A stretch of 64,000 nucleotides of DNA from a virus (lineage: Duplodnaviria; Heunggongvirae; Uroviricota; Caudoviricetes): IMG/VR virus record IMGVR_UViG_3300031555_007106. The stretch is one strand, 5' to 3'. The position numbers were made by a program, and so were the translations under genes. Below the pieces are notes generated by a model that saw only the letters and a list, made by a program, of their open reading frames with translations, did not search any database and was not told the DNA's origin. This document shows positions 1 through 64,000 of this stretch, one piece after another. The first letter of the stretch is position 1. Every line of letters starts with the position of its first letter.

Positions 1-3000
1 ATTTTAGGCGTTACAGAAGATAAATCAATATCCTTGGATATTGATATGTTAATCTCACCAGTTTCTTGATTTATTTCAGCTGTTTTACCAAGCACATCAA
101 ATGATGTGATATAACCGTCTTCAAGAGCAATTACTTTAACAGTAAAGGTTTCTGTTGTTCCCGCTTCAGATGTCACTGTATAAATAACATCTTTTGTAAA
201 ATCAAGTTTTTCGGCGATTGCAGGTTCAACCTTTGCAGCTCCTACGATTTCAAACTTATCAGGTGCAATATTTGTCAAATCTACACTGTTATCAAGTTTT
301 ACAGTTATAACGTTTTCTTCGTTATCAACATCACCCTTAACGCCGCTAAGAATAAAACTTCCAATAACAACATCACTTGTATGTACAGAAGCAAAAATCT
401 TTATATTATTTGCAGGCATCACAAATGTCATAGTTTGCAAATCAATTTCAACGGGATTTTCAGTATCAAGAACTTCTCGATTGCTTTCATTTACAACATA
501 GTTGTAATACCATACACGATTAACTTCCGTTGTTTCATCGATAGGCGTAACATTTACATTGATTTCGCTATTAGGAGCCGACGAAGGAACATTCGTGGTT
601 ATTTTTACAAATTCACTTTCATCATCTGTATCAATCACATATACATCGGCCCAAGTAGCATAGATGGTAACATCATTTGCCTCCATTGTTCTTGTCAAAG
701 GTTCTCCGATGACAAATTTAAGTTCTGTACTCTTTTCATTAATAATTTCCTCAAGCTTTGAAAGTCCATAGCCCGTTTCTGCCTCAGGGATAATTGTATA
801 TTTTTCCCCTTTCTGTATATAAAGATGTGTTTGAGGGAATATTTGATTAGCAGCACTTGTTACCTGCTCAATTTCATCCTGAATAACAGAACCTTTAATC
901 TCACCTACGCCATAACCTGTGTATGGTATATCAACACAATAATAAGGTTTTTCAGAAGAATTGTTGATAGTTCTTGTGTAAGATGTAAGAGGTCTTATTC
1001 CTGTAAACATAACTTTATCAATTTCAACGTTCTGTGAAATTTCTGAAAGAACATCTATGGTGTCATTATGTGCTACGGTGTAATTGTATGTACGAGTATC
1101 AGACGAGCCGTTATCAAGTATGTATGCGAATGCTCCTGTTGACTTCGCATTGTTATCATACACAAGTGTTAACCCATCAATCTTATGGACTGGAACATCG
1201 TACATAAAGTTAGCCTGTGTTTCGATGTTATAACCATTTCCACATTGAATAAAGCAGTCTGTAAATGCATTGGTATTTCCATTAACGGTTTCTGTATATA
1301 TTAATCCGGGTAAATACTGTTCTGCATTATAACGTGGGTCTTTCCACTCCACGGGAACTTCAAGTTCGAGAATGACGTTGTTTAAGTCACAGTACATAAA
1401 ATTGTTTAATGCCTGTGCGCTGCCACTTTTCTCTTCAAAAGAGCCTACGGCTAAAACGTTATCGATATCAACATTGTAACACTCAAAAGCTCGTGTCTTA
1501 ATATCTGTAAATGTTGTAACATCAGACAAGATACCATTCTTATAGTCAATCAGATATGTACACATTCCAAGAGAATCGTTGGCAAAGTTACCTGTGTTGA
1601 TAGACACGTCTGAAATAGCTCCATTTTCGAAAACACCAACAGCGTATTCCGCACTGTTGCCATAGAAATTGATGTTATTCATTTGTGTTGCAATAGTACC
1701 CTTACCAACACCATTTACGGCAGTTCCATACATATAGAAATTTGTTACGTTACAATTTTCGATTTCAGACAATCCGTTTTCAGAGTTCTGAAAGTTGTAG
1801 ACATCATTGAAATCTACATTATAAGCATTCACGCTTATTCCCTTTCCTGTAAGTTCATTGTCATATAAACGTATATTGCTTACTTTCATTCGGTTATCAT
1901 CCGCATAAAGTTTATAATAACCGCCACTTCCGTTATAAACACTTAAATTATCCTGCAAAACTGTAACTCCATCCGATTTAACAATATAGGCGAGGCCATA
2001 AATGCCGCTTTCATTTGTTACAGTTGAATCGGTAACATCTGTGTTATACAGATAATAACCTAAGTTGTTAACCGTCTGTCCGTTTTGTTTGCAGCCTGCA
2101 ATCATAGCTTTGCTACCATTAAGACCTGTACTAAAATGAACAATACCATTTTCTGCATAAGCTTCATTTGTTGAATTGTTGATATTGTTTGTATTCCATA
2201 CAGATATACCCGATGTAAGCTGTATTGTAGAATATGTATGTGTTCCATTGAACACATCTTCACCTGTCACAGAATAATCGGAAAGTTCACTATCAGATTG
2301 CTGGAAAGCATAGAGAACAGTAGGATACGGCATATTCGCATCATAATTGTAATTAACTGTTCTGCAAATGTCGTTTTCATCAATATCATTTCCACGCTGA
2401 TGCATATAAAATGACTGACTTGTAGGGTCACTTGCTTCGATATGCCAACGTAAACCTGTGGGGTTATATGTCATATCAGCAGCCCCGTATATAATACAAT
2501 CATTTGCATAGAATCCATTAGAGGTGTATGTTATCTGACCGATAGGCAACATATTGTTTATAACTTTATCTCGGTCTGTATACATACGCTCGACAACATT
2601 ACCTTTGTTTGAACAGCCTGATATTGTCCCTCTGTTTAAAACAGCAATGCCTGCAGCATTGTTTATTGTATTGCTCTGTGTAGAAAACAACCCATAAGCA
2701 TTATCAGGTCTGATATAACTTAGTGCATCAGCAGTATCAGAAGAATTTGTTAAATTACCGGTAATACGGGTAGAGGTATTATTCATAACAATAATAACCC
2801 CATTGTTCGTGCATCCGGAAATAATTCCATCATTTACAGCACATATACCGCCAACTGCTGTGTATCCATACACACCATACAGATGGTTTGCCGCTATTGA
2901 TTCCCCAATTTCAGTATTGTACTGAACAGGAATCCATGCTTCGCCTGATTCTGTTACACCTTGCAAGTTTGCCGCCATATAGTTTAACGAAGGCAGTTGG

Positions 3001-4742
3001 CCGTCATCACGCTTAGTAGAAACTTCGTAATTAAAGGAAGTCGGCAATGATTCGCTGGCGTAAAGAGGATACGCTTCAAGAAAAGGAAGGGCGAGATAAA
3101 CATATGGCATGCTCTGCTTATATGTTACAACTGAGTCTGTATACATATTAAAATCAGTTACAGTAGCCAGCGTTTCTTTATAAACAGATTCGTTTAAAGG
3201 ATTATACCATCCATTATTCATGCCTTGGTAAGAATAAGACCATTCATCCGTAATAAAATCGGTTTCGACCTGTTTAGTTGAAAAAGAAGCATTGTTTACT
3301 GAATTCCGAATTGTTCCTTTGTTTGTACAAGTCATAAAACCGAACTGTCTGTACGCCTGTGTAACAGAGCCATTTGTAACACAACCTTCTATTGTTCCTT
3401 CATTCCAAGCAGTAAGAAAACCAGAGTTACCTACTGGAAGGACTGTCCCAGCTGTTTCAGATAACTTATAAATGCTTGTTCCATAAGGACCGTAATCACG
3501 TGCTACAGGATATATGGATGTTACTAAACCCTGTTCCATATCACCGTAAACATAACAATTGCTTATTTCTCCGTAGTTATAAGCACATAAGAATGCACTG
3601 TACGATACAATATCATTTTTATTATACGAACCTTTGATATTTAAATTGCAGATTGAACCCGAAGTCCCGAGATAACCTACAAAACCTTTACCGATAGGGT
3701 CATAAGTTTCAAGACGCTCAATATAATCTTCGGTCCAAGGCGTATCAGGGTGTAATCCTTTTATACGACAATTGTTGCCATCAAATACGCCCATAAATCC
3801 TTCAGTATCAGCATATTCAGAAATGTCATCATAAGTATAGCTCGCAATAATATCGGTAGATTTTAACTCTTTGATAGCACTTACTTCATTATCTGAAATT
3901 AGATTATATTCACTAAGAGTTATGGGGTGTCCTTCAAGTGGGAGCTCCTGATTAGTAGTTGCTGCGCCGATAGGTGTGTACCAATGCTCAATATTTCCAT
4001 CAGGCAAACGATAAACTAAAAGTCCGTTCGTTACAGCATTCAACCCATTCATTTTATCATCAAGTGTATCTGACACTTGTTTGTAACGAGCTGTTATAGG
4101 TGTGCCATCTGATAATGTTGCTGTCGACCAGTCATACAAATATCTTTTATTGATTTCACCATTAAAGTTTACCCCATAGAGCAAATCTCTGAAACGCATT
4201 TCAGCCTCAGGAAGCTCATAATAACGAGTGGAAATCATATCACCTGTACTGCTACAACCGATAGTAGCATCGACTGGCGTAATGTCGGGAACGTGTCCCA
4301 GAGCATTATAATCCTCACTGGTTATGTTCGGTGTATCAAATGGATATGAGATTGGTAGCCAATCATAGCCATCTAAATCAATATCCGTATTAAGAGTAAT
4401 TGTTTTTCCTTCAAATGTATCTACTAATGCGAGATATTCTTCGGGCACGTTTTGTAATGTAGCAACAAAATCTGCATATTCTTCGCCTGATAGGTCGTTT
4501 GTGAGGATACTGAGAGCTGCAAGCTGAGCTGCACTTGAGATTGTAAAGTCTGTTTCGTTTGGCTTATACCAACTAAAATCATAGGTTACACCATCCCAAA
4601 CATTAAAACCACCAGAGTCAAAATCTCCATTGAAAGTTGTTGTTTCAGCAGACACCGTAATAGGAATTGAATTCAATGCCATAGCACACGCCAATAAACT
4701 CGCTATTCCTATTTTGACTCGCCTATTAAATTTTGTTTGCAT
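1..4742 (-). CDS. secreted surface protein, partial (>1580 aa; C-terminus beyond window start); signal peptide MQTKFNRRVKIGIASLLACAMALNSIPITVSA/ETT; beta-helix-like GxxNxG repeats and C-terminal Ig-like (Listeria-Bacteroides-type) repeats
   Basis: Hand translation of the minus strand from ATG at 4742 (RBS AAGGAGG 6 nt upstream) runs open to position 1 (checked at both ends). Absent from ORF track only because no stop lies in the window. Domain calls from motif patterns only. Confidence 0.65.
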   Translation of the reverse strand, partial: MQTKFNRRVKIGIASLLACAMALNSIPITVSAETTTFNGDFDSGGFNVWDGVTYDFSWYKPNETDFTISSAAQLAALSILTNDLSGEEYADFVATLQNVPEEYLALVDTFEGKTITLNTDIDLDGYDWLPISYPFDTPNITSEDYNALGHVPDITPVDATIGCSSTGDMISTRYYELPEAEMRFRDLLYGVNFNGEINKRYLYDWSTATLSDGTPITARYKQVSDTLDDKMNGLNAVTNGLLVYRLPDGNIEHWYTPIGAATTNQELPLEGHPITLSEYNLISDNEVSAIKELKSTDIIASYTYDDISEYADTEGFMGVFDGNNCRIKGLHPDTPWTEDYIERLETYDPIGKGFVGYLGTSGSICNLNIKGSYNKNDIVSYSAFLCAYNYGEISNCYVYGDMEQGLVTSIYPVARDYGPYGTSIYKLSETAGTVLPVGNSGFLTAWNEGTIEGCVTNGSVTQAYRQFGFMTCTNKGTIRNSVNNASFSTKQVETDFITDEWSYSYQGMNNGWYNPLNESVYKETLATVTDFNMYTDSVVTYKQSMPYVYLALPFLEAYPLYASESLPTSFNYEVSTKRDDGQLPSLNYMAANLQGVTESGEAWIPVQYNTEIGESIAANHLYGVYGYTAVGGICAVNDGIISGCTNNGVIIVMNNTSTRITGNLTNSSDTADALSYIRPDNAYGLFSTQSNTINNAAGIAVLNRGTISGCSNKGNVVERMYTDRDKVINNMLPIGQITYTSNGFYANDCIIYGAADMTYNPTGLRWHIEASDPTSQSFYMHQRGNDIDENDICRTVNYNYDANMPYPTVLYAFQQSDSELSDYSVTGEDVFNGTHTYSTIQLTSGISVWNTNNINNSTNEAYAENGIVHFSTGLNGSKAMIAGCKQNGQTVNNLGYYLYNTDVTDSTVTNESGIYGLAYIVKSDGVTVLQDNLSVYNGSGGYYKLYADDNRMKVSNIRLYDNELTGKGISVNAYNVDFNDVYNFQNSENGLSEIENCNVTNFYMYGTAVNGVGKGTIATQMNNINFYGNSAEYAVGVFENGAISDVSINTGNFANDSLGMCTYLIDYKNGILSDVTTFTDIKTRAFECYNVDIDNVLAVGSFEEKSGSAQALNNFMYCDLNNVILELEVPVEWKDPRYNAEQYLPGLIYTETVNGNTNAFTDCFIQCGNGYNIETQANFMYDVPVHKIDGLTLVYDNNAKSTGAFAYILDNGSSDTRTYNYTVAHNDTIDVLSEISQNVEIDKVMFTGIRPLTSYTRTINNSSEKPYYCVDIPYTGYGVGEIKGSVIQDEIEQVTSAANQIFPQTHLYIQKGEKYTIIPEAETGYGLSKLEEIINEKSTELKFVIGEPLTRTMEANDVTIYATWADVYVIDTDDESEFVKITTNVPSSAPNSEINVNVTPIDETTEVNRVWYYNYVVNESNREVLDTENPVEIDLQTMTFVMPANNIKIFASVHTSDVVIGSFILSGVKGDVDNEENVITVKLDNSVDLTNIAPDKFEIVGAAKVEPAIAEKLDFTKDVIYTVTSEAGTTETFTVKVIALEDGYITSFDVLGKTAEINQETGEINISISKDIDLSSVTPK

Positions 4743-4943
4743 AGGATTCCTCCTTATTTTATTAAAATGTTTGAACTTTTAAAATTTTTCTTCCATTAGG
4801 TAACATCGTGTATATCCATTTTCTCTTCTCTTTTCTTTTCTTTTGTTTATCAAATACTATGTCATATTTTCCGTCATGCATATTCCAAATCGAATGGTCG
4901 AAAATAAAATTTACCATATCTTTCACCTCTTTTTAGCGAATAA

Positions 4944-4971
4944 ACTCCCACCACCTTACAGTGATGGGAGT
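4944..4971 (-). terminator. candidate terminator hairpin downstream of the adhesin gene (11-bp stem ACUCCCAUCAC/GUGGUGGGAGU with one G-U; weak U-tract)
   Basis: actcccaccac-cttaca-gtgatgggagt. Minus-strand tail UUAUUCGC is only moderately U-rich. Confidence 0.45.
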
Positions 4972-5008
4972 ATTCAACTAAGATGTTATATTAACACGAA
5001 AACATCAA

Positions 5009-8000
5009 TTAACATATAATCTCTTCGTTTTCCTGTTCCTTCTTACGTTCAGAAACACCCTTCAACGCACTTGCTGCACAAGCGATACCGCTTATTGCAG
5101 CCATAGCAACGAATCCGGCCACGTTAAGAGGAGCACCAGTTTCAGGATTATCATCCTTCTTCTTCTCTTCCTCATCGTCGTCCGAAGGCGGCGTTGTTGT
5201 TGTCTCTTCATCGTCATCCGAAGGCGGTGTTGTTGTTATCTCTTCATCGTCGTCCGAAGGCGGTGTTGTTGTTATCTCTTCATCGTCATCCGAAGGCGGT
5301 GTTGTTGTAACAGGAGGCTTTGTATCACCGGGAGTTGTTATAACAACAGGAGGTCTTGTACCGCCGGGAGTTGTTGTAACAACGGGAGGTGTAGTATCAT
5401 CAGGTGTAGTAGTTACAACAGGAGCTGTAGTTTCTTCGGTCTTGTTATTTACAGCTGTAGGATATGTAGTAAAGTCTACGTCTGTGCCTACTACTCTGTA
5501 AAGAACTCTACCAGTTTCATCTACTGTACATCTGAATACCTTTTCGGATAATTCATATCCTGCAGGAGCAGAGATTTCCTTGATGTAACGTGTTACGCCA
5601 ACTTCAACAGCAAAAGATACAACTGCCATATTGTATGTGTCAGAGTCCTTATTACTATCAATCTTGGATGTATCTTCAGCAAGCTTAATTGTGCAAGCTT
5701 CATCTTCGTAAAGACCAAACTTAGCACCTTCAAGAGCCTTAGTACCATCAGTCTTGATTACCTTTGCAAAGTATTCAGCTTCGGAGTTTACACATACAGG
5801 GAATGTTTCGCTTAAATCAGCACCACTGTTATAAATGCGATAAGATGTCTTATTGTTAGCGTCAATTACGCATTCATAAACAGTATCCTTGATATTGTAT
5901 CCTTCGGGAGCAGAAGTTTCGCGTAAGTAATAAGTTGTGTTAGATGTAATACCTGTGGAGAATACTACAACAGCCTTGCCATTAGTAGAAGATTCTTCAT
6001 TTGTATCAATAGCAGATACTGCACTTGCTACAAACTGTTTACAACCTGCATCCTTATAGAGGGAGAATGTAGCACCTTCGAGAGGTTCGTTGCTGCCATC
6101 AACCTTAATAAGTCTAATTTCGTTGTATTCCTTACTGTTATGGAATGTTACAGGAATGTTTTCACCCTTGTAAAGTCTTTCAACAGCGACAGGTGCTACG
6201 GGGATATATTCTTCAAGTTCTTCTTCAGAAATTTCATAACTGATAAAGTTATTTTCTGAATCATAGATGGGAAGATTTTCGAGAGAAGCATAACCGTTGT
6301 TACCTGTTACCATTGTATAGGTATTGCCGTCAGAACCCTTTACATAGAATGTAATGCCTTCAACCTTGTCGTCATCAGCAGTCTTAATAATTTCGATACC
6401 ACCAACTTCTTCGTCAGTAAGCTTGTTTTCGAATTTAACGGTTACTGTGTCATCGGTCTTAAGTTCCTTTTTCTGTACAGGCAATTCATAATATCTGTTA
6501 GGAGTGCCTACTTCAGAAATTTCGTAAACAAGCTTATCGCCTGTTGCAGGGTCTACTGTAAGAAGGTCATTAATGACAATTTCACCATTAGCATCTGTAG
6601 CATAAGTACTGCTTAATACTTCGCCGGTGCTTAAAGTTGTCTTGACGTTGAAGACTACGTTTTCGATAACATTATCTTCTGCTGTCTTAACAATTTTAAG
6701 AGAGCCAAATTCGGACTTATCCTTATAGTTCTTAACATTTACAATAAGAGCAAGAGGACGTGTTTCGCCATCATATTCTTTTGCAATTCTTACATTATCA
6801 TAGTTGTCAACTAAATCGGATGTGCAGTTTGTGGTAAGAGTATAATGAGTATCGCCGTCTGCAATGTAAACGTAAATTTCTTCGTTAAGAAGTTCGTACG
6901 CATTACCCTCTTCATCTACAGGAGCCTTAGTTTCAACAATCCAATAAACATTGTCAAACATAAGGTCTGTAAAAGAAGCTACACCATTTTCATCTGTTGT
7001 TGCAGATGCAACAGCATTACCTGTTTTGTCGTCATAAAGGGTGAATTCAGCACCGGAAAGAATCTTACCTGTGTCTAAATCAGTCTTCATAACATCGAGC
7101 GAAGGAAGAGGAGTGGGAGTATTTTCGATGATAATCGGAATAAACTCTTCCTGACCTTCAACTACTGTTACAGGGAATACTTCTGTTGTTCTTATATAGC
7201 CGGAAGGAGCCTTAGTTTCTTCAATTTCATAATTGCCGGAAGAAACTGTATTAAATACTGCTATACCATATTCATCAGATGTAGCTGTAGCTACTGCTAC
7301 TCTACCACCTAAATCTGTAATCTGATAAAGAGTAAATACCGCTCCCTGAAGAGGAATATTATTGTTATCAACTTTCATTACAGAAAGCTTATTGGAAGAA
7401 CCTTTGTTTTCGATTTCAATTTCTACAACAGCTTCTTCATTACTTGAGAAAACAGGAACATCAACGATTGTTTCGTTATTTTCAGGTAATTCATAGCCAT
7501 AAGGAGCAGAAATTTCAACAAGCTTATACTTACCTGCACTGAGGTTATCAAATTCAACCTTACCATTAAGACCGGTATTTTTCTTTTCAACTACAATTTT
7601 CTTTTCGTTGCCATTAGCATCAAGCTGAATAAGCTTGAATGTTGCTCCGGCAAGAGTCTTACCTGTTTCATCGTCTTTCTTAATTACAACAATCTTTGCA
7701 GGCTGTGTATTTACACAATCAAGATTATAGTAATATTCATTTTCAACTTCGATAACTGTATTTTCTGTAATTGTAAAACGAATGGGGTCAGTTAATTTAG
7801 CATAACCCATAGGAGCCATAGTTTCAACAAGAACATATTCCTTGTTAAACGCAAGGTCTTCAAAAGCTACTTTACCATCAGACTTTGTTGTCTTAGAAGC
7901 GATAAATGAAGCACTTTCGCCCATTACATCAAATTCACTTGCCTCATAAAGCTTAAATGTAGCACCGTTAAGAGTTGCACCAGCTTCATTTTTCTTAGTG

Positions 8001-11000
8001 AGAATTAAAGTAGCATCTTTTGTAATGTTGTTAAAAGGTTTGCCGAGTTCATTACCTAAACCATCTTCATTGAGAGTAATATCTGTAATGGCTTCAGGAC
8101 GTCTATAGCGGTCAGGAACATCAATTTCAATGATGTTATACTTGATTAACTGGTCGTTTTTATCATATACGGGCAAGTCTTCAAATACTACAAGACCGTT
8201 TGCATCGGATTCTGCAATCTGAGAATAATCGCCATTCTGAGATTCGATTAAGAACTTAAAACCAGACTTATCGCCGTTATTCTCCACAGTGTCAAGAATA
8301 TCATCACACCACTTAACAAACTGATAATCTACTCTCTTAAGTTCGTTCTCAAACTCTACTTGTGTAACAGCTAACTCAGGTTCAAAATCGTCATTTACCT
8401 TAATCACAATTTCTACAGGGAACTGGTCTTTGTAACGAAGAGGAGTTTCTTCCTTTACTTCATAAACAATCTGAGCTGTACCCTTTGTGTTATAAACAGG
8501 AAGACGGTCAAGTTCGCCGTAACCTACAATTTCACCAGAGTTGTGATTTCTCTGTCTATAAACTGTAAGTGTGTATTCTTTTGTGGGGTCAATACCTGCG
8601 GGGTCAGTACCTGTAATTGTGAACTCGATACCATTTACTTCATCATCTTCACAATACTTAACGACACCAACAGCAGCTACGTTAATATAATTGTAGAACT
8701 GAGCCTTTTCTGTTTCGCCGGGAGTTACTGTAACTGTCTGGTCTGCACATAATTTATAATAAACATTTGTGCGTTCTTCGTGAATTGTGTATGTAGCGTA
8801 ATTTCCATCTACATCATAAGCGGGAATTTCTTCAAATAAAATTTCGCCGAATTTATCGGTAGCAAGTGTTTCTTCATAAATAGCAGCTTCGCCACCCTTA
8901 TGAATTACCGCCTTATCAGACTTGATTGTAAATTCAAAGCCTTCAATTACACGAGTTTCGGAGTCTTTTTCAATCTTGATGTTGCACCACCAAGGCTGAT
9001 ATACATTCTTGAATACATTTTCAGTGCTGTTAGACTTTGCTTTTTCAATTCTTTCTTCAAGAGTTGTATTAGCAATATCAACACTGATTGCTGCTACTTC
9101 ACAAGAAGGAACATAATCATCGCTCCAGTTACGATTCCAGAAATCAGGAGCTACTGTAGTTTCTTCAACGATATAAGCCCCAGTGGGAATCTTATCTACT
9201 ACAAGAGAGCCGTCTTCTGCAAGAATAAATTCTGTGGAACCTGCACCAGTGTATTCATAAATGCCCTTTTCGGTCATTGACGCACCGATGTATTCGCCTG
9301 TAGCTACGCTCTTAATCTTGAATTTGGAAAGGTTGATACCTGCTTCATATGCTTTTCCGTATTCCTTTTCGCTTCTAGCTGTAAGTCTGGTACGACCATC
9401 CTTATCAACGAACCACTTTTCAAGATATAAGATGCCATCGCCGTCAGCTTCGTTATTGAAGATGATGTGACCTTCTTCATCCTTTTCAAGCTCACTTGCT
9501 TCAAAGTTTTTACCTACATTCTTCTGATAACCAGCAGGAGCATTTATTTCCTTAATCTGATAATTCTCAAGATTACCGAGGAACACATTATCTTTAAAGT
9601 GAATGCTACCGTCGCTGCTAAGTACAAACTTTGTAGCATTATCTGCTACTCTGGTTGTTTCATCAGTAAATGTATATACTGTATAGCCGTTTTCATCGAT
9701 TTCGGAAGTTGCAATAACGTAAGCAATTTCATTCTTATCGAAGATAACAAACTCACACTGTTCGTAGTAAGAGGGGTCTGTTGCTTCCTGACCATCAAAT
9801 GTCTTTAAAAGTCCTGTGGGAGGAACCTGTCTTTCTTCTACATTAAAGCCGAAATCAAACATAAAAGGTCTGGGAACAATTGCTTCCTGTTCAGAAGCAT
9901 GAGTAAGACCAACTGCACCAAGGAACTTATCGATAGAACTATCGGCTGTTGTTACAACATCCTCAAGATTAAATACAACTCTTGTTTCGTCTTCTGCCCA
10001 TGTTTCAATCACATCAGCGGGAATATAAATTGTATAGTTGCCGTTGCGTTCACGGATGATGAAGTTGGAAGCGTTATCATCATCTTCAAAATAAGTTTGT
10101 AAAACAGATTTTTTGTATCCATTGCTATATTCGTCATCACGACTCAATCCCAGTTTCTTCAGACCATCAAAAATGGACTCTGCAAACTTAGCCTGAGCAT
10201 TTTCAGGAATCATATCAAAAGTGGTATCATATCTAATAGTAAAATGAGCATAGCTTGCTTCTTCACTATTTTTTACAAACACTAAACTAGAAGACTGAGT
10301 ATTATCAAAACGATTCATAAGCTCGTAAACCCAAGTTGTCTTTCCTGCGAGAGTTATCATGTTTGTCTTGATGTAGCTGTAAGTATTGATGATATCAGTC
10401 TTTTCATCTGCCTTAAAGTTAGCAAGAAAATAATTAAGAGCTGTCTTTTCATCACCCTTGATAGCTGCTGTGGAATCATCGTACCAACCGCAGACAATGT
10501 TCCAGATGATTAACTGAGTAGCAATTCTTGCTGCTGTGGTTTCACTTGTAGCAGTAAGGCTAACTTTTTTGTTTAATCCTTTAACACCTGCATTGACACT
10601 CTTTTCAATCCACTCTAACTGATTATTATGCCATGCATTTTCCTGCCACACATAAGTTAAATCTCCGGTTAAACCGCAAGAAAGAGCAAGGGAAATATTG
10701 TTGTAGATTGCATTGGTTGTTTCTGTTCCTTCTTCAAGATACTTACAAACTCCGTGAAGGTCTGTAACTTCTCCTAAGAAACCTGTAGCAGAATCCCAAT
10801 AAACTCCTGTGCTAATTCCTTCACTGGGAGCTACACAGTAAGCAATTTGACCTGTTGTTGTTTTTCCTGCCGTTGCTGGGTCATCGCTGTAATTCAAATA
10901 AGTATCATCAATAACAGACATCTTAACGATATTACCTGCTGCAACAGGGCCGATGCCTGTTGACGGAGACAAACCTGAATTCGCAAAGTTATACCCTGCA

Positions 11001-11161
11001 TTATAATCGTCCGTACCACCATGAAGGAAGTTTACGATTACTCTCTTTTTGTCGGTATCTTCGTATGTAGGGTAACTTGCAGCAAATGCACCTAACGTAG
11101 AAGATAGCGACATTACCCCGGCAAGCGAGGCCGCAATGAAGCTTTTTACACTTTTCTTCAT
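5009..11161 (-). CDS. sortase-anchored surface adhesin (2050 aa): signal peptide, N-terminal candidate thioester domain, many Cna-B/SpaA-type repeats (G[AT]xF[KST]LY), Thr/Pro/acidic stalk, C-terminal NPETG + hydrophobic segment + charged tail
   Basis: ORF track. N-terminus MKKSVKSFIAASLAGVMSLSSTLGAFAAS. C-terminus ...DDNPETGAPLNVAGFVAMAAISGIACAASALKGVSERKK. Repeated GATFKLY/GAVFTLY/GAEFTLY/GATFSLY/GAKFGLY segments. Confidence 0.85.
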   Translation of the reverse strand: MKKSVKSFIAASLAGVMSLSSTLGAFAASYPTYEDTDKKRVIVNFLHGGTDDYNAGYNFANSGLSPSTGIGPVAAGNIVKMSVIDDTYLNYSDDPATAGKTTTGQIAYCVAPSEGISTGVYWDSATGFLGEVTDLHGVCKYLEEGTETTNAIYNNISLALSCGLTGDLTYVWQENAWHNNQLEWIEKSVNAGVKGLNKKVSLTATSETTAARIATQLIIWNIVCGWYDDSTAAIKGDEKTALNYFLANFKADEKTDIINTYSYIKTNMITLAGKTTWVYELMNRFDNTQSSSLVFVKNSEEASYAHFTIRYDTTFDMIPENAQAKFAESIFDGLKKLGLSRDDEYSNGYKKSVLQTYFEDDDNASNFIIRERNGNYTIYIPADVIETWAEDETRVVFNLEDVVTTADSSIDKFLGAVGLTHASEQEAIVPRPFMFDFGFNVEERQVPPTGLLKTFDGQEATDPSYYEQCEFVIFDKNEIAYVIATSEIDENGYTVYTFTDETTRVADNATKFVLSSDGSIHFKDNVFLGNLENYQIKEINAPAGYQKNVGKNFEASELEKDEEGHIIFNNEADGDGILYLEKWFVDKDGRTRLTARSEKEYGKAYEAGINLSKFKIKSVATGEYIGASMTEKGIYEYTGAGSTEFILAEDGSLVVDKIPTGAYIVEETTVAPDFWNRNWSDDYVPSCEVAAISVDIANTTLEERIEKAKSNSTENVFKNVYQPWWCNIKIEKDSETRVIEGFEFTIKSDKAVIHKGGEAAIYEETLATDKFGEILFEEIPAYDVDGNYATYTIHEERTNVYYKLCADQTVTVTPGETEKAQFYNYINVAAVGVVKYCEDDEVNGIEFTITGTDPAGIDPTKEYTLTVYRQRNHNSGEIVGYGELDRLPVYNTKGTAQIVYEVKEETPLRYKDQFPVEIVIKVNDDFEPELAVTQVEFENELKRVDYQFVKWCDDILDTVENNGDKSGFKFLIESQNGDYSQIAESDANGLVVFEDLPVYDKNDQLIKYNIIEIDVPDRYRRPEAITDITLNEDGLGNELGKPFNNITKDATLILTKKNEAGATLNGATFKLYEASEFDVMGESASFIASKTTKSDGKVAFEDLAFNKEYVLVETMAPMGYAKLTDPIRFTITENTVIEVENEYYYNLDCVNTQPAKIVVIKKDDETGKTLAGATFKLIQLDANGNEKKIVVEKKNTGLNGKVEFDNLSAGKYKLVEISAPYGYELPENNETIVDVPVFSSNEEAVVEIEIENKGSSNKLSVMKVDNNNIPLQGAVFTLYQITDLGGRVAVATATSDEYGIAVFNTVSSGNYEIEETKAPSGYIRTTEVFPVTVVEGQEEFIPIIIENTPTPLPSLDVMKTDLDTGKILSGAEFTLYDDKTGNAVASATTDENGVASFTDLMFDNVYWIVETKAPVDEEGNAYELLNEEIYVYIADGDTHYTLTTNCTSDLVDNYDNVRIAKEYDGETRPLALIVNVKNYKDKSEFGSLKIVKTAEDNVIENVVFNVKTTLSTGEVLSSTYATDANGEIVINDLLTVDPATGDKLVYEISEVGTPNRYYELPVQKKELKTDDTVTVKFENKLTDEEVGGIEIIKTADDDKVEGITFYVKGSDGNTYTMVTGNNGYASLENLPIYDSENNFISYEISEEELEEYIPVAPVAVERLYKGENIPVTFHNSKEYNEIRLIKVDGSNEPLEGATFSLYKDAGCKQFVASAVSAIDTNEESSTNGKAVVVFSTGITSNTTYYLRETSAPEGYNIKDTVYECVIDANNKTSYRIYNSGADLSETFPVCVNSEAEYFAKVIKTDGTKALEGAKFGLYEDEACTIKLAEDTSKIDSNKDSDTYNMAVVSFAVEVGVTRYIKEISAPAGYELSEKVFRCTVDETGRVLYRVVGTDVDFTTYPTAVNNKTEETTAPVVTTTPDDTTPPVVTTTPGGTRPPVVITTPGDTKPPVTTTPPSDDDEEITTTPPSDDDEEITTTPPSDDDEETTTTPPSDDDEEEKKKDDNPETGAPLNVAGFVAMAAISGIACAASALKGVSERKKEQENEEIIC
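5164..5310 (-). repeat. 4 tandem copies of a 36-bp repeat encoding (I/T)TTTPPSDDDEE in the adhesin stalk
   Basis: ctcttcatcgtc[ag]tccgaaggcgg[ct]gttgttgtt[ag]t x4. Confidence 0.85.
5311..5420 (-). repeat. 3 degenerate ~36-bp tandem repeats encoding TTPGxTxPPVV Thr/Pro linker
   Basis: aggaggctttgtatcaccgggagttgttataacaac / aggaggtcttgtaccgccgggagttgttgtaacaac / gggaggtgtagtatcatcaggtgtagtagttacaac. Confidence 0.7.
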
Positions 11162-11402
11162 TTTGTTTACTCCTTTTCTGTTTTTCTTAGACGGAAAAAT
11201 CCGCCATTAATAGTATGATAGAATAAATCGAAAATAAAAAACATTCTATCACACATAGCTTACATATATAGTATGATAGAAAAAATGAAAAAAAGTAAAA
11301 CTTTTTCTTTTCTCACATATAGATTTTTAAATATACCATTATAATATATAATTCAAATGAGTTTGTTGCAATCAATACATTAATAACATATATTGAACGT
11401 TC

Positions 11403-11437
11403 AAGAAAAAAAGAACACCGCTATAAAACGGTGTTCT
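11403..11437 (-). terminator. rho-independent terminator of the transglutaminase-like gene
   Basis: 9-bp stem AGAACACCG / CGGTGTTCT with 8-nt loop, followed on minus strand by TTTTTTTCTTG. Confidence 0.8.
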
Positions 11438-11451
11438 TAAAACATTAGTTT

Positions 11452-12384
11452 TTACTTAATCTCAATCTTAATATTCGTTCTTTTGCCATCAGAAACCACT
11501 ACAAGATACACAGGACCTTTCTTCAAGCCCTTAACATACAGAGTACCCGACTTAGACTTAACAAGCTTAGCTCTTTTTGTGTTAGAAAAATAAACCTTAA
11601 CATCATCAGTGTTGTATTCTACAAGCTTATTAAGCTTTATTTTCTTCCCTACCGAAAGGCTTACAGAGGACTTATCGGTTATATCCTTATATTCATAAAG
11701 AGTTCCATCATTGTAGATTTGCATATCTTCCACAAAATTCTTAGGAGGAGAAGGTGGATTATTGATATCATATTCGGTTATACAAGGATTACTTCTTTTT
11801 TCTGTTGCCGAATATCCGTGTTTCTTAGCGAACTGAGCATCAGTCTTTAAAAACCAAACGTACTTATTGGGAGCACAGTCGCTCCAGCAAGCGTCCACAT
11901 TGTACCAGTTGTTATAAATGCGAACTTGGTTCCAATCGTGGCAAAGCTTTCCGCTTGACAAAGTTACGCAAGTTATATCACACTTCTCACATAAGTATTC
12001 GAGTGCATCGGCATACCCGGAACACACAGCCTTACCATTAACAAGACACCATTCCTTAGTAACTTCACCTTCATGTCCTAATAAAAGGTCTCCGGCATCA
12101 TCTGGCAGATATCCGCTTGGATACTTTCCATAGAAATCATAATCATATTCTACGCTATCAAGAACAAAATCATAGATAATCTTAAATCTTTTCCAAAGAT
12201 TATCTTCTTTATTTGCTTTCTTTACAATATCTTCAGTAAACTCTTCTAATTCATCTTTAGAATATTGTAATCTTTGTTTATGTGTCGAACCCTTAGCTAC
12301 GACTTCCGCACTCGCCGTCACACTCATCGCACTAAACATTGTAGTAACTGCCATAACAGCAGCGATTAACCTTTTAAATTTCAT
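11452..12384 (-). CDS. secreted transglutaminase-like cysteine-protease-domain protein with C-terminal Big_2-like Ig domain (310 aa from Met24 of the ORF)
   Basis: ORF 11452..12453. Start moved to MKFKRLIAAVMAVTTMFSAMSVTASA (signal peptide) at 12384 with RBS AAAGGAG 7 nt upstream. Cys-His-Asp pattern: KAVCSGYADALEY...CHDWNQV...NVDACW. C-terminus resembles Big_2. Confidence 0.7.
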   Translation of the reverse strand: MKFKRLIAAVMAVTTMFSAMSVTASAEVVAKGSTHKQRLQYSKDELEEFTEDIVKKANKEDNLWKRFKIIYDFVLDSVEYDYDFYGKYPSGYLPDDAGDLLLGHEGEVTKEWCLVNGKAVCSGYADALEYLCEKCDITCVTLSSGKLCHDWNQVRIYNNWYNVDACWSDCAPNKYVWFLKTDAQFAKKHGYSATEKRSNPCITEYDINNPPSPPKNFVEDMQIYNDGTLYEYKDITDKSSVSLSVGKKIKLNKLVEYNTDDVKVYFSNTKRAKLVKSKSGTLYVKGLKKGPVYLVVVSDGKRTNIKIEIK

Positions 12385-12641
12385 ACATATACTCCTTTCA
12401 AAAAGCATTAAAATTTTATTCTTACACCTATAGTATGATGGAAAATTTCCCAAATCAATAAACTTTTTGCGTTCTCACACACGATTTTTTAAAATTTTCT
12501 GTGTATCATTATATATTATAATAGTATATGTGAGGATTTTCTAAAGTTTTCTACCACATTATACCATATAAGACAATGCAAGTCAAGAAAAAAAGATATG
12601 TAAGAATTTACAGTATATATGAAGAAAAATAAAAAAATATA

Positions 12642-12670
12642 TTGACAAACTCCCGTAAATGCTGTATAAT
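12642..12670 (+). promoter_or_regulatory. perfect consensus sigma-70-type promoter TTGACA-17-TATAAT for the plus-strand operon (150-nt leader)
   Basis: ttgacaaactcccgtaaatgctgtataat. Confidence 0.75.
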
Positions 12671-12826
12671 GAATATCAACAAAACACACGTTTGTGTGAT
12701 AGATAGGATGTTTAAATTATGCAATTAATTAAATTACTTATCGAAGACGCTTATTCGTGAGAATAATAGCGCCTTTTTTAGTATATTTTAAAATTAACGA
12801 CATAATATTAATTAGGTGGGTTCAGT

Positions 12827-13198
12827 TTGAGCGATAAGTTAAAAGCTTTTATTCTTTGGGCGTCTACAATTTTAGTCCTTGCTGTAATTTTATTCACTTT
12901 TGTGATTCCTTTAATAGCATTGTTGGTATTTGCGGTATTTCTCCCTGATGTCGACACAGCGTCTCTTACGGAATTTTCACAAAATGTAAGTTCATTTTTA
13001 GGCTTTACGTCTGTTCTACTTGCGATATTTTCTGTATGGCAAGCTTATAAAGGTAATCAGGAGTTTGGCAAGATTGTAAATGAGTTGCAGAACTTAAAAG
13101 AAATCCAAACCGATTTAATCAGCGCCGTCAAACATTCTTCTGAGCTTTCTTCCGTACCTGCTCAAACCCCTATTTGGAAGAAAGACGAATCAAAATGA
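12827..13198 (+). CDS. small membrane protein (123 aa, two TM helices, C-terminal coiled-coil-like tail); TTG start
   Basis: ORF track. AGGTGGG RBS 5 nt upstream of TTG. Hydrophobic segments ILWASTILVLAVILFTFVIPLIALLVFAVFL and FLGFTSVLLAIFSVW. Confidence 0.55.
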   Translation: MSDKLKAFILWASTILVLAVILFTFVIPLIALLVFAVFLPDVDTASLTEFSQNVSSFLGFTSVLLAIFSVWQAYKGNQEFGKIVNELQNLKEIQTDLISAVKHSSELSSVPAQTPIWKKDESK

Positions 13199-13207
13199 GG
13201 TGATTTC

Positions 13208-13708
13208 ATGTGCATGAAATATATTAATGCTAATGTTTCGTTTTTTGAATCTATTTCTATCGAAAACAATATAGTAGCGAAAATGGAACGCTCTTTTGAT
13301 ACTATATTAGCTACTTCCAACGAAAAGGGAGAATACATTGTTTCGGATTTTTCGTTGTTCACTAGTTTAAATGTAATAGGCACCAATAATCCGGACGAAC
13401 AGAAAAATCATGTTTTACATCAAAAGGGTACTCTTAAAGTGATACTTAGGCTGACTAAATGCAGTACAGATGTTTCAAAACAACTTGGAGCTGATGTGGA
13501 TAGTTTTGAATTTGATTTTTCTAAGATAACTCCAGATATGGCTTGTTATCCTTTTTATTGTTTCACTCGTGTTACACATATGAATGGTATTAATGTCCCA
13601 GAACTAGGAGCATATGTAGTTAAAGTTTTGGTTAAAGATGATTTCACAGATGATTATACAATACAATCTATGCGACGATTAATTATAACTGATAAAATTT
13701 CTTCATAA
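13208..13708 (+). CDS. hypothetical protein (166 aa)
   Basis: ORF track. Follows previous gene by 10 nt with AGGTGA RBS. Ends at the bidirectional terminator. Confidence 0.55.
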   Translation: MCMKYINANVSFFESISIENNIVAKMERSFDTILATSNEKGEYIVSDFSLFTSLNVIGTNNPDEQKNHVLHQKGTLKVILRLTKCSTDVSKQLGADVDSFEFDFSKITPDMACYPFYCFTRVTHMNGINVPELGAYVVKVLVKDDFTDDYTIQSMRRLIITDKISS

Positions 13709-13714
13709 AAAAAA

Positions 13715-13752
13715 CAAAAAAACACAGTATCTTTGGATGCTGTGTTTTTCTT
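13715..13752. terminator. bidirectional rho-independent terminator (ends plus-strand operon 12827-13708 and a short minus-strand transcript)
   Basis: aaaaaaacaaaaaa-ACACAGT-atctttggat-GCTGTGT-ttttctttat: A-tract before and T-tract after the hairpin. Confidence 0.75.
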
Positions 13753-13845
13753 TATATGACAGTATAAATCAAGAAAAATTATATGTCTTATCTTGCTCTG
13801 TTTCATTCGGCCAAACAGTATTCATACATATCTCTTTCTGAGACC
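13715..13845 (-). ncRNA. candidate small RNA (~130 nt) from the 13852-13880 promoter to the shared bidirectional terminator; convergent with the plus-strand operon
   Basis: No ORF longer than 14 codons and no RBS. Internal hairpin CUGUUU-ggccgaaug-AAACAG. Confidence 0.35.
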
Positions 13846-13851
13846 ATGCTC

Positions 13852-13880
13852 GTTATACTACAGGTAGTCTCTGATGTCAA
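13852..13880 (-). promoter_or_regulatory. near-consensus promoter TTGACA-17-TATAAC on minus strand, divergent from the 13952 promoter; preceded by TCTATCATACTAT motif
   Basis: Minus strand: CATACTATAAGTAAAAAATATTGACATCAGAGACTACCTGTAGTATAAC. Confidence 0.55.
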
Positions 13881-13951
13881 TATTTTTTACTTATAGTATG
13901 ATAGAAAAAAATACAAGACTAAAAAAATTTTCAAATTTCTATCTTTTCCTA

Positions 13952-13980
13952 TTGACAAATTAGACTAAATCTGTTATAAT
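13952..13980 (+). promoter_or_regulatory. perfect consensus TTGACA-17-TATAAT promoter driving a ~70-nt terminated transcript
   Basis: ttgacaaattagactaaatctgttataat. Terminator at 14026-14059. Confidence 0.7.
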
Positions 13981-13986
13981 AATAAT

Positions 13987-14059
13987 AAGAGATGGTTATG
14001 TATGTTTTTATATACATACCAATTTAGTCCGTCTGCTCCGCAGATGGACTTCTTTTTTT
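13987..14059 (+). ncRNA. candidate small RNA (~72 nt): two stem-loops (GGUUAUGUAUG...AUACAUACC and terminator); only an 11-codon hydrophobic ORF (MVMYVFIYIPI) without usable RBS
   Basis: Consensus promoter + intrinsic terminator bracket a 70-nt non-coding stretch. No plus-strand gene downstream. Confidence 0.45.
14026..14059 (+). terminator. rho-independent terminator of a short plus-strand transcript
   Basis: AGTCCGTCTG-CTCCG-CAGATGGACT (10-bp stem, one G-U) followed by TTCTTTTTTTG. Confidence 0.75.
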
Positions 14060-14099
14060 GCTTTCACTTTCTTTGATTGCATCATTTCTCTGTTATTTA

Positions 14100-14340
14100 T
14101 AATCATTATTATTATAATCGACATCAATTTTATTAATTTTTGATGTCATTATCTTTCAGTTTTTAGACCTATAGCATCAAACAGTATTTTTCCACTATTT
14201 GACTACAACTTCACAATATCACAACTTGACATCAATTTTTAAATCACAATCTCAAAAACACTCCTATTTTGAGATTTACATTTCTATATTACAACATCAA
14301 TATCTCAATTTTGCTATATTTTGAGATTTATATGCAAAGA
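14100..14340. repeat. AT-rich non-coding block with palindromes (GACATCAA-12-TTGATGTC; AATCTCAAAA-9-TTTTGAGATT; ATCTCAA...TTGAGAT) and direct repeats (acaactt x2, tattttgagattta x2, (c)atcaa/atcacaa iterations)
   Basis: Read directly. Lies between convergent terminators at 14059 and 14340. Confidence 0.6.
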
Positions 14341-14378
14341 AAAAGAGGCCCTTCAAAGACCTCTTTTCTTTATTTTGC
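14340..14378 (-). terminator. candidate terminator ending the first minus-strand unit (downstream of 14381..14776)
   Basis: aaagAGAGGCC-cttcaaa-GACCTCTtttctttatttt: 7-bp stem with one mismatch, flanked by A- and T-tracts (bidirectional-looking). Confidence 0.55.
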
Positions 14379-14380
14379 TA

Positions 14381-14776
14381 TTATTGCTGGGTTTCCGCAG
14401 ATAAAATCTCATAAGCTTTTCTCAGCATATCCATATCAAAAAAACCGAAATGACAATCTTCGACGGAGATGCCGAGCTGCTTAGCAAGCTTTTTATATGC
14501 TTTGTTTCTTTTCTTTCTTCTCTCCCGAGGCTCTGAATCCTTCCATTTTAAATCGAATAAATCGTGGCACTTCTTCTTGAGTGTTCTCATTTCTTCATTG
14601 GAAAGAATTCCGTAAGCTTCATCAGGACGAGGTTCGTGTGTACCAACACGGGCACCGCAATTCGTACATAAGTACATTTTCCCACTTCCATAAGGTCTAC
14701 CGTATATTCTAGCATTGTCGGTGAATATAACTTCACCACCGCAAATGTTACATACAGTTGGTCTTAATTCAATCAC
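14381..14776 (-). CDS. zinc-ribbon protein (131 aa; GTG start); CxxCGG...C..CGA pattern, DUF3268-like
   Basis: ORF track. Motif CNICGGEV...YLCTNCGARVGTHEP. First gene of array after terminator at ~14340-14378. Confidence 0.6.
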   Translation of the reverse strand: MIELRPTVCNICGGEVIFTDNARIYGRPYGSGKMYLCTNCGARVGTHEPRPDEAYGILSNEEMRTLKKKCHDLFDLKWKDSEPRERRKKRNKAYKKLAKQLGISVEDCHFGFFDMDMLRKAYEILSAETQQ

Positions 14777-14796
14777 AGTAAATCTCCTTTCTCAAA

Positions 14797-15063
14797 TTAA
14801 CCTTCTTCAGCAGTCGTAAGTTCCAATTTTTCAGAATTTGTCTTTGGATTCTTGAGGTCTGCAAGAAGTCTTTCGATAGCGTCAACGATATTTTCATTCT
14901 GAGCTAAAGTTGCCTCTACTGTGATATCGCGAGTTAAAAACGAACTGCAGAAAGGACATAATTCCATCCCTGCACTGTTCACTTCGAGATTTTCGTCATC
15001 CCATACAGTCTTACAACCGATACAATAAAGCTTTCTTATTCCTTCTCTTCTAAATGTATTCAT
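14797..15063 (-). CDS. small Zn-ribbon protein (88 aa; CIGC...CPFC)
   Basis: ORF track. 4-nt overlap with upstream gene. Confidence 0.6.
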   Translation of the reverse strand: MNTFRREGIRKLYCIGCKTVWDDENLEVNSAGMELCPFCSSFLTRDITVEATLAQNENIVDAIERLLADLKNPKTNSEKLELTTAEEG

Positions 15064-15695
15064 GCCTTTTTCCTTTCTTTTTTACCGTGGAACACCTTAT
15101 TAAAGCTATCGATTGCTGAAATGATAGAGTCCAGTTTTTCGATATACCCTTCATTTATCGTGCATTCAAGATATTTTGTCACTTCATCTGAATCAAGAGG
15201 TCGATTATCCGGTAGTTCCTTTTGAACTTTTTTCACATCATTTGTAACCTTGTAACGCAAATGAGTGAGGTAATTGTAAATATCAACAGTATTTTTGTTA
15301 TTTTCACGAAATGCGTTCGAAATAAAGTCAACAGCAGCACAAGCTCCGTTCTCTTTTGCAAACTGTAAAAAAGCAGGAGATTCTTCATTAACAGAAGATT
15401 TGCCTTTATTGTACACCAATTCAACATCCAACACATCTCCAATAGCTTCAGCTATTCGCGTAGAACAAATAACCTGTTCAATATTTTCATCACCACTGTC
15501 TTTTTCGATAACTGCTTCTGCCCCGCAAATCTTACAGGTCCAGATATTATCAGCGTCCGGGCCGTGAGTTACCTCAACACAGCTATTCTCCTCTTCGAGA
15601 AAATCGCCGTTTTCATCAACAACCCAATCCTGACATACATGAGCAGTTGTAACAAACTGCTTATGCTCAATATTGTTCGGACATATTGCTTTCAT
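15060..15695 (-). CDS. hypothetical Cys-rich protein (211 aa); C-terminal half shares a domain with the N-terminal part of 19740..20576
   Basis: ORF track. SPAFLQFAKENGACAAVDFISNA...DIYNYL vs SPKFLQVAKNEGDKAVIEFITNS...EIYHYL. Confidence 0.65.
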   Translation of the reverse strand: MKAICPNNIEHKQFVTTAHVCQDWVVDENGDFLEEENSCVEVTHGPDADNIWTCKICGAEAVIEKDSGDENIEQVICSTRIAEAIGDVLDVELVYNKGKSSVNEESPAFLQFAKENGACAAVDFISNAFRENNKNTVDIYNYLTHLRYKVTNDVKKVQKELPDNRPLDSDEVTKYLECTINEGYIEKLDSIISAIDSFNKVFHGKKERKKA

Positions 15696-15776
15696 TTTTC
15701 TTTCTCCTTTTCTTAACGCAAATAGTCTATAGATTTTCTTTTTGTACCATTTTCATTGCTGTACACAAATGTGATT

Positions 15777-16706
15777 TCATCTTTCGTTATCTCCTTCGCA
15801 AATTAACTTTATCAAGTCATCTTCGGTACTTCCAACACTCTTCCCTTTTCTATGATAGATGATGATATTTTCGTCAGAGGAAAAGAATTCCCCGTAAATT
15901 TTCTTCCATGAATTAGCTGTGATGTTCGGAGCTATAAATTTGGTAAACAAGAAAACCTTGTATCCTTTTCTTTTAAGAGCATTATATAATGCCATTGATA
16001 AGATAGGATACTTTTCACCATTATTTATTTCTGCATCACGGAGCATAGAATAATCATTACCGCACAAGCATAATTCTACACCATACCAAGTGTCTTCATT
16101 ATAGCCGCTTGTAAGTTCACTTACAATTTTCGATATCAAAGCTTCGTTTTGAGCTTCAAATTCGATATCATTATTAATAATATTACTCTTATCAAAGACG
16201 ACATCCGCAATCGGGGCTAAACCTTCTGCGGTTGTTACGAGTTTTTCTTTTGCTTTTGCAAATTCATCCATGTTACACTCTTCATTAGCAACATAACAAA
16301 CGAAACTGTCGTATATTGCTTTATTAAGTTCTGTAACTGAATTTTCGCTTGTTTCGGTTAAGAAAACACATGATTTTATGTCTCTTTCCCATAGCTTAGT
16401 AAAAACATACGCCGCTACTTCCTTCATTACATTAACGCTGTCACTTATCCACACAACTGATTTTTCCATATTGTTTCCTTTTGCTTCAACAATCTCAGCA
16501 TTAAAATGCTCATTGCTGAGAAACCTTCCAGCCCAACCGTTATCGAAATTGTCGACAATGTAATCCTTATATTCTTCTGAATATCTGACTGTCCCGATAG
16601 AAGTTACCGCACCCGTTATGTAGTTATTGGTCACTTTCAAGTGGTCTCCAACAGCAATTTGTTTACCGTATCTATCACAAAAAGGAGTATACTGCTTCTC
16701 ATTCAT
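15777..16706 (-). CDS. hypothetical protein (309 aa)
   Basis: ORF 15777..16769. Start moved to MNEKQYTPF (Met22), with AAGGAG upstream and an 8-nt overlap with the upstream gene stop. Confidence 0.6.
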   Translation of the reverse strand: MNEKQYTPFCDRYGKQIAVGDHLKVTNNYITGAVTSIGTVRYSEEYKDYIVDNFDNGWAGRFLSNEHFNAEIVEAKGNNMEKSVVWISDSVNVMKEVAAYVFTKLWERDIKSCVFLTETSENSVTELNKAIYDSFVCYVANEECNMDEFAKAKEKLVTTAEGLAPIADVVFDKSNIINNDIEFEAQNEALISKIVSELTSGYNEDTWYGVELCLCGNDYSMLRDAEINNGEKYPILSMALYNALKRKGYKVFLFTKFIAPNITANSWKKIYGEFFSSDENIIIYHRKGKSVGSTEDDLIKLICEGDNER

Positions 16707-16956
16707 TTCCGGAATCTCCTTCCATAACAGGATTAAAGAAATTGATACAGTCTGCTGCAGATACAACAATTACTGCAGGACAGAAATTCATAACCATACC
16801 CTGATGAATGTCTTCTGCTACGGTCTTTGTGAACTTCATAGCGGGCTTGCCGGGTTCACATAAAAATGACTTTGTAGTGTTGTTAATCTTAGTAACATAA
16901 GATAAGCTACCATCATCAGATACAACAGCTAAAAAATAATCATACTTCTTTCTCAT
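16699..16956 (-). CDS. hypothetical protein (85 aa); first gene after cassette 1
   Basis: ORF 16699..17013. Its first 19 codons (MTTGVLKNCYYFIMKGKLI) are cassette sequence. Real start MRKKYDYF, preceded by AAAGGAAAA. Confidence 0.6.
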   Translation of the reverse strand: MRKKYDYFLAVVSDDGSLSYVTKINNTTKSFLCEPGKPAMKFTKTVAEDIHQGMVMNFCPAVIVVSAADCINFFNPVMEGDSGNE

Positions 16957-17096
16957 AATTAATTTTCCTTTCATAATAAAATAATAGCAATTCTTTAAAA
17001 CTCCAGTCGTCATAAAATAATTGCTATTTATAGTATGGTAAAAAAGCTGTAAAACAAAAAAGCCCGCCGTAGCGAGCCTTTTTCTTTGTTTTGCTA
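16957..17096 (-). repeat. terminator-promoter-RBS cassette copy 1
   Basis: Matches ~130-bp consensus (minus orientation): TAATAGCAATAAC-AAAGAAAAAGGCTCGC-TACG-GCGGGCTTTTTTG-TTTTAC-GCAAACTTTATCATACTAT-TAGTAGCAATTATTTT-ATGACGACTGGAGTTTTAAAG-AATTGCTATTATTTT-ATTATGAAAGGAAA-N-ATG. Confidence 0.85.
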
Positions 17097-17438
17097 TTAT
17101 TCTGCGTACTTAAACCAAACTAAGTAACAATCATCATCTGCAATGAATTCTGCACTTGTATCAGCATTGTATCTCATTTCGCCATCTAAAAGAACTTCGT
17201 CGTCCTCTATAAGCTCATCATAATATTCCATATTATCGTTTCTGCTAATAATATATATAATTTCAAGCTTAGTAAGTTCTTCTTCAGCGTGGTCGTATTT
17301 GTATGCTACATCGCCAATATCACATCTGCGTTCATTCAGATAATAGTCAACTGCATCTTCGGTATTTTCATTGTACTCAGATAAAGTCCACCATTCTTCA
17401 AGAGTGGAGAGCAACATTCTTTCTTCGTTTGTCAACAT
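17097..17438 (-). CDS. strongly acidic small protein (113 aa)
   Basis: ORF track. About 27% D+E. Stop codon lies inside the cassette-1 TAATAG motif. Confidence 0.65.
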   Translation of the reverse strand: MLTNEERMLLSTLEEWWTLSEYNENTEDAVDYYLNERRCDIGDVAYKYDHAEEELTKLEIIYIISRNDNMEYYDELIEDDEVLLDGEMRYNADTSAEFIADDDCYLVWFKYAE

Positions 17439-17454
17439 TCCCTTTAGCTCCTTT

Positions 17455-17655
17455 TTATAATTTTATGAGTTCATCCCCTATACGAATAGTATCAAGGTTT
17501 GTAAAATTATCAACCGAAATTTCAATACTCTCTATATTGAGAAGATTCATAGCCTTTTTAGCTTTCTCTTCCGTTGTGCATCTTGCAAAAATTACACCTT
17601 CTAAGTCATCAGTTCCGACTATATTATATAATTTGTCCATATTATTTCCTTTCAT
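17455..17655 (-). CDS. hypothetical protein (66 aa)
   Basis: ORF in co-directional array. Confidence 0.5.
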   Translation of the reverse strand: MKGNNMDKLYNIVGTDDLEGVIFARCTTEEKAKKAMNLLNIESIEISVDNFTNLDTIRIGDELIKL

Positions 17656-17672
17656 TATTCGTTATCATCAAT

Positions 17673-18008
17673 TTATTCTTCGCCATATATTCCAACAGCT
17701 TCAACCTTGTCAAAAATTATTCGAATTAAGATTGAACCACAGCTTATGCCACAAATATCGCAATATTCCTTCCAGACATGAGTTTTAAAGTCATCTGCAA
17801 ACAAGAAGACATAATTCATTTCGGCCATTCTTACATCTCTTCTTGTTTCTTGTTCATTTGTTGCGTCTTCGGGTTTAAAATATATAATGATATTTTCTGC
17901 GCAGCAATTTACACCGCAGTGTTCGCAATACCTTTCCCAGATATCCCAATCAAACTCTTTCAAATCATCCGCACGCAAAACAATGCGGTTCATTTCATTT
18001 TTGTTCAT
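17673..18008 (-). CDS. hypothetical protein (111 aa) with internal tandem duplication of a CxxCGxxC module
   Basis: YCEHCGVNCCAENIIIYFKPEDA and YCDICGISCGSILIRIIFDKVEA halves. Confidence 0.6.
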   Translation of the reverse strand: MNKNEMNRIVLRADDLKEFDWDIWERYCEHCGVNCCAENIIIYFKPEDATNEQETRRDVRMAEMNYVFLFADDFKTHVWKEYCDICGISCGSILIRIIFDKVEAVGIYGEE

Positions 18009-18024
18009 AACTTAATCCTTTCGT

Positions 18025-18624
18025 TTAATTCTTTGTATCATGCTTGCAACGAAGAGTAGGGATTTCATATTTAGTTCCATGTTCTTCATTATATAGTTTA
18101 ACTTTTTCGGCAGCTCTGTCAGAAAGCATATCTGCAATCTTAACAGCAAGTTTATAGTCCGTATATACTTTTTTGGTAAATATACAATCTATATCCTCAT
18201 TAAGCTGCACCTGACTCGACAATACATCCCCTGCTTCTGTTTCTAAGAAGTTGCTTTCCACGATATTGTAGACATCAAGTTGTGTTGTTACAATATTAGA
18301 ATGTAAATAATTAGCAGGACCGGTTTTCTTAAAAATGGAGTATTTTTTACTTGTTTTTATCGTGCCATCAGCGTATGTAGGAAGCTTCCAGTTCTCATAC
18401 GAAACCGCCTGTTCCTCTATGCTATAAACCTTATACTTTGAAACCTTGTATCCATAGACGGTAAAATTGATTATTTCTTTATCACACATCGGACAATCAA
18501 AGGTCATCTCGTTTACAGTAAGTTTCCGGGTTCCCTCACATACCCGGCATGGGCCACGAAAATTAAAATAGTTATTTCTTTCTATACGATAAAAAATATC
18601 ACCAATCTGTGGTGTTACAGACAT
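18025..18624 (-). CDS. hypothetical Zn-finger protein (199 aa; CRVCEG...CPMC)
   Basis: ORF track. Confidence 0.65.
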   Translation of the reverse strand: MSVTPQIGDIFYRIERNNYFNFRGPCRVCEGTRKLTVNEMTFDCPMCDKEIINFTVYGYKVSKYKVYSIEEQAVSYENWKLPTYADGTIKTSKKYSIFKKTGPANYLHSNIVTTQLDVYNIVESNFLETEAGDVLSSQVQLNEDIDCIFTKKVYTDYKLAVKIADMLSDRAAEKVKLYNEEHGTKYEIPTLRCKHDTKN

Positions 18625-18639
18625 AATATACTTCCTTTC

Positions 18640-18864
18640 TTAATCTATACATTCAAAAGCATCTTCATCAGCTTTAGTAGGACGCATAATTCCTATACGA
18701 AGAGATATATCTCCACCCTGATTAATAACAGTATTTGCACCGCCATTATTCTCAAGATGTCTGAAAACTCTTTCCTTTATGGATTCTTCCGTTTCGTCAG
18801 GTCCAATATCCATAATTGCGTCCACATAAAACATTTGCTTTATTCTTACAAATCTTTTAGGCAT
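18640..18864 (-). CDS. hypothetical protein (74 aa)
   Basis: ORF in array. Confidence 0.5.
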   Translation of the reverse strand: MPKRFVRIKQMFYVDAIMDIGPDETEESIKERVFRHLENNGGANTVINQGGDISLRIGIMRPTKADEDAFECID

Positions 18865-18882
18865 ATTACTTTTCCTTTCTTA

Positions 18883-19494
18883 TCAATTTGTGTTTTGCAC
18901 AGCACAATTTATGCTTTTTGTGATTTCTCCGTGGGTAAAATAGCTTACTGAATTATCAGCTACAGAAATAATCTCATCTTCTGCATCCAAATAGTGTTCT
19001 ATGTGATTAACAAGCAAATCATCGTTTGAAAGTTCCATAATCACCCGTTCAAGGAAAAGAGATAAGTAAAAGTTATCACCCTTACCAAACACTTCTTTGT
19101 GAGCGATAAGACAATCCTTTGCTTTTTCATCATCAATTTCACCATAATTTTCATAGTTATGATAACTCTCAAAAGCAAAAGACAAAGCAACGTTGTAATC
19201 GGGAGACCAGCAAGCAAGTCTACCAACAGGCATTTTCTTGCCACTATATCTGCCGCTGTAAATACTACCGATATAATAATATTGCTTTCCAAAAGTTTCA
19301 GCAAACACTTTCATATATTTCTGCAAATACGATTGTTTATCTTTTTCTGTAGAATATCGTAGCCAAACACAAAGAAAATTTTCCATTCTTGTTACAAAGG
19401 GGGAATTATTATCGTATTCCCCCTTCACAATCATCTGAAAGTATTCTTCGACATCAGCTTTAAATGCATCGATTTTATCAACTGATTCGAACAT
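18883..19494 (-). CDS. hypothetical protein (203 aa)
   Basis: ORF track. Confidence 0.65.
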   Translation of the reverse strand: MFESVDKIDAFKADVEEYFQMIVKGEYDNNSPFVTRMENFLCVWLRYSTEKDKQSYLQKYMKVFAETFGKQYYYIGSIYSGRYSGKKMPVGRLACWSPDYNVALSFAFESYHNYENYGEIDDEKAKDCLIAHKEVFGKGDNFYLSLFLERVIMELSNDDLLVNHIEHYLDAEDEIISVADNSVSYFTHGEITKSINCAVQNTN

Positions 19495-19724
19495 TACTTT
19501 TCCTTTCTCTTTTTCATTATGTTATAGGCACCGATTACTACGTGATACATGGTAATACAGCTTTCGGAAAGCGTATACGCTTCAACAATAAATGTAGCCT
19601 TATCATTATCACTGAGACTGTTAAAATAATCAACAGCTTCTCTGATAGGGCCACTTGTGCTTTTACTGGTGGTAATTTCTCTCACATACCACAAAATTTC
19701 CTCTTTAAACTGTTCAATCAACAT
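19494..19724 (-). CDS. hypothetical protein (76 aa)
   Basis: ORF in array. Confidence 0.55.
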   Translation of the reverse strand: MLIEQFKEEILWYVREITTSKSTSGPIREAVDYFNSLSDNDKATFIVEAYTLSESCITMYHVVIGAYNIMKKRKEK

Positions 19725-19739
19725 ATTTTTCTCCTTTTC

Positions 19740-20576
19740 TTATTTTTCTGGCAAGTAAAACTTATCCCACATATATTCGATAGCTGCTTTTGAACCTTTT
19801 TCTCTACGCTTCTCCGCAACTTCATGTGCGTCTCCGGATTCAAGGTGCTGACACATCCAGCATTCCCAGCTTCTTCCAACACAGCCGTCAGTATCACGGT
19901 ACGTTTGCATCAGCCAGCGAAGTCGAATACCTCCACAGAACAAACAACGAGAAAATTCTGTATAGAATATGTTTTCAACTGCAATATCAGCGTCCTCAAC
20001 TCCGCTGTTAAGCATTTCTTCCTTGTAAGGTAATAACTTATCAGCTTCAAAAGAGAAAGAAGCACCTTCGGCATCACCTTCGTAACGAAAAGAAACCTTT
20101 TTAAGAATACCTTTGTCATCGAGATACTCGTACATATTATGTACGGCTTTAACTCTTTTGTTGAATTCCTGATTCTTTTCATTTTCAGAATCCATACCCC
20201 AAGAAGGAACCTTTCCTTTCACATACTCATCATTGATAATTCTTACCCTGCTCATACACTCTTCGAATTCTTCTATAAGTGCGTCGAGTTCAATCAAAAA
20301 TTCTTTATGACTTTCTTTATCTGTGGTCGCTGTTAATGTTTCATCATAGCATATTCGTTCAACCGATTCAAGATAATGATAAATTTCCGCTGCGTCCTTT
20401 TCATTTAACATAAGAGAGTTTGTTATAAACTCAATTACAGCTTTATCGCCTTCGTTTTTTGCAACCTGAAGGAATTTAGGAGATTTCTCGTTAATAGTTT
20501 CATTTGCATACTCTTTATTAAAGGATAAAATTCTTTCAATTCGCTCGGCTAAACTTCTCATCTTTTCGTTTTTCAT
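19740..20576 (-). CDS. hypothetical protein (278 aa); N-terminal domain paralogous to 15060..15695; Cys-rich C-terminus
   Basis: ORF track. C-terminus CLFCGG...CVGRSWECWMC. Confidence 0.7.
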   Translation of the reverse strand: MKNEKMRSLAERIERILSFNKEYANETINEKSPKFLQVAKNEGDKAVIEFITNSLMLNEKDAAEIYHYLESVERICYDETLTATTDKESHKEFLIELDALIEEFEECMSRVRIINDEYVKGKVPSWGMDSENEKNQEFNKRVKAVHNMYEYLDDKGILKKVSFRYEGDAEGASFSFEADKLLPYKEEMLNSGVEDADIAVENIFYTEFSRCLFCGGIRLRWLMQTYRDTDGCVGRSWECWMCQHLESGDAHEVAEKRREKGSKAAIEYMWDKFYLPEK

Positions 20577-20604
20577 CAGTATTCTCCTTCATATTTTTTC
20601 GTTT

Positions 20605-20910
20605 TTAAGCCTTAAGTTCTTCTTTGAGGTAACGCTTAAAGCGGCTTCTGTACTTCTTCTGGATATACATTACGCGGTATTCATATTCAACATAATTATG
20701 TTCTTCCGAAAAACACACAACAACATATTCTCCGTCGTTGTCATTTATATTATTTATTTCAGAGAACTTGTAACCATCGCTGATGCTAATTCCACAAGAT
20801 AATAATCTCTGTTTCGTTTCTTTAAAAGTGCTGGTATTAGTAAAATACTTACCTGTGTAGCACTCTGCGAAGGTAGAAGCACTTATAATCTTATCGCATA
20901 TGATATTCAT
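20605..20910 (-). CDS. hypothetical protein (101 aa)
   Basis: ORF in array. Confidence 0.55.
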   Translation of the reverse strand: MNIICDKIISASTFAECYTGKYFTNTSTFKETKQRLLSCGISISDGYKFSEINNINDNDGEYVVVCFSEEHNYVEYEYRVMYIQKKYRSRFKRYLKEELKA

Positions 20911-20911
20911 T

Positions 20912-21148
20912 TTAATCCTCCTCTGTCAACTTTCTGAACTCATCTACTTCAGGACACATTCCAAGAAAGCGCCCATTGTCAAATTCGACGTGAATAGTTC
21001 CAATATCGTCAACAAACTTAACAGTTCCTTTTGTGTTAGGTGGCACAGGATTAACATCATCTCCCATGGAAACGAGAATTACTCTCGTTCCGGGTGGGTA
21101 AGTATCCTTGTAATACTGTGCCTTTTCTCTACTCATAAACTGGCTCAT
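20912..21148 (-). CDS. DUF4314-like small protein (78 aa)
   Basis: Pattern YPPGTRVILVSMGDD..PVPPNTKGTV.FVDDIGTIHVEFDNG matches my memory of the DUF4314 signature (GTRV.L..M.D...P.GT.GTV..VDDIG...V.WDNG). Confidence 0.6.
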   Translation of the reverse strand: MSQFMSREKAQYYKDTYPPGTRVILVSMGDDVNPVPPNTKGTVKFVDDIGTIHVEFDNGRFLGMCPEVDEFRKLTEED

Positions 21149-21150
21149 TT

Positions 21151-21939
21151 TTACACCTCCGGTCTGTACTCTTCAATTTCTTCGTCAGTAAACCCATACT
21201 GATGCAACACCGTTAAAATTGAGTCGTCGCTTCTGCTCATTGTCGTATTTCCATAGTAGTTATGCGCCCATCTAAGCAATTCACTTATAGCTCCGCGAAG
21301 AAGAAAATCCTTACGAGCACTTTCCGCTTCAAGTCTGGTTATACGAGCTCGCTGTACGCTCACTTCATCCAATCCTTCAATTTGTTTATGAACAGAGTTT
21401 AATACATCGCTGATAACAGCATCACATTCTTCTCCTGCCTTTCTGTTTTCATCACACCAAAAACGCGAAAGAAATGAATAGATGCTGCCATAATCCCATC
21501 TCGCAAACTCTTCAAGACAGTCAAGAGCAAAACTGAAGCCATCACACTGAATGAGGTCTTCATCAATGTAAAGAATTCCAAAAACTCCACCTCCGGCTTC
21601 ATCATCCACCTTAATATATAAACCTCTTTCCGTATATCCGTCTGTACCGAAAATTTCATCACGACACAGAACATCTACAAGGAAGAACGAGCTATACAAC
21701 TTTTCCTTCGGATAATTCCAGCCTATACTTCTGATTTCCTTTGAAAATCTCTGGCAGAATGTTTTGATATCCATATCCCATCCGGCGTCATCATCAACTC
21801 TGTTTGCAGTGATATGTAACTTGCATTCCGGGAAATGCTCAAGTGTTTGCATGACATCCTCAAGCACTCCAAACAACAGTTCATTATCAATACGCTCATT
21901 GTTGCTGAGTTTTTCCCTTAATTCATTAACATTTTTCAT
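21151..21939 (-). CDS. hypothetical protein (262 aa)
   Basis: ORF 21151..22044. Start moved to MKNVNELREKL (Met36) after AAAGGAAAGGAAAA RBS, which removes the overlap with the upstream gene. Confidence 0.6.
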   Translation of the reverse strand: MKNVNELREKLSNNERIDNELLFGVLEDVMQTLEHFPECKLHITANRVDDDAGWDMDIKTFCQRFSKEIRSIGWNYPKEKLYSSFFLVDVLCRDEIFGTDGYTERGLYIKVDDEAGGGVFGILYIDEDLIQCDGFSFALDCLEEFARWDYGSIYSFLSRFWCDENRKAGEECDAVISDVLNSVHKQIEGLDEVSVQRARITRLEAESARKDFLLRGAISELLRWAHNYYGNTTMSRSDDSILTVLHQYGFTDEEIEEYRPEV

Positions 21940-21958
21940 TTTATTTTCCTTTCCTTTC

Positions 21959-22507
21959 TTAATGCACAAGTTTGCAGAAATAGTATTCTCTGATAGCACA
22001 CTTAATAGATTCATTCGAAAGTCTTTCCTCTTCGGGCCAGCCACCTACATTTCTAATGATTGTAGCAATTCTTCTATATCTTACATATGGAAGAATGGTT
22101 AACTCTTCTATATAAGACTTGTTCAGCTTTTCGTTCTCGTCTTCACACATATCGTTTTCAACCTGTGCAATCCGTTCACATAACCAGTCTGGTGCCTGTT
22201 CTTCGCCTTCATAAGCGGTAAATCGCTTAATCATAGGAGCGTCTGTGACAGAATCCCTGAGCTTCATAAGAATATCGAGCATTGTGTCAATACCTGACAC
22301 CAGTCTGCTCATATTAAGCTGAATCATTTTCTTGTTCTCGTAACCAACAAGAGCACAAATCTCATTGTAAACGTGTTTCCCAAAATCAAGGTCACAATTA
22401 GCCTTCTCGAAAGCTACCTCTTCGAGATTTGCGAGATACAATTCGTTTGAATCGTCCCTGCTTGCCATAATTCCGCCGATTTCATTAGATGCAAATTCCT
22501 TTGACAT
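21959..22507 (-). CDS. hypothetical protein (182 aa)
   Basis: ORF track. Confidence 0.65.
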   Translation of the reverse strand: MSKEFASNEIGGIMASRDDSNELYLANLEEVAFEKANCDLDFGKHVYNEICALVGYENKKMIQLNMSRLVSGIDTMLDILMKLRDSVTDAPMIKRFTAYEGEEQAPDWLCERIAQVENDMCEDENEKLNKSYIEELTILPYVRYRRIATIIRNVGGWPEEERLSNESIKCAIREYYFCKLVH

Positions 22508-22522
22508 AATAATTTTCCTTTC

Positions 22523-22768
22523 TTAATGTAAATATTTTCTGTAATAGTCCATAGCGTCCTCGACTGTTTCAAACAGGTCATCTACATCGTCAGGTTCATC
22601 AGGTATGAACCCCGTTCTGCGGTCAATGATGCAATAGCCGAAGAAATATGTGCTATTAGGTTTTTCTTTCTTAAACTCTTCGAAATTATCGTAAATGTCG
22701 CCGTAGTTACCATTTTCTAATTCTTCTGCAACAACTACAGTAATTTCATACTTGTCATTAATCTTCAT
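22523..22768 (-). CDS. hypothetical protein (81 aa); tandem paralog of the N-terminal half of 22800..23300
   Basis: MKINDKYEITVVVAEELENGNYGDIYDNFEEFKKEKPNSTYFFGYCIID vs MKVDERYEITPVVVECLPDGNAGSIYVDFHKFKLDKPNSEYFFAFCVVD. Confidence 0.6.
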   Translation of the reverse strand: MKINDKYEITVVVAEELENGNYGDIYDNFEEFKKEKPNSTYFFGYCIIDRRTGFIPDEPDDVDDLFETVEDAMDYYRKYLH

Positions 22769-22799
22769 AGTTTTAATTCCCTTTCTTAAATAATTTCAA

Positions 22800-23300
22800 T
22801 TAACCCATTGGTCCATAACTTTGATTTTCAATTCTTGCCAACTTTAAACGCATCTCATACGCTTCTTGGTCTCTTTCGTTCATCCTTTTCCGAAGACTAT
22901 CTCTATCTTCTATCAAAGCATAGATATGCTGAACAGCTCTTCTTAAACCATCAACATTAGCAGGTAAAAGACCTATCGGAGACTGAACGTATTTTAAAGA
23001 TTCATCATTTTTCGCCGTCGATGAAAAAGGAAATTCATCGTTCACCTCAATATCGCTGAAACCCATCAATACGTGAAGACGATAATCATTCATAGCATCG
23101 TCAAGCGTTTCATTCCATTTGTTACAGTTGTCAGGGATATATCCTGTTTCTGTATCGACAACGCAAAAAGCGAAGAAATATTCACTATTTGGCTTATCAA
23201 GCTTGAATTTATGAAAATCCACATAAATACTCCCCGCATTTCCATCGGGAAGACATTCGACAACAACAGGTGTAATTTCATATCTTTCATCAACTTTCAT
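22800..23300 (-). CDS. hypothetical protein (166 aa); first gene after cassette 2
   Basis: ORF track. AAAGGAAA RBS from cassette. Confidence 0.65.
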   Translation of the reverse strand: MKVDERYEITPVVVECLPDGNAGSIYVDFHKFKLDKPNSEYFFAFCVVDTETGYIPDNCNKWNETLDDAMNDYRLHVLMGFSDIEVNDEFPFSSTAKNDESLKYVQSPIGLLPANVDGLRRAVQHIYALIEDRDSLRKRMNERDQEAYEMRLKLARIENQSYGPMG

Positions 23301-23441
23301 AATATTTTCCTTTCATTAATAAAAATAATAGCAATCTATAACTCCAGTCGTCATAAAATAATTGCTACTAATAGTATGATAAAGTTTGCGTAAAACAAAA
23401 AAGCCCGCCGAAGCGAGCCTTTTTTTCTTTGTTATTGCTTA
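23301..23441 (-). repeat. terminator-promoter-RBS cassette copy 2 (UUCG-loop terminator variant; 3-nt shorter spacer)
   Basis: aaaaataatagcaatctataactccagtcgtcataaaataattgctactaatagtatgataaagtttgcgtaaaacaaaaaagcccgccgaagcgagcc... Confidence 0.85.
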
Positions 23442-23918
23442 TTAACCAAACGATTCAACCCGAACATAATTAGGGACGACATCAACATCTAACTCTGCAA
23501 AGTATTTTTTGAAAATTTCGCAAAGTTTTTCTTCAGTTAAGTTCTTTTCAGTTTCGTTCATATACCATGGATGTGTTTCAGGATGCATAATAGCCCAATC
23601 ATATTCCGAACGAACTTCATCAATAAAGACTCCTGTTTCTTTTCTCATGATGTAAGCAATTACGGAATAAAACGAACCGCAACCTGATATATCATATTCA
23701 TCTTCAGCTTCAACATATCCGTCTAACCAATCAGAAAATTCTTCGTTTTCTTCATTCAGATTTTCGATATCAAATCCTTCAGATTCGGCCTTTTCCAGCA
23801 TTTTCTTATAATCTTCCGGTAAATGTTTTTCATAGAAACGTAAAAAAGCCTTAAGTTCTACGCATATTACGTTTATATCAACGCCGTATCCATAGGTAAT
23901 ACTTGTCTGCATACTCAT
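23442..23918 (-). CDS. acidic hypothetical protein (158 aa)
   Basis: ORF track. Stop codon inside cassette-2 TAATAA motif. Confidence 0.65.
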   Translation of the reverse strand: MSMQTSITYGYGVDINVICVELKAFLRFYEKHLPEDYKKMLEKAESEGFDIENLNEENEEFSDWLDGYVEAEDEYDISGCGSFYSVIAYIMRKETGVFIDEVRSEYDWAIMHPETHPWYMNETEKNLTEEKLCEIFKKYFAELDVDVVPNYVRVESFG

Positions 23919-23939
23919 AATTAGATTTTCCTTTCTTTA

Positions 23940-24434
23940 TCATAAGTTAATCTTCTTTAAAACTTCTTCACGCGGAATATCAAGCATATAACTAATAGCA
24001 TTAATCGTATGCGTTCTGAGACTAAACTCTTTTGGCTCTTCTTTCTGTGTAATGATAGTAGAGTAAGCATTGAACTGAAAAGCCCCTTCATATTCAAGGG
24101 TTTCAATTACACATACCTCCCCATCAGCAAGAAGACTTTGAAGCTCTCTATATAAACGTTCCATAGAATGTTCAACGTCATCTTCTTCGTCTTCATCACA
24201 GTCTGGTTCAGGAACCAATTCGTTATCAGCATTAATTCTCACGCCTAAAAGGTCTCCGGCAGAAAATGATACAAAACCATTTTCTATACAGAATGAAACG
24301 TCGTCATTGCAATCCGCAAGACACGACATTAAAAAACGAAATCTTTCTTCGTCATTTACCTTAAAACGATTAGTTCTTATCACCGACACAAAATGTCCTC
24401 GTGAAAAATCCTCGTAATTCTTAAATTCCTGCAT
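23940..24434 (-). CDS. hypothetical protein (164 aa)
   Basis: ORF track. Confidence 0.65.
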   Translation of the reverse strand: MQEFKNYEDFSRGHFVSVIRTNRFKVNDEERFRFLMSCLADCNDDVSFCIENGFVSFSAGDLLGVRINADNELVPEPDCDEDEEDDVEHSMERLYRELQSLLADGEVCVIETLEYEGAFQFNAYSTIITQKEEPKEFSLRTHTINAISYMLDIPREEVLKKINL

Positions 24435-24452
24435 ATAATCATTTCCCTTTCT

Positions 24453-24656
24453 TTACTTTTCCGGATAAACCGGAAACATTTTGCAACTTATCCACTTTTC
24501 TGCAAGTTCTTCAACAGATAAACTCTTTATGAACTCTGCACACTTAAGTTTAGCTTCTTTTTCGGGAAGAACTTCATTCGAAACGACACTTATTCGCATT
24601 TCAAATTCCTTAGCCTCATCTATGTACGGAATAGGGTTGATATACTTAATTGCCAT
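24453..24656 (-). CDS. hypothetical protein (67 aa)
   Basis: ORF in array. Confidence 0.5.
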   Translation of the reverse strand: MAIKYINPIPYIDEAKEFEMRISVVSNEVLPEKEAKLKCAEFIKSLSVEELAEKWISCKMFPVYPEK

Positions 24657-24678
24657 ATCGTTATCCTTTCTTTATAAT

Positions 24679-25170
24679 TTATTCCTGTTCAAAGGAATAA
24701 AAATCTTCGTCACAAGTAAAGCACTGATATTTGTAATCGGTTATGTCTGATTCAAACAATGTAGAGCCACAACGCTCGCAAGTGCCACAGCCCTCAACTA
24801 CTTCATAGCCTGAATCAATCAAATTGGTTCTCTTTAGCCAGTCGTATGCTGTAGCTCTGTCTCTAAATACGACAACATTGCTATCCTCTGCTATGAAACA
24901 AGAAGGAATAATGCCGTATTCCTTGCAAAGCTTCTCAAACTCATCTTCTTCAAGGTAATCAGTTGCATTTCTTATAACACAACCTATCTTTCCTCGTTTT
25001 AATGCTCTGTCGCTCATTGCAGGGACCAAAGAAGTTGTGATAAATTCACCACATTTGTCTGCATCACAAACATCCTTAAAATCAGCATCAAATGCCTTTA
25101 TGTGTTCTGCAACACCGGAAAGAGTATTGATAACTCTTTCTAATTCATTTAAAATCTCAATCTTTTCCAT
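24679..25170 (-). CDS. hypothetical Cys-rich protein (163 aa; C-terminus CGTCERCG...CFTC)
   Basis: ORF 24679..25224. Start moved to MEKIEILNEL (Met19) with AGAAAGGAAAAAAAT RBS, which removes the overlap with the upstream gene. Confidence 0.6.
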   Translation of the reverse strand: MEKIEILNELERVINTLSGVAEHIKAFDADFKDVCDADKCGEFITTSLVPAMSDRALKRGKIGCVIRNATDYLEEDEFEKLCKEYGIIPSCFIAEDSNVVVFRDRATAYDWLKRTNLIDSGYEVVEGCGTCERCGSTLFESDITDYKYQCFTCDEDFYSFEQE

Positions 25171-25186
25171 ATTTTTTTCCTTTCTC

Positions 25187-25873
25187 TTACTTAATGGGAG
25201 TACATTTTGCACCGACGTTTTCACACATCTCAGCGAACTGACAGATATGATAAATATTCCCGTTAATCTCTACGTGACAGCTGGCAATGTAACGACAAAC
25301 CATTTCCTTTGGAGGGTCGCCGGGACGTTCATAGAGAATCTTTTCTCCGTCTGATATACGAAACAGCTCATCATACTGAGAAGTAATAAAACGGATGCCG
25401 CTTTCTGCATTACGCATGTGCTTTTCCAGAGAATTACGTTTATAACAGAAGAAGTACATATTGTAATCCCCGCCTTCGGGAACAAAACGCATAAGATATG
25501 TATAATCATCTGTTATTACCGCCATTCCGCACTCCTTACCAAAATTTCCATCAATACAATAGTCAGGGTTTTCCGCGATAAAGCAGCCGATTGCACTCAC
25601 TTTCTTGAACATCTCCGCGAACATTTCATTCTTTTTCAGAGATTCGATAACTTCGTCAAATTCATCTGCAAACTTGTCAAATTCAGTCGCAGCACCTGAA
25701 GAAGAATTATTAGAGCTTTCGTTAAGCCATGAATGCTGAAAAGCCTCGAAAGAAGAGTCGGACAAATATCCTCTGAGATAACCGATGTAACCCGTCTGAC
25801 CGCATATCTGACCGCTCTGACGGTAGCTGTACTTAACTTCTTCCTTTTCCATAGGTCTTACTGTCATATTCAT
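25187..25873 (-). CDS. hypothetical protein (228 aa)
   Basis: ORF track. Confidence 0.65.
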   Translation of the reverse strand: MNMTVRPMEKEEVKYSYRQSGQICGQTGYIGYLRGYLSDSSFEAFQHSWLNESSNNSSSGAATEFDKFADEFDEVIESLKKNEMFAEMFKKVSAIGCFIAENPDYCIDGNFGKECGMAVITDDYTYLMRFVPEGGDYNMYFFCYKRNSLEKHMRNAESGIRFITSQYDELFRISDGEKILYERPGDPPKEMVCRYIASCHVEINGNIYHICQFAEMCENVGAKCTPIK

Positions 25874-25922
25874 ACAATTGTTCCTTTCTTATCCCGGCGT
25901 GTCAACCTCCGGGAATTTAATT

Positions 25923-26342
25923 TTAATCAATCACTCTCGCCCAATTAGGGTTATTTTCATCGAAATCAACCATATCTGCTATTGTAGCCTCAATAGCATT
26001 CTCCATAAATGGAAATGTCTCTTCACCTGCGCAAGACTGATAATTGTGGTAAACTTCGTTACAAAATACCTTTTTGCCGTTTTCGGAAAGATTTTCGTAA
26101 AAAGCTTTGAATTTCTGATTTGCGCAAAGATAATCACTTATACACTCATCAAAATATGCCATTTCAAGCATATTGAATGTACTTGCAACTGACCCGGAAT
26201 AATTTTTTCTTACTCTCACGAGTCTTTCAATAAGAAGGTCAAGAGCATCCGCGTCATCTCTGGTTATTCCTTCGCTTTTCGTTATGGCTACAATAGCAAA
26301 CGCTAAATCATCCATTTTTCCTATTAAGTCTTTTGAAAACAT
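25923..26342 (-). CDS. hypothetical protein (139 aa)
   Basis: ORF track. Confidence 0.6.
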   Translation of the reverse strand: MFSKDLIGKMDDLAFAIVAITKSEGITRDDADALDLLIERLVRVRKNYSGSVASTFNMLEMAYFDECISDYLCANQKFKAFYENLSENGKKVFCNEVYHNYQSCAGEETFPFMENAIEATIADMVDFDENNPNWARVID

Positions 26343-26357
26343 ATCTCTTTTCCTTTC

Positions 26358-26633
26358 TCAAATCATTTCGTTGCCAAGATATTCATCAATGATATTTTCC
26401 CACTGGTCATTGTCAGCGACGTTACAATCGTGGTCATTTCTGAAAATCTTAGCAAAACTTTCGTATTCATCTTCTGTAATTGATGACAGAATTCGATATT
26501 CATCTGAATCATGTTCATAGCGGTCTAAATAATCCGCAACTTGTCTCTTAGCATCTTCAATCAGATATTCGAGCTCTTTTATGCGGTAAATCTGTTCCTT
26601 CTCTGTTTCTGTAAGCTTAGTAACATCAATCAT
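26358..26633 (-). CDS. very acidic small protein (91 aa)
   Basis: ORF track. D/E-rich. Confidence 0.55.
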   Translation of the reverse strand: MIDVTKLTETEKEQIYRIKELEYLIEDAKRQVADYLDRYEHDSDEYRILSSITEDEYESFAKIFRNDHDCNVADNDQWENIIDEYLGNEMI

Positions 26634-27051
26634 CGTAGTCGTCTCCTTTCATATCACACATAGCTTCGTTTACAGCGCGTTCTATCTCCTCATAATCATC
26701 CATTCGGTCAGCACCGTAATAGTTGTCGTACACAGAAGAAAGAAAATACATTTTTTCTTCGTCTGACAAAGAGTTATAGAATTCACAGCTTCTCTCCTCT
26801 GGATGTAAAATACGATTCATGATTCTTCGTTCAAGGAGAACTTCTTCGCATACACCTGCAAGGTCACCAAAACCGGCCTTGAATCCATAACCTAAGATTA
26901 CTCTTACAAGTCCTTCGAAAGCCTCTTTTTCTTCCTTATCCATGGCAGATTCCATAGGAGACTTTTTGCTTAATTCCGACAAAGCCATTACAATTTTCTT
27001 GTATTCGGCAATTCGGAAATTCTTATTAATTTCGTTTGCATTCTTATTCAT
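26626..27051 (-). CDS. acidic hypothetical protein (141 aa)
   Basis: ORF track. 8-nt overlap with next gene. Confidence 0.6.
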   Translation of the reverse strand: MNKNANEINKNFRIAEYKKIVMALSELSKKSPMESAMDKEEKEAFEGLVRVILGYGFKAGFGDLAGVCEEVLLERRIMNRILHPEERSCEFYNSLSDEEKMYFLSSVYDNYYGADRMDDYEEIERAVNEAMCDMKGDDYDD

Positions 27052-27066
27052 ATTGTTTTCCTTTCT

Positions 27067-27420
27067 TTACGTTAAAACGTTTATTAGACAGATAGCTTGT
27101 CTCTCAGCCTCTTCTTCCGAATCATACAATCTTATCTGATTATTCATTTCTTCGCAGCCCATCTGCTCAAAAATGCACTCAGCGATAACACCGTTAGCTT
27201 CATCACCATACTGTTCTCTGATTTCCGATACACTATCATAATATCCCGAAATATATCTGTAGATATCATCTTCAGAATATTCTTCAAGAGAAATGGTAGC
27301 TTCAACAACATAATAACCGTCAGGATAATCGCGAACTTCAACTAACTGAAATTCAGTAGAGTTGAGGTCTCGGCGCCACTGAAGGTCATCTGTTCTTATC
27401 CATCCTCTGGGTAATTTCAT
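27067..27420 (-). CDS. acidic hypothetical protein (117 aa); first gene after cassette 3
   Basis: ORF track. Confidence 0.6.
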   Translation of the reverse strand: MKLPRGWIRTDDLQWRRDLNSTEFQLVEVRDYPDGYYVVEATISLEEYSEDDIYRYISGYYDSVSEIREQYGDEANGVIAECIFEQMGCEEMNNQIRLYDSEEEAERQAICLINVLT

Positions 27421-27553
27421 ATTTATCCTTTCCTTTCATAAAAATAAGCAATAATTTTTAAACTCCGTTCATCATAAAAATATTGCTATACATAGTATGG
27501 TAAAAAAGCCATAAAACAAAAAAAGCCCACCGAAGTGAGCTTCTTTATTGCTA
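27421..27553 (-). repeat. terminator-promoter-RBS cassette copy 3 (divergent; terminator stem carries compensatory GCUCAC/GUGGGC change)
   Basis: ...aaactccgttcatcataaaaatattgctatacatagtatggtaaaaaagccataaaacaaaaaaagcccaccgaagtgagc... Confidence 0.8.
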
Positions 27554-27982
27554 TTATTTTTCTATTATTCTTCTTCGTACGCTTTCCGCCTGTTCCATAG
27601 TCAGAAGATTATTGTTCTTTGCCATATCCTCATTATACCCAAGTTCAGTGCAAATTTTAGCTATCGAAGTTGTTGTCACTCCGAATTCTTCCGCTAGAGC
27701 TTTCATTGAAACAGTCGGCTTTGTTCCTTCTGCAACGCTCGTTTCGGTGTTATCAACTGTCTTTTTCTTGCGTGTAGACTTAGGTAACTTTGTTTCTGCC
27801 TGAGGAGCATCGAAAACTTCGTTTTTCGCATTTTCAAGAAGCTCTTCAAGCATCTCCTTTTTATCCTTGAGGCAATCCTTACGTGCATTCATTATTGCAA
27901 TTTCCGTTTCGCAAGCGGCAATCTCCTTTTTGCACGTTTCAAATTCTTTTGTTATTTTTTCAATAAGAGTCATAATACTCAC
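27554..27982 (-). CDS. coiled-coil protein with C-terminal helix-turn-helix-like segment (142 aa); candidate DNA-binding regulator
   Basis: C-terminus SMKALAEEFGVTTTSIAKICTELGY...LTMEQAESVRRR. Stop codon inside cassette-3 TAATAG. Confidence 0.6.
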   Translation of the reverse strand: MSIMTLIEKITKEFETCKKEIAACETEIAIMNARKDCLKDKKEMLEELLENAKNEVFDAPQAETKLPKSTRKKKTVDNTETSVAEGTKPTVSMKALAEEFGVTTTSIAKICTELGYNEDMAKNNNLLTMEQAESVRRRIIEK

Positions 27983-27992
27983 CTTTCTTTAT

Positions 27993-28865
27993 TTATTCAC
28001 CTGCATATTCTCTAATAAAACCATGTTTCTTCTCGTATTCATGAATAGCATCCTGAAGATAATGATTTACCAATATTGAATCAACATCGTCAAATTCAAT
28101 TTCGTCATCAGCAATTGCTTTAATTATCGTGTCGAAAACAATTCTCGATGCATTGTTTTCAAAGAAATCCCAAGCTGCGCTTGTGATTTGATGTTTAGCG
28201 TAACTGCATTCATCGTTAATCGCTTCGTCTATCATATCCTCTAACTTCTCTTTCTGCTCATCTGTAAGATTAACAGTAATCTGTTCCCAAGGAGTTCTCG
28301 ACCAAGTTTCACCTTCAGCACAAACATAAGGAGAATCCCATAAAGCATAATGGTTGACATTTATACGCCAGCCTTTATCAGTCCAAACAAGACCTGTTAC
28401 TGTACATTCCTCATAACTACATGAATTACGAACATAAATTGTATCACCAATATTAACTGAAGGTAATTCAACGATTTTGGGCTCTCTTTCAAATTCATAC
28501 TTGAAAGTATCCAAATCAAAACCGAGAATATCCTTTGCGTGACATCTAGTATAACTTCTATAACCATTGCTATTTGAGGTTCTGAACATCATATTATCGA
28601 TATATTCAACGAGATAATAAGTATCTTCCGACTCTGCTTTAACTACGAGATAGGTAAACGTATCGCCGTCGCAAGTACAATCATATTCATTAAGGTTATA
28701 CGTAAAATCGTACAAGCATCCGACCATAAGTGTTATTGGTGCTTGCAGCTTATGAAACGGTATGTTTGAATCTATATCAAAGAAGAACTCTTTATGAAAT
28801 GATTCGTCAGTCATATAGATATTTAATTTGTTCGTACGTTCAATATTAACATATTGTCTTCTCAT
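27993..28865 (-). CDS. hypothetical protein (290 aa)
   Basis: ORF track. Confidence 0.65.
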   Translation of the reverse strand: MRRQYVNIERTNKLNIYMTDESFHKEFFFDIDSNIPFHKLQAPITLMVGCLYDFTYNLNEYDCTCDGDTFTYLVVKAESEDTYYLVEYIDNMMFRTSNSNGYRSYTRCHAKDILGFDLDTFKYEFEREPKIVELPSVNIGDTIYVRNSCSYEECTVTGLVWTDKGWRINVNHYALWDSPYVCAEGETWSRTPWEQITVNLTDEQKEKLEDMIDEAINDECSYAKHQITSAAWDFFENNASRIVFDTIIKAIADDEIEFDDVDSILVNHYLQDAIHEYEKKHGFIREYAGE

Positions 28866-28919
28866 TTTTCTTTTCCTTTCTGCTTATCCGTTTCTGTCAA
28901 CGAATTTTCTGTTATCGTT

Positions 28920-29588
28920 TCAATAAATCACTTTTTCAACCATATTGTATGTAATATTGGGATTGAATTTGAAGAATATACCTAAAGCTTCGTTCTTCGA
29001 CCATGCGTAAGTCACGAATTCATAATTCTTATTGTTTATTGTAAAACGAATTTTATATTCTCGACATATGTTTAAATGTTTCGGGTCGTAATCGTGCGTT
29101 ATATCGTACCAATAAATGACACCGTCGTCATCTTCGGATTTGTTGTATTTTTCTAACTCAGGATACTTATTTACCATTTTTCGGTAATTATACTCTTCGA
29201 TAATAGGCATACGACCATAATAAGAGTTTCCTATATATTCATTTTTGAGGTCAATTTCATACCTTGCGTAGTGTTCTACTGTTAAATTGTAGATGAATAT
29301 TTTTATCGTTCTCCACTTACGCAATATGTTTATCTGCGTTGTTAAATCGCAATCGATATAATCATCACAAACCCATCCCCTTTTATCGCAATAAATATAG
29401 CCTAGAAGTGCAAGTTTTTCTGTACCATCTTCTGAAAGTTCTATATTCAAACGAGCCTCAACAAATCCTATACGGTACTTAGCAATAGTAAAAACAGGAA
29501 TTTCTACATTGTGTAATTCATGAGACTCCCAAATCTCGCGAATTGCATCGCTTTCTTCATGACAAAAATTGTCTTTCTTTTTTTTCAT
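28920..29588 (-). CDS. hypothetical protein (222 aa); N-terminal ~110-aa domain paralogous to 38907..39794
   Basis: YRIGFVEARLNIELSEDGTEKLALLGY...GWVCDDYIDCDLT vs YRIGFIQGELMIENSEDGSEKITLFGY...GWCPDDYIDYDLT. Confidence 0.65.
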   Translation of the reverse strand: MKKKKDNFCHEESDAIREIWESHELHNVEIPVFTIAKYRIGFVEARLNIELSEDGTEKLALLGYIYCDKRGWVCDDYIDCDLTTQINILRKWRTIKIFIYNLTVEHYARYEIDLKNEYIGNSYYGRMPIIEEYNYRKMVNKYPELEKYNKSEDDDGVIYWYDITHDYDPKHLNICREYKIRFTINNKNYEFVTYAWSKNEALGIFFKFNPNITYNMVEKVIY

Positions 29589-29602
29589 AGATTTTTCCTT
29601 TC

Positions 29603-29932
29603 TTATTTACTGTAAATTAATTCGGCATTTTTCCAAGGGAACTCTGACCAATCCCCTGTATCCTCACAGTTTGTGATAAGTTCGCTGTATTCCTTCTCGC
29701 ATTTATCTCGTAACTTGCAAGCGTCTTCATATGATAAATCCACCGCATCGGGTACAATATACCAGAATTTAGTAGAATATCCATCACGCGCAGCTTTCGG
29801 AGTGTCAAAATCCTTCAAAAAATCAGGATAGCATCCAAATTTATTTCGATAGATGATGATTGCAAATGTCACTTTATAACGACCTTCGATAAGGCCATCA
29901 TCTTCCACAAAAAACGTACGATTTAAATTCAT
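29603..29932 (-). CDS. hypothetical protein (109 aa)
   Basis: ORF track. Confidence 0.6.
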   Translation of the reverse strand: MNLNRTFFVEDDGLIEGRYKVTFAIIIYRNKFGCYPDFLKDFDTPKAARDGYSTKFWYIVPDAVDLSYEDACKLRDKCEKEYSELITNCEDTGDWSEFPWKNAELIYSK

Positions 29933-30195
29933 ATATTTTCCTTTCTGTATACATTTTCTTTTTTCAGTTTATTTATTATTAACTGCACAATTTTATTGAA
30001 GAATATTATGAACATTATCCATACTCCAAAATCCATATCTCCAACAAAATTTATTTTGTATCCTGATATAAAATAAATCAAAATAACAGTAACACATGCA
30101 GCTAATATTATCAATTGCTTAAATCCTCTGTTAAGTAAAGTAAAACTTTCAAATATTAAAGCAAAAACAAGTGCCATCAAAATATCTATAAGCAT
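29929..30195 (-). CDS. small membrane protein (88 aa, 2-3 TM)
   Basis: ORF track. Hydrophobic. Confidence 0.5.
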   Translation of the reverse strand: MLIDILMALVFALIFESFTLLNRGFKQLIILAACVTVILIYFISGYKINFVGDMDFGVWIMFIIFFNKIVQLIINKLKKENVYRKENI

Positions 30196-30851
30196 ATTTT
30201 TCCCTTTCGTTTTATCTGATTTATGTTTTCGGATATTTCAGCATAAATATCTTCAATTGTTCTCGGCTTTCCATTTTCAGCACACTTGATAACAATCCAG
30301 CTTTCGCGTTTCGCTACATAATAAGCAGCTCGATGACACTCGTTCAGAAAACCAATATTAGATTCGTGAATATCTTTCTTTGTTTCATCTCCGTCATAAC
30401 GATTGGAAAGCATCTTTTGTGACACTTCAATAGGCATATCAAGAAAAATAGTCGCATCAGGTTTTGGTAATCCAAGCTTAACATATTCAAAATCATAAAG
30501 CCAATCAAGATATTCGTCCCATTTGTCTTTAGGTAATTTTGTCATCTGATATATAGCATTCGAAGATACATAACGAGCGGACACCAGAAGTTCATTTTTA
30601 TCATAAAGCTCTTTCCAATGAACCCTAAAACTTGTGTAACGGTCAATTGCATACATTGCACTTGCCGAATAAGCACTAACTGTTTCAGAGGTTTCATCGA
30701 ATTTGCCATCAAGATAATCTCTTATTATTTTTCCGCTATTCGTATCATAATACGGAAATGTTATAAAATCGGCATTTTTGTAATTTTGTTTAAGCAATTC
30801 GAGCTGTGTTGACTTTCCGCATCCGTCAAGCCCTTCGATTACGATAAACAT
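30186..30851 (-). CDS. tmk: thymidylate kinase-like P-loop (d)NMP kinase (221 aa)
   Basis: N-terminal MFIVIEGLDGCGKSTQ P-loop and AIDRYTSF (DRY/DRH-type) motif typical of dTMP kinase family. Confidence 0.65.
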   Translation of the reverse strand: MFIVIEGLDGCGKSTQLELLKQNYKNADFITFPYYDTNSGKIIRDYLDGKFDETSETVSAYSASAMYAIDRYTSFRVHWKELYDKNELLVSARYVSSNAIYQMTKLPKDKWDEYLDWLYDFEYVKLGLPKPDATIFLDMPIEVSQKMLSNRYDGDETKKDIHESNIGFLNECHRAAYYVAKRESWIVIKCAENGKPRTIEDIYAEISENINQIKRKGKICL

Positions 30852-30865
30852 TTTCTCTACCCCTT

Positions 30866-31072
30866 CTACTTATCTGTTTCTGCTAATAATTCTTCTGTCA
30901 GCCTTATCCAAAAGATTTGTTCCTTATTAAACACTCTTTTTTCTAATGCAGAGAGAATATTTTCTTGGTTTGCAATTTGAAACGTAGTTCTTTTATCTTT
31001 ATTTCGAATTATATACTCCATCAGCTTTTTATCTGCCCTTTTGTATATCTTTCGATATATGCGTTTATTCAT
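30866..31072 (-). CDS. hypothetical basic protein (68 aa)
   Basis: ORF in array. Confidence 0.45.
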   Translation of the reverse strand: MNKRIYRKIYKRADKKLMEYIIRNKDKRTTFQIANQENILSALEKRVFNKEQIFWIRLTEELLAETDK

Positions 31073-31087
31073 ATATCCCCTTTCATT

Positions 31088-31408
31088 TTACACATTCACG
31101 AAAAATTCTTCATATAACTTACGTTCAAGATACGTTGTTGTTTTAATCGTCCGACTATTACTGAATTTGAATTCAGCGACCCACTTTCTTGTATCTGTTC
31201 CATCACGATAAATTGCAATATACGTCATAAAAGGAATCCAAGCGAGTATAGGCTGCCATTTTACTAATGCGTCTATTGCATAACTTGCATCGTTGACATC
31301 AAAACTGTATGTGTATTTTTCGATTTCCGATTTTATTACGTTATACAGTTTTTCGATATTAGTTATACGGGTTCTTTCCGTTTTTCTGTCTTCAATTATA
31401 ATATCCAT
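31088..31408 (-). CDS. hypothetical protein (106 aa)
   Basis: ORF 31088..31648 would overlap the SPFH gene. Start moved to MDIIIEDRK (Met81) with AGAAAGGGAAA RBS. Confidence 0.55.
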   Translation of the reverse strand: MDIIIEDRKTERTRITNIEKLYNVIKSEIEKYTYSFDVNDASYAIDALVKWQPILAWIPFMTYIAIYRDGTDTRKWVAEFKFSNSRTIKTTTYLERKLYEEFFVNV

Positions 31409-31447
31409 AGAAATTTCCCTTTCTCGTAAACATATTATATTCCTACA

Positions 31448-31472
31448 AATCAGCCCCTCATTTAAAGAGGGG
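31448..31472 (-). terminator. hairpin downstream of SPFH gene (CAGCCCCTC-tttaaatga-GGGGCTG); weak U-tract, possible attenuator/terminator
   Basis: Perfect 8-9-bp GC-rich stem in 80-bp gap between 31488 gene and 31408 start. Confidence 0.4.
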
Positions 31473-31487
31473 CTGTGTGTGAATTGC

Positions 31488-32477
31488 TTATTCTGTAATA
31501 TCAACAATGGGTGTAGCGTCACTCTGGACCTGAGGAAGCTTACCATCCCACTTCTCAACGTATGTTTCAATCTTACGGAGTTCGACAAGCGAAGGCGTAA
31601 GCGATTCGGCAATCTTCTTATTAGCTTCTGCTTCTGCTTCAGCGGCAATTCTTACTACTTCTGCATCTGCCTGAGCCTTAATCTTTGCTGCATCAGCTTC
31701 AGCCTGTGCTTTTGCAATCTCAACTTCGTTAAGATTCTGCTGTGTGGTAAGAAGCTGTTCAGAGCTGAACTTTTCGTCAATAGCTGCCTGAATAGCTGCG
31801 TTTTCGTAAGATATACCTTCCTTCATACCAAGAACTGTAATTGTTACGCCGTATTCGCTGAAATGAGTCTTTACGTTTGTAACAACTTCATTCATTATAT
31901 TGGTCTTATTAGCCTGTAAATCTGCGATATTGTACTTTCCTACAGCCTTATTGAATTCATCCTCAACCATAGCACGAATATCATTGTCGATTACTGTTTC
32001 GAGAGGCGTGTTATTGTAACGGTATAAGAACTTAGTTGCATTAGCTTCGTCAATCTGAGCAGAGCAGTTCATACCTACATAAACGCCGATACCATCAAGA
32101 GATTCGCCAAAGATAGCACTGTTCTGTGAAGTCTCAGCGTCAACTCCTGATACCCACTCTCTTGTAACAGGCTTACGCTCTACAATTATAAGCTTTGCGG
32201 ACGCGCGATATTCGCCCTGATTATCCATCATACCTGTCTGAACCCAACGATGCGGAATCTGAATTTCCTTTGTGGCAACCTTTGCCTGTTCGAGTAATTC
32301 TTCAGACTCAAAAGATGCCTGTTCACTTGTATCTCCGGTTAAAGGGATAAGGAACGCCGTCTGGCTTGCTTCAATTGTTACAAATTCAGGGGTATCGTAA
32401 GGTCTGCAACCTGCAAGGCTTATTGTGCAGACAAGAAGTCCGATTACTGCGATGATTTTTTTAATTGTTTTTCTCAT
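31488..32477 (-). CDS. SPFH/band-7 (prohibitin/flotillin-like) domain lipoprotein (329 aa)
   Basis: Lipobox MRKTIKKIIAVIGLLVCTISLAGC. C-terminal AQAEADAAKIKAQADAEVVRIAAEAEAEANKKIAE coiled-coil typical of SPFH proteins. Hairpin at ~31448-31472 follows. Confidence 0.65.
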   Translation of the reverse strand: MRKTIKKIIAVIGLLVCTISLAGCRPYDTPEFVTIEASQTAFLIPLTGDTSEQASFESEELLEQAKVATKEIQIPHRWVQTGMMDNQGEYRASAKLIIVERKPVTREWVSGVDAETSQNSAIFGESLDGIGVYVGMNCSAQIDEANATKFLYRYNNTPLETVIDNDIRAMVEDEFNKAVGKYNIADLQANKTNIMNEVVTNVKTHFSEYGVTITVLGMKEGISYENAAIQAAIDEKFSSEQLLTTQQNLNEVEIAKAQAEADAAKIKAQADAEVVRIAAEAEAEANKKIAESLTPSLVELRKIETYVEKWDGKLPQVQSDATPIVDITE

Positions 32478-32503
32478 TTTGATTTTTTCCTTTCGTTTCT
32501 TAA

Positions 32504-32809
32504 TTAATCTTCATTTTTTGCTTTGCGAACTATGTACTTTACGAGCTTGATTATTTCAGGGATGAATATAAGCAGCGGTATTGTCAGTTCAACAACCCAC
32601 ATATAATTCATAGCAACCGAATATGCTCGTATCAGTTCGCTTGACTCAGGTCTGTTTGTCATCTGCTCCATAGCCAAATCATTAGCTATTTCAGGAGATA
32701 TGCTCTGCACAAAGATATTGCATCCTATGATGAACGCAACAACGATGAGAGCCTTGATAACAATTGTTCTGATAATTTTCTTTCTGAGTCTTTCTTCTTC
32801 GTACTGCAT
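32504..32809 (-). CDS. small membrane protein (101 aa, 2 TM) immediately upstream of SPFH gene; possible partner
   Basis: ORF track. Hydrophobic helices. Confidence 0.55.
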   Translation of the reverse strand: MQYEEERLRKKIIRTIVIKALIVVAFIIGCNIFVQSISPEIANDLAMEQMTNRPESSELIRAYSVAMNYMWVVELTIPLLIFIPEIIKLVKYIVRKAKNED

Positions 32810-32830
32810 AGTTTTTCCTTTCCTTATTCT

Positions 32831-33187
32831 TTACTCTTTTGATAAACTCTGAAGAGTTTGCCAATACGGCATTACGCACTTTTTGAGGTAGCCGCATTCG
32901 TCAATATCAATGTAAGCCTCATTGCCGGATTTGATATCCCCTTCAGACAAGCCCCACAGCATATCGGTGAAGAACAATTCTAAAAGAGGAGATTCAATAT
33001 CAACCAATGTATACCAGATGTGTACGAGAGGTTTAATTGTATCACTACAACTTTCTTCAGTAGGTTCACCGAACGCTGCCACAGTTTCAGGAAATCTTTC
33101 TTTAAATTCTTCAACTGTTAAAGCATATCGTTTGTAGTATCCCTTATAGTTCTCTTCAACAATTACTGCTTTAATGTTTTCTGCCAT
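32831..33187 (-). CDS. hypothetical protein (118 aa); first gene after cassette 4
   Basis: ORF 32831..33205 begins in the cassette RBS (ATGAAAGGAAAG). Start moved to MAENIKAVIV. Confidence 0.6.
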   Translation of the reverse strand: MAENIKAVIVEENYKGYYKRYALTVEEFKERFPETVAAFGEPTEESCSDTIKPLVHIWYTLVDIESPLLELFFTDMLWGLSEGDIKSGNEAYIDIDECGYLKKCVMPYWQTLQSLSKE

Positions 33188-33322
33188 TTTCTTCTTTCCT
33201 TTCATTAAAATAATAGCAATTCTTTAAAACTCCAAACGTCATAAAACAATCGCTACTAATAGTATGATAAAAAAGCCGTAAAACAAAAAAGCCCGCCAAA
33301 GCGGACTTTTTCGCAATATTGC
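33188..33322 (-). repeat. terminator-promoter-RBS cassette copy 4 (terminator stem GUCCGC-UUUG-GCGGGC, compensatory)
   Basis: aaaataatagcaattctttaaaactccaaacgtcataaaacaatcgctactaatagtatgataaaaaagccgtaaaacaaaaaagcccgccaaagcggac... Confidence 0.8.
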
Positions 33323-34042
33323 TTAAAAATTATTCATAGCTTGTTCTTTTTCATAGAGTGCCTGATATTTATTGACATACGCTTCAAGCTTTTTTATAAA
33401 TTTCTCAGCGTCTTTTTTTATGTTGTCATTATCCTCCTCAAATAATTTTTCGAGGTTTTCCATTTCATTATCTCGGAATGCCTCGATTAAATCTCTCTTC
33501 ATTAATGCATATTTGTTCTCAGAAAAATGCCCTAAAGAGTAATGTGCAGAAGGTGTGTGTAAAACCTTGTAATTTACAACTCTCAATCCGGTTGTAGGAC
33601 TATTAGCTTGCACTTTTGGCACTTCACAACTTTCTGTTGTAAAGACAATAATCAGTTCATCCTCTTCTTTCTTATCTTTACCGATAATATAAATACTGTT
33701 ATCTTTATCCAAATTTCTTTTTTCTGCTTGCCTTGAATTATAAAAGCCGCATTTAAGCGGTATACCCATAGACATAAATACATCATTAAGTACATCTGAC
33801 ACACAATGAGAAACACTACTGTTTTTGTAAGAGGACACTATTCGAAGTCTCTGGTTGATAATAGAGTCAAAACCTATACCAACAAGAAACTCCCTAATCG
33901 TCATTCGGTAGAAATCTTCAATTTCCTTTACATCTTTTCTCGGATACAGTTTTCGCAATCGAAAATCCTTTTTAGACTTTTCTATAGTTTTAAAAAAACC
34001 ATCTTCCGCAACAAGCACTTTCTTAGTTTCATACATGCCCAT
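33323..34042 (-). CDS. hypothetical protein (239 aa)
   Basis: ORF track. Stop precedes cassette 4. Confidence 0.65.
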   Translation of the reverse strand: MGMYETKKVLVAEDGFFKTIEKSKKDFRLRKLYPRKDVKEIEDFYRMTIREFLVGIGFDSIINQRLRIVSSYKNSSVSHCVSDVLNDVFMSMGIPLKCGFYNSRQAEKRNLDKDNSIYIIGKDKKEEDELIIVFTTESCEVPKVQANSPTTGLRVVNYKVLHTPSAHYSLGHFSENKYALMKRDLIEAFRDNEMENLEKLFEEDNDNIKKDAEKFIKKLEAYVNKYQALYEKEQAMNNF

Positions 34043-34057
34043 TTTTTCTTTCCTTTC

Positions 34058-34486
34058 TCAGTACCACAAACTATATATGCACGTTCCAAGAACTTCAAAG
34101 CAATCTTTTGTCCTGAGTATCACTTCGTCTATCTTATCCTGATTTGCAACTTTATCATTGTTCTTAAGAATAAACTCCAAGTCTTCAATCATTCGGTCAA
34201 TGCACTGTTTTTGAGTTAGTGTTTCTCCGTTGATTTCAAACTTGTGATATTCAAGGTTAATACACTTCTTTGAATCCTTTTCATAGATTTTAAGCCATGT
34301 GTAGAGATTTTCAAGAATAAAGCTGTCAAGATTCCACGCAACACGTGTATCCCAGCCTCCTTGTTTCTTACGGTCACTGTGCCATTTGCTGCCACGTTTA
34401 CCTTTCTCTTTGGCAAAAACCATAGTTGAAGTACTGTTTTTTACGTCATATTCGATTTTTTCAAGGAACTTATTCTTATAAGACAT
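34058..34486 (-). CDS. hypothetical protein (142 aa)
   Basis: ORF track. Confidence 0.6.
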   Translation of the reverse strand: MSYKNKFLEKIEYDVKNSTSTMVFAKEKGKRGSKWHSDRKKQGGWDTRVAWNLDSFILENLYTWLKIYEKDSKKCINLEYHKFEINGETLTQKQCIDRMIEDLEFILKNNDKVANQDKIDEVILRTKDCFEVLGTCIYSLWY

Positions 34487-34501
34487 TATAAACCCCTTTC
34501 T

Positions 34502-34945
34502 TTATTTCCTGCTGATTTCTTTTATTTTATCCTTCTGCTTTTCATTCGGAGTTGTTTTGCAATAGAAATCAATCCTTCCAAAATTATTACGAAAAACCTT
34601 TACATAACCCCGCATTTCAAGTTCTTCTTCAGAAGAATTAAAATAAAATTCAGCAAGTAAATCGTGAGAATTGATACTACAACCATAAAAATGACCGCAA
34701 TCGTCAATATAACCATATGGACTGCCCGGTTTAAGATAATCACCATGTTTAATCTTATCATCAGTCACGATAAGATATTTCCCTACTTTAGCATCAATGT
34801 GTTTTAACTTTTCTTCGTAATAAGCAGACGCTTCGTTTTCTGTATCGAAGGTTTTTACAATTTCGATTTCACCGGCAGAAATTGAACCTTCCCAACTCCA
34901 TCCAAAAGCCCAAGCGTGTTGCGTTCTCTGTATTATTCTTATCAT
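34502..34945 (-). CDS. hypothetical protein (147 aa)
   Basis: ORF track. Confidence 0.6.
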   Translation of the reverse strand: MIRIIQRTQHAWAFGWSWEGSISAGEIEIVKTFDTENEASAYYEEKLKHIDAKVGKYLIVTDDKIKHGDYLKPGSPYGYIDDCGHFYGCSINSHDLLAEFYFNSSEEELEMRGYVKVFRNNFGRIDFYCKTTPNEKQKDKIKEISRK

Positions 34946-34989
34946 TCATCTTTTCCTTTCTTTACCTTTTGTAAATTCGATTATTATCG

Positions 34990-35478
34990 TTAAACTTTTC
35001 TATAATCCGCAACTAAATTTTCACATTCAATTATCGTTGTAATGCAAGGGAGTGTGTCATTACAAAACCGAAACAAACCGTCATTTGATAAAGGGACGTA
35101 ATTTTCTTCGCAATCGAAGGAAACAAAGCCATTGCTCGTTTCCCAATACTGTTTGTAAGAAAAGGTTGTGCCATCATTATTTACCCAAGCGACATTAACG
35201 TAGTCGAGAAAGAGCGGGTCGCCATTGTCTAAAGAAAGCTCCTTTTTCATTCTTTCGCTTATATCAACAGTGTCAAGAAAGTGCTTTAAGGATTTAAGAT
35301 AACCGAAATTGTCTTCAATATCCTCCTTGTCTTCGACAGAAAGATTTTCTTTATCGTAGCTGCCACCGTTTATATTGCAAACCGAAATTAGCGACTTATC
35401 AAAATCATATCTCCAACGCAGAACATAAGGATTTTCCTTTGTGTAATTGTTTTTAAATTGTAACATTTTATTCAACAC
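34990..35478 (-). CDS. hypothetical protein (162 aa)
   Basis: ORF track. Confidence 0.6.
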   Translation of the reverse strand: MLNKMLQFKNNYTKENPYVLRWRYDFDKSLISVCNINGGSYDKENLSVEDKEDIEDNFGYLKSLKHFLDTVDISERMKKELSLDNGDPLFLDYVNVAWVNNDGTTFSYKQYWETSNGFVSFDCEENYVPLSNDGLFRFCNDTLPCITTIIECENLVADYRKV

Positions 35479-35491
35479 TTCCTTCTAACGT

Positions 35492-36142
35492 TCAAGCTTT
35501 ATAAGATTTTGTATTATTCTCAATTTCTTTTCCTTTAGAGATAAGTTCATCAATAACCTCAATCTTAGCTTTTCTTTCCGCCGATTCACGATTATTTGTA
35601 ACTACAAAAACGAAGAAGATAAGGAATATCACAACTGTAATGGATATAAGAATTATATTTCTTCCATCTGCAACTGCATTTACTTCAGTATCAATATCAG
35701 TTTCTGCTTTATTTATTGTATCTGAAATAGCCTGTTCCATTTCATTCTCATTGTAGTATTTAGTGCTACGCGTTGTGAAATAGCAATTTTCCGATACATG
35801 CTGAGGATACTGCACAACAATTTCATAAACCATAAATGTATCACCTACATTAAACGGTTTATCTGTATAATATGAACCAATATCTCCATCCTCTGCAGTT
35901 GGTTCAATATAGTATTTTCTACTTGTTGTGAAATCTTCTCCTATCTTAACAAATTCAGATTCTTCAACAATATCACTACATATCATTTCTGCAGATGATA
36001 ACTTTATTGACATCTCTGATTTCATGCGACTCCTGTCATTTTCGGCCATTGTAGGTATAACAAACCAGCAGCCTAAAAAGACACCGCAGAGTACGATGAA
36101 CGTAACGACCCAAACTACAATTAAATTCTTCTTTGATAACAT
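35492..36142 (-). CDS. membrane-anchored protein (216 aa; N-terminal TM, C-terminal TM)
   Basis: ORF 35492..36196 starts in cassette 5. Start moved to MLSKKNLIVVWVVTFIVLCGVFLG after AAAAGGAGAA RBS. Confidence 0.6.
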   Translation of the reverse strand: MLSKKNLIVVWVVTFIVLCGVFLGCWFVIPTMAENDRSRMKSEMSIKLSSAEMICSDIVEESEFVKIGEDFTTSRKYYIEPTAEDGDIGSYYTDKPFNVGDTFMVYEIVVQYPQHVSENCYFTTRSTKYYNENEMEQAISDTINKAETDIDTEVNAVADGRNIILISITVVIFLIFFVFVVTNNRESAERKAKIEVIDELISKGKEIENNTKSYKA

Positions 36143-36282
36143 TTTAATTCTCCTTTTAAAATAATTTAAGCAATTTTTAGAACTCCATAACGTCATAAAA
36201 TACTGCTATATATAGTATGAAAGTTTTCTTATAAAATAAAAAGCCCGCCGTAGCGAGCTTTTCTTTGCTATTATCTATTATT
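36143..36282 (-). repeat. terminator-promoter-RBS cassette copy 5 (most divergent)
   Basis: ...aagcaatttttagaactccataacgtcataaaatactgctatatatagtatgaaagttttcttataaaataaaaagcccgccgtagcgagc... Confidence 0.7.
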
Positions 36283-36567
36283 TTACACTTTTGCAATTTC
36301 AACAACATCAGATTTTAATTTTCTGCGAATATCCATCTTATTCAAAGCATACATTTCGATAACGCCATTGTGTTTAGTTTTAACACAATACTTATTCATA
36401 CACTCGTAATAAGGAATAGTCCAGCCCGACTGTTTAAAAACAGGTTCGGTTGTGGCAATATGCAATTCTTTTAATGGTTCTTCATTGCCATTATACCAAG
36501 CTTTTATAGCTTGTGGAATTCTCGATTTTAAAACCGTTTCAATTCCTTCTGTTTTGCATTGAGTCAT
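36283..36567 (-). CDS. hypothetical protein (94 aa)
   Basis: ORF track. Confidence 0.55.
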   Translation of the reverse strand: MTQCKTEGIETVLKSRIPQAIKAWYNGNEEPLKELHIATTEPVFKQSGWTIPYYECMNKYCVKTKHNGVIEMYALNKMDIRRKLKSDVVEIAKV

Positions 36568-36579
36568 TTGTTCTTCCTC

Positions 36580-37041
36580 TCACATATTATCCCAATCAAT
36601 ACCAAGAGCGATAAGTTCTTCTCTTGTTGTTCCGAGCTCGTCAAGATATATCTGCTTTGCTTCAGCGACAAGATTATCTTCTTCAATGTCCCTATCGATA
36701 AGCATTTCGAGAGCATTAGAAAGAATTGTTACAATACGAGCAACATCTTCGTTTGAATGCTCGATAATTTCGTACACATCTGCAAGGTCAGACTTATCAG
36801 AGATAGCTTTAGGCGAACTTGCTCCATTATAAAAGTAGTAACTGCCAAAACAATCCTCTAAAACAATTGTGATTGTGTTTGCTTTTCCAAACTCGCGTTC
36901 CTGAAGAAACTCAACTGCCATAGCTATAAGTTCTTCGCGAGAAAAGATTTCGACATAATCATCAAACCCTCTTGCTCTGTTTATAAGCTCTTCAAGAGTT
37001 GACTCTTCAAATTCTTTTCTTGAAATTCTTCTTTCGTTCAT
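36580..37041 (-). CDS. acidic hypothetical protein (153 aa)
   Basis: ORF track. Confidence 0.6.
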   Translation of the reverse strand: MNERRISRKEFEESTLEELINRARGFDDYVEIFSREELIAMAVEFLQEREFGKANTITIVLEDCFGSYYFYNGASSPKAISDKSDLADVYEIIEHSNEDVARIVTILSNALEMLIDRDIEEDNLVAEAKQIYLDELGTTREELIALGIDWDNM

Positions 37042-37066
37042 ATTATCTTCCTTTCTGCTTTAGTTT

Positions 37067-37369
37067 TTACCATTCGTATTCGAAATCATAGTTCAATTCC
37101 GTTACTTCGAACCCGCAAAAAGATTTAAGATAATCATTGAATGCGGTTTGACCGCAAGCTGTTTTTCTCAATTCAAGCATATCGTTAAAATGCTCGTCGT
37201 ATTCGCTTTCATCCTCTAAGTCATCAAAACTTTCACTTGCGTATTTTGCTGCCATAGCGAATTTTGACATAACTTCTTCTTTAGTTGTACCATTTGGTAC
37301 AGTAACGACATAATATTCGTCACCAATTGTAGATTCAGACGATTTTACGATATAAGTATTCTTGCTCAT
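37067..37369 (-). CDS. acidic small protein (100 aa)
   Basis: ORF track. ESFDDLEDESEYDEHF. Confidence 0.55.
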   Translation of the reverse strand: MSKNTYIVKSSESTIGDEYYVVTVPNGTTKEEVMSKFAMAAKYASESFDDLEDESEYDEHFNDMLELRKTACGQTAFNDYLKSFCGFEVTELNYDFEYEW

Positions 37370-37566
37370 AATTTTATTCCTTTCTCTTTTAAAACTTTTT
37401 CTATCTCTTCTCTATTTGTGCAGAAGAGATTTTTGCTGTCAATCCAATACGCTTTAGGAGTTTTCTTCAGGAACTCTATCATTCTTTCACTTAGATATTC
37501 CTCCTCAAAGAATATTATTCGATAACCATGAAAATAGCGTTTATCCTGCACTCTTACAATAGTCAT
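37366..37566 (-). CDS. hypothetical protein (66 aa)
   Basis: ORF in array. 4-nt overlap. Confidence 0.5.
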   Translation of the reverse strand: MTIVRVQDKRYFHGYRIIFFEEEYLSERMIEFLKKTPKAYWIDSKNLFCTNREEIEKVLKEKGIKL

Positions 37567-37840
37567 CTGTCTTCTCCGTTTTTCTCAACCATTCCATATG
37601 TGCTTCCATTTCTGCAATATACTGTTCTTCCGAAACAGGTTCGTCATCTTCAGCTAATGCTTCGCAACATCCTCTTGCAGGACAATAAGAGCAATCAAAC
37701 CATTCGATGCAGTGGAAGTTACCATCTTCATCATACGCAGATTTAACATCCTCTTCGCTGCCTAAAACAGCCTGTAGGTTGTAATATCTGTCATCTTCTT
37801 CTCTGCCTTCATATTCGGCATTAAGCTGTTCGATAGTCAT
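37541..37840 (-). CDS. Cys-rich small protein (99 aa); tandem paralog of 37864..38058
   Basis: NLQAVLGSEED...DEDGNFHCIEWFDCSYCPARGCCE vs NYQAVLGTEAE...DENGNFHCINWFNCCYCPARNHCE. Confidence 0.55.
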   Translation of the reverse strand: MTIEQLNAEYEGREEDDRYYNLQAVLGSEEDVKSAYDEDGNFHCIEWFDCSYCPARGCCEALAEDDEPVSEEQYIAEMEAHMEWLRKTEKTDDYCKSAG

Positions 37841-37863
37841 ATTTTTATTTCCTTTCTTTGTTT

Positions 37864-38058
37864 TTAGGGTTCACAATGGTTACGTGCAGGACAATAACAG
37901 CAATTAAACCAATTAATACAGTGGAAATTGCCATTTTCATCAAATGCTGCCGCTCCTTCTGCTTCAGTTCCAAGTACAGCCTGATAATTAAGATAATCTT
38001 TTTCAGGGACTTTTCCTTCTGCATATGCTCGTTCAAGCTCCTCAATTGTAAGATACAT
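37864..38058 (-). CDS. Cys-rich small protein (64 aa); first gene after cassette 6
   Basis: ORF 37864..38115 starts inside the cassette. Start moved to MYLTIEELERAY after AAAGGAAG RBS. Confidence 0.5.
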   Translation of the reverse strand: MYLTIEELERAYAEGKVPEKDYLNYQAVLGTEAEGAAAFDENGNFHCINWFNCCYCPARNHCEP

Positions 38059-38202
38059 TATTACGCTTCCTTTCATTAATAAAATAATAGCAATCTTTAA
38101 GACTCCAGTCGTCAATAAATAATTGCTACTAATAGTATGATGAAAAAGGTATAAAACAAAAAAAAGCCCGCCGTAGCGAGCTTTTCTGTTATTGCTATTA
38201 CA
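38059..38202 (-). repeat. terminator-promoter-RBS cassette copy 6
   Basis: taaaataatagcaatctttaagactccagtcgtcaataaataattgctactaatagtatgatgaaaaaggtataaaacaaaaaaaagcccgccgtagcgagc... Confidence 0.85.
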
Positions 38203-38424
38203 TTAATATGTATCACCAAAAGATAATTCGATGCACAAGCCGGCTTCTCCGTTGTCTCTTGTGTATGGATACATATATACAATTTCCCTGTCTTCGTATG
38301 AAGATAGATTGTTAATGTCTTCTCCTTCATAATAAACAACAAGTTTATCACCCGGTTCAAAACACTGAATTTTTAAGCAGCCTTCAATAATAATACCGCT
38401 TTCTAAAAGTTCTCCTAAAGTCAT
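38203..38424 (-). CDS. hypothetical protein (73 aa)
   Basis: ORF track. Overlapping 38112..38360 ORF rejected. Confidence 0.5.
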   Translation of the reverse strand: MTLGELLESGIIIEGCLKIQCFEPGDKLVVYYEGEDINNLSSYEDREIVYMYPYTRDNGEAGLCIELSFGDTY

Positions 38425-38439
38425 TTACTTTCCTTTCTT

Positions 38440-38664
38440 TTACAGACATTGACGTTTCAACTTTTTAATCTGAACATTTGCATATTCAATCTGCTTTTCC
38501 AAAGCTTTTTTATTACGTTCCAAAGCAGCTTTTGGTGCATTTTCCTTAGTTAAACGTTTTTCAATATCCTCAATTTGCCGTCTATGTATGGTGTTTTCAT
38601 ACTCATAAAGAGCAATTTTTTCTTTTAATTGTCGCTGACGAAACATAAATACTCCCATATTCAT
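38440..38664 (-). CDS. coiled-coil small protein (74 aa)
   Basis: ORF track. Confidence 0.5.
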   Translation of the reverse strand: MNMGVFMFRQRQLKEKIALYEYENTIHRRQIEDIEKRLTKENAPKAALERNKKALEKQIEYANVQIKKLKRQCL

Positions 38665-38667
38665 CTT

Positions 38668-38892
38668 TTATGACTCCTCTTCAGCGGTAATACCAAGAAC
38701 TCTCATTGCAACTCCCATAGCCTCTTCTTTGCCGATACAATTATAAATCATATCCTTGCAATAAACATTCCAGCCCGGATGATATTTACCATCAAATGTA
38801 CTGTATAAACCATTTTGATGATACTCAACCTTAGCAATTTCGCCGTTTTCCTCAACTTCGTATTTTCCACGACCGATTTTTCTTACAATCAT
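38668..38892 (-). CDS. hypothetical protein (74 aa)
   Basis: ORF track. Confidence 0.5.
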   Translation of the reverse strand: MIVRKIGRGKYEVEENGEIAKVEYHQNGLYSTFDGKYHPGWNVYCKDMIYNCIGKEEAMGVAMRVLGITAEEES

Positions 38893-38906
38893 AAACTTAC
38901 CTCTTA

Positions 38907-39794
38907 TTAATAATTTTCATCAACATACGGATACGCCTTATCGGTATCAATACCATATTCTTTAAGCTTAGAAAGCATAAACTCCGTTACTTCTTTGCCG
39001 ATTTCAAGCACTTCATCTTCGTCAAGCTGTTCTGATGTTGCAGAATGAGATAAAAATGTGGTCACGAACTCTTCGGAAGTATTGTCGATTTCATCCCAGT
39101 AAGCCATATTAGCCTTTTTGTCGAGAGTCTCATCATCTTCCTCAGAGATTAAAGTAATCTTCTTACGAGCCAAAGCAATGTGTTCGGCTGCCTCTGGTAT
39201 TTCCTTAAGGATAACATCTTCCGTAATAGAATCGGGAAAGGTTGTTAAAAAATAAACAATATCTTCTACGTTTTTTTCTCTCAATTCAGCAGCAGCAAGA
39301 CTCTGGAATCCGTTGTTATGAAAAGCATTATCGCAATGATTGAAATTATCATCATTGAAATTCATATACAGTTTATACCATATATCCTTTTCGGCCATAT
39401 ACTTATCATATTCTTCACGAACAGGTAAATATCCGCGATAAACATTATCCATATCAGTATCGCGGCAATCAATGCCGAGCTTCCAGTAGTGTTCCTGAAT
39501 CACATTATAGAGAAACACCTTTATTGCATTCCAGCACTTCAACTTCTTGATTTCATCCGTTAAATCGTAATCAATATAATCATCGGGACACCAACCGCTG
39601 TTTTTCTGGTTTACATAACCGAATAACGTAATCTTTTCAGAACCATCCTCTGAATTTTCAATCATAAGTTCACCCTGAATAAAACCGATACGATATGTAG
39701 CTATGACTACATGGTCTCCGAATTCTCTGTTTTCCCAAAGATGACGAATAAGGTAGTTATCTTCATGCCAAAACTTTTCTATTCTTTTACCCAT
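38907..39794 (-). CDS. hypothetical protein (295 aa); paralog (N-terminal domain) of 28920..29588
   Basis: ORF track. See 28920..29588. Confidence 0.65.
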   Translation of the reverse strand: MGKRIEKFWHEDNYLIRHLWENREFGDHVVIATYRIGFIQGELMIENSEDGSEKITLFGYVNQKNSGWCPDDYIDYDLTDEIKKLKCWNAIKVFLYNVIQEHYWKLGIDCRDTDMDNVYRGYLPVREEYDKYMAEKDIWYKLYMNFNDDNFNHCDNAFHNNGFQSLAAAELREKNVEDIVYFLTTFPDSITEDVILKEIPEAAEHIALARKKITLISEEDDETLDKKANMAYWDEIDNTSEEFVTTFLSHSATSEQLDEDEVLEIGKEVTEFMLSKLKEYGIDTDKAYPYVDENY

Positions 39795-39808
39795 AATGAT
39801 TTCCTTTC

Positions 39809-40150
39809 TTATAATAAATCTGCGGTCCAGTCATCGATATGACAATTATCCACAATTGCTTCCAATTTAATGACAGCGCTTTCGAGCTTATTAATCTTAG
39901 CGGTTGCGTCAATAAGCTTGATGTGCATAACCGCTTCGTTATATGTTTCAAAAAAACCTTCATAGCGAGAAGGCTCTAAACAGCTGAGCAACTTATTTTC
40001 ACCATTTACTTCGATAGAATATTCGGTAAATACGCCACAAGATACTGCATAACGCTTACCAAAACGTTCGCACTGCTCATCGCTAAGTTCGTAAATTGCC
40101 CATTTGTTTACATTTACTCCCCTTACTTCAAAAAATTTTCTTAACTTCAT
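39809..40150 (-). CDS. hypothetical protein (113 aa)
   Basis: ORF track. Confidence 0.6.
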   Translation of the reverse strand: MKLRKFFEVRGVNVNKWAIYELSDEQCERFGKRYAVSCGVFTEYSIEVNGENKLLSCLEPSRYEGFFETYNEAVMHIKLIDATAKINKLESAVIKLEAIVDNCHIDDWTADLL

Positions 40151-40168
40151 TCATTTGCTCCTTCGTTA

Positions 40169-40351
40169 TTACTTTTTCATTTTCTTGACAACCTTAACGC
40201 TGTCACGTTTGAAATTTCCACCGCCATATTTATGATTGGAACGAACATATTCCAGTCCCTTTTTTACAGCATCTTCTTTGTTTTCAGCCATAATTTCAAA
40301 ATGTACATCACCGGCAAAAAAGCCGGTGACGGACATTAAATACTTATTCAT
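40169..40351 (-). CDS. small basic protein (60 aa)
   Basis: ORF in array. Confidence 0.45.
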   Translation of the reverse strand: MNKYLMSVTGFFAGDVHFEIMAENKEDAVKKGLEYVRSNHKYGGGNFKRDSVKVVKKMKK

Positions 40352-40377
40352 TATTTTTCCTTTCTTAACAGCAAATT

Positions 40378-41103
40378 TTACATCAAATCGTATCTTCTGC
40401 GAATTTCCTCAGTAATTTCAATACGTAGATTACAAAGCTGCTCATAGTAACCTGTTTCACTTGGATTCGCAAATTTATATTCGTGAACCTTTTTACAAGC
40501 TTTAAGATGTTCTACAGCAACTCCATTCGATAAGTATTTTTCAGGACATTCTATCAACCTTTTAGGCGTTCCAACAAAAACATAAACATATCTTTTTGTT
40601 TTATCTCTTCCAAGATAAATGTATGTAGAACGCCACGGTGATGAACCAGAAAAATACACTGCTCCCGCAATCAAGTCTTTTGCCTTTACGAAGGAAAATC
40701 CTGCATTTTTATCAGAGGATTCGTATGTGATAGCAAATGGTTCAAGTTTTTCTTTTTCTCGGTCAATGAACGTTGAAAATTCTTCTGTATAGTCAGCCCA
40801 AACCATTCTTATTTTAGGTTTTGACGTATAAGAACAAATAAAATCGACATCCCAAGCTGAGTGAAGAAGCTGTTTAATAAGCCCGTTTAAGAATTCGCTC
40901 TGCTCCTTCTGATGAACAATTCTAACTTCGTTGAAATCGCTGTTCTCTAATCCGCATCGAGCCAAAGTATAGAATACCGTTTCATCACGATTGTTGCGAC
41001 CCAGATACATTCTGAGCCAACCGTCACGCCACATATATACCTTACCCTGCACATATGCTTCAGTAATATATCCTCCGTCAAGAGGGAAACGTAAATCATC
41101 CAT
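40378..41103 (-). CDS. hypothetical protein (241 aa)
   Basis: ORF track. Confidence 0.65.
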   Translation of the reverse strand: MDDLRFPLDGGYITEAYVQGKVYMWRDGWLRMYLGRNNRDETVFYTLARCGLENSDFNEVRIVHQKEQSEFLNGLIKQLLHSAWDVDFICSYTSKPKIRMVWADYTEEFSTFIDREKEKLEPFAITYESSDKNAGFSFVKAKDLIAGAVYFSGSSPWRSTYIYLGRDKTKRYVYVFVGTPKRLIECPEKYLSNGVAVEHLKACKKVHEYKFANPSETGYYEQLCNLRIEITEEIRRRYDLM

Positions 41104-41129
41104 TCTTTTTCTCCTTGTAGTGTTTTACT

Positions 41130-41441
41130 TTAATAAATGCTCCATCCTTCGTTATCTTCAACAAGATACTCCAGTTCTCTCCAAATCTGAGACGAAATAT
41201 CCTTAATTTCAGGGTGTTTAGAAACACATTCCCAAATTTGTTTGGTTTCTTCTGCTGTAAACTCACCATAAATGTTGTTAAACCATTTTACGAGAGTTTC
41301 ATTTGTTCCTTCAGGGAAAACAAATTCAAGAGCTTTAATGTGTTCCTTTTTGATTCCTCCGAAAACCTCGGCTACCGCACATACCTCGCTATTAAAGCGA
41401 GGATAGCTTGCGGAACCTGCGTAATAATAATCCATTCCCAT
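41130..41441 (-). CDS. hypothetical protein (103 aa)
   Basis: ORF track. Confidence 0.55.
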   Translation of the reverse strand: MGMDYYYAGSASYPRFNSEVCAVAEVFGGIKKEHIKALEFVFPEGTNETLVKWFNNIYGEFTAEETKQIWECVSKHPEIKDISSQIWRELEYLVEDNEGWSIY

Positions 41442-41455
41442 AGTTTCACCCTTTC

Positions 41456-41650
41456 TTACTTATGAAAATTTTTTCCGCTCCACTCACAAGCCATCTTTCT
41501 CTTTAAAAGGGGTATGTATGAGTGATTGATGGCGTTTCCTATTTTAACAATCAGAACAAATTCAAACGCAATGAGGTAAATTCGTAACACTTTAAAAAAA
41601 GGTAAACCGTCATCCCAAAGCCATGCTCCGTATCTTTCAATATAAAACAT
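41456..41650 (-). CDS. small hydrophobic protein (64 aa)
   Basis: ORF 41456..41689. Start moved to MFYIERYG (Met14) after AAGAAAGGAAAA RBS. Confidence 0.45.
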   Translation of the reverse strand: MFYIERYGAWLWDDGLPFFKVLRIYLIAFEFVLIVKIGNAINHSYIPLLKRKMACEWSGKNFHK

Positions 41651-41664
41651 AAAGTTTTCCTTTC

Positions 41665-42081
41665 TTATAATCTTGATAATACCTGACAAAGATAGTCATC
41701 AATCTTAAAATGTTCGGGAATATACGACTTACCCTTATCAGTTACAAACATTGAAATTCCAAAATGTGTGTTTTTATCACAAGAAAACTGACTTTCATAC
41801 ACATTGTAATCTTCAAGCCAAAATATAACATTTTTATTTGTTTCTTCTTCTGAAAGAGGATAACGTACACATTCTGTATTCTCTTCAAATGTTTTATTGC
41901 TTTCTTCAACGTAAAAAAGGCCATCTTTTTCGAAAAGAACAAAAACTAATACTGCAGTATCAGTCGGCTTGCCATATTCTTCGGTGTGAATATATGTAAG
42001 CAGCACATCCTTAGGTTCTAAACCTAAAGCATCCCATTCCTTTTTCGATAAAAGTTCTTCTTTTGTGATTTGTCGTTTCAT
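41665..42081 (-). CDS. hypothetical protein (138 aa)
   Basis: ORF track. Confidence 0.6.
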   Translation of the reverse strand: MKRQITKEELLSKKEWDALGLEPKDVLLTYIHTEEYGKPTDTAVLVFVLFEKDGLFYVEESNKTFEENTECVRYPLSEEETNKNVIFWLEDYNVYESQFSCDKNTHFGISMFVTDKGKSYIPEHFKIDDYLCQVLSRL

Positions 42082-42093
42082 TGTTCATTCTCC

Positions 42094-42402
42094 TTAATTT
42101 AATTCGTAATTTTCTCTAAGCTCGGGAATAACTTCGTCAGTAAGCCCCACCTTGTCATATAAATCCATAAGCTTATCGTGGTCTTCTTCCCAGTAGTTGC
42201 CTTCTAAATCTTCCCACATAACGATTCCATCATATATTGTAGAAGACTGCTCCTTTGTAAAACAGCCGTTTTCAACACAGAATTCAAGAAATTCTTCAAA
42301 GCAGTAATCGCAGGCTATTTCGTAAGCTTCAGGAAGCTTCGATTTAGGTAAAGGCTGAACCAGATGCATAACTCTTTCAAAACAAGTTACTGGACAGTTC
42401 AT
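42094..42402 (-). CDS. hypothetical protein (102 aa)
   Basis: ORF track. Confidence 0.55.
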   Translation of the reverse strand: MNCPVTCFERVMHLVQPLPKSKLPEAYEIACDYCFEEFLEFCVENGCFTKEQSSTIYDGIVMWEDLEGNYWEEDHDKLMDLYDKVGLTDEVIPELRENYELN

Positions 42403-42647
42403 ACGTTCACCCCGCTTTCCTTTATAAGCTCACGAATCTTGAGCGTTCCGATGACACAAATGTGTTCTATAAACTCGGAAATGCGAAGCATATAAGGTTC
42501 ATTGTCGATAACCAGATAAATATCGCCGCAATGTAATGCGCCGTTAGAGCTCATTGTGATTGACGGGATAGAGATTATGCAAAAGTCTCTTCCATCGTCA
42601 AGAATTCCCGTTACGCCTTCCTTGATTTCAAAAAATAATTCGTTCAT
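42399..42647 (-). CDS. hypothetical protein (82 aa)
   Basis: ORF track. 4-nt overlap. Confidence 0.5.
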   Translation of the reverse strand: MNELFFEIKEGVTGILDDGRDFCIISIPSITMSSNGALHCGDIYLVIDNEPYMLRISEFIEHICVIGTLKIRELIKESGVNV

Positions 42648-42662
42648 GTTATTTTATTCCTT

Positions 42663-43049
42663 TCATTCATAAAATTCGTTGTTTATTGCATCCGCAATAA
42701 AATGTGTTATTATTAATCCTATTCCAACACAAATGATGATAACAGCCACCGCTGGAATAGTATTAAATATACAAAGCTTGACATAAAAACCGATGAAGAA
42801 TAGCACCACAGCCTTAGTTGATACTTTGCAAAACTCAAAAAGCTTTGTGTACTTTTGATACTTTTCTTCGTTCCACTGCAAAATTGTGCAGCTCATAGCA
42901 TATCCCCAAATACAGAAAGCTCCGATAAATACGGCAGCATTTTCAGCAGGCGTAAAAAGTTTCAAAAAACTTATGTCTGCTAAAGCAAGGATAAAACCAA
43001 ACAGAAACATTCTTGAAAAAAGTTCTGCATATCTTATGATTTTTCGCAT
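42663..43049 (-). CDS. integral membrane protein (128 aa, ~4 TM)
   Basis: ORF track. Hydrophobic. Confidence 0.55.
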   Translation of the reverse strand: MRKIIRYAELFSRMFLFGFILALADISFLKLFTPAENAAVFIGAFCIWGYAMSCTILQWNEEKYQKYTKLFEFCKVSTKAVVLFFIGFYVKLCIFNTIPAVAVIIICVGIGLIITHFIADAINNEFYE

Positions 43050-43060
43050 TTGTATACTCC

Positions 43061-43390
43061 TTACTTTGTAATTTCTACGTCACAGCCAATAAAATAGCTC
43101 ACAAGACGCATTGTTGTTCCCTTAGGAATTTCATTATGCTTCTTGATGTGGCGGATAGCTGCTCTCACACTTCTTATCTTGTGATTAACACTGAATAAAG
43201 AAATATTGTTTCCGGAATTGTCTCGTTCTGACATGGGAATCCACTTATTCAGCTCAGGACACCAATCAAGATAATGATTATCGACATTCTCAAGTCCTCC
43301 AAAAATAGGAGTTCTGTTTTCGTGATGAGGAACCTTAACGGTTCCCTTCATCACACGATGTCCCTTGCTTCTTAAAAACTTCACCTTCAT
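43061..43390 (-). CDS. basic hypothetical protein (109 aa)
   Basis: ORF track. Confidence 0.55.
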   Translation of the reverse strand: MKVKFLRSKGHRVMKGTVKVPHHENRTPIFGGLENVDNHYLDWCPELNKWIPMSERDNSGNNISLFSVNHKIRSVRAAIRHIKKHNEIPKGTTMRLVSYFIGCDVEITK

Positions 43391-43419
43391 AACTATTTTC
43401 CTTTCTTTTCAGCCTCAAT

Positions 43420-43953
43420 TCAATCGAGGGTTATCTCCTTACCTTCTTCGTTGTAGGTCAATCGGGTAACAACGAAATATTCTCCGTTTCTGCGTTCAAT
43501 CTTTGTAAGAGTTCCGTTATCAAAGTCATAATCGATATATTTAGTGACGTTTTTTTCTTTTTCACCAAAACCGGAATGAACAATCGCGGGTCTGAAATTC
43601 TTACTGTCGTGACGACGCTCAAACCATCTCCCCTGCTTATCAAGCTCTTCGAAACGAGCACAAATATTCTTCTGAACAAGATTAGCTGTCGCTTCATGTT
43701 TGAAAATCTTAATACGTCTCACAAAACCCTCTGAATTATACACGTCAACTGCATACTCTTCAGTTATAAGGCCCATAATACGCATATAAGTTCTCTTTGG
43801 AAGGCCTGTTTCTTTACAGATAACATTGATAAACTCTTCGTTATCAATATCCATACATTCAAATGCATGATGTGTATTGTTCACCATAAGAATGAATGCC
43901 TTTAACACATCAGCACATTTTTCTTCTTCCATTTCTTTTAACAACCAATTCAT
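43420..43953 (-). CDS. hypothetical protein (177 aa); first gene after cassette 7
   Basis: ORF track. Confidence 0.6.
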   Translation of the reverse strand: MNWLLKEMEEEKCADVLKAFILMVNNTHHAFECMDIDNEEFINVICKETGLPKRTYMRIMGLITEEYAVDVYNSEGFVRRIKIFKHEATANLVQKNICARFEELDKQGRWFERRHDSKNFRPAIVHSGFGEKEKNVTKYIDYDFDNGTLTKIERRNGEYFVVTRLTYNEEGKEITLD

Positions 43954-44092
43954 AATTTAATTCCTTTCATAATAAAAATAATAGCAATTCTTTAAAAACT
44001 CCAATCGTCATAAAATAATTGCTACTAATAGTATGATAAAGTTTGCGTAAAACAAAAAAGCCCGCCGTAGCGAGCCTTTTTTGTTATTGCTA
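43954..44092 (-). repeat. terminator-promoter-RBS cassette copy 7 (near-identical to copy 2)
   Basis: ...ataatagcaattctttaaaaactccaatcgtcataaaataattgctactaatagtatgataaagtttgcgtaaaacaaaaaagcccgccgtagcgagcc... Confidence 0.85.
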
Positions 44093-44242
44093 TTATATAG
44101 GACAGGTATCCTCTCGTTCTTTTTCTCCTTCTTCCACCTCAGGAGAAATAACAGTATTTGTTAATGTACATTTGTACCCAACAACATCCATTAATTCTCC
44201 ATCAATTATAGATTTTCTGTATTCGCATTCTTTGCACTTCAT
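44093..44242 (-). CDS. small Cys-containing peptide (49 aa: MKCKECEYRKSIIDGELMDVVGYKCTLTN...EDTCPI); below ORF-track cutoff
   Basis: Hand-found. GGAGG 7 nt upstream of ATG at 44242. Stop TAA is inside the cassette-7 TAATAG motif. Confidence 0.35.
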   Translation of the reverse strand: MKCKECEYRKSIIDGELMDVVGYKCTLTNTVISPEVEEGEKEREDTCPI

Positions 44243-44269
44243 TTCATTTCCTCCAATTTACATTTATAT

Positions 44270-44524
44270 TCAATATTGATTAATATAAGGATTAATGCCT
44301 AAAACAATTTCACAGGCAGTATAAACTGCTTCAGTGTCATCTGTATTATCTTTGCATTCCTCGATTATATGATTAACCATATTGAGTGTAACGTCTCGAT
44401 AAGCTGTATCAAAGGGATAAATCTCTGATGTACGAGCTTCAAATGCAATGAAAGAAACAACATCAAACTGTTCATCGGTTAAATCAAGAGTCAGAAGAGC
44501 TTCACCTTTTAACTTTGTTCTCAT
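44270..44524 (-). CDS. hypothetical protein (84 aa)
   Basis: ORF track. Confidence 0.5.
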   Translation of the reverse strand: MRTKLKGEALLTLDLTDEQFDVVSFIAFEARTSEIYPFDTAYRDVTLNMVNHIIEECKDNTDDTEAVYTACEIVLGINPYINQY

Positions 44525-44540
44525 AATCCGTCTCCTTTAC

Positions 44541-44825
44541 TTACTGCGGATTTTCACGAGTAAGAGGAGTCCAGTGCTTTACAAATTTATGTAAAGCCTC
44601 TTTTCCTTCTCTGTCGTAAACGCCTTTTAATGTCCGATATGTGCGATTCCAATCAACGTCATTAATGTCGCCGCCAGCTATTATATACTGTGCAACAACA
44701 TAATTTACATAATCGTTAACTAACTTTTCGCTGCCATTTTCTTCAGTTCCGGGTACACTTGTTAAACATTTCGTTTCCATTTTCTTTACCCTTTCCGCAG
44801 AATTACTGCCACTGCTCGATATCAT
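44541..44825 (-). CDS. hypothetical protein (94 aa)
   Basis: ORF track. Confidence 0.5.
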   Translation of the reverse strand: MISSSGSNSAERVKKMETKCLTSVPGTEENGSEKLVNDYVNYVVAQYIIAGGDINDVDWNRTYRTLKGVYDREGKEALHKFVKHWTPLTRENPQ

Positions 44826-45435
44826 AGCACTTGTTTATAAAGCCGTGCTCTTCAGAGTTGTAAGGCACACAAGGAATTCCGGTTAAATATTCAACACCCT
44901 TAATAAGAGTATTGATGTTTAATCCGTCGTCAATATAGATTTCAGGATGTCTCTTGTTATTCTTGATAAATAACATCAACTCTTCTCTTTCGCTTTCCCC
45001 GGAACTCTTGTATTCTTCTATTGTTTCATCAAGATTTTCAAGCTCATCGGGATGAGTGTTACAGATGAAATTAGCCTTTCTGAAAATATCTACCATTTCA
45101 TCTTTGGTGATATTTCTATCTGCAGAAAAAAGGTATGTGCCCTTATCAATATCGTCCGGGTCATCACTGCCAGCATAGAAAGTAACGTGAAGCAGATAGC
45201 GAGTAGTTTCATTTATAAATTCGTCATCATACTCATCTTCCTCCATATCTTCGTCATCGTACTCATCTTCCTCGACTTCTCTTATATCCGTCAGAGAAAA
45301 ACCAAAATCCTCAACAAGTTCATCGGCAGTAAAGCCTAAATCCATGAGCTTTTCGATAACTGTTGAACAATTCTCGGCAACAAACATATCGTCAACAACA
45401 GCGTTTAATAATTCCATTGCTCTTTCAATATTCAT
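44803..45435 (-). CDS. acidic hypothetical protein (210 aa; EVEEDEYDDEDMEEDEYDDE stretch)
   Basis: ORF 44803..45468. Start moved to MNIERAMELL (Met12) after AAAGGAAAAAA RBS. Confidence 0.6.
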   Translation of the reverse strand: MNIERAMELLNAVVDDMFVAENCSTVIEKLMDLGFTADELVEDFGFSLTDIREVEEDEYDDEDMEEDEYDDEFINETTRYLLHVTFYAGSDDPDDIDKGTYLFSADRNITKDEMVDIFRKANFICNTHPDELENLDETIEEYKSSGESEREELMLFIKNNKRHPEIYIDDGLNINTLIKGVEYLTGIPCVPYNSEEHGFINKCYDIEQWQ

Positions 45436-45454
45436 AATATTTTTTCCTTTCTTT

Positions 45455-45790
45455 TTAAAGTTTATCAACGTCGTATACGTGCATTAAATTGAAGGTGTCA
45501 TCATCATAGGTTACGCGTGAAGATGCACTATCTTCATTAATGAAGAAGTTTAATCCGCCAGCTTCTTCGGCCCAATTAAGAAATTCAATTGTTAATCCCT
45601 TTTCTTCAAGTTCTTTATAAGAGAAATTTTCGGGCAATCCTGACATTTCGGCGAATTCAGATACATCGCCAACTCCAGCTAAGTAATTTTCAATAGTTGT
45701 TTCAACCATGAAATTTACGGCTTCGTCGAATGTTTCTGCTTTTGATGGAGTATATTCTCCATCACCTGTTACATTTGTGATAATATACAT
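45455..45790 (-). CDS. acidic hypothetical protein (111 aa)
   Basis: ORF 45455..45808. Start moved to MYIITNVTG after AAAGGAAGAA RBS. Confidence 0.55.
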   Translation of the reverse strand: MYIITNVTGDGEYTPSKAETFDEAVNFMVETTIENYLAGVGDVSEFAEMSGLPENFSYKELEEKGLTIEFLNWAEEAGGLNFFINEDSASSRVTYDDDTFNLMHVYDVDKL

Positions 45791-45807
45791 ATTGGTTCTT
45801 CCTTTCA

Positions 45808-46011
45808 TTAAAATTGACTTGACTTTGTTCTTGTTTTATTCTCTTCGTGTTCATACACAAGTCTCGCAAAGACTTCAGGTGATACGAGGTGCTTAAGCAC
45901 CTCTGTATCCACTTCAATGCGATGAAACGTGTTGTCAAGATGATTAAAACCGCATTCAATACAAGTACCACAAGCAAAACCTATACGGTTAAGACAAATT
46001 GGACATTCCAT
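45808..46011 (-). CDS. Zn-ribbon small protein (67 aa; CPICLN...CGTCIECG)
   Basis: ORF track. Confidence 0.5.
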   Translation of the reverse strand: MECPICLNRIGFACGTCIECGFNHLDNTFHRIEVDTEVLKHLVSPEVFARLVYEHEENKTRTKSSQF

Positions 46012-46039
46012 CTTTTTTCTCCTTTATCAAATATTTCTT

Positions 46040-46666
46040 TCACCAACTATAAGTCGAAAGACTTTCAACTTCGCAACCATCGCAGTCGAGACAAAGCCAA
46101 TCACAGTTATTTTCCTTAGCCAGCTTAATGCAAGCTCTTAAATCTTCGGGAAGACGTGCAATAGTCTCGGTGTCAATATCACACCATATCCAATAGCCGT
46201 AGTCTTCTTTGTCGTACACAGACAAACCCATGACGCCACACCAGTTTGGTTCGCATAACTTCTCGTTTGTTTCTTCTGTAATATGTGATGTCGCAATTGT
46301 TAAGCATCTGGTGATGTCAAGATTACATTTCTTACCTGCTTCCTGCGTTTCCTTATTTCTTGAACCCTTGCTATATGTAAAGGTTTCAAGCTTTTTCATT
46401 AAGGAAATACTCAAATTTGCCGGACTCCATACATTTACGAATTCGCCATTTATAAGCTTAGCACGAATGAAAGTTAGACCGATTTCAAGACTCTCAATTG
46501 AAGGCACTAAAGCAAGTAAATTGTTTGCTTTAGCCTTTTCTTCATCATCCAGCCCACTATTGTTCACAACATAGAACAATGCGTCGGTTACTTCCTGTAC
46601 ATCACGTTCAACTGCGTATTTTTTTATCATATTAGGATTTGAACTAAAATCTTCGTAAATAATCAT
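46040..46666 (-). CDS. hypothetical protein (208 aa); N-terminal domain paralogous to adjacent 46670..46963
   Basis: MIIYEDFSSNP...EVTDAL...LALVPSIESLEIGLTFIRAKLINGEFVNV vs MIIYDVYGSFP...EVYTAL...IAWLPNIACINAEKEDVEVIFTNGESVEV. Confidence 0.6.
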   Translation of the reverse strand: MIIYEDFSSNPNMIKKYAVERDVQEVTDALFYVVNNSGLDDEEKAKANNLLALVPSIESLEIGLTFIRAKLINGEFVNVWSPANLSISLMKKLETFTYSKGSRNKETQEAGKKCNLDITRCLTIATSHITEETNEKLCEPNWCGVMGLSVYDKEDYGYWIWCDIDTETIARLPEDLRACIKLAKENNCDWLCLDCDGCEVESLSTYSW

Positions 46667-46669
46667 ACT

Positions 46670-46963
46670 TTATTCCTTTCTTATTGTATAATTTATCAGA
46701 GCGTCGCATAAATCGCGGACAATTCCCACGTTTTCTACTTCAACACTTTCACCGTTAGTGAAGATTACTTCAACATCCTCTTTCTCTGCATTAATGCATG
46801 CGATATTAGGAAGCCAAGCAATTAAGGTTGTTATTTTCTTCTTATTAGCACGCTGAAAGCCTGAAAGACCTATCAGTGCTGTATAGACTTCTGATATAGA
46901 ACAATTTGCAAAATACTCTTCATTATCTTCCGGGAAACTACCATATACATCGTAAATAATCAT
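46670..46963 (-). CDS. hypothetical protein (97 aa); tandem paralog of 46040..46666
   Basis: ORF track. Confidence 0.55.
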   Translation of the reverse strand: MIIYDVYGSFPEDNEEYFANCSISEVYTALIGLSGFQRANKKKITTLIAWLPNIACINAEKEDVEVIFTNGESVEVENVGIVRDLCDALINYTIRKE

Positions 46964-46973
46964 TGTATTTCCT

Positions 46974-47375
46974 TTATTCCTTTCTTTTCTTAATCTGTTC
47001 CGTCCATTTTTCTCTTGCTTTTTCGATTGATGTGAATTCTTCTATCACACCATCAATCTTAGCAACGACAAATTCGACATCTTCAGCATTAAACGAACCG
47101 CCACCGATTAATTCCAAGTTACCATCATCGAACTCTTCGTCTTCGTAATCAAAAATTCCCTGATTAGTAAGAATCGCATAAGTCATGTTAACGCCTTCTG
47201 AAACGTACTTACGCGCAAATTCAATTGCAGTATTCACGTCTTCAGCTTTATATATGATGTTATTTTCATTGAAATAACCATATCCGCCGCCATATACAAA
47301 GTTGTATGAATCGTATTCAGCATCGTTTTCTGTAAGTAAAATGCCTATTTCTAACATTTTAAATTCACTTTTCAT
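46974..47375 (-). CDS. hypothetical protein (133 aa)
   Basis: ORF 46974..47492. Start moved to MKSEFKMLEIG after AAGGAGG RBS. Confidence 0.55.
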   Translation of the reverse strand: MKSEFKMLEIGILLTENDAEYDSYNFVYGGGYGYFNENNIIYKAEDVNTAIEFARKYVSEGVNMTYAILTNQGIFDYEDEEFDDGNLELIGGGSFNAEDVEFVVAKIDGVIEEFTSIEKAREKWTEQIKKRKE

Positions 47376-47385
47376 TTTTGCCTCC

Positions 47386-47685
47386 TTAAGCTGCACATTC
47401 GTAGATTTCGGTAATAGGGAGAGGGTCTTCCTCAAAACACATATACCAATTTTCAAGATTTTCGATGTTATCATACTTAAAAATACGGTCATAATATGTA
47501 TTACCTATTACATTAAGGTTTTCGCCATTTTCTTCGGCCACTTCAATTAAATATTCGAAATAGCCATCAAAGAAACCGCTGACAACCTTTCTGTCAATGC
47601 CTAAAGTGTTTTCGTAGTCGCTGTAAAATAGGCTACACATACACACCTGATTTCTTAATTTCTTTAATTCCTGTCTTGTAAGCAT
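47386..47685 (-). CDS. hypothetical protein (99 aa)
   Basis: ORF 47386..47703 begins at TTG inside the RBS. ATG start MLTRQELKKL after AAAGGAAAAA. Confidence 0.55.
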   Translation of the reverse strand: MLTRQELKKLRNQVCMCSLFYSDYENTLGIDRKVVSGFFDGYFEYLIEVAEENGENLNVIGNTYYDRIFKYDNIENLENWYMCFEEDPLPITEIYECAA

Positions 47686-47699
47686 AATTTTTCCTTTCT

Positions 47700-47861
47700 T
47701 CAAAACGTAACAGTCCAGTTAAGAACTGCCGCTGCAAGCCAATAAAGGCCTTTTTTCGGTTCGTGCTGCACAAAGCACACAATTGCCGCTAACACATTAA
47801 TGATTATCAGTATCAACGGCAGAACCTGTTCAGGCGCAATTAAATCCTTCATTTTTTTCAT
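47700..47861 (-). CDS. small two-TM membrane peptide (53 aa: MKKMKDLIAPEQVLPLILIIINVLAAIVCFVQHEPKKGLYWLAAAVLNWTVTF); below ORF cutoff
   Basis: Hand-found and translated codon by codon. GGAGGAGAA directly upstream. Confidence 0.35.
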   Translation of the reverse strand: MKKMKDLIAPEQVLPLILIIINVLAAIVCFVQHEPKKGLYWLAAAVLNWTVTF

Positions 47862-47955
47862 TTCTCCTCCTTGATTTCAAACTCATTCAGAAGTTTTAGA
47901 TATGTGGGAGCGTTGTTTTCAATCGTAATGCAGATTGAATTGTTAGATTTTTTAG

Positions 47956-48246
47956 TCATAATGTTTCCCCTTCTGCAAAATACACATCAGCGAGATATTC
48001 TTCTATTGCTTTACACAAATCTTCTGTATCTCCGAATTTTGCTACTGCATTATAAGGAGCACAAGGTTCCCAAGCTCCATCGGGTTCGATATCGTTTAAT
48101 TCGATAAGGTATTCGTTTCCGTCGCCATAGTCAATAACCTGAATGAATAATCCCTTACTTTCGTCAAGTTCGATGCCAACACAGTCATCAATCTTTTCAA
48201 GAAGTTCAACTTCTTCAATAATGGTTTTCTGTAAAGTAGCTTTCAT
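47956..48246 (-). CDS. hypothetical protein (96 aa)
   Basis: ORF 47956..48333 overlaps upstream gene. Start moved to MKATLQKTIIEE after AAAAGGAGAAAT RBS. Confidence 0.5.
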   Translation of the reverse strand: MKATLQKTIIEEVELLEKIDDCVGIELDESKGLFIQVIDYGDGNEYLIELNDIEPDGAWEPCAPYNAVAKFGDTEDLCKAIEEYLADVYFAEGETL

Positions 48247-48259
48247 ATTTCTCCTTTTC

Positions 48260-48832
48260 TCACACAGCTCTCTGTGAACATATAATCCATTCGGTCCAAA
48301 TCTCTTCAACATCATCCGAGCCGCAAAGCTCAAGTATTGCTTTAATCTTTTTCGAATCGGGATAATACTCTCGCATAAACGTCCAGAGAGTTATTTCTTT
48401 TTCGTTTCCGATATCCTCAGCAACGATTTCATAAAGATTAAACAATGTTGTAAGATTTCTCATCATACGGATTTCTTCATCATCGTCGATTTTTTCTCCT
48501 TCGATGTCGTAAAAACAATTCTGGTTTGCAATCTCGTCAAGTTCATCAACAATATCATTTACATCAACGTCAAGAGCATAAAGAAAATCAATCAGCTTTC
48601 CGTAACCTTCACAGCAAGTTGATTCATTATACTTAAACGTATTATTATAAAAGATTTCCAGAATCTCTCCGAGTGAATTGCCGACAGAATCTGCATATCG
48701 AGCTTCATAACCGTCAACAAAATTATCAGGACAATCTTCAGTGCTCTTATATGCCTCGATTATTTCATTCTTAAGGTCTGCCCTTTCAATAAGGTCGCAG
48801 ACCATTTCGATTAACTTAATACCATAATTCAT
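48260..48832 (-). CDS. acidic hypothetical protein (190 aa)
   Basis: ORF track. Confidence 0.6.
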   Translation of the reverse strand: MNYGIKLIEMVCDLIERADLKNEIIEAYKSTEDCPDNFVDGYEARYADSVGNSLGEILEIFYNNTFKYNESTCCEGYGKLIDFLYALDVDVNDIVDELDEIANQNCFYDIEGEKIDDDEEIRMMRNLTTLFNLYEIVAEDIGNEKEITLWTFMREYYPDSKKIKAILELCGSDDVEEIWTEWIICSQRAV

Positions 48833-48854
48833 ATCATATTATTTTCCTTTCATT

Positions 48855-49310
48855 TTAGTAGACACAATGAACACCTGTTTCATTGCCATCTATATCGTAC
48901 TCAATAGCAAGTATTCTGAGCTCGCACCCCTCAGGAACTTCGTCGTCATACTCCTCAATAAAGCTTTCGGCCTCATTGAAAGTATCGAAAGCCGCGATTT
49001 GTTCCACAAAATTCCACTTGTTGGTTTTTTCATTGTAACGAGCAATTTCAACAGCATATTCTGCATATTCCATGATTTCAACATACTCATCTTTTGATAT
49101 GTCACATATAGAACGTATGTAGGAGACAAACTCTTCGGCAGAAAGAGAACAATTTTTAAATTTCGGATTATTTTCACGAATATCTCTTATTATTCTACTC
49201 ATCCAATATTCTTCATCTTCTACGTCAGACAAGTCAGAAGGATAGTTTTCTTTAGGACAAAACTTGCAGTATTCCTTGACAAGCTTCGCATAAATCTTTT
49301 CGTTGTTCAT
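48855..49310 (-). CDS. hypothetical protein (151 aa); first gene after cassette 8
   Basis: ORF 48855..49367 starts in cassette (MTTGVLKNCYYF...). Start moved to MNNEKIYAKL after AAAGGAAAA RBS. Confidence 0.6.
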   Translation of the reverse strand: MNNEKIYAKLVKEYCKFCPKENYPSDLSDVEDEEYWMSRIIRDIRENNPKFKNCSLSAEEFVSYIRSICDISKDEYVEIMEYAEYAVEIARYNEKTNKWNFVEQIAAFDTFNEAESFIEEYDDEVPEGCELRILAIEYDIDGNETGVHCVY

Positions 49311-49490
49311 AACTAATTTTCCTTTCGCAATAAAATAATAGCAATTCTTTAAAACTCCAGTCGTCATAAAATAATTGCTATTTATAGTATGGTAAAAAAG
49401 CCGTAAAACAAAAAAGCCCGCACACGGCGAGCTTTTCTTTTTGTTGCTACTATTTTTACAGTGTTTTCAAATTATCCACAGAGGCGTAAC
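49311..49490 (-). repeat. terminator-promoter-RBS cassette copy 8 (near-identical to copy 1; hairpin variant gcccgcacacggcgagc; ~45-nt extra spacer before upstream stop)
   Basis: aataaaataatagcaattctttaaaactccagtcgtcataaaataattgctatttatagtatggtaaaaaagccgtaaaacaaaaaagcccgcacacggcgagc... Confidence 0.8.
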
Positions 49491-50021
49491 TTAACGAGTT
49501 ATTGTTTTGCTCATATGTCTTATTTCGACCTCCGGATATTTCCCAAAAGCCTTAAAATAAACCTTTCGATAATCATTCCAATCCATATTATATGGTAAAT
49601 ACAAATTATCATGGTTAATTTTAAATTCTTCCGTATTTACATTATGATAAGCCTTACAAAGCTGTTCATATCTAAAGCTAGAAATCACTTCTCCCTGCTT
49701 CATTTCTTTGTAATTTTCCTTTTTACATAAGTAAACCTTCTTTCCGTTCGCGAAGAGCATATTGCAAACAAAATTAGGCTGTAATATACTGTCAAGAAAA
49801 TAGTCACCATCATCATGTAAACCAAAATTCTTGCAGATATTATTTTTTATTCTATTTACAACCCTTCTTGTAACTCTTATATACGGAGTGCTTACTGAGA
49901 AAAGGATTTGATTATCAACCACGATGTAAAACCACTTTACATTAGTTGCAGTGTAATCTCTTCCTTCAGCTTTATAAGCTTCCTCTATACATTTTTCAAA
50001 ATATCTATCCATTTCTTTCAT
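49491..50021 (-). CDS. hypothetical protein (176 aa)
   Basis: ORF track. GGAGG RBS. Confidence 0.6.
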   Translation of the reverse strand: MKEMDRYFEKCIEEAYKAEGRDYTATNVKWFYIVVDNQILFSVSTPYIRVTRRVVNRIKNNICKNFGLHDDGDYFLDSILQPNFVCNMLFANGKKVYLCKKENYKEMKQGEVISSFRYEQLCKAYHNVNTEEFKINHDNLYLPYNMDWNDYRKVYFKAFGKYPEVEIRHMSKTITR

Positions 50022-50066
50022 TGTATTTACCTCCTGAAATACTATTTCATTTGCATATTATCAGCA

Positions 50067-50399
50067 CTATTCTATAAGCCAAGGTTTGTCATAAGGATAC
50101 ATAAACGTAGAATATTCACCTACTTCGATACGAATTTTGTGAAGAGATTCCAATGTTTCAACTGCTTCCTTAATTTCTTTGCGTTTCTTACTGAACTTAA
50201 TAGCTAAAAGTCCGCTATCATATTCAGTTCCGCCACCGAGCATTGATTCAAGTCTTTCTTTCGATTCCAAATATATGTTTAATACGCAACGGTCAGATAC
50301 GCACATCAGCCGTTCAGTTTCGTAGCGAACATCTTCTCTCATATTCTTAGAAGCTTCGTAGTTATCTTCTACAAGCTTTAAAATTTCATCAGTAAGCAT
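50067..50399 (-). CDS. hypothetical protein (110 aa)
   Basis: ORF track. Confidence 0.55.
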   Translation of the reverse strand: MLTDEILKLVEDNYEASKNMREDVRYETERLMCVSDRCVLNIYLESKERLESMLGGGTEYDSGLLAIKFSKKRKEIKEAVETLESLHKIRIEVGEYSTFMYPYDKPWLIE

Positions 50400-50412
50400 A
50401 TATTTTCCTTTC

Positions 50413-51372
50413 TTATGCTGTATTTTTCGCCACCTTCACAGGAGCATGAATAAGCTTAACCTTGCCATTTTCCCATATAGAAGAATTTGTTCCATATACA
50501 CTCTTAACGGAGTAGTCTTCACAACCATCGGGATAAGCAGATGCTATAAATCTGATAGGAAGCTTTACATCCTTTTCGAGTTCAATTTCAAGGAGACTTC
50601 CAGCTCCAGACCAAGAATCGAATAATCCTGTTGTGGTATTCTTATCAATTACGATATACCCACAATAAGGTCTTTCCGTCGCATCGTACTTTCGCCCATT
50701 TACATCCTGAAGATTTATAAGCTCATTAAGCTTTAAAAGTTCTTCAAGTGTCATTTCAACGAGAAAAGTAAGAATATTCATATGTGAGGATGCATTTGCG
50801 ACTTCTGCTCGAACACTCTTCAGAAAAGTTGATAAATCTTCTTTATTTGCAGATGTAAGTGCTTTTTTAAGTTCGCTTTTCTTAACTCCCTGATTTTTCG
50901 CAAGCCATACAACACTCGCTTTATCAGAAAAGCTTCCGTCATAATAACTATAATAACAAGGAGGAAGACAATTAAGCGTATAGTCGTAATTTCCATCTCC
51001 TGTATCAACAAAGATGTCCACACACACCTTCTGCTTAAGAAAATGGTTATATGGATATTTAGCAAAAATCATATCCTGAATATAACTTTCAACCTGTGCT
51101 TTATCAAAATCAAAGCCGTCATATTCGATATGACAGATGATTCTTCCGATAATATCATCAATACTCTCCATAAAACGAATCTCATAAGCGTCGATGATTT
51201 TTTCGTAAAATGCGTCCATAGGATTTTTCTCTTCAAGAAGCTCTCTTATCTGCTTATCGGTAAGATAATCCCGATAATCGGCATATATCTCATATTCGAA
51301 ATAACCATCGGGAGCCTTATCACAGAACTTTTCAATTTGAGAATTTACATATTTCTTAAAACTTTCTGTCAT
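50413..51372 (-). CDS. hypothetical protein (319 aa)
   Basis: ORF track. Confidence 0.65.
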   Translation of the reverse strand: MTESFKKYVNSQIEKFCDKAPDGYFEYEIYADYRDYLTDKQIRELLEEKNPMDAFYEKIIDAYEIRFMESIDDIIGRIICHIEYDGFDFDKAQVESYIQDMIFAKYPYNHFLKQKVCVDIFVDTGDGNYDYTLNCLPPCYYSYYDGSFSDKASVVWLAKNQGVKKSELKKALTSANKEDLSTFLKSVRAEVANASSHMNILTFLVEMTLEELLKLNELINLQDVNGRKYDATERPYCGYIVIDKNTTTGLFDSWSGAGSLLEIELEKDVKLPIRFIASAYPDGCEDYSVKSVYGTNSSIWENGKVKLIHAPVKVAKNTA

Positions 51373-51394
51373 TTTATTTCATTTCCTTTCTTGT

Positions 51395-51688
51395 TTAATT
51401 GAAATTTACGAGAGCGACCTTGTTTATGACGTTCGCTTCGAAAAACCAATTATAGCCGTCTTCTCCGGTGTATTCGTTCTGAAGATACGAAAGAGGATTT
51501 TCAATACCCTTCTCCTTCATTCTTTTGAATAACCAGTCTTTTTCTACAACAGCGACGAGTTCGTTGAAATCACACTCGCCAAAATTTTCTCTGAATGCAT
51601 CCGCAGGAACACAAAAAGCGATTAAATCCTTGTGTTCAGCAAATGCATAATATGGGGTGAGTATTGATAAAATTCGATTCTTATTCAT
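51395..51688 (-). CDS. hypothetical protein (97 aa)
   Basis: ORF track. Confidence 0.55.
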   Translation of the reverse strand: MNKNRILSILTPYYAFAEHKDLIAFCVPADAFRENFGECDFNELVAVVEKDWLFKRMKEKGIENPLSYLQNEYTGEDGYNWFFEANVINKVALVNFN

Positions 51689-51703
51689 ATTTTTTCCTTT
51701 CTC

Positions 51704-51994
51704 TTAATTTGCGGTATGTATCAGAGTTACATTTTCTGCGTGACAAAGATATATGTCGCCGCTTTCCATCGTTATCTGAAGCTGGTCGCTTTCATAATCA
51801 CACCATTCAGTTATATTACCTTCAACAACAACACCGTTCTGAAGACTTATGATAGCTTTATCATAAGTATAAGTTGTGTCAAACAAAGTCTTGTTGCCGG
51901 AACAGTAAGATATAAGTAATGCAATTGCTACACCAATCACACCACAAATCATTACTAAAACAAATACAGTTAAAAACTTATCCTTTTTCTTCAT
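51704..51994 (-). CDS. N-terminally membrane-anchored small protein (96 aa); first gene after cassette 9
   Basis: MKKKDKFLTVFVLVMICGVIGVAIALLISYCSG. Confidence 0.55.
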   Translation of the reverse strand: MKKKDKFLTVFVLVMICGVIGVAIALLISYCSGNKTLFDTTYTYDKAIISLQNGVVVEGNITEWCDYESDQLQITMESGDIYLCHAENVTLIHTAN

Positions 51995-52154
51995 AAAATT
52001 TATCCTTTCATAATAAAAATAATAGCAATTCTTTAAAAACTCCAGTCGTCATAAAATAATTGCTATTAATAGTATGATAAAGTTTGCATAAAACAAAAAA
52101 GCCCGCCGAAGCGAGCCTTTTTCTTTGTTATTGCTATTATTAAAATATTAGTTA
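51995..52154 (-). repeat. terminator-promoter-RBS cassette copy 9
   Basis: aaaaataatagcaattctttaaaaactccagtcgtcataaaataattgctattaatagtatgataaagtttgcataaaacaaaaaagcccgccgaagcgagcc... Confidence 0.85.
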
Positions 52155-52784
52155 TTATCTTTCAAAGAAATAATCTCCTAAAGGAGTGTTTTCATCAATG
52201 TTTTCTATTTTAAGCTCAGTACCCGACTTTCCATTAAAATAAGAAAGACAAATTTCTACTGCCTTTTCTTCAGAAACACTTTCGCAATACTTAGCATTTT
52301 CGTCAACATAGTCAAAAAACGTTCCTTCAATAAGCATCTGTTGTGCTTCTTTTACGGGAATATAGAAACCGGACCACTCTGAACATTCATAATCATATTC
52401 AGTTTCTCCTCTGAGATATACATTACCTTCAATATGAATATATCTTTCTCCGTTGTCTTCTTCAAGTATGTAGAAATAACGGTCAGTGATTGTAGGACTC
52501 GATTCATTTCCATCGTAAAAATAACCGCCATAAAAAGCATCTCCGCATCTGAATTCAATGCCGAAAGATTCTAACAGCATTGTCTTGTAATCAGAATATT
52601 CCTCTTCCTGTTCGGGAGTAGCAGGAACACTGCCGTCTCCGATATCAGTCGTTTCATTGAGAAAAATGGCTCTTTCAAGTAAAGGCATCTGTTCCTCTGT
52701 TACAAAACCCTTTAAAAATTTAAGAGCTTCGATATCGCTGCGGTTGTAAAGCCCACATAATTTTTTGCCCTGTTCTCTGGTCAT
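52155..52784 (-). CDS. hypothetical protein (209 aa)
   Basis: ORF 52155..52814. Start moved to MTREQGKKL after AAAGGAAGAAAGAAT RBS. Confidence 0.6.
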   Translation of the reverse strand: MTREQGKKLCGLYNRSDIEALKFLKGFVTEEQMPLLERAIFLNETTDIGDGSVPATPEQEEEYSDYKTMLLESFGIEFRCGDAFYGGYFYDGNESSPTITDRYFYILEEDNGERYIHIEGNVYLRGETEYDYECSEWSGFYIPVKEAQQMLIEGTFFDYVDENAKYCESVSEEKAVEICLSYFNGKSGTELKIENIDENTPLGDYFFER

Positions 52785-52801
52785 ATTCTTTCTTCCTTTC
52801 T

Positions 52802-53101
52802 TTAATAGATACATTCGCCGCTTATCTCGATAATACTATCGGTCTTAGGAAATTCCTTTTTAAGCATTTTCTTAAGAATATTTACATATTCTCTGCAGGA
52901 CTTCTTCGTGTTTGCTTTTATTTTGTACTGGCACACATAGTCGTCTGCATCTGATAATCCGAACGCAACACTGAAATCATACACATCAGCCCAGTCGCAT
53001 ATTTTCTCAAGAAATTCCTTGCGTTCTTTTTCGAGTTTTTCAAATTCTTCATTTGTTATCTTGGGGATAAGTACGAATGTACCTTTAATAAACTTTTTCA
53101 T
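52802..53101 (-). CDS. hypothetical protein (99 aa)
   Basis: ORF 52802..53182. Start moved to MKKFIKGTFVLIPK after AAAAGGTGA RBS. Confidence 0.5.
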   Translation of the reverse strand: MKKFIKGTFVLIPKITNEEFEKLEKERKEFLEKICDWADVYDFSVAFGLSDADDYVCQYKIKANTKKSCREYVNILKKMLKKEFPKTDSIIEISGECIY

Positions 53102-53102
53102 A

Positions 53103-53258
53103 TTACAAATCACCTTTTTCTTTATTATTCTTGGCTTTGGTATTCTTATTTTTCTTTTTGGGAGCTGCGTAAATTTTATCAAGACAATTCATACATAACT
53201 CAGCAGTCCCATCATCATGTGGAGTTCCGCACTGTTTGCAAATTGAATAATGCCACAT
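53103..53258 (-). CDS. Zn-ribbon basic peptide (51 aa: MWHYSICKQCGTPHDDGTAELCMNCLDKIYAAPKKKNKNTKAKNNKEKGDL); below ORF cutoff
   Basis: Hand-translated codon by codon. AAAGGGAA RBS 6 nt upstream. CxxC...CxxC. Confidence 0.4.
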   Translation of the reverse strand: MWHYSICKQCGTPHDDGTAELCMNCLDKIYAAPKKKNKNTKAKNNKEKGDL

Positions 53259-53279
53259 ATTACATTCCCTTTCTTTATT

Positions 53280-53567
53280 TCATTCCCAACTACCTCTGTA
53301 ATTAGGGTTTATTTCGTCCTCAAACACAGTAACGACTTCATTGTTTTCAAGTCTAACCTCATACATTGTATTAATGAGGTATCTGTATTGTCCTTGTTCG
53401 TTTTTATCACTGTCGTCAATGAGTTCTCTATCATATTCCTTTTCTGATAGTTCCCTAACCACCTCAACAACCTTTAGTCCGTTATACTTTTTTAATTCAC
53501 TATCAGTAGTTGTTAATGTTTGCCCTACTAAGTTCCGCATATATTCATTGTTCATATATGCTCTCAT
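53280..53567 (-). CDS. hypothetical protein (95 aa)
   Basis: ORF track. Confidence 0.55.
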   Translation of the reverse strand: MRAYMNNEYMRNLVGQTLTTTDSELKKYNGLKVVEVVRELSEKEYDRELIDDSDKNEQGQYRYLINTMYEVRLENNEVVTVFEDEINPNYRGSWE

Positions 53568-53590
53568 AGCAAATTCCTCCTATCTTGATT

Positions 53591-53770
53591 TTAAGTGTGC
53601 TTTTTATACCATTCGTCAACCCACTTTTTCGCTTCGTCGCACGAACTTACAATGGCAATTAAATGCTCTCCACCGCCTCGTGTTTCGTGTAAGATATCAT
53701 AATGAACCTTGTCACGACAAGGTCTCAAAATAAAGCCTTTATACTTATTATTAAAATCGTATATTTCCAT
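53591..53770 (-). CDS. hypothetical small protein (59 aa: MEIYDFNNKYKGFILRPCRDKVHYDILHETRGGGEHLIAIVSSCDEAKKWVDEWYKKHT)
   Basis: Hand-found. One residue below the ORF cutoff. RBS spacing long (~13 nt). Confidence 0.3.
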   Translation of the reverse strand: MEIYDFNNKYKGFILRPCRDKVHYDILHETRGGGEHLIAIVSSCDEAKKWVDEWYKKHT

Positions 53771-53790
53771 TTTCTTTGTAAATCTCCTTC

Positions 53791-54000
53791 TTAATAACCC
53801 GAATGCTTTCTGACTATATTTTCACTAATACAATCAAGTTCTTCAGGAAATTCTTCACAGTTTTCCGCAATTTTAGAAAACATCAGGCCGGGAGCTTTAT
53901 TTGTAAGAAAATCCCAGCCGTCGTTAGCTGTATTGTCGGAAAAAATTCGCAATTCTTCTTCCTTAGTATCTCTGATGATACTTTTCTGCAATTCTGTCAT
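53791..54000 (-). CDS. hypothetical protein (69 aa)
   Basis: ORF track. Confidence 0.45.
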   Translation of the reverse strand: MTELQKSIIRDTKEEELRIFSDNTANDGWDFLTNKAPGLMFSKIAENCEEFPEELDCISENIVRKHSGY

Positions 54001-54009
54001 TTTAACCTC

Positions 54010-54312
54010 CTATGCCAAATATTCAAAAATCTCATTGCAATCATCAAGATTATAAAGCTCATAAACGGTATGACCGTCTTCAAGATACTCAATAACCGCG
54101 TCAATTAGATATCGTTCCGGTGATATACCGATTACAGCGTATCTCCAGCTGCCGATATCCAAATCAGCAACAATATGACCGATACTATCAACGATTGTAT
54201 CAAGGTCAGCACGTGAATATTTTCCAAACAGTTCATCATCGATTATGGCCTTAGTTATAGACATATCAAAAATCATTGGTATACTGTTGCGATAAATCGT
54301 TTTATTATTCAT
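54010..54312 (-). CDS. hypothetical protein (100 aa)
   Basis: ORF track. Confidence 0.55.
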   Translation of the reverse strand: MNNKTIYRNSIPMIFDMSITKAIIDDELFGKYSRADLDTIVDSIGHIVADLDIGSWRYAVIGISPERYLIDAVIEYLEDGHTVYELYNLDDCNEIFEYLA

Positions 54313-54389
54313 TTTCTCTTCCTTTCATAATTTGTCAAATTTGAGTAATTACATTGCCATTTAAGCGATAACTCGTCAAAAATGACAAA

Positions 54390-55001
54390 TTATCCATCAA
54401 TAGAAATGTAATACCAACCGGTATGAACATCGACATCTCCATTACGTTCATCTTCTTTGGGGTCATAGTAGCCTGTAACGCAAACTACTCCTATTCCCTG
54501 AGCGTCATAAAGACGTTCAATCATATCAGCAACCGCGTTAGCGGCGCTCTCGGTTTTGCACAGAATTTCATCTGCACAGGTAGAGTACCAAATATTCTCG
54601 CTGGGATAATTATTAAGAGAAGAAGCTATTTTGTTGAACCAGTTGATTCTTTCTGTCTGTTTCTTTTCGGACTTTGATGCATCTGAATCACCAATAAGAT
54701 TATAACCTTTCACCATATCTCCTTCAATTTTTTCGGTTGAAAGAATAAATTCGGTTACAAAGCTGTCTTCTATTGTATGATAGTAAACATACTCCCAGCC
54801 GTTATCTTTATATTTCTTCCCTGTCATTTCTATTACTAAAGGAGAATAATCCCCCTTAATAACAGCGTGTTCATAAGGATAGACGCCGTGTGACTGTCTT
54901 ATTCCTCTATCGATTTCTCTTTCAAGCTCATCTGCGAGCTTTTCTGCATATACATTCTTTAATTCTTCCGGTCTTATCATATAAATTTTCCTTTCTGTCA
55001 T
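54390..55001 (-). CDS. hypothetical protein (203 aa)
   Basis: ORF track. Confidence 0.6.
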   Translation of the reverse strand: MTERKIYMIRPEELKNVYAEKLADELEREIDRGIRQSHGVYPYEHAVIKGDYSPLVIEMTGKKYKDNGWEYVYYHTIEDSFVTEFILSTEKIEGDMVKGYNLIGDSDASKSEKKQTERINWFNKIASSLNNYPSENIWYSTCADEILCKTESAANAVADMIERLYDAQGIGVVCVTGYYDPKEDERNGDVDVHTGWYYISIDG

Positions 55002-55465
55002 GAATTCTTTTTAAGTAAGTAAATGTAGCTTGTAACAGCGTCTAAAATAAATCGCTGCCCACATTCCGGATTTCTACAAACAAATGTCTGCATATTGTTA
55101 ATAGTAGATTCAAGTTCAATCTTACTATCACAGCAGGGACATCCATTGTATCTTTCATAGTTATAGTAATTCCAATTTTCGTAATCTTGTTTTCTGATTT
55201 CTTCAATCTTTCTTCTCACAATGTACTGGGTTGGTTTCCAGAATATAACTCTGCATTTCTGCGGAATATTAAGCTTTTTCAAATGCTTAACCGCTTCCTT
55301 TTTAGTTTTAAAAAGAAAGGGATGGTCCGGGGTATTATTACTTAAAATGGTTTCCATTGAACTTAAAGTTGTCCAAAAGTAACCTTTCCCGTCTTCGTAA
55401 GCATAAGGTTGCCAAGCCAAATACATAATATCGGCTTCGTTTTTACCGGATGTAATAACGTACAT
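54998..55465 (-). CDS. hypothetical protein (155 aa) with C-terminal Zn-ribbon (CPCCDS...CRNPECGQ)
   Basis: ORF track. Confidence 0.6.
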   Translation of the reverse strand: MYVITSGKNEADIMYLAWQPYAYEDGKGYFWTTLSSMETILSNNTPDHPFLFKTKKEAVKHLKKLNIPQKCRVIFWKPTQYIVRRKIEEIRKQDYENWNYYNYERYNGCPCCDSKIELESTINNMQTFVCRNPECGQRFILDAVTSYIYLLKKNS

Positions 55466-55480
55466 AATTCTTTCCTTTCT

Positions 55481-55867
55481 TTATGTTGCAGTTGCAATAA
55501 TAGCTTTTAATGCATCCTTTGCTTCTTTACGAGTGAAAAACACCATCTTGCCAAAATCTTCAAATGTAACGATATGATTGTGAGATTCCTGAGCACTTTC
55601 ATCTTCCCAATGTATTACTACGTGTTTCCAACCATTACGCATATCCATACATCCTACATAGCCTTTAAATATCTTAAAAGTAGTAGAATCGGCTTTTCTG
55701 GCAATAAACCATACTTTATCCCCCATTTTACAGGGAGGAACGATTATGCCATTGTTTATGAGGTAATCGGCAAGAATTTCGCTTTCATGGCTCATAAAAA
55801 ATATTTCCCCATCTTCACCACAGCAACAATCATTAAGTATTTCAATTAATTTTTCGCGTTCTGTCAT
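55481..55867 (-). CDS. hypothetical protein (128 aa)
   Basis: ORF track. Confidence 0.55.
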   Translation of the reverse strand: MTEREKLIEILNDCCCGEDGEIFFMSHESEILADYLINNGIIVPPCKMGDKVWFIARKADSTTFKIFKGYVGCMDMRNGWKHVVIHWEDESAQESHNHIVTFEDFGKMVFFTRKEAKDALKAIIATAT

Positions 55868-55919
55868 TATAACCTTCCTTTTATATTGTCGTTTTCATTG
55901 AATTGCACAGTAGTCTGTA

Positions 55920-57020
55920 TTAAGACGTAAAAGATAAACAAGTTCCAACCTCTCGGAAATCGACCCCGTTTTCTAAGAAAAAACGAACTCTCTCTTTGAT
56001 TTTAGATATGTACGAGCCGTCAATTTCAATGGTTGTACATTTTCTGTTTTCGCACATAGCGGCAATCAATGAGGAACCTGAACCTGCGAATGGGTCAAGT
56101 ATCATATCCCCTTCCTTTGTTGAGTTGCGTATATACATACGAAGCAAATCAACAGGCTTTTCGGTCTCATGAATCTTATTTCCGATAATGTTATTGAACT
56201 CGTGAACAGTTTTACAACCCTTATCGGCAATTGATTTTGCCTTGCCTTTACGGCAGAAGAGCACATATTCGGCGTTCTTCATATACCAACGATTCGGAGT
56301 AGCGTTGTTTTTCTTCCACACAAGTAAATTGTGTATCTGAAACCCTGCTTTCTGCACTTCAGCCATTAATTCCTGAAGATTTAACAGGTTTATGAAAAAA
56401 TAGGCATGACATTCATTTTTAAGGACACGAAACAGTTCTCCCATATATTCGGAAAAACTGATATTATTGTGTTCAAATATCTTGCCGTTGTTTTTTGTCA
56501 GCATACCTGATGGGTCTCCTTCACCGCAAGCACCACCACTTATAGTGCGATATGGGACATCAGTAAGTATCATATCAAAGCTTTCTGTCTTCAAACGTTT
56601 CAGAATTTCTCTGGCGTCATCCTGTATAAGCATAGCAGAAAGGCTTTCATAATGATTTTCCATGTCTTCAAAAGATGAAAAATTATCCATTCTCTGATAC
56701 ACACCTGTTTTTACATCTTCTTTTGTTACATAATCTCTGTGTATGAAAGAAATTTCCTTGTTGCCATTATAGTAAGTAGCCACGTAATTTACAGACTTAT
56801 CTTCATCAGACAATTCAGTAACCTTTACCACTTCAACAACACTGTATACGCCTTTATCTATACGAGAAAAAGCCGCATTTTCTTCTGTGTTAATAAGATA
56901 GCGGTTAATATTACCACGAATAGAAGATTTCTTATACTCCGGCAATGAATCGTAAATTTCACTCAAACTCATAGTTTTATTAACCTGTAATAGGCTAATA
57001 ACCTTTTCCACAATCGTCAT
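55920..57020 (-). CDS. DNA methyltransferase, beta-class N6-adenine/N4-cytosine family (366 aa) with ~130-aa N-terminal extra domain; no adjacent nuclease (orphan)
   Basis: Motif IV-like ILTDVPY, then HETEKPVDLL, then motif I LDPFAGSGSS. The order IV->I is typical of beta-class amino-MTases. Confidence 0.85.
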   Translation of the reverse strand: MTIVEKVISLLQVNKTMSLSEIYDSLPEYKKSSIRGNINRYLINTEENAAFSRIDKGVYSVVEVVKVTELSDEDKSVNYVATYYNGNKEISFIHRDYVTKEDVKTGVYQRMDNFSSFEDMENHYESLSAMLIQDDAREILKRLKTESFDMILTDVPYRTISGGACGEGDPSGMLTKNNGKIFEHNNISFSEYMGELFRVLKNECHAYFFINLLNLQELMAEVQKAGFQIHNLLVWKKNNATPNRWYMKNAEYVLFCRKGKAKSIADKGCKTVHEFNNIIGNKIHETEKPVDLLRMYIRNSTKEGDMILDPFAGSGSSLIAAMCENRKCTTIEIDGSYISKIKERVRFFLENGVDFREVGTCLSFTS

Positions 57021-57036
57021 TTTACATCCTTTCTTC

Positions 57037-57522
57037 TTATTTTTCGTTTATTTTCGCTTTAATAAATCGACAAAAAGTCTCATTGTTGCTTTCGTTATAG
57101 AAAAAAGTAGGAGAAAGTCGGCCGAAAAACCATTCCTGTACCACCATTTTTATCGGTAATTTCAAGAATTCTTCATCAGGCAACTTCCAAAGCTGCTCGC
57201 AGCGAACGCACGAATCTGTCGTACCGTTGCCAAAACCAATATCCGTTTTAAATTGTTCTTCTACCTCTTTTAATGCATTTTCGAAAGCATTGAAAACGGT
57301 AAGTACTTCAGCGTTATTCTTGTATTGTTCATACAAGCCATTGAATTCGCCGTAAAGAAAACTTAATTCGGGATAACGCTTTTTAGCCTCAGGATTCCCA
57401 AAAGGGACAGTTTCTCCGTTGTACGTAAAAGTAATTTTCATATCCCGGAGAGCTTCGCCACTCATTTCTTTCATAGCGTTGTCAGCTAAATATTGCTCAT
57501 AAGGTTTCCAGTCTTTACTCAC
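57037..57522 (-). CDS. hypothetical protein (161 aa)
   Basis: ORF track. Confidence 0.6.
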   Translation of the reverse strand: MSKDWKPYEQYLADNAMKEMSGEALRDMKITFTYNGETVPFGNPEAKKRYPELSFLYGEFNGLYEQYKNNAEVLTVFNAFENALKEVEEQFKTDIGFGNGTTDSCVRCEQLWKLPDEEFLKLPIKMVVQEWFFGRLSPTFFYNESNNETFCRFIKAKINEK

Positions 57523-57533
57523 TATCTTACCTC

Positions 57534-57758
57534 CTATAACATTACAACTCTCGCTTTAGCTGTTCCAAGTTCCCAATATGCTACTATCTCAGCTACCACC
57601 TTTTCATGAAGCCAAGTATATAAACAATTAGGATACGCTCTTTTGATTGAATAGTCACCATCCTTATCTTCAACGACCAATTGGTTATATCCATCTCTTA
57701 AAGCTATTTTTACAGCATTTTTGATATAATCATTCAATTCCATCTTCTTCTCCTTCAT
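57534..57758 (-). CDS. hypothetical protein (74 aa)
   Basis: ORF track. Confidence 0.5.
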   Translation of the reverse strand: MKEKKMELNDYIKNAVKIALRDGYNQLVVEDKDGDYSIKRAYPNCLYTWLHEKVVAEIVAYWELGTAKARVVML

Positions 57759-57988
57759 GCCTCAAACAAATGAGCAATTGAATCATAACCGGGCTTGTTA
57801 CTACCGAAAGATTCGACGTGATAAAGAATAGTTGTTAAAAGACTTTCGTCATTATTAAGGTCAACAAGTTCTCTTTCTTCGTAGTCAGGCTGAAAATTTT
57901 GTTCTCTTGCGATTTCCTCGTAGATATCAAGCAGAATTTTCTGCTCAGCATAAGATACCTCAACGTATTTGCCATAATACTCGTTCAT
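57755..57988 (-). CDS. hypothetical protein (77 aa); first gene after cassette 10
   Basis: ORF track. Confidence 0.5.
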   Translation of the reverse strand: MNEYYGKYVEVSYAEQKILLDIYEEIAREQNFQPDYEERELVDLNNDESLLTTILYHVESFGSNKPGYDSIAHLFEA

Positions 57989-58125
57989 AGTTTATTTTCC
58001 TTTCATAATAAAATAATAGCAATTCTTAAAACTCCTATCGTCAATAAAATATTGCTATTAATAGTATGATAAAGTTTGCATAAAACAAAAAAGCCCGCCG
58101 AAGCGAGCTTTTTCTATTATTGCTA
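57989..58125 (-). repeat. terminator-promoter-RBS cassette copy 10 (near-identical to copy 9)
   Basis: aataaaataatagcaattcttaaaactcctatcgtcaataaaatattgctattaatagtatgataaagtttgcataaaacaaaaaagcccgccgaagcgagc... Confidence 0.85.
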
Positions 58126-58485
58126 TTATTTTTGTGTTTTACACACAGTTTTTGCTATTTTGTAGCCGTAGTTTTGAGTTAAAGTGCATCCAGCCTTGCT
58201 AATTAGCCTTTTGATACGGTTAATAAGCAAGAACTTAAACTTTATCTTCTCTTGAAACATCAGTATAAAACAAACATCAATAGTTCCGTTTGTATGAACG
58301 ATAAACCTTGCATCATCTACTGCATTGTGTTCGAAGTTAGATACTATCCAACCAGCAATATCTGAACAGGTTTTATTGATAAGTTTTTCATCTTTGGCTA
58401 ATAAGCAGGTTGTTAAGACATCTTCTTCAGCCGTTTTTCTTAAATTAAGAACAATTTCTGTTTTTATCTTGCTGTTCGTACACAT
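58126..58485 (-). CDS. hypothetical protein (~119 aa; start uncertain)
   Basis: ORF 58126..58572 overlaps upstream gene. Start at MCTNSKIKTEIV (AAGGAAG upstream) preferred. Stop inside cassette-10 TAATAG. Confidence 0.45.
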   Translation of the reverse strand: MCTNSKIKTEIVLNLRKTAEEDVLTTCLLAKDEKLINKTCSDIAGWIVSNFEHNAVDDARFIVHTNGTIDVCFILMFQEKIKFKFLLINRIKRLISKAGCTLTQNYGYKIAKTVCKTQK

Positions 58486-58516
58486 CACTTCCTTGCTCGT
58501 TAAATGAGTTTTGTTT

Positions 58517-59239
58517 TTAAAATTTATCTCTGACATTTTCTTGGAAGAACTTTTCGACCACTTTTCTGTCATTTACATCAAGCTTTTCTTTATTAAATTT
58601 TTCTTCTGCCTTGAGTAAAAAAGCGCAAAGAGCTTCAGAAGTAACCCTACAAAGTTTTGGATTCTTTTCTTTCTGTGTATTCCAGAGTTCAGTGAACTGA
58701 CAAAACAGCGATGTCTGGTCGCCCTCTTCTTTTGCTTTCACCTCTTCATCCAGAAGAGTATAAAAACGCGTTTCAAACTGGTCAAAGTTGTTCAAGAAGA
58801 ACTGTAAAGCATCAATCCATTCACCTTTGTCAAGTTTGCAGTCAGCGGTTTCATAAACTATAAGATTCGCATATTTATCACAGCTACCTACAACCGCCTC
58901 AAGTGCGATTAAAGTAATGTTTCTATATTTATCAAAATTGCGTCGTACCTCTTCCTGTGTTGCGCCGTACAACTTACATACTTCTTCGGGGGCACTATAC
59001 AAATTTAAACTGTAGAACTTAATGTAATCGCCATCTTTAACTTTGAACATTTTATCGAAATTCTTAAATCCAGCCTTATATCCTGCAATATAAGTCTTAA
59101 TCAGTTTGGAAATGCGTGGCTGCAACTCTTTAAGCTTGCTCACAGCATTTGTAACAAGCTGTGCGTTTAATTCTTTTTTTAACTGTTCATTTTCTTCATT
59201 TTTAGCAGCAATCGCATTTAATCTTTCAATTCTATCCAT
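58517..59239 (-). CDS. hypothetical protein (240 aa)
   Basis: ORF track. Confidence 0.65.
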   Translation of the reverse strand: MDRIERLNAIAAKNEENEQLKKELNAQLVTNAVSKLKELQPRISKLIKTYIAGYKAGFKNFDKMFKVKDGDYIKFYSLNLYSAPEEVCKLYGATQEEVRRNFDKYRNITLIALEAVVGSCDKYANLIVYETADCKLDKGEWIDALQFFLNNFDQFETRFYTLLDEEVKAKEEGDQTSLFCQFTELWNTQKEKNPKLCRVTSEALCAFLLKAEEKFNKEKLDVNDRKVVEKFFQENVRDKF

Positions 59240-59264
59240 ATTTCTTACCCTTTCTATGATATTT

Positions 59265-59618
59265 TTAATTTCTTTCGAGCATGATTACAAGACCATCTTC
59301 ATATGTAATTTTAAATCCGAAAGTTTTTTTGACCCAGTCTGCAAAACCATCTTCATATATAGTCTTTTGTGGACCGGGCTTTATTGCTCCTAAGAACTCA
59401 ATAAAACACCCTTGTACTCCAAGAACTGACTCAGCTATAACTACCGGTTTCATTCCGCCTAACGCAGAAGGCACAACCCAAAATCTACAACGAGATATCT
59501 TAGGACTACCGCTTTTTACACGCTCTACGACAATAGCAGCTTTTCCGCTTATTCCACCTCGTAAAATAGAGTAGAAATTCCGCGCATTCTGCTGACGTTC
59601 TTTAAACGTTGTTCTCAT
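59265..59618 (-). CDS. hypothetical protein (117 aa); Gly/Pro-richer, locally higher GC than neighbours
   Basis: ORF track. Composition differs from the acidic ORFans around it. Confidence 0.55.
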   Translation of the reverse strand: MRTTFKERQQNARNFYSILRGGISGKAAIVVERVKSGSPKISRCRFWVVPSALGGMKPVVIAESVLGVQGCFIEFLGAIKPGPQKTIYEDGFADWVKKTFGFKITYEDGLVIMLERN

Positions 59619-59644
59619 ATTTTTTTCCTTTTCAAATTCCGATT

Positions 59645-59896
59645 TTATTCTCTTAAAATTAAACCATCTTGAAACGCATCATAATACATTGTTTCTACTT
59701 TATATCCGCGGTCATAAAATGGTTCGTCAAATCTAATTTCATAGGTTGTATATAATCCACAGTGATTAGTTTCATCAATTACAGTTGCGTTTCTATTGGC
59801 ATAAACGCTATTTGCATAATCAGAAAAATATTTAGCAGGCTGAGTTCTTACCTTATCTCCAACCTCAAAAAAAATTTCATTTCCACTTTTAAACAT
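59645..59896 (-). CDS. hypothetical protein (83 aa)
   Basis: ORF track. Confidence 0.5.
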   Translation of the reverse strand: MFKSGNEIFFEVGDKVRTQPAKYFSDYANSVYANRNATVIDETNHCGLYTTYEIRFDEPFYDRGYKVETMYYDAFQDGLILRE

Positions 59897-59987
59897 AATA
59901 ATTTCTCCTCATTAAATCCTGATTTCATTATGAAGTCCATCTTGCTTAATCATCTAAATCACTTGATATTTTATTATCGTTACCATT

Positions 59988-60290
59988 TCAATTTGATTTG
60001 TATTCATCGTTAAAACAGAATACTAACTTTGAAGGACAGGAACCATCTGATTTCCAAAAATATCCATATTCGAATACGTCATTATATTTATTCACTATTC
60101 TCTTAATGAATTTTTCGAAAACATTTTTGTTGCTTTTCCACTGTATTACAACTTCATCTGCCCAAATTGTAATGGGATGAACAACAGTAGAAGAACCACT
60201 CAACCATTCATGTTCATAAAGGTATTTTTTTACTAACTTTTCATTTTGAAATTCAGCAACAACTTGCTTTATTCTGTCTAGCTTATCCAT
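59988..60290 (-). CDS. hypothetical protein (100 aa)
   Basis: ORF track. Confidence 0.55.
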   Translation of the reverse strand: MDKLDRIKQVVAEFQNEKLVKKYLYEHEWLSGSSTVVHPITIWADEVVIQWKSNKNVFEKFIKRIVNKYNDVFEYGYFWKSDGSCPSKLVFCFNDEYKSN

Positions 60291-60311
60291 TTTATATCCT
60301 TTCTTTTTCTT

Positions 60312-60698
60312 TTAATGCATCATTGGAATATACAATCTTGAAGGGTTTTCTTCAATTTCATCTTTTGCATAATATTCTTCGATTTCCGTTTCCTCAAGTA
60401 GATTAATACTCTGAATAAAATCTTCTGCGGTGCCGAATACATCGATAAGTTCTCCACCATATTCTCCAAAAGGGTCGAATTGGTATTGAATTTTTCCATC
60501 ATCATGCAAAAAGATATAAATATAACCCCAGTTTATTCTTATCCAATTGGCGTCTGTTCCGCCAATCAAAGGACTTTCGATTTCCGCGAATTGTGTTGCA
60601 TATTCTTGAACTTCCTTTGATTTTCCGTTTAAAACGATATCCATTGCAATAGCATTGCAATATTTAAATTCGTTGATAACCTTTTCCTTTAATGTCAT
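60312..60698 (-). CDS. hypothetical protein (128 aa)
   Basis: ORF track. Confidence 0.55.
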   Translation of the reverse strand: MTLKEKVINEFKYCNAIAMDIVLNGKSKEVQEYATQFAEIESPLIGGTDANWIRINWGYIYIFLHDDGKIQYQFDPFGEYGGELIDVFGTAEDFIQSINLLEETEIEEYYAKDEIEENPSRLYIPMMH

Positions 60699-60754
60699 AC
60701 TTACCTCCTGTTTAAATCAATCCAAAGATTAATTTTTACCTTTTTATTCGGACT

Positions 60755-60916
60755 TCATATTCTTCTTATCGCGTGCAATGCCATATTACAGTAATTTTCA
60801 TCACCTTCTATGACAATATTTCTGTTTTCCATATCGTCAGGATACCATTCGATTCCTTCTTTGTCGAGTATTGCAATTTCTTCGTCTGTTACATTTTCGA
60901 TAACACGTTCTAACAT
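60755..60916 (-). CDS. hypothetical small protein (53 aa: MLERVIENVTDEEIAILDKEGIEWYPDDMENRNIVIEGDENYCNMALHAIRRI)
   Basis: Hand-found. GGAG 9 nt upstream. Below ORF cutoff. Confidence 0.3.
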   Translation of the reverse strand: MLERVIENVTDEEIAILDKEGIEWYPDDMENRNIVIEGDENYCNMALHAIRRI

Positions 60917-60954
60917 AACAATTTTCTCCTATTTAATCATGGTTTTGTTTACTT

Positions 60955-61110
60955 TTATTTACTCGCTGTCATGGATAATCTATAAGCACCGCCTTCATAG
61001 CTGATTGCGATATCTTTTATATTTCTCCATGTTTTCCCGATTTCTTTTATCTTCCAATCAATTTCTTCAAAAGACATTAATGGATAATACGTTAACGCCT
61101 GTTCTCTCAT
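60955..61110 (-). CDS. hypothetical small protein (51 aa: MREQALTYYPLMSFEEIDWKIKEIGKTWRNIKDIAISYEGGAYRLSMTASK)
   Basis: Hand-found. GGAGG 9 nt upstream. Directly downstream of the MTase gene. Confidence 0.3.
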   Translation of the reverse strand: MREQALTYYPLMSFEEIDWKIKEIGKTWRNIKDIAISYEGGAYRLSMTASK

Positions 61111-61149
61111 ACAAATACTCCTCCATAAATTTTCGATTATAAATTCATA

Positions 61150-62820
61150 TCATTTTAACATTAATATTTCGGAACCACCCTGAGCTATTCTTGTAGCTAT
61201 AGGATTCGCAAGTTCGTTTTCATACGCCTTTTCACCCTGAAAACTATCAACAACAGATTTTTCTTCGTTGTCCATTTCGTTGTAGTGTTTCTTGCCGTAA
61301 GAACGAGGAAGCCAACCCTTTTTCATTGAACCGTAGATATTTAAAGCATTTAAAGCCTCTTCGCAGGTAAACTTGATATGAACTGTTCCCTTTTTATAGA
61401 GAGTAATGTCAAAATATCGAAGTTCAATGTTTTTAGTACGTCCACAAAGAGATGCCGCGTCAAGCTGCTTATTCATATCAAGATAATCCTTTCCGGGAAT
61501 ACAAAAATAAGCACAGGCTTTTTCGATATCAACAAGTAAATTGTATACTTCGTAAGTGGAAAAGGCCTCGCGACACCAATTGTCTTTGAATACATTGCCA
61601 TATGTAGGAAGGATAACCTTATTGTTAATCTTATGCGCTATATTAGTTCTCCATCCATTGTAATAATGAATATTCTTTTCGCATTCAGGGAACCAAGAGT
61701 GCTGTTCAGTCATCTTATCGAAAGCTGCTATAATTGAATCTTCAACACCCTTTTCGAGCATAGCCATCATCTGACACTTAATCTCATTGATATTATGCTC
61801 GTTATAGTCGTATTCACTAAGCATACTAATCTGTGAATAGAAATCATCAATCATTTTAGCAGTAAAACGACTGGTAAGCTCTTTGTTCTTAAAGAAACGC
61901 CTCCAGTATTTACTTCTAAGCATACGAATATACTCATTTATCATTGCTTTACACGAGGTTTTATTACTCTTAACTTCCATATCTCCTATTTTTAGAGAAA
62001 TTAAAGGAGCAAGAGCACTTTCTCGTTCCCAGCTTTGCATTGTATCTTCCACGAAATCTGTAGGCAAATGCTTTGCAATTCTGAAATATTCGGCAATAAA
62101 AGCTTTTCCGGCTTCAAGCTCCACCTGATACGACACAATATCAGCACGCAGTTCTCCGCTACCCAATATTAGTTCATACTTTTCGGTATCTGCTTTTATA
62201 TCTTCGATAACAGTTTTTTTCATATTTTCATAGAAAAAACTTGCTTTCTCCTTTTCAGGAATAGTTAACGTGATAAGAGCGACTTCAACATCAGTTGTAC
62301 GTTCCGCATCTGCAAACGCTCCTGTTATATACTCGACTTCAGCTTCACGTTTAAGAATTTCAACAAGTTCTTTCCTTTTGTTATCATACGGATTTTTAAT
62401 AGTTTCTGCATTGAGCAAGCATACTATTGTACCGCCATCTTTCATCATATTGATTGCTTTAAGTAAATGTTGAGCTCCTTCGGAAAAAGGAGGATTCATA
62501 AGAATGTGTGTATAGACCTTCCCCGTATTGAATTTAAGAAAATCGTCATACACAACATTAACCTTAGGATTATTACCATACTTTCCTTTAAGCTCATTCC
62601 TTAAATTATGGTCGATTTCAATACAATCGATTTTACAGTAATAACCACTTTTCTTCTTATCAAAATAACTGATAAGGGAATCTGTGATGTTACCACGACC
62701 AGTAGAAGGTTCAAGGATGTAACAATCTTTTAAGTTATCCTGAGAACCAAAAGCCTTTTCTATCATCTTCTCGACCAATTCATCCGGTGTAGGATAAAAT
62801 TCTTTCGGAATTCCTGTCAT
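61150..62820 (-). CDS. N6-adenine DNA methyltransferase, gamma-class (556 aa; FYPTP...ILEPSTGRGN...NPPF) with ~350-aa C-terminal region (possible target-recognition domain); no nuclease partner seen
   Basis: Motif X-like EFYPTPDELVEKM, motif I YILEPSTGRGNI, motif IV ILMNPPFSEG in X->I->IV order. Confidence 0.85.
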   Translation of the reverse strand: MTGIPKEFYPTPDELVEKMIEKAFGSQDNLKDCYILEPSTGRGNITDSLISYFDKKKSGYYCKIDCIEIDHNLRNELKGKYGNNPKVNVVYDDFLKFNTGKVYTHILMNPPFSEGAQHLLKAINMMKDGGTIVCLLNAETIKNPYDNKRKELVEILKREAEVEYITGAFADAERTTDVEVALITLTIPEKEKASFFYENMKKTVIEDIKADTEKYELILGSGELRADIVSYQVELEAGKAFIAEYFRIAKHLPTDFVEDTMQSWERESALAPLISLKIGDMEVKSNKTSCKAMINEYIRMLRSKYWRRFFKNKELTSRFTAKMIDDFYSQISMLSEYDYNEHNINEIKCQMMAMLEKGVEDSIIAAFDKMTEQHSWFPECEKNIHYYNGWRTNIAHKINNKVILPTYGNVFKDNWCREAFSTYEVYNLLVDIEKACAYFCIPGKDYLDMNKQLDAASLCGRTKNIELRYFDITLYKKGTVHIKFTCEEALNALNIYGSMKKGWLPRSYGKKHYNEMDNEEKSVVDSFQGEKAYENELANPIATRIAQGGSEILMLK

Positions 62821-62845
62821 AATTTATTTTCCTTTCCTTTTTTTC

Positions 62846-63892
62846 TTACGCTATGTATTTGTTCTGTGCTATGAGTTTTGAAACTCGCTCAGCAACTTCA
62901 TTCCATTTCATCGTAACTTCTGCATCGGGATTTGAGAGGTCGCCTTTTTGGAGTGTTAAACCTTCTGAATTGTACATAGTGTTATATCCACTACAACCGC
63001 TACCACCGATACCATATTCGTTTTTAAGAAAATCAGCCTTTTCTTTTGCTGTATGCGATTCTTTAAAGAATTTTGCAATTCTACTCTTGCCACCTACAAT
63101 GTTACTGCCCGAAGCTACAAGCTTATCCTTTTCATCTTCGGTTATAAAGTATCTATGCTTAACCGAAAAGGACGGTTCAGCAGTAAACTTCACTCGGTCA
63201 AGCTGTCTATCTTCGAGTTTTTCAAGAATTTCGGGGAGGTTGTGAAAATGAAAACGGAGAACCTCACGGTCAGCTTCATACTGTTTCATAAGGTTTTTCA
63301 TTCCATCAATCATTTCCTGCACAGACTTTTCGCACTGTAATGTTTCGGCAATTTTATCTGTACTTTCACTAAAACCTCCGACAAAAAAGAAATCAGGGAT
63401 AAAATACTCTGTTCTCACATCCTGATGAAGATACCACAATTTATCTGCGAGCTGTTTACATTCGTAATTCTCTGCGGTTTTTAGGATATCTTGTGTGACA
63501 AATCTGCCTTCATTTAAAAGCTCTCTGATACGATTGGAAACCTGCTCCCAAGTCATAGATGCACTTGCATCGTGATTGAAAGCTGTTTGTCCCATACCAA
63601 GAGTGATACCATCTTTGTCGTACCAAACTGAAAAACTCGTTTTTCCTGAACAGCTGGGACTTTCATATAGAAAGCCCCTACCGTCCACACCAAATTCCTT
63701 GCGGAGGAACTCAGTGTTACTTTTCATACTCTTATTTTTCTCAAACTGAGCAACAATACGTTCCAAACTGTGTGGTTCGTTACTACCTGCACGAAGCATA
63801 TAGTCAATCATATCCTGTGCAAAAGCATTTGAAGATGAATAGTCGATATCGAAATCATCAAACGATAATTGCACAAATCCATCCATTTTCAT
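62846..63892 (-). CDS. hypothetical protein (~349 aa) with internal duplication of a ~70-aa module
   Basis: ORF 62846..63901. EFLRKEFGVDGRGFLYESPSCSGKTSFSVWYDKDGITLGMGQ...MTWEQVSNRIRELL vs DFLKNEYGIGGSGCSGYNTMYNSEGLTLQKGD...MKWNEVAERVSKLI. Start choice among three clustered ATGs uncertain. Confidence 0.6.
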   Translation of the reverse strand: MKMDGFVQLSFDDFDIDYSSSNAFAQDMIDYMLRAGSNEPHSLERIVAQFEKNKSMKSNTEFLRKEFGVDGRGFLYESPSCSGKTSFSVWYDKDGITLGMGQTAFNHDASASMTWEQVSNRIRELLNEGRFVTQDILKTAENYECKQLADKLWYLHQDVRTEYFIPDFFFVGGFSESTDKIAETLQCEKSVQEMIDGMKNLMKQYEADREVLRFHFHNLPEILEKLEDRQLDRVKFTAEPSFSVKHRYFITEDEKDKLVASGSNIVGGKSRIAKFFKESHTAKEKADFLKNEYGIGGSGCSGYNTMYNSEGLTLQKGDLSNPDAEVTMKWNEVAERVSKLIAQNKYIA

Positions 63893-63924
63893 GTTATGCA
63901 TCTCCTTTTAACTTTCCTTTCTTT

Positions 63925-64000
63925 TTCAGATTGTGGTTAATTCAGCAAGATATCTCTCGACATCATTATCGTAGTTCGTAATCATATTTTCGTTTTTGAG
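63925..64000 (-). CDS. hypothetical protein, C-terminal fragment (...LKNENMITNYDNDVERYLAELTTI*); N-terminus beyond window end
   Basis: Hand translation open to window edge. Stop at 63925-63927. Confidence 0.4.

Follow-up and report, generated by a model that had tools for sequence, protein, structure and literature searches.

The stretch of DNA analysed here (the window, 64,000 nt) is contained in a 193-kb contig, L023, and we infer that it belongs to the early region, rich in ORFans, of a large phage (~193 kb). Genes lie on the minus strand throughout ~14 kb to 64 kb, so that the 5' end of each element described below is at its higher plus-strand coordinate. GC content is 35%, and the ribosome binding sites (RBSs; AAAGGA or GGAG) are those of a Firmicute-like context. 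TAA is the stop codon of 95 of 138 genes, 17 of the 138 carry a second in-frame stop, and the usual intergenic gap is 10-30 nt. What appeared to be an ORF desert at 1-4778 is a single long minus-strand ORF that runs off the window; the start of a 351-aa ORF is called differently in the source record. We found no tRNAs and saw no sign of stop-codon recoding, and Rfam gave zero matches at gathering thresholds across the window. Megablast against a phage collection also returned zero matches. The only named protein relatives were SPO1-like Bacillus phages (~35% identity), and no T4-like genes were seen in this phage. Closer protein homologs sit in contigs binned as Clostridia or Ruminococcaceae MAGs, and the host is probably a member of the Clostridia.

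Cassettes of ~150 nt recur in the intergenic spaces of this region, ten of them in the window (c1 to c10) and three just upstream on L023, all within ~58 kb in which the genes are small and most are without a Pfam or PHROG match. The 13 cassettes are ~70-96% identical, and the ORFans that flank them are unrelated. Read in the sense direction, each consists of motif A (AATAATAGCAAT), an intrinsic terminator, a promoter-like octamer (CATACTAT), a 5' hairpin with arms B and B', an RBS and an ATG (Table 1). The terminator stem begins 5-12 nt after the end of motif A in 13 of 13 cassettes, and in all ten window copies AAAGGA is followed by ATG 9-11 nt on. Motif A is the reverse complement of B', which lies just 5' of the RBS (8-20 nt upstream of it) and shares sequence with the 3' arm of the predicted hairpin. 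Canonical cassettes have A and B' as perfect 12-nt inverted repeats ~110 nt apart. Copies of the 12-mer with at most one mismatch are almost confined to cassettes, and with up to two mismatches there are 50 matches against 20 +/- 4 expected. A MITE bounded by these repeats was considered and rejected: A also occurs alone, and there is no target-site duplication, since the left flanks vary and every copy has the conserved T-rich RBS region on its right.

Table 1. Coordinates of motif A copies, cassettes and the elements of cassette c1 in the window.
Feature	Coordinates	Strand	Remarks
A0, cassette-free motif A	14374..14385	minus	overlaps stop of DUF3268 gene (14383-14381)
c1 RBS AAAGGA (16971-16966) and ATG (16956-16954)	16954..16971	minus	first gene of next unit
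c1 5'-UTR hairpin	16980..17029	minus	arm B 17029-17018; conserved apical loop with GACGACTGGAG; arm B' 16991-16980 (ATTGCTATTATT)
c1 octamer CATACTAT	17030..17037	minus	invariant, promoter-like; likely -10 TACTAT; T-rich stretch before it overlaps terminator tail
c1 intrinsic terminator	17056..17077	minus	GCTCGC-TACG-GCGGGC + T6
c1 motif A, AATAATAGCAAA	17090..17101	minus	holds stop TAA 17099-17097 and in-frame TAG 17096-17094; reverse complement of B' consensus
113-aa ORF	17097..17438	minus	last gene of unit starting at c2; ends within motif A
c2 cassette	23298..23445	minus	A variant TTAATAAGCAAT, stop TAA TAA GCA; 12-nt match to variant B' of c3
c3 cassette	27418..27558	minus	canonical A, stop in motif; B' variant ATTGCTTATTTT (27452-27441)
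A-like TAAGCAATTC	31481..31490	minus	overlaps stop of 329-aa ORF (31488-32477); non-cassette hairpin follows
c4 cassette	33185..33329	minus	A variant TTTTTAAGCAAT, stop TAA GCA; 10-nt match to variant B' of c5
c5 cassette	36140..36275	minus	most diverged copy; B' ATTGCTTAAATT; stop 17 nt upstream of G, in frame
c6 cassette	38056..38202	minus	stop flush with motif, other frame (-10)
c7 cassette	43951..44097	minus	stop of 49-aa ORF (44093-44242) in motif
c8 cassette	49308..49454	minus	A AATAGTAGCAAC (A-to-G, G·U with B'); stop 46 nt upstream, other frame
c9 cassette	51992..52141	minus	stop 23 nt upstream, in frame
c10 cassette	57986..58130	minus	stop in motif

Terminators equivalent to that of c1 in c9 and c10 were the top matches of a terminator scan, and the c3 stem carries a compensatory A-T pair; an A-tract upstream of the c1 terminator makes bidirectional action possible. 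The octamer occurs 17 times in the window and L023 together, 13 times in cassettes and four times cassette-free, each of the latter copies upstream of a gene (11217, 11275, 12437 and 13900). Its position and orientation fit a promoter; it yields only TTGTTT-16-TACTAT, which the sigma-70 scan missed, and it has no sigma-70 consensus match in the sense orientation, the antisense reading scoring higher. Leader structures were taken from single-sequence folds in place of an RNAalifold consensus, as RNAalifold on a MAFFT alignment of the 18 leaders gave none because diverged arms were misaligned. These folds predicted the 5' hairpin, with the RBS left free, in 18 of 18 leaders, B:B' forming an interrupted helix of ~18 bp; the stretch from RBS to ATG of c1 was unpaired in every predicted fold. 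The hairpin is kept despite changed arms in L028, a 79%-identical relative, where the arms of cassette R2 read AGCUUAUU/AAUAAGCU and those of R3 read CGAUAUUUUUAAU/AUUAAGAAUAUUG.

The copies are mosaic. Terminator loops TACG and TTCG are combined with spacers GCAAACTTTAT and GGCTTTTTTAC in all four possible ways, which suggests exchange between copies, and discriminator variants are likewise combined mosaically between cassettes. In c3, c5, c9 and c11, A is preceded by partial duplicates of AATAATAG. Few paralogs emerged from all-against-all blastp; the units therefore did not arise by recent duplication. More distant relatives found by protein similarity are without the cassette: L026 and L027 (IMG/VR; 45-47% identity), L031, and L033, a 182-kb contig from the same sample (50% identity, 48% GC). 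Promoters of L027 and L033 are of the ordinary repeated sigma-A type. Scans for the exact cassette pattern in IMG/VR, JGI metagenome contigs and GTDB genomes gave single chance matches only and no cassette, and because the cassette was not found beyond a narrow clade the sample cannot be widened. Motif A itself is found outside cassettes, where it overlaps the stop before two non-homologous hairpins (A0 and the A-like element at 31481-31490); A therefore belongs to the 3' end of the unit and not to the cassette. A0 is followed by a different terminator and matches B' of c1, and the A-like element contains AGCAATTC, whose complement GAATTGCT lies in the B' region of c4.

Positions of the upstream stops were measured from the G of motif A's GCAA. 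The minus strand across 17085-17099 reads TAA TAG CAA AAC AAA G, placing the stop of c1 at -5, as in c3, c7 (where the 49-aa upstream ORF has a good RBS) and c10. The stop is at -6 in c2 (TAA TAA GCA), at -3 in c4 (TAA GCA ATA), and at -17, -10, -46 and -23 in c5, c6, c8 and c9, where it is separated from the edge of the motif by 0-36 nt. This tabulation agrees with the initial annotation, which had noticed that the 5' end of the cassette supplies the stop codon in at least six of ten copies. Four more copies can be added to those ten, namely A0 (-5) and the three L023 cassettes beyond the window (-5 in two, -17 in one), and the upstream ORF stops within A in nine of the 14. The genes before c5 and c11 are full-length paralogs (69% identity), and their junctions were therefore counted once. 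Against a uniform chance expectation of 1/3 for the stop frame, in-motif stops were found at 9 of 13 independent junctions in this genome (p=0.009) and at 12 of 17 when relatives were included (p=0.0019). The motif's stop frame, the tabulation of which across copies and relatives had been suggested earlier, is used at 14 of the 17 (p=4.7e-5). Canonical junctions alone show a modest excess over 1/3 (7/11, p=0.04). In addition, the last sense codon is NAA in six of seven canonical in-motif junctions, compared to 13% NAA codons overall (p=3e-5). Orthologous junctions change by small local drift, and the L030 copy of c3 has gained an extra in-frame TAA.

Motif A is matched to the B' with which its own transcription unit starts and not to the one in its own cassette. 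Cognate A:B' duplexes computed with RNAduplex span 10-14 bp at -11.4 to -16.2 kcal/mol in 13 of 13 pairs, and permutation of the cognate pairing gave p=0.004 for the energy sum and p=0.006 for the weakest pair. Covariation was tested on a GC-anchored alignment of 17 cognate A:B' pairs with 500 shuffles. Paired cells made up 75.8% (68.6 +/- 1.3 when shuffled), two-sided changes involved nine pairs and 20 cells (7.7 +/- 2.3 cells when shuffled), and the covariation score was 0.207 (0.096 when shuffled); all three values were reached in 0 of 500 shuffles, most A and B' copies being identical and the signal being carried by ~5 variant units from closely related genomes (c3-c2, c5-c4, R2-R3, R3-R4 and R4-R5), that is, by few independent events. 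The same-cassette control showed no excess (score 0.075 vs 0.080, reached in 306 of 500 shuffles). Non-Watson-Crick cells comprised 12 G·U and 3 A·C, an excess that favours sense-strand RNA.

In L028, three of three A elements pair best with the cognate 5' UTR. The pairing between R2 B' (GCUACUAUUAU) and R3 A (AUAAUAGUAGC) has a double change from A-U to G-C, and R3 B' (GAAUAUUG-ACUU) pairs with R4 A (AAG-CAAUAUUC); R3 B' and the c5 B' of the window are different solutions for one orthologous A. When the 5'/3' duplex test was applied to two cassette-free units, one unit did not rise above background and the signal of the other came from its GC-rich terminator. In canonical cassettes A and B contend for nearly identical 9-12 nt of B', and on predicted energies the local hairpin (~-13 to -14 kcal/mol) should beat a kilobase-range duplex unless the transcription start site truncates B. 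A link between A and the upstream B' would also arise if units were inherited as blocks from donors using a different motif variant.

Unit anatomy, counts, frame bias and unit-specific covariation were all observed directly; from the sequences we propose that motif A probably serves as 3' partner to a matching sequence with which its mRNA begins. The repeated composite cassette (terminator, promoter-like element, leader hairpin and RBS) would split transcription into short units, and motif A (AAUAAUAGCAAU in RNA), more than just the cassette's left edge, would be a functional RNA element itself, the 3' half of a long-range pairing. Its partner, to judge from the covariation, would be B' (AUUGCUAUUAUU), which the same mRNA carries at its 5' end, after the 5'-terminal hairpin and before the RBS. 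Such an mRNA would start with a protective hairpin and end with A followed by the terminator hairpin, its two ends pairing over 10-14 bp. The complement of the U-rich B' reads UAA-UAG in one frame. This phage appears to have next to no 3' UTR, and the other two frames would be translated through A into the terminator stem, so that selection would favour ORFs ending in the UAA-UAG frame. Motif A would in this way supply the tandem stop and set the last sense codon to NAA. The in-frame stops are more likely a by-product of this end-pairing design than a recombination scar. PeSL-like recombination between cassettes (see below) probably keeps the copies similar and moves whole units, as a separate layer; cassette exchange does not explain the in-frame stop. 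For the whole end-pairing explanation, including the reason for stops in A, we see about an even chance. More tentatively, every early unit may be a closed-loop mRNA, with a portable leader that provides a hairpin and an address B' at its start and a last gene ending in the matching A, just before the terminator, so that the two ends of a message pair specifically with one another. If so, the stop codon would lie inside the duplex, and end-pairing would be physically linked to translation termination on the last cistron.

The arrangement resembles the hbs mRNA of Bacillus subtilis, in which 14 nt of complementarity join a site just downstream of the 5' hairpins to a site just upstream of the terminator (PMC5737220). 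This interaction limits attack by RNase Y and RNase J1 and was validated by compensatory mutants (Braun, Durand and Condon 2017, PMC5737220). Staphylococcus aureus icaR and RNAIII belong to the same class; with hbs they were the only bacterial examples of 5'/3'-UTR pairing named in a 2021 review, all single-gene cases, and that review left the wider applicability of such pairing as a question (PMC7821165). As in hbs, the 5' UTR here, predicted from sequence, opens with hairpins and closes with a strong Shine-Dalgarno sequence (SD), a leader segment of 12-14 nt is fully complementary to a segment just upstream of an intrinsic terminator, the context is Firmicute-like, and complementarity is kept by changes on both sides. 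Unlike hbs, the phage design recurs in at least 13 consecutive units with unit-specific variants, and its 3' element overlaps the stop and last sense codon, whereas that of hbs is in the 3' UTR. The 5' element of the phage also overlaps the 3' arm of the hairpin, to an extent that depends on where transcription starts, and so two partners, B and A, compete for B'. In the phage, the duplex is predicted from sequence, and any effect on RNases is hypothetical.

The initial annotation had read the in-frame stop as the footprint of cassette-mediated recombination within the motif. In this account, gene modules would have been inserted or replaced through crossovers in or at A that joined incoming ORFs to portable cassettes at a fixed in-frame position, in the manner of PeSLs (promoter-early stem-loops), the composite terminator/promoter cassettes of T4-type phages (Arbiol et al. 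2010, PMC2839356; Comeau et al. 2014, PMC4122927). Much about the cassettes fits such a history. As had been claimed, their terminators are not independently evolved, being homologous copies of one cassette, alike beside unrelated ORFans and mosaic in loop, spacer and discriminator; the frame bias fits as well, and the partial AATAATAG duplicates before A are such as slippage might leave. L028 is syntenic with the window from exactly the end of a cassette (R3/c5) onward; the L028 genes upstream of that cassette, nrdDG, a GGDEF gene and a methyltransferase, are without homologs across 72.8 kb of this phage. PeSL mini-circles and PeSL-linked indels are documented in T4-type phages (PMC2839356, PMC4122927). 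The part that lacks support is the crossover within the motif; nothing shows recombination in A. The motif accompanies unrelated terminators too (A0 and 31481-31490), its 12 nt are very short for homologous recombination, mapped PeSL crossovers fall between the -10 element and the ATG and not at the 5' edge (PMC2839356), and recombination at A does not predict covariation with the far-end B' and sequence outside the shared motif. Chimeric C-termini and orphan 3' fragments were sought at the cassettes and none was found, the c5/c11 similarity being whole-gene paralogy. Indels relative to L028 and L030 are mostly away from cassettes. In a comparison with three short contigs of relatives, differences other than the R3/c5 break (extra genes of 222, 68, 88 and 109 aa, plus a 235-aa variant) are none of them at cassettes. 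Pfam calls over 72 kb include no recombinase. We therefore consider it unlikely that crossovers at A placed the stops.

The cassettes do share with PeSLs their form, as repeated ~100-150 bp intergenic units of terminator stem-loop, promoter (promoter-like element in the phage), SD and start codon, and their setting, clustered among small ORFans with mosaic copies and at least one synteny break with a relative at a cassette. They differ in that the lineage is not T4-type, its nearest named homologs being the SPO1-like phages, and the promoter element is without a sigma-70 consensus match. The phage cassettes add a 5' leader hairpin with a conserved loop and the A/B/B' triple motif, whose A and B' covary across the unit, a feature not described for PeSLs. 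The word "cassette" in the initial annotation evokes the integron system. In integrons an integrase acts on promoterless gene cassettes that end in attC, an imperfect inverted repeat after each gene module that often overlaps the stop. An attC-type gene cassette was rejected here: no integrase was found, the Pfam calls over 72 kb being free of recombinases, the phage units have their own promoter-like element and terminator, and the covarying inverted-repeat partner is found across the gene module, at its opposite end, and not in the same intergenic element.

Readings without recombination were also weighed. Stoperators of cluster A mycobacteriophages are DNA sites of the L5 repressor, asymmetric and in one orientation relative to transcription. 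Like them, the phage motif is present as many copies of 12-13 bp in short intergenic spaces, often overlapping stops or starts, and A, B and B' could be three copies of a 12-bp DNA operator whose overlap with stops reflects tight packing at gene ends. Every cassette has the 12-mer three times (two direct, one inverted) around the promoter-like element, and close copies are almost confined to cassettes. We nevertheless hold this to be improbable: the phage motif occurs in both orientations in each cassette, and if a single protein bound a single consensus, one would not expect variants peculiar to a unit in which A and the distal B' remain complementary. Substitutions are skewed to G·U-compatible changes, the hairpin arms of R2 and R3 differ in sequence yet still pair, and Pfam scans of the genes near c1 found no DNA-binding regulator, sigma factor or recombinase. 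There is also a slim chance that the frame is meaningless, and that ordinary compaction in an AT-rich, TAA-preferring genome often makes an A/T-rich element after genes overlap the stop. The preference for TAA, the in-frame second stops, the short gaps and the 7/11 in-motif stops at canonical junctions are all compatible with this; on the other hand, the use of the stop frame at 14 of 17 junctions and the NAA codon at six of seven argue against it, as does conservation of the motif for a reason other than stopping, namely that it is the complement of B'. Finally, A and B' of the same cassette might pair in read-through transcripts to form an RNase III-like processing stalk around terminator and promoter, at which trimming would occur behind the stop of the upstream mRNA and ahead of the RBS of the downstream one. 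The perfect inverted repeats of canonical cassettes and the long interrupted B:B' helix would suit such a stalk, and RNase III processing of early phage mRNAs is known for SP82 (cited in PMC4838370). Both the stalk and the trimming it would bring about seem very improbable, as same-cassette pairing is weak in c2, c4 and c5 (-7.2, -7.6 and -7.2 kcal/mol) and, at -10.8 kcal/mol, below the canonical range in c3, and as same-cassette covariation is no better than in shuffles, unlike that of the cognate assignment.

For annotation, a non-coding element constrains the stop codons and last residues of the genes that adjoin cassettes, and ATGs inside cassettes lead gene callers to over-extend ORFs. 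Returning to end-pairing, the phage appears to use it as a reusable part, with at least 13 consecutive operons having matched ends. If the closed-loop reading is true, effects on mRNA stability, RNase access or ribosome recycling would be expected, and the phage would be the first case, phage or bacterial, of 5'/3'-UTR pairing used systematically and in modular form. If end-pairing is confirmed, the A/B' variants would act as natural compensatory mutants, and the region would be a compact natural test bed for the effects of end-pairing on Gram-positive mRNA decay and translation. Confirmation would also suggest a design rule for stable synthetic operons and, besides recombination, a functional reason for conserved intergenic cassettes in the hyperplastic regions of phages.

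The initial annotation had read the in-frame stop codons at the cassette edge as the footprint of recombination within motif A, the 12-nt motif at the 3' end of each unit, and its copy-by-copy stop positions agreed with ours at all ten window cassettes. Counted from the G of GCAA, the stop lies at -5 (TAA TAG CAA) in c1, c3, c7 and c10, at -6 (TAA TAA GCA) in c2, at -3 (TAA GCA) in c4, and farther upstream in c5 (-17), c6 (-10), c8 (-46) and c9 (-23). Additional copies place it at -5 (A0, a motif A without a cassette, and c12 and c13) and at -17 (c11). Because the genes upstream of c5 and c11 are paralogs (69% identity), these two junctions are not independent. Among the relatives, the nrdG gene of contig L028 ends in TAA TAG TAG, and contig L032 has one TAA GCAAAT and one stop flush with the motif, out of frame; an A-like TAAGCAATTC lies over a stop in the window and in its orthologs. 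Against uniform frames (1/3 expected), 12 of 17 independent junctions, relatives included, had the stop within the motif (P = 0.0019) and 14 of 17 used the motif's stop frame (P = 4.7e-5), so that the frame bias is non-random with the new copies and relatives tabulated. The last sense codon was NAA in 6 of 7 canonical cases versus a 13% background (P = 3e-5), and in canonical copies alone in-motif stops were modestly above chance (7/11; P = 0.04).

The window has ten cassettes, and the 8.8 kb of contig upstream of it another three (c11-c13). In sense order, which is the minus strand as all genes from ~14 kb to 64 kb point that way, each comprises motif A (consensus AATAATAGCAAT), an A-rich spacer of 5-12 nt, an intrinsic terminator (GCTCGC-TWCG-GCGGGC, then T6-8 and GTTTTA), a second spacer of 11-12 nt, an invariant octamer CATACTAT, arm B ((A/T)TAGCAAT), a hairpin loop with conserved GAYGANNGGAG, arm B' (ATTGCTATTATT), and finally ~10 nt, AAAGGA, ~10 nt and ATG. 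The cassette terminators ranked first in a terminator scan, and the stem of c3 has a compensatory pair. Motif A and B' are exact reverse complements; arm B, a shortened copy of A, pairs with B' as a hairpin. This leader hairpin was predicted, with the RBS unpaired, in 18 of 18 leaders examined (13 of the phage and 5 of relatives L028, L030 and L032), and in L028 cassettes R2 and R3 the arms have changed in sequence with pairing kept. The loop motif, which includes an SD-like GGAG, is kept in all 18 copies, even in relatives with different stems; it may act as a stabiliser SD that is not translated, or bind a protein through a CsrA-type GGA in the loop. Some downstream genes are in frame with an ATG of the cassette, either the one in the loop or the one immediately before the RBS; as a result, both ORF finders and the source annotation call them with an extension into the cassette (104 aa annotated vs 85 aa RBS-consistent after c1; 124 vs 118 aa after c4). 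Partial duplicates of the 5' half of A (AATAATAG-like) directly upstream of the true A in four cassettes could be slippage products or leftovers of earlier junctions. Just downstream of c6, two adjacent small paralogs (56% identity) each carry a B'-like 12-mer within the coding sequence (ATTGCTCTTATT, ATTGCTGTTATT).

Four copies of the octamer stand apart from the rest of the cassette, each upstream of a gene, and for this reason we read it as a sense-strand promoter. The strand is one that we infer, since the sense orientation has no match to the sigma-70 consensus and, in a sigma-70 scan, antisense TCGTCA-16-TATAGT outscored it in three copies (9/12 matches). The antisense reading faces an A-tract/T-tract terminator only ~25 nt off and could yield a tiny antisense RNA with a B'-like 3' end. 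The ~700 nt that come immediately after the last early unit hold no convincing ORF. They contain inverted and direct repeats (AATCTCAAAAT, ATTGAGAT, TTGATGT) and a near-consensus promoter (TTGACA-17-TATAAC) directly after an octamer copy; the stretch could serve as a regulatory region or replication origin, or encode a small RNA.

Positions of features in the window, or in the contig named
Feature	Position	Strand	Detail
A0	14374-14385	minus	motif A without cassette
A-like element	31481-31490		over stop
Partial A duplicates	27558-27569, 36276-36284, 52142-52157		c3, c5, c9
Partial A duplicate	L023 8057-8068		c11
Loop motif, example	16999-17012	minus	
Genes affected by cassette ATGs	16699-17013, 48855-49367, 32831-33205	minus	
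Paralogs after c6	37676-37774, 37885-37983		
Octamers without cassette	11217, 11275, 12437, 13900		last at 13900-13893
Near-consensus promoter	13880-13852		
Stretch without convincing ORF	13650-14370	minus	
Antisense promoter-like reading	49361-49388	plus	equivalent sites in c1, c13
222-aa protein	28920-29588		
295-aa protein	38907-39794		
2050-aa protein ORF	5009-11161	minus	tandem repeats 5169-5440
Separate units of relative	L028 381-7471		
R1	L028 2994-3088		
127-nt repeat	L027 2711-2837, 8273-8399		

The window is included in JGI contig Ga0307249_10001143 (193,036 bp), whose proteins recur on a 196.6-kb contig. Small ORFans are the majority of gene products in the region, and the non-ORFan products are two DNA methyltransferases, a DUF3268 protein, a DUF4314 protein and a nucleoside-kinase ortholog. 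SPO1-like Bacillus phages encode homologs of one protein (roughly 35% identity), and contigs of 100-230 kb, binned as Ruminococcaceae or Clostridia MAGs, carry homologs at 50% identity; we infer a large phage whose host belongs to the Clostridia, and an early or hyperplastic region. The genetic code is the standard one, the window yielded no tRNAs, and an Rfam search of it gave no match at gathering thresholds, in the cassettes or elsewhere. No cassette-bearing relatives were found among the IMG/VR, JGI contig set and GTDB genomes searched, and those compared here are three short contigs. A distant IMG/VR relative, L027 (45% identity), has its own 127-nt repeat (copies 91% identical) consisting of a consensus sigma-A promoter, leader and RBS; repeats of leader modules may be a common trait of early regions like these. 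The 36-nt tandem repeats lie in the gene of a 2050-aa protein that has SpaA/Cna_B-type domains and is possibly an adhesin-like tail or fibre protein.

Variant copies indicate which B' matches a given A. The variant A of c2 (TAATAAGCAAT) and of c4 (TTTTTAAGCAAT) do not match the B' of their own cassettes; each corresponds to the variant B' one cassette farther upstream (c3, ATTATTGCTTAT; c5, ATTGCTTAAAT), where the transcription unit that ends at that A has its leader, with AATAAGCAATAA (12 nt) and TTTAAGCAAT (10 nt) in common. Such cognate duplexes (n = 13) were predicted by RNAduplex at -11.4 to -16.2 kcal/mol, same-cassette pairs weakened to -7.2 kcal/mol, and every other fixed offset was worse (permutation P = 0.004 for the sum, 0.006 for the weakest pair). 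Ungapped alignment of 17 cognate pairs on their GC anchor gave a covariation score, a paired-cell fraction and a number of double-sided changes that each exceeded 500 of 500 partner shuffles, a signal carried by about five variant units from closely related genomes; slid controls were lower and same-cassette partners gave a flat result. In L028 (79% protein identity; Logan SRR14160767), 3 of 3 A elements paired best with the cognate leader, and the R2/R3 pair shows an A-U to G-C double change. With the orthologous A of the 239-aa gene, pairing of the L028 leader (GAAUAUUG-ACUU with AAG-CAAUAUUC) is in a register different from that of the window c5 leader. Non-Watson-Crick cells were G·U in 12 cases versus A·C in 3, an excess that points to sense-strand RNA.

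In the mechanism that we propose, the mRNA would start at or just before B and fold a 5'-terminal hairpin, B' would sit beside a strong RBS, A and then the terminator would close the mRNA, and A would pair with B' over 10-14 bp within one mRNA. In B. subtilis hbs, 14 nt immediately 3' of the 5' hairpins form a duplex with a segment immediately 5' of the terminator, and this end pairing restrains RNase Y cleavage, as compensatory mutants confirm (PMC5737220). The layout proposed for the phage units would be that of hbs, where the duplex is experimental; in the phage it is predicted. One difficulty is that A and B of canonical cassettes would bind nearly the same stretch of B', where the local B:B' hairpin is expected to prevail unless B is shortened by the position of the start site. 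The complement of B', which is U-rich, has UAA-UAG in one of its three frames; the remaining two are open through the terminator, and the 3' UTR is nearly absent. Selection would thus make ORFs end in the stop frame of A, giving a tandem stop and limiting the last codon to NAA. Given this pairing role, stop frame and near-absent 3' UTR, in-frame stops need no recombination.

The recombination reading, in which modules are joined by crossover within A, keeps part of its ground. The cassettes resemble the PeSLs of T4-type phages, terminator-promoter-SD units that flank ORFans and mediate shuffling via mini-circles (PMC2839356, PMC4122927); segments are mosaic among cassettes, genes between them are unrelated to one another, and one L028 synteny break falls exactly at a cassette, with homology returning around the RBS of a 151-aa gene. 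Crossover within A itself does not fit, as A overlaps the stop before two hairpins, at A0 and at the A-like element, that have no relation to the cassette terminator, and co-varies with the distal B'. We regard cassette exchange as likely, and as a layer separate from the in-frame stops. Block inheritance of units from donors with another motif variant could mimic the A-B' covariation, but it requires both 5' crossovers inside the 30-nt loop between B and B' and leaves unexplained two different leaders matching one orthologous A. Five further readings were weighed: a DNA operator, an RNase III stalk within one cassette, a MITE, an integron attC site and plain compaction.

In L028, an Eco57I-like methyltransferase, a GGDEF protein and nrdD-nrdG form separate units bounded by cassette variants, and unrelated ORFans occupy their position in this phage; R1 there has the terminator and promoter and lacks A, B and B'. 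A 222-aa protein with 44% identity to the N-terminal 130 residues of a 295-aa protein is missing from L028 and L030, marking its gene as an indel away from the cassettes.

Taken together, the explanation that we rank best, at about an even chance, is that motif A overlaps the stop codon as the 3' element of a 5'/3' mRNA pairing specific to each unit, within PeSL-like cassettes.

What the first reader, a model, noticed from the sequence alone, without database searches (positions are those of the whole stretch)
22523..46963. Several paralog families, including three adjacent tandem duplicates, inside the ORFan array
Adjacent pairs are 22523..22768 / 22800..23300, 37541..37840 / 37864..38058 (CxxWFxCxYCPAR module) and 46040..46666 / 46670..46963. 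Dispersed pairs are 28920..29588 / 38907..39794 (shared 110-aa N-domain) and 15060..15695 / 19740..20576 (shared SPxFLQxAKxxG...IYxYL domain in different positions). Internal duplications occur in 17673..18008 and 62846..63892. Local duplication plus domain shuffling of small proteins is the signature of genes under diversifying or arms-race selection, for example anti-defence or superinfection-exclusion families.
Basis: seen in the sequence. Interest (0 to 1): 0.6.

Follow-up and report, generated by a model that had tools for sequence, protein, structure and literature searches.

The report
Old paralogs in mobile-element gene array
The repeated small genes are real but ancient duplicates, kept under ordinary purifying selection inside a very long array of unknown small acidic proteins on what is most likely a ~193-kb conjugative element of ruminant-gut Clostridia; nothing measured here shows an arms race.

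Summary
Observation confirmed. All five protein pairs and both internal duplications are statistically real. I found three further pairs. One apparent similarity ("MTTGVLKNCYYF" N-termini) is an artefact of a translated intergenic DNA repeat.

The shared unit is always a 50-130-aa module. One copy is usually short. The other carries extra modules, for example DUF5983 on 46040-46666 and two extra modules on 38907-39794.

The duplications are old. Synonymous sites between paralogs are saturated, and both copies of families B and D are kept in related elements. Ortholog dN/dS is 0.09-0.22 for B1, B2 and D2, like the neighbours (0.02-0.34). Gene-wide diversifying selection is therefore not supported. 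What does turn over is gene content and alleles.

Context: at least 127 same-strand small genes, median 117 aa and pI 4.8, about 92% without a Pfam hit. At least 12 copies of one terminator-promoter-inverted-repeat cassette punctuate the array. It includes two orphan DNA methyltransferases.

A closely related array runs directly into ParB, a C5 methylase, DUF3801 and a T4SS coupling protein. Several modules recur in polyvalent proteins of Oscillospiraceae/Ruminococcus conjugative elements.

An anti-defence or establishment role is plausible but inferred only. No known anti-defence family was detected.

The parts
22523..22768 (-). Family A, short copy (81 aa, pI 4.2). The whole protein is the shared domain.
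   Evidence: 49% identity over 80 aa to 22800-23300, E 1e-23. No Pfam or PHROG hit.
22800..23300 (-). Family A, long copy (166 aa): shared N-terminal 77 aa plus a ~90-aa C-terminal extension. It is the first gene after promoter cassette c23292.
   Evidence: No relative in IMG/VR.
37541..37840 (-). Family B1 (99 aa, pI 4.1): ~60-aa domain ending in the His/Cys knuckle FHCIxWF[DN]Cx[YF]CPA, plus a 37-aa acidic tail. The tail is absent from the 62-aa orthologs in L010-L012.
   Evidence: 56% over 61 aa to B2, E 1e-21. Alignments. Ortholog dN/dS 0.09-0.15.
37864..38058 (-). Family B2 (64 aa): domain only. It is the first gene after cassette c38056. The longer ORF reaching 38115 is an artefact.
   Evidence: Ortholog dN/dS 0.16-0.17. 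The family is single-copy in the distant elements L015-L017.
46670..46963 (-). Family C, short copy (97 aa).
   Evidence: 30% over 79 aa to 46040-46666. Smith-Waterman z = 9.8, 0 of 2000 shuffles. This is the weakest pair.
46040..46666 (-). Family C, long copy (208 aa): shared N-terminal ~80 aa plus a C-terminal DUF5983 domain (aa 121-208).
   Evidence: PF19419, E 1.8e-20, 73.5 bits against a cutoff of 27. phrog_5003, 3.9e-7.
28920..29588 (-). Family D1 (222 aa): module 1 (aa 1-120) plus a unique C-terminal half.
   Evidence: 44% over 134 aa to D2, E 6e-33. Ortholog in L010 is 95% identical.
38907..39794 (-). Family D2 (295 aa): module 1 (aa 1-116), module 2 (~120-210) and module 3 (~220-295).
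   Evidence: The profile search splits it into three independently distributed modules. Module 3 is fused elsewhere to YodL, LPD28, DUF3848 and NT5C. In the AlphaFold model module 1 is 4 antiparallel strands plus helices at pLDDT ~75, and the rest is low confidence. dN/dS 0.13-0.22.
15060..15695 (-). Family E1 (211 aa): Cys-rich N-terminus, with the shared 63-aa domain at aa 81-143.
   Evidence: 40% over 63 aa to 19740-20576, E 3e-9. phmmer 1.3e-10.
19740..20576 (-). Family E2 (278 aa): shared domain at aa 9-69, followed by a long C-terminal part with a Cys cluster.
25923..26342 (-). It shares a C-terminal ~50 aa (FY..LS...K..F...VY.NY).
   Evidence: phmmer 8.1e-6. Smith-Waterman z = 7.4, 0 of 2000 shuffles.
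26626..27051 (-). Family F2 (141 aa), separated from F1 by one gene.
17673..18008 (-). 111-aa protein made of two ~45-aa Cys-containing units (..ADD.K...W..YC..CG..C...I.I.F...EA).
   Evidence: Internal alignment z = 13.4, 0 of 2000 shuffles.
62846..63892 (-). 348-aa protein with two copies of a ~100-aa unit (3 helices, 4 strands, 1 helix) joined by a helical linker. It is a solo version of a segment found inside 2000-2650-aa polyvalent proteins.
   Evidence: Internal z = 22. AlphaFold pLDDT 85.9, pTM 0.82. No PDB or BFVD fold match. Homologs carry YodL or LPD16 domains or adjoin DUF8437 and DUF3849 genes, and lie in Oscillospiraceae/Ruminococcus elements.
36283..36567 (-). 94-aa gene with a 69%-identical paralog ~28 kb upstream, outside the window at window-equivalent ~64765-65064.
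   Evidence: tblastn against L004 8868-9125, E 5e-42.
58517..59239 (-). 240-aa gene with a distant (24%) paralog upstream of the window.
   Evidence: tblastn against L004 7329-7799, E 4.5e-6.
23292..23431 (-). One of 10 in-window copies of the ~140-nt terminator-promoter-inverted-repeat-RBS cassette. The others are near 16951, 27413, 33180, 36151, 38056, 43949, 49305, 51990 and 57982. It drives the operon that starts with family A.
38056..38195 (-). Cassette copy driving the operon that starts with family B.
61150..62820 (-). Context: 556-aa N6-adenine DNA methyltransferase with DUF4942. No restriction-enzyme family was detected anywhere in the array.
   Evidence: PF13708, 2e-27. Homologs on plasmids and phages.
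55920..57020 (-). Context: 366-aa N6/N4 DNA methyltransferase.
   Evidence: PF01555, 5.7e-28. PADLOC MTase_II and oMTase models hit array members; the output does not say which.

Best explanation
**What it is.** The paralogs are genuine and ancient. They are small, acidic, modular proteins in the accessory gene array of a large mobile element, on a ~193-kb metagenome contig. The element is most likely a conjugative plasmid or ICE of ruminant-gut Oscillospiraceae/Ruminococcus.

**How the pairs arose.** Each family began as a tandem (A, B, C, near-tandem F) or dispersed (D, E) duplication of a 50-130-aa module. C-terminal or N-terminal modules were then gained or lost, which left a solo copy beside a fused copy. 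The modules belong to the same shuffled domain pool that conjugative elements of Firmicutes assemble into giant polyvalent proteins. Here the pool is deployed as more than 100 separate small genes.

**Selection and expression.** Both copies are kept under purifying selection, so they are sub- or neo-functionalised rather than racing. The array is transcribed in one direction as ~2.7-10.8-kb units. Each unit starts with the same terminator-promoter-inverted-repeat cassette, which suggests coordinated control by one regulator.

**Shown versus inferred.** Shown: homology, age, purifying selection, modular architecture, cassette organisation, and the link to conjugative elements. Inferred only: that the proteins act early after transfer on host targets (establishment, counter-defence or host manipulation).
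For: **Homology and chance control.**

**Age.** Paralog pS is 0.72-0.92.

**Retention.** Both B copies are present in L002, L003 and L010-L012. Both D copies are present in L010.

**Purifying selection.** dN/dS is 0.09-0.22 for B1, B2 and D2. Neighbours give 0.02-0.34.

**Lineage-specific duplication.** Family B is single-copy in the distant arrays L015-L017, at 57-69% identity to both B1 and B2.

**Modularity.**
- D2 splits into three modules.
- Module 3 is fused to YodL (P0047), LPD28 (P0046), DUF3848 (P0089) and NT5C (P0097).
- 46040-46666 carries DUF5983.
- 62846-63892 is an internal segment of 2054-2651-aa ORFs next to 692-aa ORFs in L019, L021 and L022. The 692-aa gene upstream of a homolog in L013 has topoisomerase domains.
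- The C-terminal domain of 25187-25873 recurs in those ICE loci.

**Conjugative context.**
- The related array L011 (8 orthologs at 64-98% identity) runs into ParB_N, DUF7768, a C5 methylase, DUF3801 and a T4SS coupling protein (PF02534, 1.8e-14).
- Homolog neighbourhoods hold a VirB4-like ATPase, CD1107-like, topoisomerase, DUF3849 and YodL.
- YodL and LPD16 are reported only from polyvalent proteins of conjugative elements (PMC5512222).
- A sortase-type NPETG surface adhesin and other giant secreted proteins lie downstream.
- The proteins have no relative in IMG/VR, although the contig is a JGI metagenome contig.

**Array properties.** 105 genes, median 117 aa, median pI 4.8, 94% coding, about 8 of 105 with any Pfam hit.

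**Cassette.** 10 copies in the window plus at least 2-3 upstream.
Against: - No relaxase, oriT or T4SS gene was seen on the window's own contig. Only 79 of 193 kb could be read. The conjugative assignment rests on a close relative (L011) and on distant homologs.
- The DUF4942 methylase has homologs in phages such as SPR, a Fusobacterium phage and a Faecalibacterium phage. PHROG families, mostly of unknown function, match part of the array. A dTMP kinase is also present.
- A repeated promoter-operator element is also a hallmark of the SPbeta prophage (PMC10516654).
- No protein of families A-F matches any known anti-defence, defence, toxin or immunity model.
- dN/dS was gene-wide and pairwise. 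It used only 1-3 orthologs and was measurable only for families B and D. Site-specific positive selection is not excluded.
Confidence: 0.6

Rival explanations
1. One reading: the families are anti-defence or superinfection-exclusion genes under diversifying, arms-race selection, and recent local duplication generates variants.
For: - The setting is a mobile-element accessory array with two orphan methyltransferases.
- The proteins are small and acidic.
- Gene content turns over strongly between related arrays. L010 lacks the dTMP kinase and carries a Zeta-toxin-like gene instead of other genes. L011 replaces the array's downstream part. The distant arrays L016 and L017 share only 2 of 105 proteins.
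- dS is mosaic, from 0 to more than 0.8 between adjacent genes, which indicates allele exchange.
- Family B copy number differs between lineages.
- Leading regions of conjugative elements are enriched in anti-defence genes (PMC11541004).
Against: - dN/dS is 0.09-0.22 for B1, B2 and D2, no higher than the neighbours.
- Paralog synonymous sites are saturated, so the duplications are not recent.
- Both copies are conserved across relatives.
- No hit to any anti-defence or defence model.
- The cassette does not fold into an Frpo-like double-stranded promoter mimic.
Confidence: 0.25
2. The element is a large temperate or jumbo phage, or a phage-plasmid of the SPbeta type. The array would be its early-gene region, with paralogous host-takeover genes controlled by a master repressor that binds the repeated cassette.
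For: - A repeated regulatory element sits at about 10 promoters of unknown-function operons, as with SPBRE and MrpR in SPbeta.
- The DUF4942 methylase is 39% identical to one in Bacillus phage SPR and 43% to one in a Fusobacterium phage.
- A dTMP kinase is present, along with 40 PHROG family hits, including phrog_1934 at 1e-38 and phrog_23767 at 6e-47.
- The contig size of ~193 kb fits.
Against: - No structural, packaging or lysis gene appears in the 79 kb read.
- Array proteins have no relatives in IMG/VR or the INPHARED phages.
- A close relative of the array abuts a T4SS coupling protein and DUF3801.
- Cell-wall-anchored adhesins lie downstream.
- YodL- and LPD16-linked homologs are reported only from polyvalent proteins of conjugative elements.
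Confidence: 0.15
3. The similarities are compositional or low-complexity artefacts among acidic, AT-rich-encoded small proteins.
For: - Median pI is 4.8 and composition is biased.
- One apparent family, the MTTGVLKNCYYF N-termini, is indeed an artefact of translated repeat DNA.
- The C pair is weak, at E 3e-4.
Against: - Composition-adjusted E-values reach 1e-33.
- Shuffled proteomes give 0-1 pair at E <= 1e-3.
- Per-pair shuffles give z = 7-22.
- Specific motifs are conserved in orthologs from independent samples.
Confidence: 0.02

Closest known systems
Solo and minimal-architecture versions of polyvalent-protein domains of conjugative elements (Iyer, Burroughs, Anand, de Souza & Aravind 2017, PMC5512222)
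   Same: - Small uncharacterised modules recur solo or in shuffled fusions in Firmicutes mobile elements.
- 62846-63892 and the C-terminus of 25187-25873 occur inside or beside 2000-2650-aa polyvalent proteins.
- D2 module 3 is fused to YodL and LPD28 elsewhere.
   Different: - Here the modules are spread over more than 100 separate small genes instead of one giant polypeptide.
- Families A, B, C (N-terminal domain), E and F were not found in any polyvalent protein examined.
- None matches a named LPD Pfam model.
Anti-defence islands in the leading region of conjugative plasmids (Samuel & Burstein 2024, PMC11541004)
   Same: - A unidirectional block of small, mostly uncharacterised genes sits on a conjugative-type element.
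- It includes orphan DNA methyltransferases.
   Different: - The position relative to oriT is unknown.
- No ArdA, SSB, PsiB or Acr homolog was found.
- No Frpo-like ssDNA promoter was found.
- The array (at least 127 genes, at least 59 kb) is several times longer than the ~30-ORF zone described there.
SPbeta prophage operons of unknown-function genes preceded by the SPBRE repeat bound by the master repressor MrpR (PMC10516654)
   Same: - A conserved repeated element lies at ~10 promoters, heading operons of small unknown genes in a large mobile element of a Firmicute.
- The methyltransferase has a homolog in the phage SPR, which I recall to be SPbeta-like (memory, not checked).
   Different: - No sequence similarity to SPbeta was tested or seen.
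- The cassette here is ~140 nt and includes its own terminator and a 10-bp inverted repeat.
- No phage structural genes were seen.
- A relative carries conjugation genes.
DUF5983 (PF19419), a domain family of unknown function found downstream of cbtA toxin genes in E. coli genomes
   Same: The C-terminal 90 aa of 46040-46666 match the full model (E 1.8e-20). It is a mobilome-associated domain of unknown function, reported downstream of CbtA toxin genes (PMC10790755) and with a glyoxalase-like two-layer fold.
   Different: - Here it is fused to an N-terminal module that is duplicated as a separate adjacent gene.
- No CbtA/CbeA-like neighbours are present.

Membership tests
Gene family under diversifying (arms-race) selection | Non-synonymous rate elevated relative to synonymous rate, or relative to neighbouring genes | tested here: not met
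   NG86 dN/dS is 0.09-0.15 for B1, 0.16-0.17 for B2 and 0.13-0.22 for D2. Neighbours give 0.02-0.34. D1 gives 0.49 on 16 substitutions only. The estimates are gene-wide and pairwise, and site models were not run.
Gene family under diversifying (arms-race) selection | Recent, recurrent duplication or copy-number change among close relatives | tested here: inconclusive
   Paralog pS is 0.72-0.92, i.e. saturated. Both copies are retained in relatives. Family B is nevertheless single-copy in the three distant elements, and B1's C-terminal tail differs between relatives.
Leading-region anti-defence island of a conjugative element | Location within the first tens of ORFs on the leading side of oriT | not testable with these tools
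   No oriT or relaxase lies in the 79 kb of the contig that could be read.
Leading-region anti-defence island of a conjugative element | Genes encoded on one strand | tested here: met
   All 105 array genes in the window and 22 upstream are on one strand. GC skew is uniformly negative.
Leading-region anti-defence island of a conjugative element | Presence of recognised anti-defence genes (ArdA/B/C, Acr, SSB, PsiB, orphan MTases) | tested here: inconclusive
   Two orphan methyltransferases are present. No other known anti-defence family appears in the Pfam, NCBIfam or PADLOC scans of all 105 proteins.
Leading-region anti-defence island of a conjugative element | Frpo/ssi-type single-strand promoters, i.e. 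a long hairpin that pairs the -35 and -10 boxes | tested here: not met
   The ssDNA folds of the cassette pair the terminator stem and the ATAGCAAT repeats. They do not pair the promoter hexamers.
Conjugative element (plasmid or ICE) | T4SS coupling protein, relaxase or mating-pair genes on the element | tested here: inconclusive
   None was seen on the window's own contig. The close relative L011 has DUF3801 plus a T4SS-DNA_transf protein (1.8e-14) directly after the array.
Polyvalent-protein domain pool (Iyer et al. 2017) | The same domain occurs within multidomain polyvalent proteins of phages or conjugative elements | tested here: met
   Met for 62846-63892 (inside 2054-2651-aa ORFs) and D2 module 3 (fused to YodL and LPD28). 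The C-terminal domain of 25187-25873 lies ~2-3 kb upstream of the 62846-like segment in those loci. Not met for families A, B, C-N, E and F.
Polyvalent protein proper | 2 to 15 conflict-related domains in one polypeptide | tested here: not met
   Family members are 64-295 aa with 1-3 modules.
DUF5983 (PF19419) | Full-length match above the Pfam gathering score | tested here: met
   46040-46666 aa 121-208 match model positions 1-90 of 90, 73.5 bits against a cutoff of 27. The partner 46670-46963 lacks the domain.
Phage early-gene region | Virion, packaging or lysis genes on the same element, or recognition as viral | tested here: not met
   None was found in the 79 kb read. There are no relatives in IMG/VR and no nucleotide match in INPHARED. 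The remaining ~114 kb is unseen.

The most novel reading that the evidence does not exclude
The array would be a disaggregated polyvalent arsenal. A ~193-kb conjugative megaplasmid of ruminant-gut Oscillospiraceae would carry more than 125 small acidic effector-like proteins. They include conserved paralog pairs of solo and fused modules. All would be switched on together from at least 12 copies of one terminator-promoter-operator cassette on entry into a new host. That would be an establishment or counter-defence programme several times larger than any leading-region island described so far, made almost entirely of unnamed protein families.
Probability: 0.25. Interest if true: 0.6.

Novelty: new member of a known kind. 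Interest (0 to 1): 0.33.

Why it matters
Paralogy and module shuffling in mobile-element accessory regions are expected, so the finding as stated is ordinary.

Its value is as a map. It gives eight small families with solo and fused pairs, a Cys/His-knuckle family (B), and one confidently modelled repeat fold without a PDB match (62846-63892).

The setting is an unusually long, uniformly regulated array in an under-studied host group, the ruminant-gut Oscillospiraceae. If the array is the early-expressed part of a conjugative megaplasmid, these conserved pairs are good first candidates for functional screens of new establishment or counter-defence proteins.

The dN/dS result cautions against reading duplication alone as evidence of an arms race.

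Tried and rejected
**Database searches that found little or nothing**
- Nucleotide search of 18 kb against phage genomes: no match.
- tRNA scan: none. Rfam: none.
- Family D against plasmids by tblastn: none.
- Families D and A against IMG/VR: none.
- Family D against GTDB species representatives: none.
- Word-indexed protein search: family D found only 3 clusters, and the module-1 profile found only 1 protein. Those searches are sensitivity-limited. The exhaustive profile search was the informative one.
- PDB sequence searches for D, 46040-46666 and 62846-63892: nothing.

**Structure**
- The afdb50 library was unavailable.

**Profile searches**
- HMMs for families A, C, E, F and the 17673-18008 repeat, searched against ORFs of 94 fetched loci (the window's own contig excluded): no hits.

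**Ideas considered and rejected**
- Polymorphic-toxin immunity array: no upstream toxin, and methylases, a kinase and promoter cassettes are interspersed.
- Frpo-type promoters.
- The MTTGVLKNCYYF "family", which is translated repeat DNA.
- Metagenome gene calls of 59 aa (L002/L003) and 122 aa (L011) that looked like frameshifted or fused B genes. They are gene-calling artefacts, and tblastn shows intact B1 and B2.

Full report

The window is 35% G+C. From about 14.3 kb to its end it is one uninterrupted minus-strand array of small ORFs with uniformly negative GC skew.

I ran an all-against-all BLASTP of every ORF of at least 40 aa, pairwise alignments, and phmmer.

| Family | Members | Identity | E-value |
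|---|---|---|---|
| A | 22523-22768 / 22800-23300 | 49% over 80 aa | 1e-23 |
| B | 37541-37840 / 37864-38058 | 56% over 61 aa | 1e-21 |
| D | 28920-29588 / 38907-39794 | 44% over 134 aa | 6e-33 |
| E | 15060-15695 / 19740-20576 | 40% over 63 aa | 3e-9 |
| C | 46670-46963 / 46040-46666 | 30% over 79 aa | 3e-4 |

- In family E the shared domain sits at aa 81-143 in one protein and 9-69 in the other.
- Family C is the weakest. Its Smith-Waterman score is still 9.8 s.d. above shuffles, and 0 of 2000 shuffles reach it.
- Twenty residue-shuffled versions of the 105-protein set give 0-1 pair at E <= 1e-3, against six in the real set.
- Both internal duplications are significant: 17673-18008 z = 13.4 and 62846-63892 z = 22.

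I found three more relationships:
- 25923-26342 / 26626-27051, a shared C-terminal ~50 aa.
- 36283-36567, with a 69%-identical paralog just beyond the window end.
- 58517-59239, with a 24%-identical paralog there too.

One apparent family is false. The N-terminal "MTTGVLKNCYYF" shared by ORFs 16699-17013, 48855-49367, 37864-38115 and 33171-33299 is a translated intergenic DNA repeat.

**2. Anatomy of the families**

In A-D one copy is essentially the shared module alone or with a short tail. The other copy carries extra sequence.
- A2 adds ~90 aa.
- B1 adds a 37-aa acidic tail that is absent from its 62-aa orthologs.
- C2 adds a full DUF5983 domain (PF19419, 1.8e-20).
- D2 adds two further modules.

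An exhaustive HMMER search of 1.84 billion representative proteins with a family-D profile gave 79 hits in three non-overlapping groups:
- Module 1 (aa 1-116, the part shared with D1) occurs alone, or at the C-side of 350-450-aa proteins.
- Module 2 (aa ~120-210) occurs mostly alone.
- Module 3 (aa ~220-295) occurs as many 70-80-aa solo proteins. It also sits at the C-terminus of other proteins, where it is fused to YodL (P0047), LPD28 (P0046), DUF3848 (P0089) or NT5C (P0097).

No additional copy of these modules is hidden in the window.

Family B is a ~60-aa protein whose conserved core across nine members from six loci is QAVLG.E...A.D..G.FHCI.WF.C..CPA. This is a His/Cys knuckle that plausibly binds metal.

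All members are acidic, with pI 4.1-5.6.

**3. Age and selection**

Related arrays were recovered from other samples:
- L002 and L003, near-identical to the window.
- L012, from a Logan run.
- L010 and L011, from NCBI MAGs.

Both B genes are present in all five. Both D genes are present in L010.

Between paralogs the synonymous sites are saturated (pS 0.72-0.92), with dN 0.37-0.83. The duplications therefore long predate the divergence of these elements, whose ortholog dS is 0.02-0.8.

Pairwise Nei-Gojobori dN/dS of window genes against their orthologs:

| Gene | dN/dS |
|---|---|
| B1 | 0.09-0.15 |
| B2 | 0.16-0.17 |
| D2 | 0.13-0.22 |
| D1 | 0.49 (11 non-synonymous and 5 synonymous changes only) |
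| Neighbouring genes | 0.02-0.34 |

The families thus evolve under the same purifying selection as their neighbours.

Three things do vary:
- **Allele age.** Adjacent genes have dS from 0 to more than 0.8, and one gene is only 64% identical. This is a mosaic left by recombination.
- **Gene content.** L010 lacks the dTMP kinase and the 68-aa gene beside it, and has a Zeta-toxin-like gene elsewhere. L011 replaces everything downstream of ~36.5 kb.
- **Copy number over longer distances.** The only three further family-B loci found in 241 million metagenome records carry a single gene, 57-69% identical to both B1 and B2. Those arrays share only one other protein (DUF4314) with the window.

No orthologs were available for families A, C, E and F, so their selection regime is untested.

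**4. What the surrounding element is**

*Source contig.*
- The window comes from JGI contig Ga0307249_10001143 (193,036 bp).
- A second contig of up to ~197 kb carries the same proteins.
- The array continues at least 10 kb upstream of the window with 22 more Pfam-less genes.
- Downstream of the array lie two opposite-strand genes and a secreted transglutaminase-like protein.
- Giant secreted proteins follow. One is a 2050-aa SpaA/Cna_B protein with a signal peptide and a C-terminal NPETG, a hydrophobic segment and a charged tail, i.e. a sorting signal.

*Array composition.*
- Of the 105 array proteins in the window, about eight have any Pfam hit: DUF3268, DUF4314, DUF5983, weak DUF3848, an SPFH lipoprotein, dTMP kinase and two DNA methyltransferases.
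- None matches a known anti-defence or defence model other than methyltransferases.
- Median length is 117 aa, median pI 4.8, and coding density 94%.

*Evidence for a conjugative element.*
- In L011 the same array runs straight into a ParB_N protein, DUF7768, a C5 methylase, DUF3801 and a T4SS coupling protein (PF02534, 1.8e-14). L011 has eight orthologs at 64-98% identity to the window.
- Homologs of 62846-63892 lie in Ruminococcus, Oscillospiraceae and other Clostridia genomes, mostly MAGs from goat, sheep, deer, rabbit and human guts.
- There they form an internal segment of 2054-2651-aa ORFs next to 692-aa ORFs. The 692-aa gene upstream of one homolog (L013) has topoisomerase domains.
- Other homologs carry YodL or LPD16 domains. 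Others lie near DUF8437, DUF3849, CD1107-like and VirB4-like genes.
- YodL and LPD16 are reported only from polyvalent proteins of conjugative elements (PMC5512222).
- The array proteins are absent from IMG/VR, although the contig is a JGI metagenome contig.

*Evidence for a phage.*
- The DUF4942 methylase has phage homologs.
- There are 40 PHROG family hits and a dTMP kinase.
- The repeated promoter element resembles the SPbeta arrangement.

I put the conjugative reading at about 0.7. No relaxase or T4SS gene was seen on the window's own contig, and only 79 of its 193 kb were accessible.

**5. Expression architecture (noticed while checking the false family)**

A ~140-nt cassette occurs 10 times in the window and at least 2-3 times upstream. 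In order it holds:
- an ATAGCAAT motif;
- a GCTCGC-TTCG-GCGGGC hairpin with a T-run, which is an intrinsic terminator and shows one compensatory G-C to A-U change;
- TTGTTT, 16-17 nt, then TACTAT, a sigma-A-like promoter;
- a 10-bp inverted repeat ATAGCAATT...AATTGCTAT around an almost invariant 27-nt loop;
- a GAAAGGA ribosome-binding site, then the ATG.

It matches no Rfam family. As single-stranded DNA it does not pair the promoter hexamers, so it is not Frpo-like. It is present in the related arrays L010-L012 but not in distant ones.

The closest analogy is the SPBRE repeat bound by the MrpR master repressor at ~10 SPbeta promoters (PMC10516654).

Families A and B are the first two genes behind two of these cassettes. 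Two of three tandem pairs being promoter-proximal is suggestive, but the sample is too small to weigh.

**6. Structure**

**7. Interpretation**

*Shown.* The paralogs are real and old, built from shuffled modules, and conserved by purifying selection. They sit in a coordinately organised accessory array whose relatives are attached to conjugation genes. Some of their modules belong to the polyvalent-protein domain pool.

*Inferred.* The proteins act on host targets soon after transfer, for establishment, counter-defence or host manipulation. Solo and fused neighbours may have diverged in partner or target. I give this functional inference about 0.35.

It remains compatible with the rapid gene-content and allele turnover of the array.

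**8. Novelty and score**

Paralogous small-protein families in mobile-element accessory regions are a known kind of thing. The families themselves are unnamed and near-orphan: 3 clusters for D2 in 5.8 billion, and 3 extra loci for B in 241 million metagenome records.

The more unusual features lie outside the finding as worded. They are the length of the array, its uniform cassette regulation, and its disaggregated polyvalent character.

Interest 0.33. The most novel reading not excluded has probability 0.25 and interest 0.6 if true.

Noticed in passing
window, minus strand, copies starting near 16951, 23292, 27413, 33180, 36151, 38056, 43949, 49305, 51990, 57982; also L004 2067, 6514, ~9174: A ~140-nt cassette is repeated at least 12 times and splits the array into 2.7-10.8-kb units. 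It holds a terminator hairpin, a sigma-A-like promoter, a 10-bp inverted repeat ATAGCAATT/AATTGCTAT around an invariant 27-nt loop, and an RBS. It matches no Rfam family and is not Frpo-like. It is analogous to the SPBRE/MrpR arrangement of SPbeta.
   Followed up: partly
window 16699-17013, 48855-49367, 37864-38115, 33171-33299 (minus): ORFs that start inside the cassette acquire a false shared N-terminus, MTTGVLKNCYYF. The true starts are the internal ATG after the GAAAGGA RBS.
   Followed up: yes
window 28900-44000 versus L010, L011, L012: Synonymous divergence between orthologs is mosaic. Adjacent genes range from dS 0 to more than 0.8, and 38440-38664 is only 64% identical to its L010 counterpart. 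This indicates frequent recombination or allele replacement between related elements.
   Followed up: partly
L010 4273-4839 and 8860-9800; L011 5301-9731: Gene-block turnover between relatives. L010 lacks the dTMP kinase and the 68-aa gene beside it, and has a Zeta-toxin/AAA_33-like 188-aa gene. L011 replaces the downstream array with ParB_N, DUF7768, a C5 methylase, DUF3801 and a T4SS coupling protein.
   Followed up: partly
window 5009-11161 (minus) and L008 16420-26153: Three giant secreted proteins follow the array. One is a 2050-aa SpaA/Cna_B protein with a signal peptide and a C-terminal NPETG sorting signal. The other two are 1797 aa and 2691 aa. The 1797-aa protein and the readable 1442 aa of the 2691-aa one gave no hit in my Pfam scan, though a precomputed DUF5018 hit is on record for the latter.
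   Followed up: partly
window 12827-13708 (plus strand): These are the only two opposite-strand genes near the array end: a 123-aa membrane-like protein and a 166-aa protein. They lie in a 31% G+C stretch between the array and the surface-protein genes.
   Followed up: no
window 25187-25873 (minus): The C-terminal ~65 aa (aa 160-226) match sequence 2-3 kb upstream of the 62846-like segment in 11 ICE-type loci (Negativibacillus, Butyricicoccus, Gemmiger and others). This is another solo polyvalent-protein module.
   Followed up: partly
window 37541-37840 versus L010 2713-2901, L012 6147-6335: B1 is 99 aa in the window but 62 aa in relatives. The extra 37-aa acidic tail overlaps the next gene (37366-37566) by 26 nt, and that next gene is missing in L012.
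   Followed up: partly
L002 5897-6076, L011 2446-2814: Metagenome gene calls of 59 aa and 122 aa over the family-B pair are out-of-frame artefacts. Both B genes are intact there.
   Followed up: yes
P0028 (1717 aa), P0045 (1034 aa): Two long tandem-repeat proteins hit positions ~45-99 of the family-D profile 14-15 times each. This is probably a repeat or compositional effect and was not interpreted.
   Followed up: no
window 14381-15063 and 15060-15695 (minus): Zinc-ribbon-like CxxC proteins cluster at the array's downstream end: a DUF3268 protein, an 88-aa CxxC protein, and the Cys-rich N-terminus of family E1.
   Followed up: no
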